IMG/VR virus record: IMGVR_UViG_3300044670_001468
Span: 1 to 49,568 of that record
Length of the DNA: 49,568 bases
DNA from: a virus
Taxonomy: Duplodnaviria > Caudoviricetes
Reading direction: 5' to 3' (one strand)
The notes beneath the pieces were generated by a model. It saw only the letters and a list, made by a program, of their open reading frames with translations, made no database searches and had not been told where the DNA came from. The position numbers and the translations under genes are program-made. Within the stretch, counting starts at the first letter, position 1. Every line of letters begins with the position of its first letter. Below are positions 1 to 49,568 of this stretch, piece after piece.

Positions 1-687
1 CCACATGGTCTGCCTGCGTTTCAGGCTCTCTATCTGTTCCTTGATCTTTTGTGTGGCTTCCTGTTCAGCCTTGATCCGGTATTCCTCTTCCTTGATGGCA
101 TCCTTGGTCTGCTTGAGCTTCTCCTTGAGTGCCTCGGCCTTTTCGCTCAACATGGTTATGCCCAACAACTGCTCAATGATGTCCTTTTGGTCATTGGCTC
201 TGAGATTGAGGAAAGGTTCTGTGTAGGTATTCAATGCCACCAAGTGCTTGAACATCTCATGGCTCATGCCCAACATCGTCTCTATGGCCTTCTGTGTCTC
301 ACGGCTGTCGCCCTGTGCCATGTCTGTAATTTCTTGTTCCTCGTCTCCCACATAGAATTTCATGACGTTGGGCTTTCTGCCACGTTCTATCTTATAGGTC
401 TGTCCGTTGTGTTCAAATTCTAGGCTAACCAACATGCCCTTGGAATTGGTCTTGTTGATGAGGTTATCTCGCTTGATGTTGGTCAATGCTTGACCAAACA
501 AGGCGTAGGACAGTGCGTTGATTATGGTAGTCTTGCCCGTGCCGTTACGTGCACCTGAGTCATCCCCACCTAGGTCAATGTTGACCCCCAGAACAAGCGT
601 TAGGTCTCTGCGGTCAAAGTTGACCGCCTGCGTGGCATTACCCACGCTCATGAAGTTCTTAACTGTTAATGTTTTTAGTCTAAACAT
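1..687 (-). CDS. gp46: gp46-like recombination exonuclease ATPase subunit (SbcC/Rad50 family), 3' end outside window
   Basis: Not in the ORF track. Manual minus-strand translation from ATG 687 gives MFRLKTLTVKNFMSVGNATQAVNFDRRDLTLVLGVNIDLGGDDSGARNGTGKTTIINALSYALFG..., with the KNF(M)S motif and Walker A NGTGKT. Lies near gp47. Confidence 0.93.
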   Translation of the reverse strand, partial: MFRLKTLTVKNFMSVGNATQAVNFDRRDLTLVLGVNIDLGGDDSGARNGTGKTTIINALSYALFGQALTNIKRDNLINKTNSKGMLVSLEFEHNGQTYKIERGRKPNVMKFYVGDEEQEITDMAQGDSRETQKAIETMLGMSHEMFKHLVALNTYTEPFLNLRANDQKDIIEQLLGITMLSEKAEALKEKLKQTKDAIKEEEYRIKAEQEATQKIKEQIESLKRRQTMW

Positions 688-695
688 ATCTTATT

Positions 696-704
696 ATTGT
701 AACA
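696..704 (-). promoter_or_regulatory. possible extended -10 promoter (TGtTACAAT) for gp46
   Basis: Minus strand reads TGTTACAAT in the 30-bp gap, 8 nt before the gp46 ATG. No strong SD and no well-spaced -35. Confidence 0.4.
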
Positions 705-717
705 TCATTGTCAGCAT

Positions 718-1965
718 TTAAAAGTCTTTATCTAACCAACTGAATGTTTTCCGCCAATCAGTGTTTCTTCTAGTGTCTAATTCTGTTAGATAATCTTGTA
801 ATCGTTTGATCATATCTACGTTTTGCGTCTGAGATTCAATTTGTTTTTTAATACCTAACAAAGCATCAGCTTCTTTGGTATCAAGTTTTTCTGCAGACTG
901 CTCTAGATAATCTTCAAAGTATCCTGGACCAAACCACAACGGGCTTGTTAAGTCTTTGTTAACATTTGAACTTAGCATTATTTTTTCACTGTGAGGTATC
1001 AGTTTATTCCATTCGTTTACCTTATCCATTAACTTTGGTAATCCTTTAAGGGTTAATGCTGATAGAACACTGTTAATACTCATTGCCGTCCAGGACTTTT
1101 CAGCAAACATTGTAAAGTTTTCTTCCCATCTATCTAAGTCTAATCCCTTTCTAACATACTCTTGTTCGGACCCCCAGCCGTCTAGGCTACCAGTTATTTG
1201 CAATTTCCAAATGCTTTTGCTATCAACCAGTGATTGAAATCTTTCAATATACTTGGCTATTTGTTTTGGCGGAATATTAAGATTAGTGATTATGGAAAAT
1301 ACCAGATTAGGATTAGGGTTACGTCTAAAAAAGTCAATGCTTTGATCCAGCTCTTGTAGTAAAAAAGGTTCACCACCTAGTATATGATATCTTCTGAGTT
1401 TTTTATAACGATCATTTTCTTCTAGGTATTTCCATAGTCGGCTAGTCATTTCTGAAACATTGGTATTTTTAACAAATTTTATTGGATTAGGAATGCCAAC
1501 TTTTTCTCTAGCATCACCATAGTGTTTAAACTCAGTTTCAATCTGGCTACTGTATTCAGGACCACAATAAACGCAACTCATATTACAAGTATTTCTAAAA
1601 TAGACTTCCAACATTGTTGGATCAACACGAGTAGCAGTTGGATCTGTCAATAGTTCTTGGGGGATAAGTTCTGGATCTTGCAGTTTACTTAATTGAAATT
1701 GTCGATCACTAAATCCTCCTACTGCTTCAACATCTCTACAGTATTCGCAACCTGTTCCGTCACCGGGCCATTGACTATCTAACATTTTTTCTCTATCGCT
1801 AATTTGTCCAGGGGTATTATGAAAGTCATCAAATGTATCTAGTGTGATAGAGTGTGGTCTACACCTATGGCAACTTGCAGAAGTTGCATTGTCTAATCGT
1901 AAAGAAGTCCATCCCCATTTTAATAGACAAGCAGTGTCACTTTTAATAGGCCACAGTTTAGACAT
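718..1965 (-). CDS. radical SAM protein with N-terminal twitch-type Fe-S domain
   Basis: CNMSCVYC (CxxxCxxC) and GGEPF. N-terminal C..KW...SCHRC...CEYC. C-terminal LDTRRNTDW motif shared with the paralogs at 34-42 kb. Confidence 0.88.
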   Translation of the reverse strand: MSKLWPIKSDTACLLKWGWTSLRLDNATSASCHRCRPHSITLDTFDDFHNTPGQISDREKMLDSQWPGDGTGCEYCRDVEAVGGFSDRQFQLSKLQDPELIPQELLTDPTATRVDPTMLEVYFRNTCNMSCVYCGPEYSSQIETEFKHYGDAREKVGIPNPIKFVKNTNVSEMTSRLWKYLEENDRYKKLRRYHILGGEPFLLQELDQSIDFFRRNPNPNLVFSIITNLNIPPKQIAKYIERFQSLVDSKSIWKLQITGSLDGWGSEQEYVRKGLDLDRWEENFTMFAEKSWTAMSINSVLSALTLKGLPKLMDKVNEWNKLIPHSEKIMLSSNVNKDLTSPLWFGPGYFEDYLEQSAEKLDTKEADALLGIKKQIESQTQNVDMIKRLQDYLTELDTRRNTDWRKTFSWLDKDF

Positions 1966-2981
1966 TATAGATCTCTATAAATCTCTAACAGCAGTTTAGG
2001 ATCGTAATGATCGCTTTCTATTGATGTTAACTGATTAGTAACAATAGTATCCACTGATTCAAACTTTAGTTCACCTGGCTGAACATCTGCAAACTCTATG
2101 TCCTTCTTAACAGGTATTAGTGTAAGTTCTCTGAGATTATATTTGCCTACAAACTCCTCACGAATAAAACTTGCTTCTTCGTAACTGATATCAATGTTTA
2201 AGTTTACACGAATGTGCATCTTCTCTTTCAGTAACTCTTCAGGATTGTTTAACATTTCATCTAAGTTGTAGACTCTGTATCTAGGTTGTTGCGGCCAAGA
2301 GTGATACACAGGATCCTTGCCCCATTCAACAATGGTCATACCTCTGTCATCGTCACCTGCGTCAGCATAGTTGTGAGGAAAGCAATTACCGGTATAGATA
2401 ATGTTATTGTGACTTTGACGTTTATGGAAGTGTCCTGTATACACATGTTCTAAGCCACGGAAGTCTTCACGCTGTATCTCGCCCGTGTCTGGCATCTGCA
2501 CCATAGCATTCATAAAGAAGTGAGGTAACTCTAAATGTCCAAACGCATACTTGCCTTCCATCTTCTTGACCTTCTTGGCCTCATCTCCCACTAGCCAAGG
2601 TATAAATTGGACATCACCTTCTGAGTAGAAGTCGTTCATGATGTGAACGTTTTTGATATGTTTGGCCCAGGCCGCAGATTGTATGTCACGCTTGTCTCTA
2701 TAATACAAATCGTGATTGCCTGGAATGAAGAACACGCGATCAAAGGCATCGCCCAGTAGTTCCAAGGCCGTTAGGCTGTAATTGAGTGTGACGATGTTTA
2801 TGGCGGCACGGTTGTTGTGCCAATCGCCCATCATGATGCAGGTCTCGCAACCTTCCTGCTTGGCCTTTTCGATGAACCATTTAACGAAACCAAGACAGTC
2901 CTCGTTGTGTGTTTGGCTGTTTGACTTCAATCCAAAATGGATGTCTGTAAGGACAGCCGCCTTCTTAAATAGATTCGCCAT
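1965..2981 (-). CDS. gp47: gp47-like recombination nuclease subunit (Mre11/SbcD metallophosphoesterase)
   Basis: Metallophosphoesterase motifs TDIHFG, MGDWH, GNHD, FGHLE and GHFH. Located between gp55 and gp46. Confidence 0.93.
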   Translation of the reverse strand: MANLFKKAAVLTDIHFGLKSNSQTHNEDCLGFVKWFIEKAKQEGCETCIMMGDWHNNRAAINIVTLNYSLTALELLGDAFDRVFFIPGNHDLYYRDKRDIQSAAWAKHIKNVHIMNDFYSEGDVQFIPWLVGDEAKKVKKMEGKYAFGHLELPHFFMNAMVQMPDTGEIQREDFRGLEHVYTGHFHKRQSHNNIIYTGNCFPHNYADAGDDDRGMTIVEWGKDPVYHSWPQQPRYRVYNLDEMLNNPEELLKEKMHIRVNLNIDISYEEASFIREEFVGKYNLRELTLIPVKKDIEFADVQPGELKFESVDTIVTNQLTSIESDHYDPKLLLEIYRDL

Positions 2982-2996
2982 AACCTTCCTTAGTAG

Positions 2997-3914
2997 TTAT
3001 TTTGACTTTTGTTTTTCCTTCAGCTTCTCTCTCTGATCTTTATAGAAGTTATCCTCTAGTTTAGCATCAATGTCAGCGTTCTGTCTAGTCCAACTCGGAT
3101 TCAATCCGTTCATTTCTAGGATGTCATCTCTGATGCTTTGGTTTTTCTTTTCAATGTTCAGCACGCGGGTGAATGAATTGGTTATGGCCGCGGTGTAGTA
3201 GGCAAATGGATTGTCCGACTTGGACTCATCAAACTGTAGCCCAATTTGGCTTAACTGTAACAATGCCTGTCCACGCATTTCCTCATTATAGGTATAACCA
3301 CGCCAGTTAGAACGGGTAGCATAGCGTTCACAGAGCTTGATGAACATGTGTGCCAGTTTGTTGGTCATCTGTCCATGATCCTTGGAAAACTTACCATTAT
3401 CCAGCGTGCCCTTCCAATGGCTCTGTCCAACCTTGTATGGCTCTCCATTCTCATCCACCCTGTAGTGCTGGAATGGTGGAAAGTTGACCTTGGCATGCAC
3501 CTCATCATCTATGCCATAGTCCTCGTCCTCACGGGCCTCATCAATGTCGTCAAACATCTCCTCTATCTTGGCACGCTTCTTCAGCTGTGCCTTTGTGGGT
3601 TTCTTTGGCACCAATGGAATGTGGTCCCAGGTCATGACACGGAACACCAGATCAGTGTCTGCGATATCCTTGGGCTGTAGTTCCTCGCCGGTCTCCTTCT
3701 TCCATTTGGTTATCTTCAACGCCCTGGCCTCCTTGATGCGTGCCTTGTTGATCTTCTTGACGTCTGAGACTATGATGTCAAAGTCTGAGTCACTGTCAAA
3801 GTTCTTGTAGGCACAGTAGGTCTTCTTGGACTTGTGTATCTCCTTGAGGATGTCCCTGTTGTTGAGATAGTTTACCTTACGTCCGGTTCTGGTTATCACT
3901 TTATCTTCTGACAC
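2997..3914 (-). CDS. gp55: gp55-like late-transcription sigma factor
   Basis: NYLNNRDILKEI, NWRGYTYNEEM and FDESKSDNPFAYYT...NSF.R.L..EKK are typical of T4-like gp55. GTG start with AAGGAG SD. gp55-gp47-gp46 synteny. Confidence 0.9.
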   Translation of the reverse strand: MSEDKVITRTGRKVNYLNNRDILKEIHKSKKTYCAYKNFDSDSDFDIIVSDVKKINKARIKEARALKITKWKKETGEELQPKDIADTDLVFRVMTWDHIPLVPKKPTKAQLKKRAKIEEMFDDIDEAREDEDYGIDDEVHAKVNFPPFQHYRVDENGEPYKVGQSHWKGTLDNGKFSKDHGQMTNKLAHMFIKLCERYATRSNWRGYTYNEEMRGQALLQLSQIGLQFDESKSDNPFAYYTAAITNSFTRVLNIEKKNQSIRDDILEMNGLNPSWTRQNADIDAKLEDNFYKDQREKLKEKQKSK

Positions 3915-3942
3915 TTGTGTATCTCCTTGTTTGATAGTGTTA

Positions 3943-3970
3943 ATTATACAGCCTAGACGGCCCCTGTCAA
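3943..3970 (-). promoter_or_regulatory. consensus sigma70-type promoter for the gp55-gp47 operon
   Basis: Minus strand TTGACA (3970-3965), 16-bp spacer, TATAAT (3948-3943), upstream of the gp55 SD. Confidence 0.75.
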
Positions 3971-4011
3971 CCTTTTTTGGTTTGACAATTATATTGGGTT
4001 ATAATGACTCT

Positions 4012-4019
4012 AATAAATA
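4012..4019 (+). promoter_or_regulatory. T4-like late promoter (AATAAATA)
   Basis: Matches the TATAAATA-type gp55 box. Precedes a GGAG SD and the first structural gene. Confidence 0.7.
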
Positions 4020-4038
4020 GTAAAAACGGAGAATATTA

Positions 4039-4851
4039 ATGGCAACATCAACAAACCCAAATGCCGTGCAGAATCAACCCGGTGTGGCAGAGAAAGATCC
4101 CAGAGATTGGCGATTTAGGATGCGTCTCGCACCTGGGTCCAAGGTATTATACAAGGAAGATAATCCCGGCACACTGCTACCATTGAAAGCAACGGATGGC
4201 GTGATATTTCCATACACTCCACAGGTCATGGTCAACTATCAGGCCAACTACAGTGAGACAACTCCGACACATTCGAACTATAAACAGTATTTCTATCAGT
4301 CCAGCCAGATCAGTGACATACAGATCACCGGCACCTTCACCGCACAGAGCACCCAGGAGGCGGACTACATGTTGGCGGCCATACATTTTTTCCGATCAGC
4401 GACCAAGATGTTCTATGGACAGGACAAGGAACGCAACGGAAATCCACCACCTTTGGTATTCCTAGAGGGATTTGGTGACAATCAATTCAATAATCAACCC
4501 TGCGTGATACAGCAGTTCAACTATGTGCTACCACCTGACGTTGACTACGTGAGAACGACAGGTCCACAGAGTGGTGTTGATCTGACAGAACAGAGGGTGG
4601 CTAGAAACGGTTATAGATCAGCACTAACGAGGTTATTTGAGCTATTCCAAAATGGCATCAGCAAGGGTGCGGAAAACACATACTATGGAAATAAATCGAG
4701 AGACTTGGCCAATGCCGAGTCATCATACGTTCCGACAAAGATAGAGATCATGCTAACCCTACATCCGATAGTGTCACGCAAGAGACAGAGCGGAGAGTTC
4801 AGCCTCAAGGACTACGCCAACGGTGAGGGATTGAGGAGAGGATTCTGGTAA
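4039..4851 (+). CDS. baseplate / tail-tube-initiator-like structural protein (gp48/gp54-type, tentative)
   Basis: FPYTPQV...I.ITGTF...HFFRS.TKMFYG...G.PPP.V.L.GFG...PCVI..F...LP.DVDY pattern of tube-fold baseplate proteins. First gene of the baseplate operon. Confidence 0.6.
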   Translation: MATSTNPNAVQNQPGVAEKDPRDWRFRMRLAPGSKVLYKEDNPGTLLPLKATDGVIFPYTPQVMVNYQANYSETTPTHSNYKQYFYQSSQISDIQITGTFTAQSTQEADYMLAAIHFFRSATKMFYGQDKERNGNPPPLVFLEGFGDNQFNNQPCVIQQFNYVLPPDVDYVRTTGPQSGVDLTEQRVARNGYRSALTRLFELFQNGISKGAENTYYGNKSRDLANAESSYVPTKIEIMLTLHPIVSRKRQSGEFSLKDYANGEGLRRGFW

Positions 4852-5150
4852 TGGCAAAATATTCATCAAAATCACCATACTACACTTCAAGGGTCAATGA
4901 CGGCTATCTGGATGTCATGCAGAATCGCAGGATACCCAAGTATAGTGACGACCAACAGTTCACGATAACACAGACATATCAATACAGGCCTGACCTATTG
5001 GCACAGGACTTATATGATGATCCTGCACTGTGGTGGGTGTTCGCACAGCGTAATCCAAATTCCATAGTTGATCCCATCTATGACTTCAAGGTGGGCACCA
5101 AGATATATCTGCCCAAGATCTCAACGCTGAAAAAAACACTAGGATTCTAG
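4851..5150 (+). CDS. gp53: gp53-like baseplate wedge protein (LysM-like)
   Basis: RPDLLAQDLYDDPALWWVFAQRN...G.KIYLP signature. Confidence 0.8.
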   Translation: MAKYSSKSPYYTSRVNDGYLDVMQNRRIPKYSDDQQFTITQTYQYRPDLLAQDLYDDPALWWVFAQRNPNSIVDPIYDFKVGTKIYLPKISTLKKTLGF

Positions 5151-5151
5151 C

Positions 5152-7953
5152 ATGGCCATAACCGATGCACAGCTGATCCAGATAGAAAATGAGGCCTTGT
5201 CTTTAAATGCCAGGGCCGATCGAATCGAAGCACAGATCAATGATTACGTTTCTACTGTCAACACCAGCCAGGATCCTGCATCACAATTGGTATCCAACGG
5301 CAAAGCCCTAGAGGCCGAAGCGGTTGACACGCTGTCCCGATTAAATCAGTTCAACAATTCTCCGGCAGTGAATGAAGTTCGCGCCTATGGTGACCTCAGG
5401 GAGCAACAGCGTGTCAACCAGGTCCTGGAGGTCATCAGGCGGGCTCGCAGTCGAACAGACACAGCACTGACAGATGTTCGCTCCACCCTGGCCGGGATCG
5501 GGACGGCAGAACCACCACCGTCGGATGCCACCAACTCCGCGGGACAGATCGTGGGAGATGGTGCCACCAACAGGACTGAGAACGCCACCGTCCAAAACCC
5601 CGAGACGGAAACGGAACAAGGACAATTGGCCTCGGAGACTCCCACTAACGCTGATGAAGCCACCACCAGGGGCCTGGCAGACTTTGAGGACGCAGAGAAC
5701 AATGCCGTTGAGGAAGATTCTAATGCAGGTGCACCAACGAGTCCGACGCTTGAGCAGGGAGTTGATGGCATTCAAGTGGCCCAGGGATACAACAAAGAGA
5801 TAGTGACCAGGAAGAACGTGTTGTCACAATTCGGAACGTCAACATACGGCATAACCATATATCTGCTCACGCCCGGGCAATATAATAAGATGATGGGATA
5901 CTCAGATGAGGCAAACCCACGCGAACAGACTGATTCCACGAATCAAGTTCAATATAAGTCAGTGGAGGGACTCCAGGCGATACTGTCAAGTGGAGGACTG
6001 CCCAATGGATTCACGGGAGATCCATACACCGTGGGCGGAGCCACTAGGAACAGATTCTTCAATCTGGACTATTTCATCGACGATCTGGAGATAGAGACAC
6101 TGATGCCACAGCAGGTCCGCGGCGCGACCAATGTGACACAATTAAATTTTAGGATCACTGAACCATACGGCTTCACCTTCCTCAACAGATTGAAGAATGC
6201 CAGCGAGGATCTCATGTCCAACTATGATCCGATAGCCAGCACGGGAGGCAAAGATTGGATACGCCAACACTATCTCATGGTCATTCGTTTCTATGGACAG
6301 GAAGACGGAGTCAGTGAATTTGTTCCCGGACAACTATATGATACTCCTGATCAGGGCCAGGTTGAAGTGATAACTGACAAGAGCAATCTATTAATAGATG
6401 AGAAATACATACCATTCCAATTCACCAACATAACCACAAAGGCCTCGACAGGTGCCGTGGAATATCTGTGCTCGGCCGTTCCGATAAATCAAATGCAGGC
6501 CATGGGCCAGAAGACCAACACGGTCAAGTATCAGGTTGAGATACAGGGACAGACATTAGATGACCTATTCAACGGCAAGCTGAGCCAGACCGTGGACACC
6601 AGTGGTGGAAGAGTGTTAAGCACGGGATTGGTTGAGTCGATAAACGCATATTACAAGACATTGGAGAATAGTGGAGTCATTGGAATAGCACCAGAGTTCG
6701 AGGTCAATTTCCTGGGAGGAATTGGTGAACAAAAGGTCAAGGCTCCAGGATCAACCAAGAAGAATAGGACGGCCATGGCCAAACCGGGTTCGTTTAATCC
6801 TGAATTACAATCGATGCAGAAGGAAATCATAAATTTCTCGATCAATGCTGGATCACAGATACAGCAGGTCCTGGACACCACCATACGATCCAGTGAATGG
6901 ATAACCAAACAGCAGAAGAAATACATTGACTCCAATGACAGGAAGGTTAGGGACAAGGCCAGCAACAAGATATTGCAGTGGTATAGGATAACCTCCCACA
7001 CCAAGGTCCTAGGATGGGACGACATACGCAAGGACTACGCCCACAAGACCACATATCAAGTGATACCTACCTCGGTGGGGGACGTTAAGTCACCGTTCTT
7101 TCCAAGGAAGAGATTCAATGGATGCCAAAAGAGATACAAGTATTGGTTCACGGGAGAGAACACGGAGATCCTGGACTACGAGCTTGATTTCAACGCCCTA
7201 TATTACGTGTCCTCGTCTCCCCTGGTGGCACAGGACAGGGATTCGATATCAACCATCGGCGAGATGACGAATCCTGGTCCACCAGATCAGAGCATAGTTG
7301 GTGGTAGTGATCAGTCAGCAGACCCAGCGGCCAGAGCGGCATCCGTTCTATACTCTCCAGCTGACTATGCAATACTAAACATGAAGATCCTGGGAGATCC
7401 GTTCTACATACAGCAGGGAGACATATTCTGGAGATCCTACGGCATACAGGACCGAACCCCAGGATACCTACCCGATGGGTCAGCGGACTTTGAGTCAGGA
7501 GAGGTCCTGTTAGAAGTCGACTACCAGACCATGGAGGACTATGACGAGGAGACCGGCATGGCTGACGTGAGACCGATCGAGCTCAAGGAACCCGAGGAGA
7601 TAGCAAACACCACGACATCCTCTGGCAACATATACAAGGGATTGATATATCAAGTGACGCAGGTCACTAGCAGTTTCAGCAAGGGAGTGTTCACACAGAA
7701 CCTGCAGGGAGTCCTAAGACAATACACGGGAGACTACGAGGGAGTGGCCGTTAGGGAAAATGAGGAGATACGACCAACCAGCAACGTGAACAACGGACCC
7801 AAGGTTGACAACTCCAAAGACATCAACATATCAAACATAATACCATCACAACAGGCCACATCCAAGATAGCATCACAGCGTGTGACTCCGGTGTTGGGCG
7901 GCCTATCACTTGGCGGAGCAACTTATGTGGCCCCGGACGATGACGCGAGTTAA
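5152..7953 (+). CDS. putative baseplate hub protein (gp27/VgrG N-terminal-like) with acidic low-complexity N-terminal extension
   Basis: Lies between gp53 and gp5. F.ITEPYG.TF, MKILGDP and GLIYQVTQVTSSFSKGVFTQ.L resemble hub-protein motifs. Confidence 0.55.
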   Translation: MAITDAQLIQIENEALSLNARADRIEAQINDYVSTVNTSQDPASQLVSNGKALEAEAVDTLSRLNQFNNSPAVNEVRAYGDLREQQRVNQVLEVIRRARSRTDTALTDVRSTLAGIGTAEPPPSDATNSAGQIVGDGATNRTENATVQNPETETEQGQLASETPTNADEATTRGLADFEDAENNAVEEDSNAGAPTSPTLEQGVDGIQVAQGYNKEIVTRKNVLSQFGTSTYGITIYLLTPGQYNKMMGYSDEANPREQTDSTNQVQYKSVEGLQAILSSGGLPNGFTGDPYTVGGATRNRFFNLDYFIDDLEIETLMPQQVRGATNVTQLNFRITEPYGFTFLNRLKNASEDLMSNYDPIASTGGKDWIRQHYLMVIRFYGQEDGVSEFVPGQLYDTPDQGQVEVITDKSNLLIDEKYIPFQFTNITTKASTGAVEYLCSAVPINQMQAMGQKTNTVKYQVEIQGQTLDDLFNGKLSQTVDTSGGRVLSTGLVESINAYYKTLENSGVIGIAPEFEVNFLGGIGEQKVKAPGSTKKNRTAMAKPGSFNPELQSMQKEIINFSINAGSQIQQVLDTTIRSSEWITKQQKKYIDSNDRKVRDKASNKILQWYRITSHTKVLGWDDIRKDYAHKTTYQVIPTSVGDVKSPFFPRKRFNGCQKRYKYWFTGENTEILDYELDFNALYYVSSSPLVAQDRDSISTIGEMTNPGPPDQSIVGGSDQSADPAARAASVLYSPADYAILNMKILGDPFYIQQGDIFWRSYGIQDRTPGYLPDGSADFESGEVLLEVDYQTMEDYDEETGMADVRPIELKEPEEIANTTTSSGNIYKGLIYQVTQVTSSFSKGVFTQNLQGVLRQYTGDYEGVAVRENEEIRPTSNVNNGPKVDNSKDINISNIIPSQQATSKIASQRVTPVLGGLSLGGATYVAPDDDAS

Positions 7954-7956
7954 ATA
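7950..7956 (+). promoter_or_regulatory. late-promoter-like box (TTAAATA) 5 nt before the gp5 ATG
   Basis: Overlaps the upstream stop codon. No SD before ATG 7962. Confidence 0.45.
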
Positions 7957-7961
7957 GAAGC

Positions 7962-10097
7962 ATGGCAGAAAATATAAACAGAGTAGTAGGACAGGCAGGA
8001 GCATACAAATACGACAAGGGTGGCACGGTCATACAACCGGGACCCCTGGTTGGCAAGGTAAAGAACAACATCGATCCAACACGCTCAGGCAGGATCCAGG
8101 TATATCTGGAGAGCTACGGCGGAGAGGAAGATGATCCGACAACCTGGAGAACCCTAAACTACATGAGCCCTTACATGGGCATAACCAATCAGAACAACAA
8201 GTCATACGGCACCGCGGAAACGGGAGACTTCTATAACAGGCAGAGCTACGGCATGTGGTTCACCGCTCCTGATCTTGGAACTAAGGTCCTGTGTTTCTTT
8301 GCCAATGGTGACCCGAACCAAGGATACTATCTTGGATCAGTGATGGAACCTGGCATTGGACACATGATCCCCGCCATTGGTGCCTCAACGAATTATGTCA
8401 GATCCGAGGGAATAGGAGCTTCGATCACCGCCACGAGATTGCCAGTGACGGAGATCAACGGCAACTCAACGGACATCTCAGAGGATCCTCAATTCTATAA
8501 TAGGCAGAAGCCCATACATTCAGCGGTGTTCAGCCAACTGTTCTATCAACAGGGACTACAGAACGATCAGATCAGAGGCGTGATTGGCTCCAACAGCCAA
8601 CGTGAATCGCCCAGCCATGTGTTTGGATTCTCAACTCCAGGCCCGGCCATATATGCTGACGCAAATAAAGTCAACGTGTTGGCGAGAAAGGGTGGCCACT
8701 CATTCGTCATGGACGACGGAGACAGGGACGGCAAGGATCAATTGGTCCGCATCAGGACGGCCGCAGGACACCAGATCACACTAAGCGACAGTGGTGAGAG
8801 CATCAGCATACACCATGCCAATGGTGAATCGTGGATCGAATTTGGCAAGGAGGGAACTCTTGACGTCTTTTCAACCAACTCGGTTAACGTGAGGACCAGG
8901 GGAACGATCAACCTACATGCTGATCAGGACATCAACATGCACGCCGGCGGTAGTATCAACATGCTGAGTGGACGATACATCAAACAGGAATCAACATACA
9001 TAAGCCACCGTGCTGAAGCAGAACTGAAATTATATTCAAAATTGAAATTGGTGGCACGATCAGACAACTTATTAGCCATTGACGCACAGGAATTGGGATC
9101 ATTTGATGGTGGCAAGAACATGGTATTACATGCTGACTGTATAGCGTTGAACTCGGGAGCGGGAGTTCCAGTTTCAGCGGCCACTGCCATTAGGAAGAAT
9201 CAAGTCGCTGACGTGACGTCATTTGGAGATCAGGGATGGCAACCTACTCCCAGGGCATTGGAGACCATCACTACCAGGGCACCAACACACGAACCATGGC
9301 CCTATCACGGATTGGGCACACAGAACTCCGTTGACTATTCGCCACCGGCAAACACGAGCTTGCCCACAGCGACACAGCAACAGGTGCAGGCGGCATCACT
9401 GTTACAGCCGACCACTACTATCAATATCGACGACTTCGCATTACAGAACAGAGCCAGTGTTGACATTGGATCAATGAACACTGATCAGGTCACGGGCATA
9501 ATGGGACAGATAGCCAAGAATGCGTCACAGGGCTACACGGATTTCTCAGTGAACAATGGATTAGGAAAATACGGACTGTCAGCGGCCCAATTGGAAGAGG
9601 CAGGCTACCTCGTTCCCGGAACGGTGCAGACATATCTATCAAATCCTAACAACATAGAGAACATCCTACGCAGGACGGAGGTGTGGAGTGAGAAGGATTC
9701 GGTCAGCGACCTATCAACATTCCTAAACAACAAGTCAGCACAGGACAATGCGGTGCAGGGAGTGCTCCAGGCAGGTTATTCATCAATGAGGACCAATGGC
9801 GTGATCACTGGAACTGAATCAGCCACAGACATTGGCGGATTGTTGACAAGTGCTGTGAACTATGGCACCAATAACACTATCAAATGGGCCAAGGGATTGG
9901 ACATTAACTCCGAGTTGAAGAATGGAATCAGCCAATCCGTTCGCAATGGCCAGTATGCCGTGACCTTTGTGGACGAGAAAGTCAGCGAAACCCTGAGTGC
10001 ATTTGGCAATCCAGGTGCCAGCACGAACACTGTCAACAATGATGCCATCAAGCAGGCACAGGCACTGTTGGTTAAAGATCCTAACATCACGGGATAA
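7962..10097 (+). CDS. gp5: gp5-like central spike (OB-fold, beta-helix, C-terminal lysozyme-like region)
   Basis: VK.N.DP.RSGRIQV...YGMWF.APD.GT.VLCFF.NGD (OB-fold). GGH.FVMDDG...RIRT..GHQI...SWIE repeats. RAPTHEPW. Confidence 0.8.
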   Translation: MAENINRVVGQAGAYKYDKGGTVIQPGPLVGKVKNNIDPTRSGRIQVYLESYGGEEDDPTTWRTLNYMSPYMGITNQNNKSYGTAETGDFYNRQSYGMWFTAPDLGTKVLCFFANGDPNQGYYLGSVMEPGIGHMIPAIGASTNYVRSEGIGASITATRLPVTEINGNSTDISEDPQFYNRQKPIHSAVFSQLFYQQGLQNDQIRGVIGSNSQRESPSHVFGFSTPGPAIYADANKVNVLARKGGHSFVMDDGDRDGKDQLVRIRTAAGHQITLSDSGESISIHHANGESWIEFGKEGTLDVFSTNSVNVRTRGTINLHADQDINMHAGGSINMLSGRYIKQESTYISHRAEAELKLYSKLKLVARSDNLLAIDAQELGSFDGGKNMVLHADCIALNSGAGVPVSAATAIRKNQVADVTSFGDQGWQPTPRALETITTRAPTHEPWPYHGLGTQNSVDYSPPANTSLPTATQQQVQAASLLQPTTTINIDDFALQNRASVDIGSMNTDQVTGIMGQIAKNASQGYTDFSVNNGLGKYGLSAAQLEEAGYLVPGTVQTYLSNPNNIENILRRTEVWSEKDSVSDLSTFLNNKSAQDNAVQGVLQAGYSSMRTNGVITGTESATDIGGLLTSAVNYGTNNTIKWAKGLDINSELKNGISQSVRNGQYAVTFVDEKVSETLSAFGNPGASTNTVNNDAIKQAQALLVKDPNITG

Positions 10098-10103
10098 TAA
10101 ATA
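10096..10103 (+). promoter_or_regulatory. T4-like late promoter (AATAAATA) 5 nt before the gp25 ATG
   Basis: Sequence AATAAATA-ctagc-ATG with no SD. Confidence 0.65.
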
Positions 10104-10108
10104 CTAGC

Positions 10109-10483
10109 ATGGCAACCTACTACGGATTCAACACAATAGGGCAGGACAAGAAGTTTCGCTTGGAGGACTATGAATTGGTCAAGCGAGATGTTCTCAACAG
10201 CCTCCTGATCAAGCAGGGCGAGAAGCCCGGAAATCCCACCTACGGCACTTCGATATGGAACATAATATTTGAACCCATGACAGATGACGTCATGCGTGAC
10301 ATAGAGACAGAGCTACGCAGGACCATACAGCAAGATCCCAGGGTCAAACTTGACAGACTATCAGTCTATCCACAGGAGAACGGTGTCCTGATCGAGCTTG
10401 ACGTCACGGTATTACCCACCACAGAAGAATACAGGTTAACCCTGTTCTTCGATCAAACACTAAACACAGTCTCCGCCCGTTAA
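10109..10483 (+). CDS. gp25: gp25-like baseplate wedge / sheath initiator
   Basis: LVKRD.LN.L....GEK..NP.YGT.IW..IFEP...DPRV is the GPW_gp25 pattern. Confidence 0.9.
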   Translation: MATYYGFNTIGQDKKFRLEDYELVKRDVLNSLLIKQGEKPGNPTYGTSIWNIIFEPMTDDVMRDIETELRRTIQQDPRVKLDRLSVYPQENGVLIELDVTVLPTTEEYRLTLFFDQTLNTVSAR

Positions 10484-10509
10484 TTATAATATACGCAGTT
10501 ATCTAAGGT

Positions 10510-10517
10510 GATAAATA
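10510..10517 (+). promoter_or_regulatory. T4-like late promoter (GATAAATA)
   Basis: Intergenic, 20 nt upstream of the gp6 ATG. Confidence 0.7.
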
Positions 10518-10537
10518 TTGGATAACAGAGAGATATT

Positions 10538-13500
10538 ATGGCTAAGACTACAAGACAGACAGCAATATTTGGTGCGGAAGATTGGAAGAGATTATATCGA
10601 ACATTCCGTGAGGCAGACCTTCAGAGCTATGACTATGAGACTCTTCGGAAGTCAATGGTTGACTATCTCAGATTATACTATCCTGAGACGTTCAACGACT
10701 TCACGGAGTCATCAGAGTTCATCGCACTATTGGATCTCATGGCCTTCATGGGCCAGGGCCTCGCATTCCGCAATGACTTAAACGCTCGTGAGAACTTCAT
10801 TGACACGGCAGAGCGCCGTGACTCAGTGGTCAAGCTGGCAGAGCTGGTTGGATACAAGCCTAAGCGTAATTTAAACGCACAGGGCTACATCAAGGTCACT
10901 GCTGTGACCACCACTGAATCAGTGACAGACTACAATGGATTGAATCTATCAGGAGTCACCGTTCGATGGAACGATGCCACCAATGCTGATTGGTTCGAGC
11001 AATTCAATGCTGTCATGAATGCCGCCATGGTGTCTAACCAAAGATATGGTCGACCAGGCATGGGACAGAGCATACTTGGAATCCAAACTGACGAATACGA
11101 ATTAAATGTGACACCGGGATACCTCCCAGTGGTCCCCTTTGACGCCACGGTTGACGGCATTGGCATGTCATTTGAAGTGGTGTCAGCGACATCAGCCAAC
11201 AAAACTTACGTATATGAGCCAGCACCACAGCCAGATGGACAAATGAATGTCCTCTATCGCAATGACAAGTTGGGATTTGGTTCTGTCAACACTGGTTATT
11301 TCTTTTACTTCAAGCAGGGTAGCTTGATCAACCAACAGTTCACCCTGGGAGAACGCATTTCAAATCGTGCAGTTGACATAGCCATTGACGGTGTCAACAA
11401 TGATGACGTTTGGTTGTTTGAGGTAGAGAACGGAACGCTGACAGAATGGAACAAGGTTGACTCGATCTATGGCGTGGGAGCCACTCCAGTGGTCGACGGA
11501 CAACAGAGAACAGTCTATTCAGTTGAGTCAGGAGGCAATGACACCATCACCATTAACTTCGGAGACGGAGTGTTTGCCAAGATACCTGTTGGAACATACA
11601 GAACATATTTGAGAACATCAAATGGATTAGAATATGTCATAAATCCAAACGAGATACAGTCAGTGACCGTGACACTTCCATACATATCACGCTCTGGACG
11701 TAATGAGAGCATGACATTCACGCTTGGTCTACAGGAACCCGTGACCAATGCCAAGGCCAGAGAAACACTTAATGAGATCAAGACCCGTGCTCCGGCAAGA
11801 TTCTACACACAGAACAGGATGGTCAACGGTGAGGACTACAACAACTTTCCATACACCCAATACACCTCAATACTGAGATCCAAGGCAGTTGGCAGATCAT
11901 CGATCGGTCTCAATAGATATTTGGATCTACTTGACCCGACTGGTAAGTATTCAAGCACAAATTCGTTCTGTGCGGATGGAATGTTCTATCAGGACTACAC
12001 TGATCCAAACTTCACGTTCACGTTCGTTGACACCAATGACATTTCCAGTGCCATAACCAACACACTGGAGCCAAAGATAGCGGATAGGCTAATGCGCCAT
12101 TTCTACAATGACAAGTTTGCCAGGATCAATCTGACATCAACAGACATATTGTGGCAACAGTCAACCACGACCACCAATCAATCAACAGGGTATTTCAAGA
12201 ATGCCGCGGGAAATCCCATATCGGTTGGCTCGATAGCATCAGGCAACACCAAATACATAGCCAACGGAGCATTGATCAAGTTCGAGGCACCCGCTGGATT
12301 ATATTTTGACACCAACAACAAATTAAAGGCAGGCTCGCCCACGGGAGTTGATGAGAAATTAGTGGTATGGGCAACTGTGACAAGCCTGACTGGAGACGGA
12401 ACCAACTTTGGAGATGGAAATCTGGCAGATGGCTCAGGACCAGTGACACTGAATGACTTCCTTCCAACGGGAGCTGACGTCACTGAAGTGATTCCGGTGT
12501 TCGTGACTGACATTCCTGTGTTGATTGAAACGCAGATGATCGAGCAGATTGAGCTCTATAGGAACTTTGGCATAGGTTTTGATAACACGAATGGAACATG
12601 GTATGTGATATCAGGGGACAACTTGAAGCAAGATGCCGCATTTGACCTATCATTTGCCAAGAACAATGACAGGCTACAGCGTGATGCATCATGGTTGGCA
12701 CAGTTCACCACTGATGGATCAACATATACAGTGAAATACAGGAACTTAAATTACTACTTTGCGTCAGTGGCAGAGAACAGGTTCATATTCAACGGCAATG
12801 ACAACATCTATGATCCGAGGACGGGCCAGGTGGTAAATGACTTCGTCAACGTGTTGAAGATGAACAGCCAGCCTGATTCAAACTCAGCACTGACATCAGA
12901 CATCAAACTGGACGTGATCGGACAAGAGATCGAGACTGATGGGTTCGTTGACAACTTTAAGATATTGGTCAGTTATGCAGATTCGGATGCAGACGGCGTC
13001 GCGGACAATCCAGACATATTCGATGACATCGTCGCTCCAGCGACCAATGCGTCAACCAAGAAGGTGTTCCTACAGAGGACAACGGATTTTGATAATCTAG
13101 AGAGATACGTTCCTGTGGCATCGGGCGTGATCAACACATTATACGCTAACTTGGATGCCATGGAGTTGGCCAAGACTGAATATCTAAACGGCCAGGTGTT
13201 TTATGGAACGACCAGTGAGAAGTTCTATGTGTTGTCAGTGTCAGGAACGACCTACACTCTGACGGAGACCACGATCTACGAGGACAAGATAGGAAGACAG
13301 GATCTCTATTTCCATTACAGACACAATTCGGGAGATGGCAACAGGGTTGACCCAGCGATCACCAACATCGTTGATCTATATCTCGTGACCAATGCCTACT
13401 ACACATCATATCAGAACTGGATCAAGGATGCCACAGGCAAGGTCACGGAGCCAGCACAGCCCACCATTGATGAATTGACCATAGCCTATGCTGGCCTACA

Positions 13501-13936
13501 AGACTACAAGATGCTGAGTGATAACATGATCATGAACTCAGTCAAATTCAAACCATTGTTTGGTAGCAAGGCATCGACAGAACTACAGGCCACGATCAAG
13601 GTCATCAAGTATCAGGGAGTGATCACGTCAACCAGCGAGATCAAGTCACGTGTGATAGAGGCCATGAATGAGTATTTCACCATAGACAAGTGGGACTTTG
13701 GAGACACGTTCTACTTCTCTGAACTGTCAGCATATTTACATGATCAATTAGGTGACATAGTGTCATCGGTCGTGCTAGTTCCAAAGGATCCAACGAAATC
13801 ATTCGGAGATCTATATGAGATCAGATCAGCACCAAACGAGATATTCGTGAACGCGGCCACGGTCAATGACATTGACGTAGTGGATGCACTGACATCAACA
13901 GTTTTAAGAACAGCAAGCAATAGTGGAGTCGCTTAA
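10538..13936 (+). CDS. gp6: gp6-like baseplate wedge protein
   Basis: D...LR.....Y...FNDF.ESSEF.ALLDL.A...ENFIDTAERRDSV..LA..VGY.P, FGDGVF..IP and AP..FYTQNRMV..EDY motifs. Confidence 0.88.
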   Translation: MAKTTRQTAIFGAEDWKRLYRTFREADLQSYDYETLRKSMVDYLRLYYPETFNDFTESSEFIALLDLMAFMGQGLAFRNDLNARENFIDTAERRDSVVKLAELVGYKPKRNLNAQGYIKVTAVTTTESVTDYNGLNLSGVTVRWNDATNADWFEQFNAVMNAAMVSNQRYGRPGMGQSILGIQTDEYELNVTPGYLPVVPFDATVDGIGMSFEVVSATSANKTYVYEPAPQPDGQMNVLYRNDKLGFGSVNTGYFFYFKQGSLINQQFTLGERISNRAVDIAIDGVNNDDVWLFEVENGTLTEWNKVDSIYGVGATPVVDGQQRTVYSVESGGNDTITINFGDGVFAKIPVGTYRTYLRTSNGLEYVINPNEIQSVTVTLPYISRSGRNESMTFTLGLQEPVTNAKARETLNEIKTRAPARFYTQNRMVNGEDYNNFPYTQYTSILRSKAVGRSSIGLNRYLDLLDPTGKYSSTNSFCADGMFYQDYTDPNFTFTFVDTNDISSAITNTLEPKIADRLMRHFYNDKFARINLTSTDILWQQSTTTTNQSTGYFKNAAGNPISVGSIASGNTKYIANGALIKFEAPAGLYFDTNNKLKAGSPTGVDEKLVVWATVTSLTGDGTNFGDGNLADGSGPVTLNDFLPTGADVTEVIPVFVTDIPVLIETQMIEQIELYRNFGIGFDNTNGTWYVISGDNLKQDAAFDLSFAKNNDRLQRDASWLAQFTTDGSTYTVKYRNLNYYFASVAENRFIFNGNDNIYDPRTGQVVNDFVNVLKMNSQPDSNSALTSDIKLDVIGQEIETDGFVDNFKILVSYADSDADGVADNPDIFDDIVAPATNASTKKVFLQRTTDFDNLERYVPVASGVINTLYANLDAMELAKTEYLNGQVFYGTTSEKFYVLSVSGTTYTLTETTIYEDKIGRQDLYFHYRHNSGDGNRVDPAITNIVDLYLVTNAYYTSYQNWIKDATGKVTEPAQPTIDELTIAYAGLQDYKMLSDNMIMNSVKFKPLFGSKASTELQATIKVIKYQGVITSTSEIKSRVIEAMNEYFTIDKWDFGDTFYFSELSAYLHDQLGDIVSSVVLVPKDPTKSFGDLYEIRSAPNEIFVNAATVNDIDVVDALTSTVLRTASNSGVA

Positions 13937-16900
13937 TGGCAACAACTAGGATAAGATCGGTAGACCTGCTACCTGAGATATTTAGAACCGAGACCAACAA
14001 GAAGTTCTTGGCGTCGACCCTGGACCAGATGATCCAGCCATCACGCCTACAGCGTGTTGAGGGATACGTCGGCAGGACCTATGGACTCGGAGTCAACACC
14101 GTGGATAATTACGTCCTAGAGCCAGACAAGGAGAGGACCAATTACCAACTCGAGCCTGCCATCACATACAAGGTAGCCAACACCGCCAGGACCAAGGATC
14201 TAATAACATATCCTGAGATATTAGATGCCATACAGGTCAGGGGCGGCAACGTGACCAGACATGATAGATTGTTCTCAAGCGAGTTCTATTCCTGGGATCC
14301 ATTCGTGGACTACGACAAGTTCGTTAACTTCGGCCAATACTATTGGTTGTCAGGTGGACCAGATACAGTTGACGTCCAAGCCACGGAGATAGCACTCAGT
14401 GACTCATTTGAAGTTACCAGGAGTGATGACGGATATGGACTGGAGGGACAGGCAGGAGACAATCCAACCATCACTCTGGTGAGAGGTGGCAACTACACGT
14501 TTGAGGTCCAACAGGATGGCAATCCTTTCTGGATACAGGCCAGCCCAGGCACACAGGGCGGGCTGACCCAGAGCCCAAACATATCAGCCAGGGGAATACT
14601 GGGAGTCACCAACAACGGTGAGGACAATGGCACGGTAAGATTCAATGTTCCAGATTCCACGGCACAGAATTTCTATTTCAATCTAACTGATCTAGGTGAC
14701 GTTGACCTAGCCACTGATCTCAAATTTGACGAGATCAATAATCGCTATGTTGACGAGTTCTTGGATGACACGGATGGCATTGACGAGATCAGGGATCTCA
14801 ACGGTAGGACAGTGATCTTCTTAAATCGCAATACTGAGACAGATCCTGAGCTGTCGGGATGGCGCAGGACTGACCAGTTCGACAATGCCAACTTTGACAT
14901 CGAGGCATACGCACAGGAAACAGAGATAACAACATCAGCACAGCGTTACTCAGTGTGGCGCATTGAATATGTTGCTGGACCTGATGGCAGAAACTACATT
15001 AAATTAAATTCAATACTAAGCGTTCCACAGAACTCCAAGGTCCAGATACAATACGGAACCGTTAATTCATCAAGAACATTCTGGAAGAACGCAGAGGGAT
15101 TCTTTGAGGAACAACCATTACTGACAGCGGTCATGGACCAGTTATGGTATCAGGATGGCAATGATGCTACCAAGTTTGGCGTGATCAAGATAGTTGATCA
15201 GGCAGACCAACTGACACTTGATGTCGAGGAAGAGATAGTTGGCAAGGTAAATTACACGTCACCCAACGGCGTGGTCTTCACCAATGGATTGAAGGTCAAG
15301 TTCCGTGGCACCACGGACCCTGCGACATATCAGGACAATGAATTCTATGTCGAGGGAGTTGGAACGGCAATACAGCTCTTGCCAGTGGATGATTTCAGGA
15401 CTCCAGAGACATACACTGATTCAGAGACGTTGCCATTTGACTCAACGGCATATGACGCAAGCCCATGGGACGAGAGCCTAAACGCTCCCAAGGATGCTGA
15501 TTACTTCACCATAAACAAGGCATCACATGATAAGAACCCTTGGACGAGATCAAACAGATGGACCCACATTGATGTCATAACCAAGACAGCTGAATATAAT
15601 GAGACCACTGCGATACTTGATCAGAATCTCAGGGCCAAGAGACCCATCGTTGAGTTCAAGGCAGGTCTGAGACTATACAACTTTGGAACGGAAGGCAAGC
15701 AACAGATTGACATAATTGATCTAACACAGACAGATGCACTGTCAAATGTCAACGGCAAGACTGGATATTCGATAGACGGATATGGATTGGTCAATGGCAC
15801 ACGAGTGATCTTCGCCAATGACACTGATCCTCAGGTGAGAAATAAGATCTATCAGGTTGAGTTGATCGACGAGGACGGAGTTTCCTCAACAGCCAAGATC
15901 ATCAATCTTACGGTGGCCAGTGATGGTGCGGTATCAACTGATCAAGTGGTTTACTTGTCAAGTGGTGCCACGCTCCAGGGCAAGAGCTATAGATACAATG
16001 GAACATCTTGGGTGGCGGCACAACAGAAGACCAAGGTCAATCAGGCTCCATTGTTTGACGTGTTCGATTCAAGTGGTCGCAGTTTATCAGACAACACATA
16101 CTATCCTTCAACCAACTTCAAGGGAACCAAGCTGTTCTCTTATGCAGAGGGATCTGGCGCTGTTGATACGATATTGAATCAACGATTGAAATATCTAAAC
16201 ATCAATAACGTCGGCGACATAGTATTTGACAACAACTTAGAAAAAGACACATTCACATACACGGTCGACTCAACGTCAACAACCAAGTCGATCAATTTTG
16301 GATTCGTCCACAACTATTCCAATAGAACGGCATACTCCCAGGAGATAGGTTGGAAGAAACACAATAATAAATCAACGCAATATCAGGCATTGGCATTCAC
16401 CTATGCCGGCGTGGCATTGGTCTGTGACGTTCCCGCAAGGACGACTGTTGACAATCCAGTGATAGTGTATGTCAACAATGAATACCAGGATTCAAACAAA
16501 TACACATACACGGTGAGCGGCAAGCAGACCACGGTATCGTTCTTGGCAGACTATGCTCCTGCGACAGGTGCGAACGTTGTCATCAAACTACAAAGTGACT
16601 CAGCCAGCTCAGTGGGATTCTATGAGGTTCCTGACAACCTCGCTAATAACTCACCAAATGGCACGTTCAATGACATCACCCTAGGAACCATCAGGAACCA
16701 TTACATTGATCTGGCACAGAACATCAAGGAACTGTCAGGAGCATTGTTGGGCAAGAACAACATAAGAGATCTGGGAGACGTGGTTCCATACGGCAACAGG
16801 ATAGTCCAACAGGGTTCTCCATTGCAATTTGCCGCGACATTCGCACGTGACTCAAACATCAATTTCTTTGAGGCATTGGAATATTCCGGACAGGAATATG

Positions 16901-19900
16901 AGAAATACAAATGGAAACTGATCGAGGCGTTCTCGAAGAATGATTTCCAAGGAACCATAAGGGATCAATTGGATCAAGCACTTGCACTCGTGAATGAGGG
17001 CAAGGAAAGCTCAATGCCTTTCTATTGGAGTGACACCATACCATGTGGCGATGTCTACACGGAGACCACATACACGGTGACTGCCATTGACGATGACATA
17101 TTTGACCTCACACAGACCTATGACTTCACTAAGGCAAACTACAAGGGACTATTGATATATCTAAACGACGTCCAATTGATACACAATACTGATTACACGG
17201 TGCCAGCAAATGCGGCCAGGGTTGAGATATCTAAGGCATTGGTAGTCGGGGACGTGTTGGTCATCAGAGAATACGAGTCAACTGTTGGATCATACGTTCC
17301 TCCAACACCAACCAAGTTAGGTCTATACGCAAAATACAAGCCAGAGATCGCCACGGACAATACCTACACGACCACACAGACAGTTGTGATCGGTCATGAT
17401 GGAAGCAGGACCGTTGGGTTCGGTGATGCCAGGGATGACCTATTATTAGAATTTGAGAAAAGAATATACAACAACATCAAGGTTCCAACATCCAATGCGA
17501 TCCCCTTGTGTCTCGAGGACGTTGCTCCAGGCAAGTTCAGAACGACAGACTACACACAGGCAGAGATAACAGACATCCTGGGAACAAGTTTCCTATCATG
17601 GGTGGCTTGGAACAGATTGGACTACAAGACACAGGACTATGACGGTGACGATCAGAGGACATGGAATTACTCATCAGCCAGTGACACCATTGACGGCGAG
17701 CTATTGCTAGGACACTGGAGAGGAATATTTAACGACTTCTATGACACTGACACTCCACACACCACTCCGTGGAAGATGATCGGATTCACTGAGAAACCAA
17801 CATGGTGGAACAACAAGTATGGTCCAGCACCATACACCTCAGGTAACAAGGTTCTATGGGATGATCTAGAAGCAGGTCGCATCTGGGATGGTGTTGACAC
17901 ATATACCGTGGATGAGAAATTCAAGCGTCCTAGACTAAGCCAAGTCCTACCAGTGGATGACGAGGGCAATCTCAGAACGGCATTTAACACCATGACTGGT
18001 AATTATGATAGCCTAAGTTTGAGAAAATCCTGGGTCGTGGGAGACCAAGGACCAGTTGAGTCAGCCTGGAGGAGATCGTCAGCATTTCCATTTGCCGTGA
18101 TGCGCCTATTGGCATTGACCAAACCAGCGGAATTCTTCGCACTCAACGCTGACAGAGACCTATACAAGAGAGAGACAGGATTAAATCAGATCTTATATGA
18201 TGGAAGATCCAGGATCACCACAGATGGCCTGACCATATATGGAGCGAACACCGCCAAGCACTCATACATCAATTGGTCAGTTGACTATGCCCGCAAGCAA
18301 GGCATCAACACCAATACTGAAATAGAAGAGACACTGAAAAATATGAATGTCCAACTGGTCTATAGAATGGCCAGTTACTCAGACAAGGAATATCTAAAGA
18401 TCTTCACAGAGAAGACTTCACCTAACTCAAACAACACATCTCTCCTATTGCCAGACGAGAGCTATGAGGTATTTCTACATAACAACGAAGTGTTTGACAC
18501 GGTTGAATACTCATCAGTGATCATCCAGAGAACGGCAGATGGATGGGCAGTCTATGGAAATTCAAAACTAGATCCATACTTTGAGATTTATACGAGCATA
18601 CCAAACGGCAACTACAGGACCGTGACCGTCGGGTCAGAGTCCGTGAGGGTGTCGAGCGACTTTGACACAGCAGTCACTAGAGTTCCATATGGTTATGTGT
18701 TCACATCAAGATCAACCATGTGTGACTTCTTGATCAGTTATGGACGTTATCTGGAAGCCAAGGGCATGGTGTTCGATGACGTGGACAATAGTTACTTGCT
18801 GGATTGGACACAGATGATCCGTGAATTCCTCTACTGGAGCCAACAGGGCTGGACAGAGGGATCATTGATCAACATCAATCCTAATGCCAACAGACTTTAT
18901 TTAGAAAGAGCTAATACTGTGGTCGCTCCGATAGTGGGTCAGACCGCGGATGATTTCATACTGAATCAGAATCTCAGGGCGATATCAAACAGTGATCTAG
19001 TGTTCAACAGGCTGGATAACAAGTTCGAGGTCAAGACCACGAATGAGAACGCAATATCATATGCCAAGATGAAGATGACCAGTTATGAACACGTATTAGT
19101 TTTTGATAACTCAAGTATCTTCAATGATCTGATATATGATCCAATCACGGGTTCAAGACAGAGCAGATTGAAGATAGTTGGTTACAACACGGGTGACTGG
19201 AACGGCAACATCGAGGCACAGGGTTTCATATTTAATTTTGACAATGTCGTTGAATGGTCAGGAACCAAGCGTTACTCCAAGGGAGACATCGTCCTCTACA
19301 AGAATCAATACTATGCCGCGGCCGAACCAGTGCCACCAAGTGACATGTTCAACTATGCCAAGTGGTTGGAGACAGAATATGATAACATCAAGAAGGGTCT
19401 GCTACCTAACCTCAGCCTCAAGACAGACCAACTGCGTGACTACTACGATCATAACATAGCGAACCTAGAGAATGACGCAGATCAATTAGGATTCCACTTG
19501 GTTGGGTTTGAACAGAGAAATTATATGACCAACATGGGACTAGATGACATCAGCCAGGTCCGTGTGTATGAGAACTTCATTGGCAACAAGGGAACGAAGA
19601 GGGCAACAGACCTATTCAAGTCAGCAAGGCTTCCCAAAGAACTTGCCAATTATGAGATATTTGAGAACTGGGCCGTCAGACAGGGAACCTATGGTGCTTC
19701 AGCCAACAGGAGCTTCTATGAGCTAAGATTAGACGAGGCAAAGATGAGCTCCAATCCTGCCACCGTTGGGCTTTCAACCAGTGAATCAAGGACCGACGTG
19801 GATCAGACGGTGATATTGTCAGACATCTATAAGCAGAGCTATAAGATCACAACGGCAAATGTGTTACCAACATTGAATTATGTGTCAAGTGAGAGAAATC

Positions 19901-22900
19901 TACCCACAGCAGGGTATGTTAACGTGGATGATATTGACATACAGACATGGACATTGGCCAATCTTGGATTAATAACACCGTTCCTAGAAGATCTGGGCGA
20001 AGGCACGACCATATGGGTGGCGAAAGACAATTTACATGACTGGAACATATACAGGACCGGTGTGGTTGAACCAACATTATTGACGGCAACGGACAACCTG
20101 GATGGAACGACCACCCTGAACTTCAGGGCAAGCCATGGATTGGCCAAGGATGACATCATCATAGTGAGATTCTTTGATGCCGCGGTCAACTTTGCCTACA
20201 GAGTGCTATCAGTTCCCGCACTGCACAAGGTGACCATACCAGCGTCATTACCTGCAGAGATCACGGTGATCGAATCTGAGGGCATCGTGTTCAAGCTCAA
20301 CTCAGTGCGTGTGGCACAACCAAGCGACACCGCCGACCTTCCTTTCGCAAATGAATTGGATCCAGGCAACAGGGTATGGATCAATGATGGTGGAGACGAC
20401 AAGTGGCAGGTCATAGAGAAGATCAACCCTTTTGTTAGACAGAATTCATTTGAACCATACGGCATTTACGAGAACAGTCTCACAGATGAGACATTGGTTA
20501 ACACGAACTTTGGATGTTCGGTGGCACAAAACGCAGAAAATTTAACAGCATTGGTTGGAGCAGACAACTATGCGTCAGGTAATGGTGCTGTGTTTACCTT
20601 TGTTGAAACTGCTAATAATGAATATGCACAGAACTCAATACTGACAGGTAGCTCAGCGAACAATTTAGCAGGTTATGGCAATGACGTGGCATTCGCGGAT
20701 GAAACTTGGGGACTAGCAGGTGCTTCTGAATCAAACAACGGTGAAGGATATGTTTGGATACTCAAACAACAAAACTCAAATCTAATATCAGAACACCAGT
20801 TAATGGTTAATCCAACAGACGCCAACGATGAGGCCAAGTTCGGTCATGCCGTTGTTATCAGCGATGATGGACGATGGGCCTATGTGTCAGCACCTGGCAA
20901 GAATTCAGTTTATGCCTATCAGAGGGTTGACAGGCAACTACAGAGATTTACGGCAACGGGAGATGGATCAACAGCACAGTATGATCTGTCAGATTACATA
21001 TTGGCAGACGATGCAGATCAATTGGCAGTGGTGGTCAACAACGTTGAACTAGCGGCCAATGCTTATTCATTTACTAGCTCAGTATCATCAACAGGTATAC
21101 TAACACTAGACACTCCAGCAGATGATGGCAAGAATGTCACAGTGACCAGGAGAGAAACGATAACACTGGAAGGTGATGGATCAACCACAGACTTTGACAT
21201 TACGGGATTATACACGGTGGACGGGTTCAATTCAATATTTGTCACAGTCAACGGCATAGTTCAGATACCCAAGATAGATTATGACTTCTCATTTGATAGC
21301 TCTGACACTTTCTCATTTGCCACTGCTCCGGCAGATGGTGCGAGTATCGTTGTCAGATCAAGCGACTACTTTGAATATGTGTCAACCATATCCGGACCGG
21401 CAGGAGAGGAATTTGGATATAGCCTGGCAACAACCACTGATGGTAGACAGGTAGTGGTGGGAGCCAGATCAGCCAACGGTGAGGGCAAGGTATATGTATA
21501 CGATAGAGACGTTGAGCGTTTTGTCGTAACTGATGACACAGACACGACGTATGTAACTGACAAGTCACCCCAGGGACGTGTGGCAGTCAGCATTAATGGA
21601 ACATACCTAACGAACTCAGCACATTATATCGGCGGAACATACACGGTGTCAGGTAGCACGGTTACATTGGCAACGGCACCTGAGCAAGGGGACTTCGTTG
21701 AGATAGAGACCAATAATTTCTTATTACTGGACTCAATAACCAAGACAACTTCTTTCGCAGGAGCACAGTTTGGTTATGATGTCACGATGTGTCCGACTAA
21801 CTGCTCACTCTATGCGTCAGCACCATATGATGGTGTGGTAGGACCAGAACAGGGATCAGTGCAACGTGCGGTAAACCAATCAAGACTATATGGAACCATA
21901 ACAGGAACGGTGACCAACCCAACAGTGACTCTGGGCGAGAAGATCAGGATCAACAACATTGTGGTGACATTCACAGGAACCACATTGGATCAAGTAGTTG
22001 AAGACATCAACGATGCTGTAATACCAAACGTGACGGCAAGCAAGACCAACAACAAACTAACGATCAGTCTAACAAACATCAACGCTGGTCCTGTCGCTAA
22101 CAAATTATATGTGTATCCGGCGGGCAACAATGCAGACGCACTCGACGACCTAGGATTAGAGATATTTAAGACAGTGCAGACTATCACGTCACCTGTGCCT
22201 GTAAACAATTCAAGATTTGGCCAAAGCCTATCAGTGAGCTCAGACGCACTGACACTAGTGGTGGGTTCTCCAAGAGGCGTCAGCCAATTACCGACCACAT
22301 TCGACAACAATACCACAACACTGGATGGTGACGCTACAGAGATCAGAGAGGTGGTCACACAGAGTGGTTCAGTATACACCTTTGATTACCTAGGTGGTGC
22401 TCCTGATACTATAGCGAACCCAGGTAAGTTCGTCTTTGGACAACAGATCGCAGACACATCAGTTGGTGAGCTATCAGAGTTTGGTGCCGCAGTTGACTAC
22501 AAGTCAGGTAGCATTATAGTGACATCTCCAGGGCACTATGCACAGGATGGATCATCACAGAGTGGTAGGATAGCAGTATGGGACAATCCAACGAGAGAGT
22601 TTGCTTGGAAGATCATTAGACAGGAAGAGGCAGTGGTTGACATTGAGAAGATCAATGCTGGATTCATATATGATAGAATTGATAAAGAAGTCAAAGCAAA
22701 CTTAGATTATTTTGATCCCCTACAGGGCAAGATACTAGGTGCGGTGAGACAGAACATCGACATAATAGGACCCACTGACCCAGCACAATACAATGTTGGA
22801 ACAACGAACAATTCAGGCCAGACCTGGGGTGCGGAGAGCGTGGGCAAGATCTGGTGGAACACAGAGAACGTTAGATTCATCAACCACTATCAGGGCGATG

Positions 22901-25900
22901 CTGAATACAGAGCCAAACGCCTAGGACAACTGTTCCCAGGATCGACCGCGGAATTCTACCAATGGACGGAAAGCTCACAACCACCAGCACAATACACAGG
23001 CAGTGGCACGGTCCTATCAACGACAAACTATGTCATAAGGACATCAGTGGCTCCCAATGGAACCATAGAGACCAAGTATTATTTCTGGATCAAGGATATC
23101 CCAACGGTGGCCAAGGGCAAGACATTGAGTCCATTGACCATGGCACAATACACCGAGGATCCAAAGTCAAGCGGCATAACATATTTCACTCCTTTGACCA
23201 GCTCAACCTTGGCATTATACAACGCTGGTGAATATCTAAGTGCGAGAGACAGGATACTGCACATTGAGTTTGACAAGATCAAGACTGACAACAACGTCCA
23301 CGTTGAGTATGAGCTGATCAAGACCAACGATCCAACGGAATTCCTAAGCACACAGGTATACAGGAAGTTCATCGACAGTTATGCGGGTGCTGATTCAATC
23401 GGCAACAAGGTCCCAGACCCATTCCTCTCGGAGGCTGATGCCTACGGAGTTGAGTTCCGCCCAAGACAATCCATGTTCGCGGATAGATTCACTGCACTCA
23501 AGAACTACATAACCAGAGCCAACAGAGTGTTTGCGAAACATCCTATAGTGGAGATGAGAACATTGGACATCCTTAACAGCCAGGAGCAGGAACCAGTGTC
23601 AGGATCAGGCGCCTGGAACAAGAGATTGCTGACCTATGAGGAACTGACATATCAAGATCTCAGATTGGTGGCGACAGGATACAAATATCTGGTGGCCAAT
23701 GATGCCAATAACGGAAACCTATGGACCATATATGAGGTCCAGGCAGATGACACATTATTATTGACCAGGGTCCAAAATTTCAAGACCACGAACTACTGGA
23801 CACACATTGATTACTATGTTGAAGGATATTCAGCATTGAACAAGCCCAAGGAGGAAGTGGCCACGTTCTCCAGACTGGCAACGGTCGAGAGCAAGGTGGC
23901 ATTGGGAGACGTGGTCAAGGTCACGGCCAACGCAGATGGCAAGTTTGAGCTTTATGTGAGAACGGCTATCGGATGGGATCGAATAGGGCTTGAGGATGGA
24001 ACCATAGAGATCAATTCAAGCATCTATGACTACTCATTGGGACGCAATGGATTTGATGTCGAGGTATTTGACGCACAATACTTTGATGCTGAACCAGTGT
24101 TAGAGACACGCCAGATAATCAAGTCAATCAATGATGAGATATTAATTGATGATCTAGCAGATCACAGGATCGATCTGATCAATCTAACATTTGAATACAT
24201 CAAGAGTGAGCAGACCGCGGTCAACTGGTTAATGAAGACATCATTGGTCGACATCAGACACACATTGAGAGATCTCATACCGTATGACATCTATCAAACG
24301 GATAACCAAGAGTTCGTCCAGAAATACATAGAAGAGGTCAAACCTTATCACGTCCAGATCAAGGAATTCACCTTGAAATACAATGGTGATGATCTATTCC
24401 AGGGAGATGCCACGGACTTTGACTTACCAGCACAATATGATCAGGCCGAGGACAGATTCATCAGTCCACGTTTGAGCAATGATGGACAGATCGGAAGTTA
24501 TCCATCAACCGCTAACATTTGGACCACAGGTAATTACTCATCATGGTATAACAATTACTCATTGAGCATTGATTCCGTGTCGATCACAGCATCAGGGTCA
24601 GGCTATCTCACAGCACCAACGGTGACCGTTGTGGGAACAGCAACGACCACCGCAGTGTTAGAGGCAAGGCTCAACACGGCAGGGCAAGTGGTTGAGATAG
24701 AGGTCATCAACCCAGGAGCGGGTTACACAGAGGCACCAACTATTACTATATCAGGAGGCAGTGGCACTGGAGCCAAGGCCGTGGCTATAACAAGCCCAGG
24801 CACTGTTCGCTCATACAAGACGACTATCAAGTATGACCGCTATGAATACCAATCAGAGATAATTGATTGGGTAGCAAACGATACATATGAAGCAGGCACG
24901 TTGGTGAGATACAATGCCAAGGTATACCGTGCCAAGAATGAGGATGACTCAACATTGGTCGTCACGGGTGCGACATTTGATCCAGATGACTTTGAGATAG
25001 TGACAGCAGACGAGCTAACAGGCATCAACAGGACCAGGGGATATTATGTTCCAGCAGTTGATGAGCCAGGATTGGATCTTGGATTATTAATGGCAGGCAT
25101 TGACTATCCAGGTGTGCAGGTCAAGGGCGTGCTATACAGCCAAAATACTGGCTTTGACGTTGGCAACTATGACATCAATCCATGGGACAACTTGGACTTT
25201 GGAGATGAGGGAGAACCAACATACTCCGAGACATTATTGGATACGGCATACAATCCAGGCGACTACACCGACACTTATCTTGGAACACAGGTCAGCGACA
25301 TCAACGTGGATGGTGGTGCATACATCGACACATACTCATCACACTCACCAGAGGAATTGGTGCCAAGCTCGATCTTTGACACACTGAACATCAAGGTGTT
25401 CACCCGTCCTGGCTTCGACTATGACAATGACGGGCACGGTGCTCCATTTAAATCAATGATGATAGACTACACCGGTGCCGTGAACACATTTAACTTTGGC
25501 GCACTGGTTGAGAATCCGTTCGCTGTCCGAGCATTTAATGTTACAACAGGGTTGACACTGAGATTTGAATACGTGAGCCCGGCAGTTAACACCGTTGACT
25601 ACACCGTTGATTGGTTGAACAAGCGAATAACATTCAATGGCAATAACATATCCGTTGGCGACATCCTACGCATCGAGTCATATGGCATCGGTGGTGGTGA
25701 TCAGCTATGGGTTGAGAACTATGACGTTGATGATCTGTTGATAGACGGATCAACTGAGGGACTATACATTGACGTTCCTGTGGCATTTGACCAGATCTAT
25801 GAGGCCATGATCAAGGTCAATGGATCACGTGTTACTAACTACACGTTCTCAGAGATAGACGCTTATACCACGAGGATAGAATTCGGAACCAACTCAGTGG

Positions 25901-27333
25901 ATGGTGATTCCAGCATTGACACTGACAAGGTCAAATACTTCTCAACAGAACCATTGGAGTCAGGTGACTACATAGCAGTGGCCATATTTGGATATGATCA
26001 AAACGACGTGTCGACGATACCTGGCTATGTCACCCATGATGAATCATTGGTGCACTCTTCCAGCCATCCAACATCACAGATCATGTATGGTGTGAGTGGC
26101 ACTAAAGAATTCGTATTAGAGAACGACATACAGGGCCATAACGCATACACGGCAGTGGTCGAGGTCGATGGTGTCAGACTGACACCGGCAGAGGGATTGG
26201 AATTCACCGCTGATGGATCCGGTGCTGACTTTTATCTGGATCTAACCAATTGGAAGACCTCAGAGAGCCTATTCCAGACCCTGATAGCGGACAATGATGT
26301 CCACGTATTCGTTGACTATGAGAAACTTAAACTATATGAGGACTTCACATTGTCTCCAGTGGACGGAAGCTCCATAAGATATGTGTCGCTGAACGAGGTT
26401 CCTGCGGCCGGTGCAGACATCAAGATCTTCGTGGAGACCTCGGCCGAATACAAGATATCATACTCAGGCGTTCCGGTGAGCTCACAGAACAAGATCACTT
26501 TCAATTCAGCACCGATAGCAGGTGCCCACATCATGGTCACGACCGACAACAATACCAGCGAGCTTGACATACTGACACGATGCTTTAACGGACCAACAGC
26601 GATCGGACAGTCAATCAGCATTGGTTATGATCAGATAGGGTTTGACAATGACACCTTTGATGAGACCACGGGAAGTGTTGTTGACCTGAGCCAGTATGAC
26701 CTAGGCAGGACCATAACACGTCCAAACAAACTACGTGTGTCAGTCAACGGTCTACGCAAATACTTTGGCCGTGATTGGAGGATCAATGCTGATCAACAGA
26801 CGATTGAATTCCTATCAACCACGGTCAGTGACAATGACATAGTCGTGGTGACCCTACAGACAGAGAAAGAGGTTCCGGACACATTGGACTTCCAGATCTT
26901 CAAGGACATGAGGAATAACAATGCGATCTACAGGACCAATAGCGATTATAGAACGACACTAACACAGGCACTTTCAGCAACAGATGATACTATATATGTG
27001 TTAGATGCGGGTAAACTATCAGCACCGGACCTAGCAAATAATCAGTTTGGTGTAGTCACGATAGATGGTGAGAGAATAACATATAGATCAAGAGATGTTA
27101 CAAATAACACCATCAGCGGACTGCGTAGGGGTGTTGCAGGAACGGCGGCTACATCACATGCTATAACAGCAACGGTCTATGACACATCATTGGGCACCAA
27201 GTTGGACTACGCATACAACAAGACCTTGTATGAGTTACCTCTGATAGATGATGGGTCCAGCGTGAGAACTGGCAAGAGCTTACAGGATGCCATAACGGTC
27301 CCGGCCAAGTTCCTTAGGGGTGAAAATTCATAG
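13936..27333 (+). CDS. giant (4465 aa) multi-domain baseplate/virion structural protein (gp7-position)
   Basis: Uninterrupted ORF coupled to gp6 (TAATG). Starts with the LLPEIFRT..NKKFL motif. Contains FG-GAP-like repeats, CBM5/12-like modules, GSGY..APTV repeats and a C-terminal ID.ERI.Y...GLRRG..GT.A..H module. Confidence 0.8.
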   Translation: MATTRIRSVDLLPEIFRTETNKKFLASTLDQMIQPSRLQRVEGYVGRTYGLGVNTVDNYVLEPDKERTNYQLEPAITYKVANTARTKDLITYPEILDAIQVRGGNVTRHDRLFSSEFYSWDPFVDYDKFVNFGQYYWLSGGPDTVDVQATEIALSDSFEVTRSDDGYGLEGQAGDNPTITLVRGGNYTFEVQQDGNPFWIQASPGTQGGLTQSPNISARGILGVTNNGEDNGTVRFNVPDSTAQNFYFNLTDLGDVDLATDLKFDEINNRYVDEFLDDTDGIDEIRDLNGRTVIFLNRNTETDPELSGWRRTDQFDNANFDIEAYAQETEITTSAQRYSVWRIEYVAGPDGRNYIKLNSILSVPQNSKVQIQYGTVNSSRTFWKNAEGFFEEQPLLTAVMDQLWYQDGNDATKFGVIKIVDQADQLTLDVEEEIVGKVNYTSPNGVVFTNGLKVKFRGTTDPATYQDNEFYVEGVGTAIQLLPVDDFRTPETYTDSETLPFDSTAYDASPWDESLNAPKDADYFTINKASHDKNPWTRSNRWTHIDVITKTAEYNETTAILDQNLRAKRPIVEFKAGLRLYNFGTEGKQQIDIIDLTQTDALSNVNGKTGYSIDGYGLVNGTRVIFANDTDPQVRNKIYQVELIDEDGVSSTAKIINLTVASDGAVSTDQVVYLSSGATLQGKSYRYNGTSWVAAQQKTKVNQAPLFDVFDSSGRSLSDNTYYPSTNFKGTKLFSYAEGSGAVDTILNQRLKYLNINNVGDIVFDNNLEKDTFTYTVDSTSTTKSINFGFVHNYSNRTAYSQEIGWKKHNNKSTQYQALAFTYAGVALVCDVPARTTVDNPVIVYVNNEYQDSNKYTYTVSGKQTTVSFLADYAPATGANVVIKLQSDSASSVGFYEVPDNLANNSPNGTFNDITLGTIRNHYIDLAQNIKELSGALLGKNNIRDLGDVVPYGNRIVQQGSPLQFAATFARDSNINFFEALEYSGQEYEKYKWKLIEAFSKNDFQGTIRDQLDQALALVNEGKESSMPFYWSDTIPCGDVYTETTYTVTAIDDDIFDLTQTYDFTKANYKGLLIYLNDVQLIHNTDYTVPANAARVEISKALVVGDVLVIREYESTVGSYVPPTPTKLGLYAKYKPEIATDNTYTTTQTVVIGHDGSRTVGFGDARDDLLLEFEKRIYNNIKVPTSNAIPLCLEDVAPGKFRTTDYTQAEITDILGTSFLSWVAWNRLDYKTQDYDGDDQRTWNYSSASDTIDGELLLGHWRGIFNDFYDTDTPHTTPWKMIGFTEKPTWWNNKYGPAPYTSGNKVLWDDLEAGRIWDGVDTYTVDEKFKRPRLSQVLPVDDEGNLRTAFNTMTGNYDSLSLRKSWVVGDQGPVESAWRRSSAFPFAVMRLLALTKPAEFFALNADRDLYKRETGLNQILYDGRSRITTDGLTIYGANTAKHSYINWSVDYARKQGINTNTEIEETLKNMNVQLVYRMASYSDKEYLKIFTEKTSPNSNNTSLLLPDESYEVFLHNNEVFDTVEYSSVIIQRTADGWAVYGNSKLDPYFEIYTSIPNGNYRTVTVGSESVRVSSDFDTAVTRVPYGYVFTSRSTMCDFLISYGRYLEAKGMVFDDVDNSYLLDWTQMIREFLYWSQQGWTEGSLININPNANRLYLERANTVVAPIVGQTADDFILNQNLRAISNSDLVFNRLDNKFEVKTTNENAISYAKMKMTSYEHVLVFDNSSIFNDLIYDPITGSRQSRLKIVGYNTGDWNGNIEAQGFIFNFDNVVEWSGTKRYSKGDIVLYKNQYYAAAEPVPPSDMFNYAKWLETEYDNIKKGLLPNLSLKTDQLRDYYDHNIANLENDADQLGFHLVGFEQRNYMTNMGLDDISQVRVYENFIGNKGTKRATDLFKSARLPKELANYEIFENWAVRQGTYGASANRSFYELRLDEAKMSSNPATVGLSTSESRTDVDQTVILSDIYKQSYKITTANVLPTLNYVSSERNLPTAGYVNVDDIDIQTWTLANLGLITPFLEDLGEGTTIWVAKDNLHDWNIYRTGVVEPTLLTATDNLDGTTTLNFRASHGLAKDDIIIVRFFDAAVNFAYRVLSVPALHKVTIPASLPAEITVIESEGIVFKLNSVRVAQPSDTADLPFANELDPGNRVWINDGGDDKWQVIEKINPFVRQNSFEPYGIYENSLTDETLVNTNFGCSVAQNAENLTALVGADNYASGNGAVFTFVETANNEYAQNSILTGSSANNLAGYGNDVAFADETWGLAGASESNNGEGYVWILKQQNSNLISEHQLMVNPTDANDEAKFGHAVVISDDGRWAYVSAPGKNSVYAYQRVDRQLQRFTATGDGSTAQYDLSDYILADDADQLAVVVNNVELAANAYSFTSSVSSTGILTLDTPADDGKNVTVTRRETITLEGDGSTTDFDITGLYTVDGFNSIFVTVNGIVQIPKIDYDFSFDSSDTFSFATAPADGASIVVRSSDYFEYVSTISGPAGEEFGYSLATTTDGRQVVVGARSANGEGKVYVYDRDVERFVVTDDTDTTYVTDKSPQGRVAVSINGTYLTNSAHYIGGTYTVSGSTVTLATAPEQGDFVEIETNNFLLLDSITKTTSFAGAQFGYDVTMCPTNCSLYASAPYDGVVGPEQGSVQRAVNQSRLYGTITGTVTNPTVTLGEKIRINNIVVTFTGTTLDQVVEDINDAVIPNVTASKTNNKLTISLTNINAGPVANKLYVYPAGNNADALDDLGLEIFKTVQTITSPVPVNNSRFGQSLSVSSDALTLVVGSPRGVSQLPTTFDNNTTTLDGDATEIREVVTQSGSVYTFDYLGGAPDTIANPGKFVFGQQIADTSVGELSEFGAAVDYKSGSIIVTSPGHYAQDGSSQSGRIAVWDNPTREFAWKIIRQEEAVVDIEKINAGFIYDRIDKEVKANLDYFDPLQGKILGAVRQNIDIIGPTDPAQYNVGTTNNSGQTWGAESVGKIWWNTENVRFINHYQGDAEYRAKRLGQLFPGSTAEFYQWTESSQPPAQYTGSGTVLSTTNYVIRTSVAPNGTIETKYYFWIKDIPTVAKGKTLSPLTMAQYTEDPKSSGITYFTPLTSSTLALYNAGEYLSARDRILHIEFDKIKTDNNVHVEYELIKTNDPTEFLSTQVYRKFIDSYAGADSIGNKVPDPFLSEADAYGVEFRPRQSMFADRFTALKNYITRANRVFAKHPIVEMRTLDILNSQEQEPVSGSGAWNKRLLTYEELTYQDLRLVATGYKYLVANDANNGNLWTIYEVQADDTLLLTRVQNFKTTNYWTHIDYYVEGYSALNKPKEEVATFSRLATVESKVALGDVVKVTANADGKFELYVRTAIGWDRIGLEDGTIEINSSIYDYSLGRNGFDVEVFDAQYFDAEPVLETRQIIKSINDEILIDDLADHRIDLINLTFEYIKSEQTAVNWLMKTSLVDIRHTLRDLIPYDIYQTDNQEFVQKYIEEVKPYHVQIKEFTLKYNGDDLFQGDATDFDLPAQYDQAEDRFISPRLSNDGQIGSYPSTANIWTTGNYSSWYNNYSLSIDSVSITASGSGYLTAPTVTVVGTATTTAVLEARLNTAGQVVEIEVINPGAGYTEAPTITISGGSGTGAKAVAITSPGTVRSYKTTIKYDRYEYQSEIIDWVANDTYEAGTLVRYNAKVYRAKNEDDSTLVVTGATFDPDDFEIVTADELTGINRTRGYYVPAVDEPGLDLGLLMAGIDYPGVQVKGVLYSQNTGFDVGNYDINPWDNLDFGDEGEPTYSETLLDTAYNPGDYTDTYLGTQVSDINVDGGAYIDTYSSHSPEELVPSSIFDTLNIKVFTRPGFDYDNDGHGAPFKSMMIDYTGAVNTFNFGALVENPFAVRAFNVTTGLTLRFEYVSPAVNTVDYTVDWLNKRITFNGNNISVGDILRIESYGIGGGDQLWVENYDVDDLLIDGSTEGLYIDVPVAFDQIYEAMIKVNGSRVTNYTFSEIDAYTTRIEFGTNSVDGDSSIDTDKVKYFSTEPLESGDYIAVAIFGYDQNDVSTIPGYVTHDESLVHSSSHPTSQIMYGVSGTKEFVLENDIQGHNAYTAVVEVDGVRLTPAEGLEFTADGSGADFYLDLTNWKTSESLFQTLIADNDVHVFVDYEKLKLYEDFTLSPVDGSSIRYVSLNEVPAAGADIKIFVETSAEYKISYSGVPVSSQNKITFNSAPIAGAHIMVTTDNNTSELDILTRCFNGPTAIGQSISIGYDQIGFDNDTFDETTGSVVDLSQYDLGRTITRPNKLRVSVNGLRKYFGRDWRINADQQTIEFLSTTVSDNDIVVVTLQTEKEVPDTLDFQIFKDMRNNNAIYRTNSDYRTTLTQALSATDDTIYVLDAGKLSAPDLANNQFGVVTIDGERITYRSRDVTNNTISGLRRGVAGTAATSHAITATVYDTSLGTKLDYAYNKTLYELPLIDDGSSVRTGKSLQDAITVPAKFLRGENS

Positions 27334-27335
27334 TG

Positions 27336-27343
27336 GATAAATA
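27336..27343 (+). promoter_or_regulatory. T4-like late promoter (GATAAATA) 4 nt before ATG 27348
   Basis: Sequence GATAAATA-tagt-ATG. Confidence 0.6.
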
Positions 27344-27347
27344 TAGT

Positions 27348-27998
27348 ATGGACGAAAAACAAGAAACTAAAATGACAGAAGACAACAAACAACCAAACGA
27401 GAACAGTGGCATCCTCATCCAGGGCCATCTAAAGATATTTGATCCTAACTCTAAGGAAGTCATAGTGGACAAGCGTAATGCCATACACTATGAGAACTTC
27501 TCTAACAGCCTGGCACAGGCCATGGCCAACAAGGACAAGGGATACATCTATCAAATGGCATTTGGTAATGGTGGATCATCAGTGGACACCACGGGTGTTA
27601 TCACATATCTACCACCAAACATTTCAGGACAGAACGCTGATCTATATAATCAAACATACCAAAAAGTGGTTGATGACACTTCATCAGCGAACACTGACCC
27701 TACCCGAAACAAGCTAACGGTTCTACACACTTCGGGCAAGGTATACACTGACATTTTAGTAAGTTGCTTGCTAGACTATGGTGAACCAAGCGGACAGCAG
27801 GCATTTGACAATTCAACGAACCTAGATGGTGATTTCGTGTTCGATGAGTTGGGATTAAAGACATGGCAAGGATCAACTTCAGACCTTGACTTGGTGACAC
27901 ATGTTATCTTCCACCCTGTTCAGAAGTCTTTGAACAGACAGATACAGATAGATTACACGGTGAGGATACAAACATTGACCAATTTGAGCACCACTTAA
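27348..27998 (+). CDS. virion structural protein (baseplate / fibre-attachment type)
   Basis: GHLKIFD...NAIH...MAFGNGG...FDELGL...THVIFHPVQKS.NR.IQI.YT.RI. ATG 27348 preferred over the GTG at 27333. Confidence 0.6.
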   Translation: MDEKQETKMTEDNKQPNENSGILIQGHLKIFDPNSKEVIVDKRNAIHYENFSNSLAQAMANKDKGYIYQMAFGNGGSSVDTTGVITYLPPNISGQNADLYNQTYQKVVDDTSSANTDPTRNKLTVLHTSGKVYTDILVSCLLDYGEPSGQQAFDNSTNLDGDFVFDELGLKTWQGSTSDLDLVTHVIFHPVQKSLNRQIQIDYTVRIQTLTNLSTT

Positions 27999-28019
27999 AT
28001 GTGCTTAGTTAATAGGTCT

Positions 28020-28027
28020 GATAAATA
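28020..28027 (+). promoter_or_regulatory. T4-like late promoter (GATAAATA)
   Basis: Intergenic, followed by a GGAG SD and ATG 28059. Confidence 0.7.
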
Positions 28028-28058
28028 ATAGTTATAAAAAGGATACGGAGTATAAGAG

Positions 28059-29411
28059 ATGGCATATACAATTAACTTAACAGATGGAACCATATTTGCT
28101 ACGGTAGCAGACGGCACCATCAACACTGACAGTTCATTGACACTGGTTGGTAAGAACTACGCTGGTTACGGTGAGTTTCTTAACGAGAACGTGGTCAAGC
28201 TGTTAGAGAGCGGTGCTAACACAACGGCACCAAGCGATCCATTGACTGGACAGTTATGGTTCGACAAGACAAATTCATTATTAAAAGTCTACAACGGAAC
28301 GACGTTCAAGAACCTAGGTTCTGCCACGAGTTCTGCCACACAACCAACTTCAAACGTTGCTGGCGACCTTTGGTTTGATTCAGCCAACGCACAGTTGAAA
28401 GTGTATGATGGAGCATCATTCATATTGGTTGGTCCTTCATTTACGGCAGGCACGGGCACATCAGGTGCTATCGTTGACACCGTAGAAGATAACGTAGCGG
28501 TAGATCACGTTGTTGTTAAATTGTTCGTTGAGGACGACATAGTGGCAACTGTGTCCAAGGATGCAACGTTCACGCCAGGCGCGGCCATCACTGGTTTTGC
28601 AACGATCGGTCCAGGTGTCCAATTGAGCACATCAGTTTCAAACGCCGTGTTCAAGGGATCAGCTACAAACGCACAATTATTAGATAACCTAGACTCAACA
28701 GATTTCCTAAGTGCCATCGCAAACGACACGACATCAGGCACATTGGGAGTGTTAAATGACACAGGTCTCGCAGTTGGTGTTGACAGTGACTTCAGAGTAA
28801 GCGTATCCGGCTCAGACGTTACAATCCAAAACCAAACAAACAATGGAGACATCTCGATCAAGGTAAATGATGGCGGAGTGACCACCACAGTTGTCAACTT
28901 TGATGGAGCTACGTCAGCGATGAATCCAGGTGCTAACGCGGCAATTGACCTAGGAACATCCAGCTTACAATACAACAACGTCTACGCTGTTAACTTCAAC
29001 GGAACGGCATCAGCCGCTGAGTATTCTGACTTGGCTGAGCGTTTTGAGGCGGACACTGCTTATCCAGCAGGAACCGTGGTTGAGTTAGGTGGAGCGAAAG
29101 AGATCACCATGTCACGTGAAGAATTAAGTGACGCTGTGTTTGGTGTTATATCAACCAAGGCGGCCTACTTGATGAACTCAGGAGCAGGTAGTAATGAGAC
29201 ACACCCACCGATCGCTATGAACGGACGAGTTCCGGTTAGAGTGGTTGGAACGGTAAATAAGGGTGACAGACTGGTATCAGCAGGCGGTGGCTTGGCCAGA
29301 GTGGCTACGAAGGAAGAGCTTACTCCGTTCAACGTCATCGGTAGGGCACTAGAAACGAAAACGAGTGAAGATGAAGGCACTGTTCTAGCAGTAGTCACAG
29401 TATCGCACTAA
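28059..29411 (+). CDS. tail fibre / appendage protein with C-terminal autoprocessing intramolecular chaperone (peptidase G2-like)
   Basis: N-terminal SL.LVGKNYAGYGE..NEN..KLLE and repeated G(Q/D)LWFD....LKVY.G. C-terminal YSDLAERF...GTVV..GG...GVIST...GRVPVRV.G.V.KGD.LVS. Confidence 0.78.
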   Translation: MAYTINLTDGTIFATVADGTINTDSSLTLVGKNYAGYGEFLNENVVKLLESGANTTAPSDPLTGQLWFDKTNSLLKVYNGTTFKNLGSATSSATQPTSNVAGDLWFDSANAQLKVYDGASFILVGPSFTAGTGTSGAIVDTVEDNVAVDHVVVKLFVEDDIVATVSKDATFTPGAAITGFATIGPGVQLSTSVSNAVFKGSATNAQLLDNLDSTDFLSAIANDTTSGTLGVLNDTGLAVGVDSDFRVSVSGSDVTIQNQTNNGDISIKVNDGGVTTTVVNFDGATSAMNPGANAAIDLGTSSLQYNNVYAVNFNGTASAAEYSDLAERFEADTAYPAGTVVELGGAKEITMSREELSDAVFGVISTKAAYLMNSGAGSNETHPPIAMNGRVPVRVVGTVNKGDRLVSAGGGLARVATKEELTPFNVIGRALETKTSEDEGTVLAVVTVSH

Positions 29412-29435
29412 AAAATATAAAGAGGAAAAAGTAAC

Positions 29436-30446
29436 ATGGCATATCAAGCAGGCGACACCATACTAGATGACGAGTATAATACCTTTGTCACTGGTAACGC
29501 GGCAGGCACCGGCGACAACGCGGTAAACAATGTCAACACCCTCTGGGGTGCGGGCACGCTGGACAAGGGCTACGGTGAGACAGGCTCAACATTGGCATCA
29601 GTGTCAGCAGGATCAACGATCACAGCGACACAATGGGATAACTTCCTATCAAGAATTGAAACCATTGCGGCACACCAAGGATCAACAGTTACAGCATATT
29701 CAACGCTGTCAGCGGGTAACACTATTGAGGCACTGGCCACAGTGGCAACTGACTTGGCGACCATAACGACCAACAGACTGAATGCGGCAGGTTCAGGTGC
29801 GACAGTCACAACCGATGGTGCTATCAGCAGAACTTCAACATGGTCAGGTTCGATCGACGCTACACATAGGATCACGTTCGCATCAGCCAACGCATTTAGA
29901 TACTTCTTCAATGCGGGTGGTTTGGTCAAGTTCACGTTCTCACTGTCAGGCGGAACATCAGATGGCAAATACGATGAGTGGGTTGACCTATGCACCCAGA
30001 TGGGCACGGTCTACTTCTCAGGTTCAGCATCACACACCGTTAACGGTCAAGCACTAACTGGAACCACACAGGTAGGTGGTTCAGCAGGTGGCGCGGGTTC
30101 ATCAGTGTCATCGATTGACGCTTTTGCACTGACAACATCAGCACAGCAGATCATGATCAAGTATGCTGACACGGCACCATACACGACAAACTACATCCAG
30201 ATCAATGCAACGGCATCGGCGGCGGCTGGTTCAGCTACATACATCGACTTCACCATCACAGCGAACGATGCGGCGGCTGACACGGGTAACCCAACCTATC
30301 CAGCGCCAGGCACCGACCCAGCGGCATTGGACATCATCAACGGAACGTTCACATCAACGATGAACTACATCCTTCCAAGTGCAACTTACTTGACAAGTTC
30401 AGCATGGGGATCACCAACGATGTCAAACCAAAACGGTTACGAATAA
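29436..30446 (+). CDS. Ala/Gly/Ser/Thr-rich virion structural (fibre-associated) protein
   Basis: GAGG SD. G..I...YN...GYG...V..G..ITA.QW and RYFFNAGG motifs. Last gene before the terminator. Confidence 0.6.
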   Translation: MAYQAGDTILDDEYNTFVTGNAAGTGDNAVNNVNTLWGAGTLDKGYGETGSTLASVSAGSTITATQWDNFLSRIETIAAHQGSTVTAYSTLSAGNTIEALATVATDLATITTNRLNAAGSGATVTTDGAISRTSTWSGSIDATHRITFASANAFRYFFNAGGLVKFTFSLSGGTSDGKYDEWVDLCTQMGTVYFSGSASHTVNGQALTGTTQVGGSAGGAGSSVSSIDAFALTTSAQQIMIKYADTAPYTTNYIQINATASAAAGSATYIDFTITANDAAADTGNPTYPAPGTDPAALDIINGTFTSTMNYILPSATYLTSSAWGSPTMSNQNGYE

Positions 30447-30470
30447 TCCTTAGGATTTTTGGTAATATTG

Positions 30471-30500
30471 AAGGGCACTTTTTTAGGTGCCTTTCTTTTT
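30471..30500 (+). terminator. Rho-independent terminator closing the tail operon
   Basis: Stem-loop AAGGGCAC-ttttttag-GTGCCTTT followed by CTTTTT. Confidence 0.75.
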
Positions 30501-30504
30501 GACC

Positions 30505-30523
30505 TATAAATATGTGTTATAAT
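30505..30523 (+). promoter_or_regulatory. perfect late box TATAAATA (30505-30512) plus extended -10 TGtTATAAT (30515-30523)
   Basis: Both motifs lie between the terminator and ATG 30529, at the head of the biosynthetic island. Confidence 0.65.
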
Positions 30524-30528
30524 AAGGT

Positions 30529-30828
30529 ATGGATGATATAACACAGAAGATCAAGCATCGTTTTGATCACGAGTCTGCCAAGCGGACACTGCGTGAGAAA
30601 TACGAGGCAAAACTACTATTCGCACACCAGGGCGGCATGTTCCGTGCAGGCCCTGAACTAATAGTCCTACTGAATTCCTATGACACTGGAGAGATGGTCA
30701 TACTGGATGAATTCAAGAATCCCACCAAAGTCACCAGACTTGCCTTATTAGATGAGACCAAGCAACGATATCAGGAACAGCTGAATGCTTGGATGGTTGA
30801 ACTAGCAGAACAATCGAGACAGCGATGA
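30529..30828 (+). CDS. hypothetical protein
   Basis: 99-aa ORF with ATGA overlap to the next gene. Confidence 0.7.
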   Translation: MDDITQKIKHRFDHESAKRTLREKYEAKLLFAHQGGMFRAGPELIVLLNSYDTGEMVILDEFKNPTKVTRLALLDETKQRYQEQLNAWMVELAEQSRQR

Positions 30829-31589
30829 GTCGGGGAGTATTGCTCTACGCATTCAACAATGGCACCACGGACTATCTCTCCATGGCCAAATGGTCTGCCA
30901 AACGCATTGAGAAATTTCTCGGCTTGCCTACGACCATAATATCAAACATGGAGGATGCTGAACTGGGCGGAACACGTGTGTTCAATGCCATCAAGGGAGG
31001 AGAGCCGTGGTATAATGCCAGTCGCAATCGTGCCTGGGACCACAGCCCATACGATGAGACCATAGTCCTGGACGTTGACTACGTGGTCAACTCAGAGATA
31101 CTCAATTTATTGTTTGAAGTGGACAAGCCATTCATGATACATGAGACGGCACATGATGTGACCTGCAGGGGCAACACCATAAATTTAGATCATTTTGGTG
31201 AGCATAAGTTTCCCAGCCGTTGGGCTACGGTGATGTATTTCAATAGATCAACAGAGGCCAAGGAAGTGTTTGATGCAGTGGAGATGATCAAGAGCAATTG
31301 GCGACACTATGGGGATCTATATAAGTTCCGCAGTGACACCTTCCGCAATGACTGGGCATTCTCCATAGCACTTGGCCTCTTGGGAGGACACGTAGAATCA
31401 ATTAAATGTTCGATACCATGGCCATTGGCAACGACAACCACAACGGTTGACGTGGAGATGCAGGAAGACACTTACATATTGCGATATACAGAAAATTTAA
31501 AATCGCGTGCGGTGCTACAAAAGATCAAGGGCATTGATCTACATATAATGAACAAAGACGCAATGGAGAAGATCTGTGCAGGTAGTTAA
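30825..31589 (+). CDS. putative GT-A fold nucleotide-sugar transferase (GT8-like)
   Basis: GVLLYA...Y..MA...AK.I, then SPYDETIVLDVDY (DxD after a hydrophobic strand), RND.AFSIA and a C-terminal H.MNK. Confidence 0.62.
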   Translation: MSRGVLLYAFNNGTTDYLSMAKWSAKRIEKFLGLPTTIISNMEDAELGGTRVFNAIKGGEPWYNASRNRAWDHSPYDETIVLDVDYVVNSEILNLLFEVDKPFMIHETAHDVTCRGNTINLDHFGEHKFPSRWATVMYFNRSTEAKEVFDAVEMIKSNWRHYGDLYKFRSDTFRNDWAFSIALGLLGGHVESIKCSIPWPLATTTTTVDVEMQEDTYILRYTENLKSRAVLQKIKGIDLHIMNKDAMEKICAGS

Positions 31590-32367
31590 GGCAGAACGGG
31601 GTTATCTAATAGTGGCACAAGGCAGTGTGTATCACTCATGTGCCCGTGCCCTTGCCAAGTCAATAAAATATTTCATGCCCAAGGCCAAGGTAGCAGTGGC
31701 GGGAGACTGCCAGGACTCAATATTCGATTATGAGATAGCATTACCCCATGGTGATCAAGGCGGACTTAAGAATGATTGGCAGATATTTGAGGCCTCGCCC
31801 TTCCGCCAGACGATAAAACTAGAGGCAGACATGATCTTAAATGGCTCAATAGATCATTGGTGGACCATGGTCGAGAAGCGTGACGTGTTCGTGGCCCAGG
31901 GCACACGTAACTTCTATGGACACAAGACAACAGATAGAACCTATAGGCGACATCTAGACGATAACAATTTACCTGATGTATATAACGCAGTAACTTATTG
32001 GAGACGATCAGAACTGGCCGCTAAGTTTTTCGTGACCTGTAGGGAGATATTTGATAATTGGGATCAAGTCAAACTTCGTAATTGGAATCAATCAGAACCT
32101 GACACGGACACGGTGTATGCCCTGGCAACTGTATTGTTGGGTCGAGAGAATTTCCTACTGCCCAGCACATACCCACAGTTCGCACACATGAAGGGCAAGA
32201 TAAACTTTTGCAGAAGCGAGGATTGGACCAAGGAATTGGTGTGGGAGTTAACGGATCGTGGACTACGCATACAGACCATACAACAACAGATACCCACGCA
32301 CTATCACGTGAAACATTTTGCTAATCAACTGGAGGAACACTATGACAGCCTTTTGGGAAGTGATTAA
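31576..32367 (+). CDS. putative GT-A fold transferase, paralog of the upstream gene (ExD variant)
   Basis: GYLIVA...Y..CA.ALAKSI, SPFRQTIKLEADM, DTD..YA.A, F.HMK and HYHVK. Confidence 0.6.
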   Translation: MQVVKAERGYLIVAQGSVYHSCARALAKSIKYFMPKAKVAVAGDCQDSIFDYEIALPHGDQGGLKNDWQIFEASPFRQTIKLEADMILNGSIDHWWTMVEKRDVFVAQGTRNFYGHKTTDRTYRRHLDDNNLPDVYNAVTYWRRSELAAKFFVTCREIFDNWDQVKLRNWNQSEPDTDTVYALATVLLGRENFLLPSTYPQFAHMKGKINFCRSEDWTKELVWELTDRGLRIQTIQQQIPTHYHVKHFANQLEEHYDSLLGSD

Positions 32368-32668
32368 GGACAGGCAACCTGTCAATCCACAGGAATTCCT
32401 GGACGAGTATCGATTATATTACAATGAGGATGGAACACCCCGTGAATATTCTAGACAGGAACAAGAAGGTGATTACATTGTCGTTACCAAACAAGAGTTC
32501 TATGAGGGAAGGTTTGATGTTAGGATTGAGAACGGTAAACTGATAAATCCTAATCGCATTACACAGTATCGTAAACTGGTCCCTAGTGATGAGGGAACAG
32601 AAACACTAGTGGATGACATCACTATAATAGGCCAGGGACAGCATTGGAAGGTGAAATATTATGACTGA
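32342..32668 (+). CDS. hypothetical protein
   Basis: ATG 32342 with GGAGG SD, preferred to TTG 32318. Overlaps both neighbours. Confidence 0.7.
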   Translation: MTAFWEVIKDRQPVNPQEFLDEYRLYYNEDGTPREYSRQEQEGDYIVVTKQEFYEGRFDVRIENGKLINPNRITQYRKLVPSDEGTETLVDDITIIGQGQHWKVKYYD

Positions 32669-33563
32669 GATTGATATAGCGGACCTAGACTGCATATACC
32701 TAAGTTATGATGAGCCACAGAAGGAAGAGTTCTGGGTCCAGATCAAGAACATGGTTCCATGGGCAAAACGTGTGGACGGAGTCAAAGGTTCAGATGCCGC
32801 ACACAAGGCCGCGGCTGATGCCAGCGACACGGATAGATTTATCCTAATAGATGGTGATAACATGCCAAGTCCGGACTTCTTTGATCTTACACTGGAACTC
32901 GAAGATGAGGAGTATGAACGTGCAACCTTCCGTTGGAGAGCCCGCAATCATATAAATGGATTAATGTATGGCAACGGTGGACTTAGTTCCTGGACCAAAG
33001 ACTTTGTTTATAATATGAGAACACATGAGAACAGCGACGGCAGTGATGATACCAATGTAGAGTTTTGTTTTGATCCTTTGTATTGGGCCATGCACGATTG
33101 CTATTCAACTACATATCCCAATGCCACGCCTTTCCAAGCATGGCGAGCAGGTTTCCGTGAGGGTGTCAAGATGTGTTTAGATCGAGGACATAAGCCAACC
33201 ATGAATGAATTTAAGCAAAGGGCCAATGGCCGTAACCTAGATAATCTCAACATATGGCACACAGTGGGACGTGATGTTGAAAACGGTATATGGGCTATAG
33301 CAGGTGCCAGACAGGGAACACTGATGACCATGTTGTCGGATTGGGATCATACCGAAGTGCAATGGTTTGACAATCTGGAACGCTTATGGAGTGAAATGGA
33401 ATCACAGGATCCGGATCAAATAGCAAGAGAGAATGGCAAGGAACTTGCAAGATTAGATCTAGATGTTGTAGAACTGGATCAAGAACAAAGTAAATTTTTT
33501 AAACGACACTATAGGTCGAACTGGCGTAACCAAGGACCCATGGTGAGGGAGATAGATGTCTAA
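32661..33563 (+). CDS. putative GT-A fold glycosyltransferase
   Basis: D.IYLSYDEP...RVDGVKG..AAHKAAA..S.T.RFILIDGDN (DxD), ARN.INGL.YGNGG and AWRAGFREG. Confidence 0.6.
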   Translation: MTEIDIADLDCIYLSYDEPQKEEFWVQIKNMVPWAKRVDGVKGSDAAHKAAADASDTDRFILIDGDNMPSPDFFDLTLELEDEEYERATFRWRARNHINGLMYGNGGLSSWTKDFVYNMRTHENSDGSDDTNVEFCFDPLYWAMHDCYSTTYPNATPFQAWRAGFREGVKMCLDRGHKPTMNEFKQRANGRNLDNLNIWHTVGRDVENGIWAIAGARQGTLMTMLSDWDHTEVQWFDNLERLWSEMESQDPDQIARENGKELARLDLDVVELDQEQSKFFKRHYRSNWRNQGPMVREIDV

Positions 33564-34215
33564 GAAATTGTTAATATTAGGTGATAGTTTTTGTCACGGA
33601 ATAGGAACTCATTCGGTATTTAAACATGTTGAGAACACTAGATATGCTTTTGGTAATTATCTGGCAAAACATTTAAAATTAGAATATGTTAATCTAGCAG
33701 AACCAGGAAGTTCTATATTACGATCTATTGAATTAGGCCGAAAATACATATCTGAGAATAAAGATGACATCGAACGTGTTGTAATAGGATGGACAGATCC
33801 CCAAAGAATCTGCCATTATGGAGACGAAAGCAGTCTATTGATATTGCCACAATTTGTTCACTTGGGAAACATCGAAGACGATGATATTTTTGTTAAAGAA
33901 GAAAGACATGTCAAGTTTATTACTGATGGAAACAATCAGGAGTTTTTAGATACGTTACCCAACATTCAAAAAATAATGATACTCAACGGGTTTTTTGATC
34001 ATCAACAATCTATTTCAGAGTCATTGATCATTTGCTTCACTGCCTGGTTGGATAGTATGAATGTTGAGTATCTAGATATAGACAACTTTGGAAGATTAAG
34101 AGAGCATAAGACAAAATTAGATGTTCAATTTAAAGATGTCATGCCAACATTAGATAGACATCCAACCAAGCAAGAGCAGGAAAGATTGGCAGAATTGATC
34201 AAGGAAGAATTATGA
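33556..34215 (+). CDS. SGNH/GDSL-fold hydrolase or acyltransferase
   Basis: LILGDSF (block I), NLAEPGSS, VVIGWT and DRHP (block V). Confidence 0.72.
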   Translation: MSKKLLILGDSFCHGIGTHSVFKHVENTRYAFGNYLAKHLKLEYVNLAEPGSSILRSIELGRKYISENKDDIERVVIGWTDPQRICHYGDESSLLILPQFVHLGNIEDDDIFVKEERHVKFITDGNNQEFLDTLPNIQKIMILNGFFDHQQSISESLIICFTAWLDSMNVEYLDIDNFGRLREHKTKLDVQFKDVMPTLDRHPTKQEQERLAELIKEEL

Positions 34216-35273
34216 CCTGGAGTTGCGGAGCGATAGATCATGCTATAACAATATATCCAGACGGAACTATTAGTCCGTGTTGCCAGACGTCTGCTGACTA
34301 TAGAAAACCTATCAGTAAGCTCAATGACCCTGACAGATTCCATGATTTAAAAACAGAGACTCCACCAACGGCATGTTCGAAATGTGTTAATAATGAACGG
34401 CAGGAGTTAACAAGTTACAGAAAATTCTTTGAGCAATTTGATAATGGCTTGCAATACGTGGATATCAGGAACACCAATGAGTGTAATTTAAAATGCCGTT
34501 ATTGTGGGCCACATTTTAGTAATCAGTGGGCCAGAGAAATGGAACTAGAGCTAGAAACTGTTTATACTAACATAGATGATTATTTAGACGATCTGTTAAC
34601 AGAAGATTTAGATCAATTATACTTCACAGGTGGAGAACCTTTCATAAGCCGAGATCATTGGAACATATTACAAAGATTAGTTAACGATAATAAGAGTAAA
34701 TCTGTGTCGTTGAGATATAATTCTAATCTAACCACATTAAAATTTAAACAATTAGATATCTTTGATCTATGGAGTAAGTTTAAATTTGTTGAAGTTCAGG
34801 CCAGTATCGATCAAAAGGGCGTCTTATTTGAAAACATAAGAAGTGGTGCGAAATGGAACACGATTGAAAAAAATTTATTTAACCTTAAAGAGAAAGTTTA
34901 TGTTACGGTGAGTGTAGTTATTAGCATCTTAAACATATGGAACTTATTCGAATTTTTAGAATATCTCAGAGATAACAAAATTAGTTATTCAACGGTCATA
35001 TTAAAAGGACCTGATTATCTAAGCATAGAATGTGTTCCGCCTAAATTAGAAAAGTTAGCTCTTGAAAGCATCGATAAACTTAGTGGACTACTAGATAATA
35101 ATGTTATAGTTGCATTGAGGTCAATGATAGGTAGTAGAGAAGATGCAGAAAGCATGTTCCAGCATACATTAAATCATATTCTTTTATTGGATAATCTAAG
35201 AAATGAAAACTTGTTTAGCCTTCTTCCTTTTGAGAAATATGCTAAAAAACTTATATTGAATAATAATGGATAA
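34212..35273 (+). CDS. N-terminal-twitch radical SAM protein 1
   Basis: C...I.PDG.ISPCC...CSKC, then CNLKCRYC and YFTGGEPF. Confidence 0.88.
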   Translation: MTWSCGAIDHAITIYPDGTISPCCQTSADYRKPISKLNDPDRFHDLKTETPPTACSKCVNNERQELTSYRKFFEQFDNGLQYVDIRNTNECNLKCRYCGPHFSNQWAREMELELETVYTNIDDYLDDLLTEDLDQLYFTGGEPFISRDHWNILQRLVNDNKSKSVSLRYNSNLTTLKFKQLDIFDLWSKFKFVEVQASIDQKGVLFENIRSGAKWNTIEKNLFNLKEKVYVTVSVVISILNIWNLFEFLEYLRDNKISYSTVILKGPDYLSIECVPPKLEKLALESIDKLSGLLDNNVIVALRSMIGSREDAESMFQHTLNHILLLDNLRNENLFSLLPFEKYAKKLILNNNG

Positions 35274-36696
35274 ACAAAACAAAGGTGATGAAGTATCCAA
35301 GGACTTTAAGAGTAAGTTCTTAAGTGACGCAGAAGTCATGAAAGAACAGTTAGACACAGTAAGTCCTAGCATGTGCTTGGCCAAGTGGAAACAGGTCAGC
35401 CTACATCTCACCACGGGCATGACTAACTCATGCTACCATCCGCCTTTACACCAAATAGATGTTAAACCTCTAGAGTTCCATCCCAGTGCATTACATAACA
35501 CAGCACAAAAGAAACTGGCTCGCAAACAGATGTTAGAAGGCACTCGTCCAGACGAATGTAGTTACTGTTGGACAATGGAAGACGAAGGTAAACTCAGTGA
35601 CAGACACTATCGCTCAGGTGAACCTTGGGCCGCAGAATCATTTAATGAAATAGTAGATGCACCTTGGGACCAGGATGTCACACCAAGTTATGTGGAAGTT
35701 AATTTTAATCACAACTGTAATCTAAGATGCTCTTACTGCTCGCCACAATACTCCACAGCGTGGGAAAAAGAGACAAATGAATTGGGAGCGTGGCCTACGT
35801 CAACGCCACACAATGACCCTAAATATTTTCAGGGTAGGAGAAAGCCTATACCCTTCCGAGAACACAATCCATACCTAACTGCGTTCTGGGAATGGTGGCC
35901 TGACCTTTACCCTGAACTTAAACACTTCCGCATGACGGGCGGAGAACCTTTAATGGACAAGAATACCTATAGGGTATTTGATTATGTCCTGGCAAATCCC
36001 AAACCAGACCTCCACTTAAACGTGACAAGCAATTTTTCAGTAGATGAAAAATTATGGACCAAATATCTGGACTATGTCAAAAAGATATGTGCGGGAGATA
36101 ACGTGGAACATTTCATGCAGTATGTGAGTGTAGATGCTTTCGCTGAACATGCTGAGTATATTAGAGACGGATTAGACTATGCACTGTTGTGGGAACGTGT
36201 CAATCAGTTTTTAACAGAAGTGCCTGAACGTTCAAGCATTACGTTTATTATTACAATGACTAATTTAAATGTAACGTCAGTGGGCAACTTACTAGCGGGC
36301 ATCAACGGCCTTAGGCATATCTATTCAAACACATATCAACGTGTGTGGTTCGACACACCCATACTGAGGACACCTGAATGGATGCGTATGGATCTCCTTC
36401 CTGAGAGCTATGTGGATCAACTTGACCTAATATGGGCCTGGATGCTCAAGTGGAGAGAGACAGAAGAAACTAGATTCAAGGGATTTAAGGACTACGAGAT
36501 AAAAAGACTTGACCGAGATATAGCCTGGATGCGATCGGGCCAGAAATTAGATGATAACTACAAGAGTAAACAAAAAGCAGATTTCTATAGATACTTCAGT
36601 GAACATGACAAGAGGAGAGGCACTGACTTCCTAAAGACATTTCCAGAAATGTCAGCGTGGTGGAAGGAGTGTGAACAGCATGCCAAAAAAGCATAA
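35266..36696 (+). CDS. N-terminal-twitch radical SAM protein 2
   Basis: CLAKW...SCYHP...CSYCW, then CNLRCSYC and RMTGGEPL. Confidence 0.88.
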   Translation: MDKQNKGDEVSKDFKSKFLSDAEVMKEQLDTVSPSMCLAKWKQVSLHLTTGMTNSCYHPPLHQIDVKPLEFHPSALHNTAQKKLARKQMLEGTRPDECSYCWTMEDEGKLSDRHYRSGEPWAAESFNEIVDAPWDQDVTPSYVEVNFNHNCNLRCSYCSPQYSTAWEKETNELGAWPTSTPHNDPKYFQGRRKPIPFREHNPYLTAFWEWWPDLYPELKHFRMTGGEPLMDKNTYRVFDYVLANPKPDLHLNVTSNFSVDEKLWTKYLDYVKKICAGDNVEHFMQYVSVDAFAEHAEYIRDGLDYALLWERVNQFLTEVPERSSITFIITMTNLNVTSVGNLLAGINGLRHIYSNTYQRVWFDTPILRTPEWMRMDLLPESYVDQLDLIWAWMLKWRETEETRFKGFKDYEIKRLDRDIAWMRSGQKLDDNYKSKQKADFYRYFSEHDKRRGTDFLKTFPEMSAWWKECEQHAKKA

Positions 36697-38026
36697 CGAG
36701 ACAGACAAGGAATACAAACGCAGGGTCATTGACATCAAGAGTGAGTCATTCTGCGGAGCCAAGTGGTATAATGCCACCATATGGTTAGGATCTGGCATGA
36801 CAACTAGTTGCCATCATCCCTTGCCACACAAGGTTACTACAGTAGAAGTGGAACGCAATCCCAAGGCCTTACATAACACCGAACAGAAGAAGAAAGAACG
36901 TGCAGAAATGCAGGCAGGCCTTAGACCCAAGGGCTGTGAATACTGCTGGAAGATCGAGGACATGGGCAAGGATGCCGTGTCGGACAGGGTTTATAAAACA
37001 TTATTATACACAGATGAGGAACTAGATGAAGCCTACAACACACCTTGGACACAGGATACTGACCTTAGAACTTTGGAAATTTCTTTTGATAGGACTTGCC
37101 AGTTGGCTTGTAGTTATTGCAACCCCGCTTTTAGCAGTGCTTGGGTTCGCGACATTAAGTTCAACGGCGAGTATACCAACTTGGTTAGTGACGGTCGCAA
37201 CCACTTTACTCATACTCACGATAGCAGTCAGCTTTATACTATCCACGATAATAATCCTTATGTTGAGGCCTTCTTCCGTTGGTGGAAATCAGACCTACAC
37301 AAGACGCTAACTGAGCTACGCATAACAGGCGGCGAGCCGTTGATGTCAGGATACACTTGGCAGTTGTTTGATTGGTTCAAAAAAAATAAGGGACAATCAA
37401 AGACACGTATAGCCATCAACAGTAACTTGGCATTTGAGAAAGACAAGATAGATAGGCTATTAGAAGCCGCAGAAGATGTTGAACTGGACATATACACATC
37501 ATGTGAGGCAACACATGATCATGCTGAGTATATCAGGGACGGCCTAGATTATGCCCAATGGCTAGACAATGTTGAATATCTATTAGCCAGCAAGAGGCTC
37601 AGAGGCATGAACATAATGTGCACCATAAATGCACTGTGTTTAGAAACACTGCCTTACTTTATAAAACAGATCGTCAAACTTAAACAGAAATATGGCAGAG
37701 ATAGCATCTGTATATCACTAAATATCCTACGCTTTCCTAGTTTCCAATCACCTCTGGTGTTGCCTAAGGAAATTAGACAAGCACAGGCTAATAGGTTAGG
37801 CATTGTAAAAACAAACTACACGGAATGGTTCCACGAGTTTGAGATTAATCATTTAGAAAGATTGATAGACTATTTAGAAACAGTGGAAACACCACATTCA
37901 GAAGCATTTGAAATGCCCAAACTACACAACGACTTTAAGCAGTTCTATAGTCAATATGACGAACGTAGGAAGAAGAATTTCACAGAAACATTTAAATTAT
38001 TAAGTGACTGGTATGAGCAACTATAA
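36680..38026 (+). CDS. N-terminal-twitch radical SAM protein 3
   Basis: CGAKW...SCHHP...CEYCW, then CQLACSYC and RITGGEPL. ATG 36680 fits the AAGGAG SD. Confidence 0.88.
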   Translation: MPKKHNETDKEYKRRVIDIKSESFCGAKWYNATIWLGSGMTTSCHHPLPHKVTTVEVERNPKALHNTEQKKKERAEMQAGLRPKGCEYCWKIEDMGKDAVSDRVYKTLLYTDEELDEAYNTPWTQDTDLRTLEISFDRTCQLACSYCNPAFSSAWVRDIKFNGEYTNLVSDGRNHFTHTHDSSQLYTIHDNNPYVEAFFRWWKSDLHKTLTELRITGGEPLMSGYTWQLFDWFKKNKGQSKTRIAINSNLAFEKDKIDRLLEAAEDVELDIYTSCEATHDHAEYIRDGLDYAQWLDNVEYLLASKRLRGMNIMCTINALCLETLPYFIKQIVKLKQKYGRDSICISLNILRFPSFQSPLVLPKEIRQAQANRLGIVKTNYTEWFHEFEINHLERLIDYLETVETPHSEAFEMPKLHNDFKQFYSQYDERRKKNFTETFKLLSDWYEQL

Positions 38027-39293
38027 TTACAATTCATCAGACCCAGTAAAGATAAGTCTAGATCAATTAACTGAGCGTGAAAAGTTTTTGTTAACTGAAT
38101 CAAAAACATTTTGTATGTATCCATGGATCCATCTGCATAGTTACCCAACGGGCGATGCCTATCCATGTTGCCATGCTGAATATCAAGCGGGAGACTTTGG
38201 CAACTGTCAGCAACAATCAATGCAGGAGATATGGTCAAATGATAAGATGATCAAGCTCAGGAATGACATGCTGAACGAGAGGGAACATCCTGCCTGCACC
38301 AGATGTTATGAGCAGGAGAAGGCTGGATTCTTTAGTGGTCGCAAGTCAGCCAACAAGCATCACGGACACAATATCAAGAAGGGCGTTGAATTAGATCCTC
38401 CATTTGAGATGTCATATTGGGACATACGCTTTAGCAATCTATGTAATCTAAGTTGTCGTTCATGTGGTCATATCTTTTCATCAAGTTGGTATCAAGATCA
38501 AAAAGAACTAGCCGGACCCGAATGGGGCAAGAAGAACAAAGCATTGTTCTGGGCAGGACGACACGAAACAGACATGATCGAACAGTTGATGGAACACTTG
38601 GACTATGTGGAGCAGATATACTTTGCTGGTGGCGAACCGTTGATGATGGACGAGCATTATGTCATCCTGGAAGAACTGGAAAAGCGTAAGAAGTTTGATG
38701 TGAGGCTAGTTTATAATACAAACTTTACCAAGACAAAACTAAAGGATCGTTCAGTGTTTGATTACTGGAAGAAGTTTGATAGCGTTGCAGTGGGTGCTAG
38801 CCTTGACGCTATGGGCTCACACGCAGAGTATATTAGAAAAGGCACTAAATGGACAGAGGTAGAAGAAAATAGGCGTCTTATGATAGAAATATGTCCTAAT
38901 GTCGATTTTTATATCAGTCCTACACTGAGCATACAAAATGCCCTACATCTGCCAGACTTCCATCGTGATTGGGTTGAACGGGGATTAATACAACCACAGG
39001 ACTTAAATGTTAATCTATTACAAGATCCAGAGTGGTTGCGTATAGATATTGCTCCGGGACACTATAAAGAAAAGATACGTGTTAAGTATCAAGAACACTT
39101 AGAATGGTTACGTCCGTTAGATAAACTTAACAGAGCAACAGTGGGATTTGAGTCAGCACTAAACTTTTTAAAAACAGATAATACTAAGTTACTTCCTAAA
39201 TTTTGGGAACGCATGGATAAGTTAGACAAGATGCGTAACGAAAATTTATCAGAAGCAATACCGGAGTTAAATGAAATACGAATCAATAATTAA
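38013..39293 (+). CDS. N-terminal-twitch radical SAM protein 4
   Basis: CMYPW...PTG.AYPCC...CTRC, then CNLSCRSC and YFAGGEPL. Confidence 0.88.
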   Translation: MSNYNYNSSDPVKISLDQLTEREKFLLTESKTFCMYPWIHLHSYPTGDAYPCCHAEYQAGDFGNCQQQSMQEIWSNDKMIKLRNDMLNEREHPACTRCYEQEKAGFFSGRKSANKHHGHNIKKGVELDPPFEMSYWDIRFSNLCNLSCRSCGHIFSSSWYQDQKELAGPEWGKKNKALFWAGRHETDMIEQLMEHLDYVEQIYFAGGEPLMMDEHYVILEELEKRKKFDVRLVYNTNFTKTKLKDRSVFDYWKKFDSVAVGASLDAMGSHAEYIRKGTKWTEVEENRRLMIEICPNVDFYISPTLSIQNALHLPDFHRDWVERGLIQPQDLNVNLLQDPEWLRIDIAPGHYKEKIRVKYQEHLEWLRPLDKLNRATVGFESALNFLKTDNTKLLPKFWERMDKLDKMRNENLSEAIPELNEIRINN

Positions 39294-40860
39294 ATCGTTA
39301 TCTTTACAATATAATGTATACAGCATCGATGGCTCAACCGATCTGTTGAGACAACTGCAAAAAATACATAAGACCAGTTATGACAACAATGAGAGGATAG
39401 TTGTGTCCATGCCTGACATCTCAAAGTTAAACGACTTACAAAATATTATCAATGGTCTAGACATATCAAATTTCTTTGTAATGATAGTAACTGAAGATAA
39501 AAGAGCTGTTGAAGAAATAGAACGTGTAACACGTGAGCTCAGTTATGATCCTATACCTTTCACTGTTGTCTTGGTGTCTGATGACAACTACAGCATACAT
39601 CAACAATCAACCAGTGACACTGACCATTCCACATTGGAATCCAGGATAGAAAGTTTACATTTGCCCAACAAGGAGTTCTGTGTGTTACCATGGGTGGCCC
39701 TGGAGATACAACCAAATGGTGAGCATGCCGTGTGTTGTCTGGCCGAGGAAACGATCAAGGACGAGCAGGGACAGGTATTAACGGTGACAAAAAATTCTCT
39801 AGACGAGGTGTTAGATTCATATTCAATGAAACGACTTCGACAGGAATTCCTAGCAAACAAAAAACCAGATACCTGTGCCAAATGCTGGAGAGTGGAGGAT
39901 GCGGGAGGAGTCAGCAAGCGCCTTAACACATTAGATAGACTAAAGCATTTGGGCATTGCCAACCAAACATGGACAGAAGAACGCAAAGAACTTTTAATGT
40001 TTGATCTTAAGGTGGGTAATATCTGTAATTTAAAATGTCGTATATGTGGCAGTTACTCATCAAGTCAAATTGCCACAGAAGAATTACCTAAGGAAAATAA
40101 AAAATCTAGTTTTGCATATCAAATGATCGAGCAAGGGCGTTGGCCAAGGGAACAAGAACATTTTTGGACTAGATTAAATGAGCTCAGTAATGAGATACAA
40201 TATCTAGAATTCACTGGTGGAGAACCTTTTTTGATCCAGGAGCACTTTGATTTCCTACAGCAATTAGTTGATCTAAATATTGCCGGACAGGTAGAAATAC
40301 ATTATAATACCAACGGCACACAATATCCAGAAAAAGCCATTGACATATGGAAGAACTTTAAATTAGTTGAAATAGCATTTTCAATAGATGACGTCGGACC
40401 GAGATTTGAATATCAACGTAAGAATGCGTCATGGCATGAAGTAAACAACAATATACAAAAATTTAAAAAACTTAAACAAGAATTAGGCAACATACATCTA
40501 CAAGTATGTTCGACTATTAATGTCTTCAATGTAATGTATCTTGAAGGACTAGCAAATTGGATTGATGAACAGGGGTTTGATAATGTCTATTGGAACATGT
40601 TACATGATGAAGAATCAGTCAGTATAAGAAGTTTGCATCCAATAGCTAAAATACGTGCCACTGCAAAACTATCTCTGGCACAGGTTAGTGAACAGCACAA
40701 AAAAGAATTTAACAACGCTATCCAGTTTATGGAAAATGGCCAGAGTAGTGACGGAAGGGCATTACTTGAAAAGATTAGACAAAAGGATTCAATAAGAAAT
40801 GAGAACTTGTGGAATCATCATCCTGAATTAGCAGAGGCCTTAGGCTATGAAAGAACCTAA
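39271..40860 (+). CDS. N-terminal-twitch radical SAM protein 5, with an extra ~130-aa N-terminal region
   Basis: CVLPW...PNG..AVCC...CAKCW, then CNLKCRIC and EFTGGEPF. Confidence 0.87.
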   Translation: MKYESIIKSLSLQYNVYSIDGSTDLLRQLQKIHKTSYDNNERIVVSMPDISKLNDLQNIINGLDISNFFVMIVTEDKRAVEEIERVTRELSYDPIPFTVVLVSDDNYSIHQQSTSDTDHSTLESRIESLHLPNKEFCVLPWVALEIQPNGEHAVCCLAEETIKDEQGQVLTVTKNSLDEVLDSYSMKRLRQEFLANKKPDTCAKCWRVEDAGGVSKRLNTLDRLKHLGIANQTWTEERKELLMFDLKVGNICNLKCRICGSYSSSQIATEELPKENKKSSFAYQMIEQGRWPREQEHFWTRLNELSNEIQYLEFTGGEPFLIQEHFDFLQQLVDLNIAGQVEIHYNTNGTQYPEKAIDIWKNFKLVEIAFSIDDVGPRFEYQRKNASWHEVNNNIQKFKKLKQELGNIHLQVCSTINVFNVMYLEGLANWIDEQGFDNVYWNMLHDEESVSIRSLHPIAKIRATAKLSLAQVSEQHKKEFNNAIQFMENGQSSDGRALLEKIRQKDSIRNENLWNHHPELAEALGYERT

Positions 40861-42154
40861 GAACAGACCTGCTACACTATGTATGGCTCCCTGGACGCAT
40901 ACATATCTATCGCCACAGACTGAAAGACGCATGTGCTGTGCATCAAGAGAACCTGCACAGAACTTTGAGCAGTATATAGATACCAAGGCAGGCACAGGCA
41001 AGTATATCCCCCTCACACTGGATGAGCATTGGAACAGTGAACACATGAAGAGTGTCCGTAAAAGAATGATGGCGGGCGAGACCTTGCCTGAGTGTGAGGT
41101 CTGCAATGATAAACTGTTGAACACTGACGTTTACCGGACATATTTTGATCGATTGTTCTCCAGTAAATACTATAGCAAGATATGGAACACGACGGACGAA
41201 ACGGGCCACACCACGATGAAGCCCGTTAGTTGGGATTACAGGTTCACCAATTTATGTAATTTCAAATGCCGCATGTGTGGGGATATGTTGTCCAGTGCAT
41301 GGGAGTCGGAGCAACGCAAGCACGGGATGATAGATTTCAAGAACCCCAAGAATAATTGGATGGTGCCTGAGATCCGTGAGGAAATATCCAAGTTCCAGGA
41401 CACACAGATCGAACAGGAGTTCGCCGAGGCGGTAGAAGACCATAGGGTCGAGGAAGTATACTGGGTCGGTGGAGAACCGTTGATGTATGAGCAACATTGG
41501 CGATACATGCAACGCATCATTGAATTAGGAGATGGACCAAATGTCTATGCTCGATACAATACCAACCTCAGCCGGGTGGATTATCGCGGCTGTAATCTTT
41601 ATAGTGATATCCTTGATAAGTTACGCGATTGGCAGATATGTGCAAGCCTCGACGGAACAGGAGCGATTGGCGAATATATTAGGACGGGTCTCAACTATCC
41701 TGATTGGCTTAAGAATTTCGATCAGGGACTTGAGACAGCGGTTCATAGAAGGCAACTCAGAATTGACTTCACGCTCACACTCCCCGGACTATTCGAAGTT
41801 CAAAATATCCAAGAACTTGCTCAAGAAAGAGGAGTAGACATCCTGGCCAAGGTGGTGTTCGCGTTCACGCCGGACATCATCATGAGCCCCTTGGCCTTGC
41901 CCAAACACATATTACATCCATGGCTTGATGAATTAATTGCAAGATCAACAGGTGCCATGCGAGATGTGTTAGTCCAACTTAAAACAAGACCAACGTTTGA
42001 AGAACAATGGCCCGACACATATGAGCAGGGCATCATTAATGGCAAGAATCGCATGCTACAATTAGAAGTAATAAGAAAAGATACCTATACCATGCGTGAC
42101 ATATTAAGTAATAGATCAGAAGCATTAGAATGGTGGGACGACATTGGAAGTTAA
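40847..42154 (+). CDS. N-terminal-twitch radical SAM protein 6
   Basis: CMAPW...RMCC...CEVC, then CNFKCRMC and YWVGGEPL. Confidence 0.88.
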   Translation: MKEPKNRPATLCMAPWTHTYLSPQTERRMCCASREPAQNFEQYIDTKAGTGKYIPLTLDEHWNSEHMKSVRKRMMAGETLPECEVCNDKLLNTDVYRTYFDRLFSSKYYSKIWNTTDETGHTTMKPVSWDYRFTNLCNFKCRMCGDMLSSAWESEQRKHGMIDFKNPKNNWMVPEIREEISKFQDTQIEQEFAEAVEDHRVEEVYWVGGEPLMYEQHWRYMQRIIELGDGPNVYARYNTNLSRVDYRGCNLYSDILDKLRDWQICASLDGTGAIGEYIRTGLNYPDWLKNFDQGLETAVHRRQLRIDFTLTLPGLFEVQNIQELAQERGVDILAKVVFAFTPDIIMSPLALPKHILHPWLDELIARSTGAMRDVLVQLKTRPTFEEQWPDTYEQGIINGKNRMLQLEVIRKDTYTMRDILSNRSEALEWWDDIGS

Positions 42155-43232
42155 AGTTACATTAAGAAATCCGTTAAACAAGCAAGATACTTTAGATTAT
42201 TGGATAATTGCTGACAAACATCAGTTAGCACAGGAATGGATTACAAGTCTTAAAGAAATACTTGCTAGTAATCTAACAATACAAAAAGAATTTTGCTTTT
42301 TAGGTTTCCCTAACTCAGCAAGAACATTAGAATATCTTTGCGACAAGTTAAATCAAGAAATAGAAATCATTAATAACTATGACTACACCCAGCACGGTTT
42401 AGAAGATTATGTAATAGAAGAGTGGTTTCATCCTAATGTTGTGCGTTTTCCTGATTCATACGAAGTAGAACCAAAGCGTGTGTGGATGACATCTGGAGAG
42501 CCTACACGTGAAGCACTGGGTCTGCGTATCAAACATGAAGTAATGAATCAATTACACAATCACTTTGAGCTACTAGAAGGCACAGTAGAGAATCCTAGTA
42601 GATACGGACAAGTAAGTCCGCCTCGTGTGAGACAGGCCATTGGAGAATTAAACATATTGTGCCATGAAATGGAAAGTTTAATTCTAAGTCAACGTAAAGC
42701 CCGTGTTCAACCTGAATGGGTAAGGCCAAGTCAAATAACAGTATTTCCCAACTGTGAAAGAAAACAATTAACAGATGAGCATAGACAGGGCTTTTTGGAT
42801 AATAGTTTTGACAGAGAGTTTGGACATGTCTACATGCACTGGACTCAGATAGGCAAGACTCTACACGAGGTATGGCGAGATGAAGATGCACCAGATCTAG
42901 ATGCTACGATCTGTGATGCAATAACAGAGCTACAATATTTCTCTGGAGAGTTTGACATTGAATGGGCAAAGAGTGTTACCATTAAAGACGAATGGCATCA
43001 AAAGGGAATGTTACAGTTTGAAAATTGGTTATTAAAACACGGACTAGATCCCAAAGATCCAAAGTTAAGTCTAGGATACCTACATCTGGGATATGTTGAT
43101 CTAAAACGTAGTTTTGGCACAGAGGATATGTTTGAGATTTGGCGTCAGCTTGAGACACACCTCGATATATACAGTATAGAAGTCGACGGTGTAAAACAAA
43201 CATTTGATTATTGTTGGAGTGATGAAAAATGA
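42144..43232 (+). CDS. hypothetical protein (paired His/Glu motifs, possible metalloprotein)
   Basis: 362-aa ORF overlapping both neighbours. Contains NQLHNHFE and LNILCHEME. Confidence 0.65.
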   Translation: MEVKVTLRNPLNKQDTLDYWIIADKHQLAQEWITSLKEILASNLTIQKEFCFLGFPNSARTLEYLCDKLNQEIEIINNYDYTQHGLEDYVIEEWFHPNVVRFPDSYEVEPKRVWMTSGEPTREALGLRIKHEVMNQLHNHFELLEGTVENPSRYGQVSPPRVRQAIGELNILCHEMESLILSQRKARVQPEWVRPSQITVFPNCERKQLTDEHRQGFLDNSFDREFGHVYMHWTQIGKTLHEVWRDEDAPDLDATICDAITELQYFSGEFDIEWAKSVTIKDEWHQKGMLQFENWLLKHGLDPKDPKLSLGYLHLGYVDLKRSFGTEDMFEIWRQLETHLDIYSIEVDGVKQTFDYCWSDEK

Positions 43233-43330
43233 AGTGGATCAGAAATTTAATTAACAGGATTAAATTAGAGTTACGATATCGTAAAAAATTAAAAGAACTC
43301 AAGAAACGTGATCCGTTTATATACAAGTAA
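43229..43330 (+). CDS. 33-aa basic peptide MKWIRNLINRIKLELRYRKKLKELKKRDPFIYK
   Basis: Not in the ORF track. ATGA overlap upstream, GGAG SD, TAATG coupling downstream. Fills the gap exactly. Confidence 0.75.
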   Translation: MKWIRNLINRIKLELRYRKKLKELKKRDPFIYK

Positions 43331-43503
43331 TGGAAGAAGTTAAATCGCCATGTGTTTCAATATGTGCCTTGCATGAAGGGATATGTCAAGGCTGTGGACG
43401 AACACAAGAAGAAATATCAGGTTGGTGGGACATGACTAACGAAGAGAAACAACAGGTTTTAGAAAATATTCTGAAGAGACAAGATGAGTTATTTGGGGAT
43501 TAG
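43330..43503 (+). CDS. DUF1289-family small Cys4 (predicted Fe-S/metal) protein
   Basis: Manual translation MEEVKSPCVSICALHEGICQGCGRTQEEISGWWDMTNEEKQQVLENILKRQDELFGD carries the SPC..IC....C.GCGRT..EI..W signature. Confidence 0.82.
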   Translation: MEEVKSPCVSICALHEGICQGCGRTQEEISGWWDMTNEEKQQVLENILKRQDELFGD

Positions 43504-44977
43504 TGCGGGTTTCCATGACGCTTCGATAAGCGTCATTGATTTCAACGGTGACATCAACTTCGCCGGACATGCTGAGCGTTATTCTAAACAAAAGAATGAC
43601 TCGTGCCTCAACACTGACATGTTCCTAGACGCATACACGCATGCGGGAATGATCACGCACATCGCTTATTATGAAAAGCCTCTATTAAAACAATTACGAA
43701 ACTGGCGTTCTGGGATAGGATTTGATTGGAAACGGATGTCCACGTGGCAAGTGCTGGATCGCGAGATACCTCCCAGAGCCTGGAAGATGATAGGCACGGG
43801 CATACCACAGTCAAGTTACCATCATCACAAATCACACGCGGCCGCAGGATTCCAAACAAGTCCGTATGATGATGCCACAGTTGTTGTTATAGACGCCATC
43901 GGCGAGTTTGACACCATAAGCATATGGCACGCATACTATGATCGCAACGGACAGGCTCAGTATACGAAACTATGGAATCAGAAGTATCCACACTCAGTTG
44001 GCCTCTTCTATTCAGCCATGACACAGCGTGCAGGACTTAAACCCAATGAGGACGAATACATCTTGATGGGCATGTCGGCATACGCAAGACCAGACTACAA
44101 TGTCTATGCTGAATTCATAAAAGACAAAGACGACATAGAGTTCTATGACAATCTACATGCTGGCTGTGAAGAATACAGACCAGAGATGACAGACTTCCAG
44201 ATCGCCGCATCCGCACAATACACCGTGGAACAGTGTGTATATAGGATAATGGAGAAAGCACGTAAACTTGGAAAAAGCAAAAACTTAGTCTACATGGGCG
44301 GAGTTGCTCTTAACTGCTCGGCAAACGAACAGCTAGGTAACTACTTTGAAAACGTATGGATCATGCCCAATCCGGGTGATGCGGGCAGTAGTCTCGGAGC
44401 CGCGGCGTTGGCCTACGGCAAGCGGATTAATTGGAAGCATCCATATCTGGGAACGAAGATAGAAGGACCATATCCTGTCAACGGAATACTGGATGAATTA
44501 CTTACTAAAAAGATAGTGGGAGTGGCGAGTGGACGTGCAGAGTTTGGTCCACGTGCATTGGGTAATAGATCATTGTTAGCAGACCCAAGAGGTCCAGAAA
44601 TAAAAGACAAGGTCAATGAGATCAAACGCAGACAAAAGTTCCGTCCTTTTGCTCCCGTAATATTAGAAGAATATGTTAACGAGTATTTTCAAATGCCCAA
44701 GGGCTTTCCTACCAGTCCCTACATGCAGACCACAGCAACCTGCAAGAAGCCCTCAGAATTCCCTGCCATCATACATCAGGATGGAACAAGCCGTGTGCAA
44801 ACAGTGGCAAAGGATTGTGGCAGTGGTATAAGAGAGTTATTAGAAAAATGGTTTGTGATCACGGGCTGTCCTATGCTATTAAACACCAGTTTGAATATCA
44901 AGGGAGAACCAATGGTCAATGATCGTGTGGATGCTGATCGATTTGAGAAACATTATGGAGTTAAGGTAGTCTCTTAA
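43484..44977 (+). CDS. O-carbamoyltransferase (NodU/CmcH/TobZ family)
   Basis: GI.AGFHDAS, HH.SHAA, IDAIGE, GGVALNC, PGDAG.SLG, EFGPRALGNRS, FRPFAP and LLNTSLN. Confidence 0.95.
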   Translation: MSYLGISAGFHDASISVIDFNGDINFAGHAERYSKQKNDSCLNTDMFLDAYTHAGMITHIAYYEKPLLKQLRNWRSGIGFDWKRMSTWQVLDREIPPRAWKMIGTGIPQSSYHHHKSHAAAGFQTSPYDDATVVVIDAIGEFDTISIWHAYYDRNGQAQYTKLWNQKYPHSVGLFYSAMTQRAGLKPNEDEYILMGMSAYARPDYNVYAEFIKDKDDIEFYDNLHAGCEEYRPEMTDFQIAASAQYTVEQCVYRIMEKARKLGKSKNLVYMGGVALNCSANEQLGNYFENVWIMPNPGDAGSSLGAAALAYGKRINWKHPYLGTKIEGPYPVNGILDELLTKKIVGVASGRAEFGPRALGNRSLLADPRGPEIKDKVNEIKRRQKFRPFAPVILEEYVNEYFQMPKGFPTSPYMQTTATCKKPSEFPAIIHQDGTSRVQTVAKDCGSGIRELLEKWFVITGCPMLLNTSLNIKGEPMVNDRVDADRFEKHYGVKVVS

Positions 44978-46133
44978 AAACTTGTTCTAATTCTTGTTTT
45001 TTATTTCTTTTAAACCAGGCCTGGTTGTGTAGTATCGTTGAAGTCATTTCAATATGTTTTTTATGTAGGTCTTCCAAACTCATATCAGCAATCTTTCTAA
45101 CAATTTCTATAATGGCATACCATCGGTAACGGACATTCTTTTCTTGATCATAGCTCTCATCAACCCAGGGGCTGAAAGTCTTATATCCTTGTTCACTAAG
45201 TAGTTCTAAACTTCCGGGTGTTCCTAATATAACAAAAGGTTGTCCATACTTGATTGGCTTAAATGTTTTTTCAGTGAGGAACACTCCCCCGGTGGCATCC
45301 ATGTATGTTTCCATAACTATGTTCCAATAACTATCTGTAAACAAATAATCAACACTTAATGAATGATCGTTGTGTTCGTCTGTGTTAAGGTTATCTGCAC
45401 TCAGAGGTAGCGAATCCTCAAATTTCTTAGATGGGTAATCTATCCCCCGGATGATATCATCCTTGTATGTCTGTCCTCTAATAAACCACCAATTTAAAAT
45501 AGATTGATCTTTAAACTGATCTTTGTTTTTAACATTCCCATAGCTCACATAAGCGTCTTTGGTTAATCCGTCCTTCCATATATTATAGACAAATTCTTTC
45601 CTATATTGCTTATGGACACGATTTAGGCAGGTATATTTCTTAGTCTTGCAGTCAAATATGGTTGGTGCAGGTATGCTAGTATTCTGTATTTCAAATAGAT
45701 ATTCATGGTATTGTAGGTAGGCCATACCATCTATGGAATTAGCGACACTATTTCCGCTCAGAAAGAATATTAATTCTCGATCAATGGAATGTTGTTGGCA
45801 TAATTCTTGTAATCTTTTCTCTATCTCAAAAGGATCGTCGGGCTCACTGTAGATGAATAATATTCTTAATCTCTTCTGTCTCACCCGATCCAACACCTCA
45901 TCTCTGATATAGTTAAAATAATCGCAGGCAAAATCAAAGAAGTAAATATTGATGGGATACCAAGTGCTGTGATCCGTGTCCTCAAACTCAACCCGAGAAT
46001 ATCCAACATCGTGTTGATCGAGGAACTTATCCAGGGCACAGGGCCTGACATAGGGAGCACCATATGCTTGACTTTCGTGTTCCTTTAAGTTATAATTGCT
46101 ATTATTTTCTAAATAAAGTTTAATGTTTGACAT
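44961..46133 (-). CDS. hypothetical protein, possible GT-B fold transferase
   Basis: CLNR....R, W.IV.ET and FLTEKTFKPI..GQPF..LG..G.L..L...GYKTF...DESYD, reminiscent of the GT10 'TEK' motif. Start at ATG 46133 is inferred because the upstream extension is antisense to the next gene. Confidence 0.55.
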   Translation of the reverse strand: MSNIKLYLENNSNYNLKEHESQAYGAPYVRPCALDKFLDQHDVGYSRVEFEDTDHSTWYPINIYFFDFACDYFNYIRDEVLDRVRQKRLRILFIYSEPDDPFEIEKRLQELCQQHSIDRELIFFLSGNSVANSIDGMAYLQYHEYLFEIQNTSIPAPTIFDCKTKKYTCLNRVHKQYRKEFVYNIWKDGLTKDAYVSYGNVKNKDQFKDQSILNWWFIRGQTYKDDIIRGIDYPSKKFEDSLPLSADNLNTDEHNDHSLSVDYLFTDSYWNIVMETYMDATGGVFLTEKTFKPIKYGQPFVILGTPGSLELLSEQGYKTFSPWVDESYDQEKNVRYRWYAIIEIVRKIADMSLEDLHKKHIEMTSTILHNQAWFKRNKKQELEQVFKRLP

Positions 46134-47439
46134 ATTCATAATGGACATGGGTGGCCACAGTGGCAACCTAAAGTATTTAACGGATCGCTTTCCACATGCC
46201 AAGGTTTTGCGTTGGACCACGCATCTTAATTGCATGCGTAAGGCCGCCAAGCAGAGTCGCACCCGAGCATTTTGGTTGATCGGTTCATGCTGTGTCTATG
46301 ACAATTTTGATTTCCTTTGGGAACCTGTTCCGTGGGAACAGTATCAGATACACTGTTGGGCCAGCAAGGATCAGAAACTAGGTGACACATTCCTGATCCC
46401 CACCCAGAAGTTTCTAGAACAAGACCCAGAACGCATAGATCTATATCAGGACGTCAACTGGCACGCGGATGGTGTCAAAAGAGTGGATCCTGAGGTCGTG
46501 AGATACGAGGATGATGACATTATAAGGGCATCTAAAACGCACATAAACACGCCTTACGCCATAGTTTGTAAACATTGGACACACGATTACCAAGAACCAC
46601 AATTATGGGACAATCCCTGCATCATTAACTTGAATCCCAGCAAATCAGCATCGATAGTGCCTAGGACTGCTACCAGTTACATTGATCAGCAGATGTATGA
46701 TTATCCTCACTTGGCAACGGACATCGTATTGCCCGACACACCATTGGATGTGGTGTTCATTGAAAATGGTGAGGTGAATGCAGAAGAGAACTATCTACAT
46801 CTTGAACAAATACTCAAGGAAAAATCCAATAAATTGCACCGTGTGACCAACGTAAAGGGTCGTGTCGCCGCTTATCAGGCCGCGGCTAAGGTCAGTAGCA
46901 CCCCGTGGTTCTTTTCGGTGTTTGCGAAGCTTAAAATAGATGAGAATTTTGATTGGTCATGGCAACCAGACTATTGGCAGGGACCGAAACATTACATATT
47001 CCATGCCCGTAATCCAATAAATGGTCTTGAATACGGACACATGGCCATGATTGCCTACAATAAGAACTTGGTATTATCCAACACGGCAGAGGGATTGGAC
47101 TTTACATTAGATCAGGCACATGAAGTGGTTCCCATATTGTCAGGCGTTGCCAACTATGCTGATGATGAGTTCATGGCATGGCGCTCAGCGTTCCGTGAGG
47201 TCATCAAATTAAAACGCATGTCAGACCTAAGTGCTGACATCGAGACAGAATACAGATTGAAGGTTTGGTTGACCCGTGGTGATGGCATCAAGGGTGAATG
47301 GTCAAAGCAGGGTGCTCTAGATGCTAGTTATTATTACGATGAGGTCCGTGGTGACTTTGATAAGTTGAAACTCAGTTACGACTGGGCGTGGCTCAACGAC
47401 CGCTACAATTACCTACATGGAGAATCACATAGTCGCTGA
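46123..47439 (+). CDS. tandem degenerate GT-A-like protein, paralog of 32661-33563
   Basis: C-terminal half DVVFI..GE..AEENY...RV.NVKG..AAYQAAA..S.T.WFF.VFAK, HARNPINGLEYG and AWRSAFRE aligns by eye with the 32661 protein. Confidence 0.62.
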   Translation: MFDIFIMDMGGHSGNLKYLTDRFPHAKVLRWTTHLNCMRKAAKQSRTRAFWLIGSCCVYDNFDFLWEPVPWEQYQIHCWASKDQKLGDTFLIPTQKFLEQDPERIDLYQDVNWHADGVKRVDPEVVRYEDDDIIRASKTHINTPYAIVCKHWTHDYQEPQLWDNPCIINLNPSKSASIVPRTATSYIDQQMYDYPHLATDIVLPDTPLDVVFIENGEVNAEENYLHLEQILKEKSNKLHRVTNVKGRVAAYQAAAKVSSTPWFFSVFAKLKIDENFDWSWQPDYWQGPKHYIFHARNPINGLEYGHMAMIAYNKNLVLSNTAEGLDFTLDQAHEVVPILSGVANYADDEFMAWRSAFREVIKLKRMSDLSADIETEYRLKVWLTRGDGIKGEWSKQGALDASYYYDEVRGDFDKLKLSYDWAWLNDRYNYLHGESHSR

Positions 47440-48502
47440 TATATTCAACTTCTGTGTCAGTCAATTCGGGATAGAAAGGTAAACTCAGAACTCTCCTGCT
47501 TAGGCTACTAGCCACACTGAGCAATCCTGGATTGTCGTAGTGTTGATATGGCTCCATTTCGTGCAGGGCTCTCTCATAGTGCATCTTACATTCGATGCCA
47601 TCGTTGTGTAGTTTTTCCTTTACGGCGTTCCTGAAGTTGATGTCAATGACGAACTTTTGGAATGCGTGATAACTAAAATACTCTTTCTTGATCACTGGAC
47701 GTATTTCTTCTATGTATTCAAATGCGTCTAACCACCAGGCGGCGATCTTGCGTCTGCGGTCCTGCCATTCATCGATGTATTTTAGTTTGACCAATAATTG
47801 GGCGGCATCTGCCTCACTCATGCGTGAGTTAGTTCCAACTATTGACCAGTCAGGTTTGCCATTGTCTCTATACTTGCGGAACCAATTAGCGGCATCTGGA
47901 TCATGGGTAGCGATAGCACCACCGTTACCATAGTTGCCTAGGTTCTTCATTGGATCAAATGATATCGCTTTCATGACAGGATTGCTACCAAATGGTTCAC
48001 TTAGCCAATGTTGGGCGGCATCCTCCACCAGTATCTTCCAATGTGTCTTGCTACCATTGTCCCTGAACAGTTCTTCCCAAACGGGCGAGCCATACAGGCC
48101 AACGGTGCAGATCGCATCGTAGCTGTCATAGTCGGGTAATTTTGACATGTCCATGACACCATAACTGTCAGTGTCAACTATGATGGGTTCCCATCCTGCC
48201 TTGATCCAACTGTTGATGGTCGCAGGGTATGTCATCGCAGGTAAGCACACTCTAGGTTGTTCCACGTCTTGCTTAATGCCAAAACTATATCTGTGATACT
48301 CAGCGATCATTTGCAGTGCCTGTGTGCCTGAGTGGACGCATATGACGTGATCCATGCCTATGCGTTTGGCCACTTGTTCTTCCAATGCCTGTGTGTAAGG
48401 ACCGTTCATGTGTATACCTGAACGATATACCATGTCTGTGGCGTCCAGGATCTCATCTCTGATTGAGTCGTATTGTTTCCTAAGATTTATAAACGGTATC
48501 AT
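47393..48502 (-). CDS. DegT/DnrJ/EryC1/StrS family PLP-dependent sugar aminotransferase
   Basis: IPF.NL..QY, SGT.AL, EDAAQ, SFDPMKNLG.YG.GG (PLP lysine), NSRM.E and LSLP.YPEL. Confidence 0.93.
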   Translation of the reverse strand: MIPFINLRKQYDSIRDEILDATDMVYRSGIHMNGPYTQALEEQVAKRIGMDHVICVHSGTQALQMIAEYHRYSFGIKQDVEQPRVCLPAMTYPATINSWIKAGWEPIIVDTDSYGVMDMSKLPDYDSYDAICTVGLYGSPVWEELFRDNGSKTHWKILVEDAAQHWLSEPFGSNPVMKAISFDPMKNLGNYGNGGAIATHDPDAANWFRKYRDNGKPDWSIVGTNSRMSEADAAQLLVKLKYIDEWQDRRRKIAAWWLDAFEYIEEIRPVIKKEYFSYHAFQKFVIDINFRNAVKEKLHNDGIECKMHYERALHEMEPYQHYDNPGLLSVASSLSRRVLSLPFYPELTDTEVEYISDYVILHVGNCSGR

Positions 48503-49436
48503 ATACTGACTTCATCCAGTCCGTATATTTCCTACAGCCATCTTCAAAGTCCACCTCTGGCTTGTAGCCCAGATCATTCCTGGCCCTAGTGATGTCCAAT
48601 CTACCTCGGCTTGGGAAGTTCTGATCTCTATCCACTAGTTCTATCCGGCCCTTGCCCAAGAGCTCAACGACCTGTTTCGCGGCCATGTGCAGGGTAATGG
48701 GCTGTGATTCGCAACGTGTGATGTTGTAGATGTCATGTGGGCAGGACTTGGTTGAGGCCAGGGCTATGCCCTGTGCGGTGTCATTGACATAGGTGAAGTC
48801 CAATATCTCATCGGCACCCCTGACCTCTATTGTTTTCCCCCTCAGTGCGTTTAACACGAACTTGCTCAGCACGCGATCCTCAACATCACGGGGACCATAT
48901 ACGGCACTGGGACGTAGTATGACGTAGTTGAAATATTCCTTGTAGTCTTCCACTAACTTCTCGCCCATGTATTTCATTATGGCATACTGACCTCGTGGCT
49001 TACATTCCTGAGTCTCAGGAACTCGATCATCGAAGTCACCGTAGACCATGCTGGATGATATATAGACGAACTTGTTGGCTATGCCCTTTGATGCTTCTAA
49101 TAGATTGATCAATCCCGTGGTCATGACCTCTGATGCCACGCTGGGATTCTGTAGGACCACTTTCTGTCTTGGAAAACTTGCCAGATGTATCACGACCTCT
49201 GGTTGGAAATCATACAAACATTTTGCTACCAATGCTCGATCTCTGATGTCAATATGTCTGGTGGGGACCTGATTGCGTAGATCACCCTGGCGCAGTTGGA
49301 ACAACTTCATCATCTGATCCAATGGTATGAAGTCATAGTTGGTCATGGAGTCAATGACCATGACGTCATGTCCCTCGAGTTGCTTGACGACCTCGTGTCC
49401 TATGAAACCCAATCCACCACTAACCAATATTCTCAT
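48480..49436 (-). CDS. NAD-dependent NDP-sugar epimerase/dehydratase (extended SDR)
   Basis: MRILVSGGLGFIG, VIHLA, YISSSMVYG, YAIMK (YxxxK) and RPSAVYGP. ATG 49436 overlaps the upstream stop (ATGA). Confidence 0.93.
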   Translation of the reverse strand: MRILVSGGLGFIGHEVVKQLEGHDVMVIDSMTNYDFIPLDQMMKLFQLRQGDLRNQVPTRHIDIRDRALVAKCLYDFQPEVVIHLASFPRQKVVLQNPSVASEVMTTGLINLLEASKGIANKFVYISSSMVYGDFDDRVPETQECKPRGQYAIMKYMGEKLVEDYKEYFNYVILRPSAVYGPRDVEDRVLSKFVLNALRGKTIEVRGADEILDFTYVNDTAQGIALASTKSCPHDIYNITRCESQPITLHMAAKQVVELLGKGRIELVDRDQNFPSRGRLDITRARNDLGYKPEVDFEDGCRKYTDWMKSVYDTVYKS

Positions 49437-49567
49437 TTTTTGATCAACTTCCAATATGTCAATTGCTTTTCTGTCATGTTGCACCATAAGTGGACAACGA
49501 ATCCCATGTGATACTCATCACCAAGGGTTATAGTATACCACATGAGCTCATGATCACCACCACAGTT
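49433..49567 (-). CDS. C-terminal part of a hypothetical protein (start outside window)
   Basis: Open frame ...NCGGDHELMWYTITLGDEYHMGFVVHLWCNMTEKQLTYWKLIKK* whose TGA overlaps the epimerase ATG. Confidence 0.6.
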   Translation of the reverse strand, partial: NCGGDHELMWYTITLGDEYHMGFVVHLWCNMTEKQLTYWKLIKK

Positions 49568-49568
49568 C

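Follow-up and report, generated by a model that had tools for sequence, protein, structure and literature searches.

Clusters of sugar-related genes are known as host recognition clusters in pelagimyophages and as sugar or lipopolysaccharide (LPS) clusters in cyanophages, and in the sections of these papers considered here their function is a proposed one (PMC7029224, PMC7824862). The locus described in this work resembles them in content: near the tail genes of these aquatic T4-like phages, too, there are glycosyltransferases (GTs), NDP-sugar enzymes, carbamoyltransferases and radical SAM cassettes. Its GT and radical SAM genes lie beside tail genes, as in a host recognition cluster. By contrast, those clusters are described as non-syntenic and hypervariable, whereas this locus keeps a fixed core and a fixed order in 80 loci and varies by inserts only. 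For two decades, to our knowledge, annotators have assigned such clusters of aquatic myophages to the modification of host LPS without a test. Virion glycosylation has been described in mycobacteriophages (Freeman 2023, as cited in the relevant part of PMC12619734). With these systems, and with those of giant viruses, the present locus would share virus-encoded soluble GT-A enzymes acting on structural proteins in the cytoplasm, its own glycosylation being a predicted one. We know of no radical SAM array or carbamoyltransferase in those systems. DNA hypermodification clusters also share a GT, an epimerase and a carbamoyltransferase with our locus, but here the search turned up no enzyme providing the chemical handle, and the DNA avoids restriction sites.

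Regarding the radical SAM enzymes, BtrN oxidises an aminocyclitol and carries an auxiliary cluster with four Cys ligands (PMC10337720, in the part considered), and the twitch domain of BtrN/NeoN-type enzymes is C-terminal to the barrel (PMC9477430). BtrN, NeoN and HygY share with the enzymes studied here a homologous four-Cys twitch and amino-sugar enzymes as neighbours, but the domain order is reversed. The analogy drawn in the first-pass annotation thus stands for the twitch domain and its four-Cys site, and fails for domain order and family membership. All seven enzymes are indeed above the curated cut-off (170 bits) of NF033640 (N_Twi_rSAM), at 205-393 bits, and share its N-terminal twitch and CxxxCxxC motif. 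The family record examined attaches no function to NF033640. Compared with its other members, the present ones include five ordered, old paralogues of two twitch classes, grouped with GT-like genes in a single phage locus.

Results

The window, that is, the whole stretch of DNA analysed (49,568 nt), is an entire record; it ends 81-132 bases upstream of the start of a short-chain dehydrogenase (SDR) gene and is therefore a genome fragment. The locus is a conserved feature of a clade of T4-like jumbo phages of about 340-350 kb, placed among Rak2/RsoM2USA-related jumbo phages. The last gene of the tail operon (29436..30446, + strand) encodes a very Ser/Thr-rich protein of 336 aa and precedes the GT genes in 80/80 loci; the succession of this gene and three GT-A-like genes was found in 79-80 of the 80 relatives' loci, and in the cultured Ralstonia phage RsoM2USA. 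In the latter, a soil phage with a different host, the core directly follows the homologue of the Ser/Thr-rich gene in a minimal block where four GT-like genes accompany a single radical SAM gene, with the carbamoyltransferase and the orthologue of the radical SAM gene R3 about 95 kb distant. Among 50,697 phage records, only RsoM2USA held R2 and the third GT-A-like gene together, and our literature search found no paper on this type of locus. Four of the five core genes were present, in order, in 78-80 of 80 loci, and the 99-aa open reading frame (ORF) in 66, as counted with a filter that drops overlapped ORFs. R2 was present in all 56 loci with 10 kb of downstream sequence, R3 in 51, R4 in 49 and R5 in 44, and the order R2-R3-R4-R5-R6-362-aa protein-carbamoyltransferase, with overlapping stops and starts, was kept across 46-78% identity. 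Relatives thus share a constant core and differ in their tailoring genes. The co-occurrence proposed earlier as a check was borne out, and the term "island" is better replaced by that of a locus conserved in a jumbo-phage clade, with variable inserts and not a one-off.

The first core gene (30529..30828, +) encodes a conserved 99-aa protein, retrieved in 519 clusters at E<=0.001, which matched neither a Pfam nor a PDB family. It is followed by GT-A-like protein 1 (30825..31589, +; 80/80 loci), with an invariant D83-x-D85 in the alignment, and by its paralogue (profile-profile probability 99.4%), protein 2 (31576..32367, +; 79/80 loci), with an invariant E83-x-D85. Their putative resemblance to GT8/GT77 comes from ESM feature neighbours of protein 1 (PF03407/PF01501, 0.95-0.97) and from weak matches of protein 2 to glycogenin (E 0.11), without a Pfam match. 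A conserved protein of about 107 aa (107-116; 32345..32668, +; 78/80 loci), for which family searches gave no significant match, then precedes GT-A-like protein 3 (GT3; 32661..33563, +), which is 40% identical to ORF350 of RsoM2USA and has a DGD motif at 64-66. In its AlphaFold model (pLDDT 83.7), all 50 structural matches listed were GT-A or nucleotidyltransferase folds, including PBCV-1 A64R, STIV A197 and Mimivirus R699; the best score was modest (Z 6.2, rmsd 5.1, 207 residues aligned) and nucleotidyltransferases tied with glycosyltransferases, so that the predicted structure gives a GT-A fold with a DxD motif and does not separate transferase subtypes. None of the five GT-like ORFs had a significant GT match in Pfam, PDB-profile or NCBIfam searches. 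GT-A identity is accordingly a prediction from folds and features, in the case of GT3 from model fold and DxD.

Two further genes had been called GT-like. The C-terminal half (201-422) of the product of 46123..47439 (+) is a paralogue of GT3 (domain E 2e-67 with a profile that included that stretch; E 3e-9 by independent BLAST), and its RsoM2USA orthologue comes after R2. The other, at 44961..46133 (−), belongs to a phage family with paralogues in relatives and is a weak GT10 (fucosyltransferase)-like lead only, by its C-terminal FLTEK motif: one of 61 members matched PF00852 (E 0.046), ESM GT10 neighbours reached only 0.79, and a PDB search gave no match.

Six N-twitch radical SAM genes lie on the + strand: R1 (34212-35273, NF033640 235 bits), R2 (35266-36696, 318 bits), R3 (36671-38026, 290 bits), R4 (38004-39293, 393 bits), R5 (39271-40860, 333 bits) and R6 (40847-42154, 284 bits). 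A seventh, R0 (718..1965, −; 205 bits; Ser-Cys class), lies away from the locus, with sbcD and sbcC on either side, a place where the complete genome of a relative, G001, also has a radical SAM gene. All seven show the order C-x17/18-C-x31-51-CxxC followed by the CxxxCxxC core motif, with PF13186 found at the N-terminus of R4-R6, and the four twitch cysteines are invariant or near-invariant, in line with a putative four-Cys auxiliary cluster site. The NF033640 twitch domain matched that of BtrN (domain E 4e-4; BtrN 183-258 to profile 23-95). The R4 model (pLDDT 90.6) is a radical SAM barrel whose best matches, BlsE, a sactipeptide maturase, viperin and anSME, are tied (Z 13.9-12.9), with BtrN 49th (Z 6.1); the substrate class is thus not singled out. 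The paralogues fall into old orthologous clades, R2 and R3 having orthologues in RsoM2USA, and their twitch state is paralogue-specific: Ser-Cys, with four twitch cysteines, in R2 (59/63) and R3 (57/61), and Cys-Cys, with five, in R4 (50/51), R5 (41/45) and R6 (29/30), R1 being also Cys-Cys. In HygY, a Cys/Ser position reportedly offers a parallel for the epimerase/dehydrogenase distinction, and by this analogy R2 and R3 are predicted to oxidise, and R1 and R4-R6 to quench the radical and epimerise. Within NF033640 at large (7,565 matches among 8,000 candidates scored), 10 of 77 bacterial loci, many on short contigs, held a homologue of GT3, the carbamoyltransferase, DegT or the SDR, and seven of 11 bacterial loci chosen regardless of such matches were free of sugar genes to a distance of about 4.7 kb.

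The run of overlapping same-strand genes extends from the 99-aa ORF to the carbamoyltransferase, and its content agreed with the first-pass list (three GT-A-like proteins, an SGNH protein, six radical SAM enzymes, a Cys4 protein and a carbamoyltransferase). The SGNH-like protein (33556-34215, +), with GDS and DRHP motifs, had a Pfam GDSL match below cut-off (E 0.0012). Together with R1, it is a low-GC variable insert (33556..35273, +), with a GC content of 0.33 against 0.41-0.47 in most flanking blocks, and neither gene is at the corresponding place in the closest relatives (L002-L006). After R6 comes a conserved 362-aa protein (42144..43232, +) with invariant HxFE and CHE motifs, possibly a metal site, without a match in a PDB search; a homologue lies near radical SAM and carbamoyltransferase genes in a Bacteriovorax contig. 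A basic, near-invariant 33-aa peptide ending in RDPFIYK (43229..43330, +) precedes the carbamoyltransferase in 14 of the 18 loci in which the gene start is covered (duplicates and the window counted), and is followed by a 57-aa DUF1289 Cys4 protein (43330..43503, +; E 2.5e-18). The NodU/TobZ-family carbamoyltransferase (43484..44977, +) has both Carbam_trans_N and Carbam_trans_C (PF02543 and PF16861), falls short of the NodU equivalog cut-off (139 vs 1000 bits) and was found in 5/5 genomes searched.

Downstream, the presence of a DegT/DnrJ sugar aminotransferase (47393..48502, −; E 4e-54; EDAAQ and SFDPMK motifs) and of an NDP-sugar epimerase/dehydratase of the extended SDR type (48480..49436, −, the open frame reaching 49487; E 5e-39) was confirmed. 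With 44961-46133 on the minus strand, 46123-47439 on the plus strand and both sugar genes on the minus strand, the last four genes do not form one operon. The same arrangement at the end of the locus, carbamoyltransferase, two 44961-type genes, GT3-domain gene, DegT and SDR, occurs in G001, G002 and G004. DegT was missing from two of the five genomes searched, G003 and RsoM2USA, and near-complete relatives have further NDP-sugar genes and NF033640 genes (6-16 above cut-off each, many outside the locus) scattered genome-wide. Synteny, GT-A-like folds and twitch homology thus support a pathway of sugar synthesis, tailoring and transfer, and its qualification as "complete" is unproven. The complete genome G001 also encodes a SAM synthetase, IscU, two UDP-glucose dehydrogenases and an NDP-sugar C-methyltransferase. 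Locus proteins other than the radical SAM enzymes had no clear membrane segment (maximum 19-residue hydropathy <=1.24); the values for R1 (1.77) and R6 (1.59) belong to radical SAM barrels.

A terminator-like intrinsic hairpin closing the tail operon (30470..30495, +), with similar hairpins in most relatives, and a promoter region (30505..30523, +) were both located where the first-pass annotation had seen a terminator and a late box. The box, TATAAATA at 30505-30512, occurs once in the window (1.48 expected by chance) and overlaps a region with an extended -10, TGtTATAAT, at 30515-30523, 5 nt ahead of the ATG. A second promoter region (46068..46115, +) combines TTGACT-17-TATAAT with TAAATA, so that TAAATA, a box that precedes structural genes, stands at both operon heads of this window. 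Among relatives, the operon start has a leaderless host sigma70-type -35/-10 promoter behind the terminator in 49/59 and a late box TAA[AG]TA in 7/59 only, against 55/61 for a true structural gene. The late box before the locus is therefore a sub-clade feature and not a general one.

Discussion

These results lead us to favour, tentatively and at a little under an even chance, a locus that builds and edits an oligosaccharide inside infected cells, the most likely carrier being a protein of the phage particle. In this proposal, SDR and DegT would supply an NDP-amino-deoxysugar, and the core (99-aa ORF, GT8/GT77-like pair, ~107-aa ORF and third GT-A) would start a short glycan on a conserved acceptor and lengthen it. 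The leading candidate for the role of acceptor is the upstream 336-aa protein, which ranks first among 287 G001 proteins of at least 150 aa for Ser+Thr and whose family has a mean Ser+Thr fraction of 0.30 over 50 sequences. Fibre proteins of phages, however, are often rich in Ser and Thr. Each radical SAM enzyme would edit one sugar carbon, the four-Cys auxiliary cluster acting as electron sink, with R2 and R3 as putative oxidases and R1 and R4-R6 as putative epimerases, while O-carbamoyl groups would come from the carbamoyltransferase and O-acyl groups from the SGNH protein. As the proteins are predicted to be soluble, the glycan would be built in the cytoplasm. The modest GT-fold scores, the tied fold matches of the radical SAM enzyme, the many NF033640 genes elsewhere in the genomes, the small share of bacterial loci with sugar-gene homologues and the distant carbamoyltransferase and R3 of RsoM2USA speak against this proposal. 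The fuller picture, a widespread jumbo-phage lineage with particles coated by a carbamate-capped amino-sugar glycan shaped by a fixed series of circularly reordered twitch radical SAM enzymes (two oxidases, three or four epimerases), is rather doubtful in all its detail. We regard it as similarly doubtful, though possible, that the Ser/Cys position separates oxidase from epimerase, which would give NF033640 its first function.

The fixed core, the neighbouring candidate acceptor, the small version in a cultured phage and the evidence against DNA as target make the question of the acceptor directly testable. If true, the proposal would bring a substrate to a large radical SAM family expanded to 6-16 copies in these phages, and a radical-chemistry protein glycosylation without a characterised viral counterpart. 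It could also reveal new radical sugar chemistry and, on environmental phages, a glycan layer that acts as a shield or tunes the receptor interaction.

Virion glycosylation had been favoured earlier from the adjacency to fibre genes, the position behind the Ser/Thr-rich tail gene being indeed conserved, and from the late box, an argument weakened by the sigma70-type promoter of most relatives. Such a leaderless promoter fits an early modification of the host at least as well, and lipid-linked LPS, O-antigen or capsule precursors may be altered early by the cytoplasmic transferases and tailoring enzymes, against superinfection or predation. This is in line with GT8-like transferases being LPS enzymes and with the role proposed for phage sugar clusters in the sections considered (PMC7029224, PMC7824862); in bacteria, homologues are in some cases neighbours of Wzm/Wzt-type ABC genes, NeuB, GT87 or GT90, and on Bdellovibrionota contigs the GT3 family occurs together with these radical SAM enzymes. 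We nevertheless consider envelope remodelling unlikely on balance, as the core is invariant beside one structural gene in marine, freshwater and soil phages of different hosts, which suits a phage-encoded acceptor better than variable host glycans, and as flippase, polymerase and membrane transferase are absent from the locus. An aminoglycoside-, pseudosugar- or nucleoside-like glycoside, free to inhibit rival phages, host defences or grazers, is improbable. Pathways for aminoglycosides and nucleoside antibiotics typically contain DegT, twitch radical SAM enzymes and TobZ-family carbamoyltransferases; small sugars or nucleotides are the substrates of BlsE, the top fold match, and of viperin and BtrN, which were matched by profile, and a metabolite role has been proposed for cyanophage carbamoyltransferase clusters (PMC7824862, in the part considered). 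However, this explanation leaves the fixed linkage to the tail operon unaccounted for, the locus has neither an exporter nor a resistance gene, and the minimal block of RsoM2USA consists of four GT-like genes with a single radical SAM gene. The locus might also be no single pathway, but a conserved GT core with a landing zone gathering independent radical SAM, SGNH and sugar genes, in line with the mixed strands at its right end, the low-GC insert, the scattering of NF033640 genes over complete genomes, the unlinked carbamoyltransferase and R3 of RsoM2USA, and the absence of DegT from that phage and G003. The order maintained from R2 to the carbamoyltransferase, with overlapping codons at 46-78% identity, makes this quite improbable.

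Hypermodification of the phage DNA, as glycosyl- or carbamoyl-hydroxymethylpyrimidine, had been listed as an alternative and appears the weakest one, with very little probability left to it. Earlier reports, in the parts considered, describe DNA modification by phage GTs together with epimerases and by phage carbamoyltransferases (10.1101/2023.12.21.572611; PMC8670742), and the locus has a thymidylate synthase gene next to it (ThyX in G001, ThyA in G003). However, GTAC is absent against 85.2 expected and GCGC occurs 16 times against 60.1, and in 10 of the 56 long loci from relatives a palindromic 4-mer falls below 0.25 of expectation; the DNA thus appears unshielded, an avoidance which may also be compatible with sparse or non-protective modification. 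PF00303 was not found in three of four near-complete relatives (G001, G004 and G005), the enzyme of G003 is of the canonical Asn type, and C5-methyltransferase and TGT were absent from the five genomes searched. A Tet_JBP search for 5mYOX gave no match in these five genomes, nor in its positive control. No hydroxymethyl-handle enzyme (Asp-type ThyS or 5mYOX) was found, the window genome being a fragment. In RsoM2USA, by contrast, a separate beta-glucosyltransferase with an Asp-type synthase homologue, more than 200 kb away from the core, is predicted to serve DNA glucosylation, and a 41-kb stretch of this phage has every palindromic 4-mer at 0.8 of expectation or above.

Gene content and conservation of the locus

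The window record is a 49,568-base fragment of a T4-like phage, in which positions 1-30446 are occupied by a late sigma factor, sbcC/D, baseplate and virion genes; the best cultured matches of the baseplate proteins (33-37%) lie among jumbo phages of the Rak2/Atu_ph07/SCTP-2 type. This part also encodes a virion structural protein of 4,465 aa (13936-27333, PHROG 10938), with weak FG-GAP, T7-fibre and CBM-like matches, and a fibre-like protein (28059-29411) with a Peptidase_G2/IMC autocleavage domain at its C-terminus. Every gene that the first-pass annotation had listed for the sugar, radical SAM and transfer region was indeed found in the window. The stretch 30529-44977 runs in one direction with overlapping starts and stops; the final four genes lie on the minus, plus, minus and minus strands. 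All six radical SAM genes it had counted (R1-R6, 34212-42154, +) pass NCBIfam NF033640, as does a seventh, R0 (718-1965, -). R0 sits between sbcD and sbcC, a slot which in the near-complete relative G001 holds a radical SAM gene of another subgroup.

A viral-contig scan with the third GT-like protein, GT3 (32661-33563, +), as query confirmed 268 relatives, from which the best 80 loci were taken (identity 67-93%, including a few duplicates). The tail-region gene rich in Ser/Thr (29436-30446, +), GT1 (30825-31589, +) and GT3 were each present in all of these best 80 loci, GT2 (31576-32367, +) in 79 and the 107-aa ORF (32345-32668) in 78; the 99-aa ORF (30529-30828) was counted in 66, with a filter that discards ORFs under longer antisense ORFs. 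Among the 56 of these loci with 10 kb of downstream DNA, R2 was found in 56, R3 in 51, R4 in 49 and R5 in 44, while R6, then the 362-aa gene (42144-43232, +) and the carbamoyltransferase, were present wherever the relatives' DNA extends far enough. Five near-complete relatives have genomes of 340-349 kb with 6-16 NF033640 genes above cut-off apiece. The right end of the locus is arranged as in the window in G001, G002 and G004; DegT (47393-48502, -) and SDR (48480-49436, -) are swapped in G005, and DegT was not found in the G003 genome. The SGNH gene and R1 form an insert of GC 0.33, missing in the closest relatives. The region had been called an island, but it is a locus conserved among the best 80 of the 268 relatives, with inserts that vary, and not a recent island. 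Two contigs assigned by binning to Haliscomenobacter and Legionellales (L082, L083) hold the entire phage locus with its gene order intact; they are probably phage DNA placed in the wrong bins.

Predicted transferases and small ORFs

None of the five GT-like ORFs matched a curated family, and PDB profile searches with GT1, GT3, 44961-type and 362-aa alignments gave no significant match. The AlphaFold model of GT3 (pLDDT 83.7), compared by VIA-align, as was that of R4, matched GT-A and nucleotidyltransferase folds only, among the 50 listed, with a modest best Z of 6.2. Language-model neighbours of GT1 are GT77/GT8 clusters; GT2 is a GT1 paralogue (probability 99.4%) with weak similarity to glycogenin. 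The C-terminal half of the 46123 gene product (46123-47439, +) belongs to the GT3 family, and the 44961 gene (44961-46133, -) gave a weak GT10-like lead. No clear membrane segment was found in the GT-like proteins, so a soluble pathway acting in the cytoplasm is predicted.

For the 99-aa and 107-aa ORFs, with their possible resemblance to DUF4376/Tfa, PDB, Pfam and PHROG searches did not support a reading as halves of a tail-fibre assembly chaperone, and none of 57 distant members matched a family of this kind. A possible resemblance of a 33-aa peptide (43229-43330) to SxtK/DUF5989 found no match in a Pfam search. This peptide is near-invariant among relatives otherwise about 50-60% identical, and may serve the carbamoyltransferase as partner or substrate.

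Radical SAM enzymes

The likening of these enzymes to BtrN and NeoN as twitch radical SAM proteins stands in part: the NF033640 N-terminal domain aligns to the C-terminal twitch of BtrN, but is placed at the opposite end of the protein. The second twitch position is Ser-Cys in R0, R2 and R3, which group as one clade, and Cys-Cys in R1 and R4-R6; this state is almost fixed inside each paralogue, and each of the paralogues forms an old set of orthologues shared among the phages. By the title of the HygY paper, loss of one cysteine in that enzyme reportedly turns an epimerase into a dehydrogenase. In published passages, the hydrogen donor of NeoN is a spare cysteine (PMC10991966), the twitch of BtrN, an aminocyclitol dehydrogenase, holds a four-cysteine-ligated electron-transfer cluster (PMC10337720), and the usual position of the domain is C-terminal (PMC9477430). 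From the NeoN donor and the HygY switch we infer that the series may comprise two oxidases and several epimerases, a parallel drawn by analogy. A radical SAM barrel is seen in the R4 model (pLDDT 90.6); its fold matches are tied between BlsE, a sactipeptide maturase, viperin, anSME and SkfB, and so do not define the substrate.

Promoters and timing

The motif TAA[AG]TA, the late box of the clade, stands ahead of the fibre gene in 55 of 61 distinct relatives; in the window, four structural genes have it. It had been put forward in support of virion glycosylation, but lies ahead of the core operon in only 7 of 59 relatives, whereas 49 of the 59 carry a sigma70-type -35/-10 pair there, and 51 a -10 box 4-8 bases ahead of the start. 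The window has both promoter kinds at 30505-30523, and again upstream of the 46123 gene. A look for RNA data holding 30400-36700 listed none, which points neither way on expression. The core operon is thus likely active from early times, possibly also late in the window's sub-clade, and the late box alone is no argument for virion glycosylation. In most relatives (L008-L081, at about 7500-7900), the T-run of the terminator is also the -35 box (TTTACT) of the leaderless sigma70-type promoter of the core operon.

Comparison with phage RsoM2USA

Among 50,697 annotated phage records, R2 and GT3 match only the cultured Ralstonia phage RsoM2USA. There, the same structural gene is followed by the 99-aa gene, GT1, GT2, GT3, R2 and another gene of the GT3 family; an SDR lies close by. 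An R3 orthologue and the carbamoyltransferase lie about 95 kb from the core. This second block (L180:984-6560, ORF199-203) also holds three SGNH-like proteins, recognised by eye. The published proteomics, in the passages available, identified only ten abundant bands; no core protein is among them, which is uninformative here (PMC8504454).

Candidate acceptors of the predicted glycan

We tentatively place the acceptor on the phage particle, at somewhat short of an even chance, the evidence between particle and host being indirect. In phages of different hosts the invariant core is fixed to a single structural gene. This gene is extremely Ser/Thr-rich, ranking first of 287 for Ser/Thr in G001, with 40 conserved S/T columns in its protein family; both points favour an acceptor encoded by the phage. 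Remodelling of the host envelope, which we consider unlikely although worth serious attention, is favoured by the early-type promoter at the core operon and by the way cyanophage and pelagimyophage clusters are interpreted in published passages (PMC7824862, PMC7029224). That the product is a free metabolite appears improbable, and a composite locus quite improbable.

DNA is the least likely target, and its hypermodification by this locus very improbable. The window has no GTAC (0 vs 85.2 expected), nor has the closest relative's locus; comparable site loss occurs in 10 of 56 long relative loci, and none in the RsoM2USA stretch. Known DNA-modifying systems, as far as the cited passages go, couple a GT or carbamoyltransferase with handle enzymes (10.1101/2023.12.21.572611, PMC8670742). 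PF00303 was not found in three of four near-complete relatives searched, the fourth having a canonical Asn enzyme; C5-methyltransferase and TGT were not found in any of five genomes searched, and when 267 G001 proteins (130-1,300 aa) were scanned with Pfam, ThyX alone was found. A Tet_JBP search, with no match in five genomes, had no positive control that gave signal. In RsoM2USA, two genes, one beta-glucosyltransferase-like and one for a homologue of Asp-type synthases, are more than 200 kb distant from the core genes (PMC8504454, Table 2), so DNA glucosylation would be handled elsewhere in that phage.

GCGC is depleted in the window (16 vs 60 expected), and the avoided sites differ between relatives (TCGA, AGCT, ACGT, GCGC), a pattern that is possibly a fingerprint of host restriction systems. 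The two RsoM2USA genes are ORF2 (record 1890-3020, beta-glucosyltransferase-like) and ORF10 (L179:3608-4498, an Asp-type thymidylate-synthase homologue), likely a cytosine-modification locus, which the available passages of the RsoM2USA paper do not present in these terms (PMC8504454). FolE and PTPS in G001 had pointed to modification with 7-deazaguanine, but a search for genes of the TGT family, which a divergent DpdA may escape, found none. The G001 cluster at 83253-88850 (L165) encodes GTP cyclohydrolase I, PTPS and a short-chain reductase, possibly a pterin pathway, with SAM synthetase and an NDP-sugar C-methyltransferase nearby.

Relation to known systems and bacterial homologues

Three elements are each of a known kind: sugar clusters close to phage tail genes, the glycosylation of virions, and the NF033640 family. 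No description of the gene combination, the fixed core or the two-class radical SAM series was found in searches of open-licence PMC and bioRxiv papers. Moraphages, a lineage related to Lak phages, have core GTs without mention of radical SAM in the passages available (PMC12619734); compared by description only, they are not equated with the window clade. The locus is real and conserved, and its mechanism putative.

With a Cys-Cys-type query, 79 bacterial NF033640-type loci were collected, and 10 of the 77 non-phage-like ones contain a homologue of the sugar genes of this locus. Pfam was scanned on 18 bacterial loci, 7 of them chosen for such matches; a GT or NDP-sugar gene lay nearby in 4 of the other 11 and was absent in 7. 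The genomic context of the bacterial homologues is thus mixed. In Bdellovibrionota contigs, the GT3 family is paired with radical SAM arrays (L156:4351-6020, L158:6773-7492), which suggests that predatory bacteria have the core in a cellular form.
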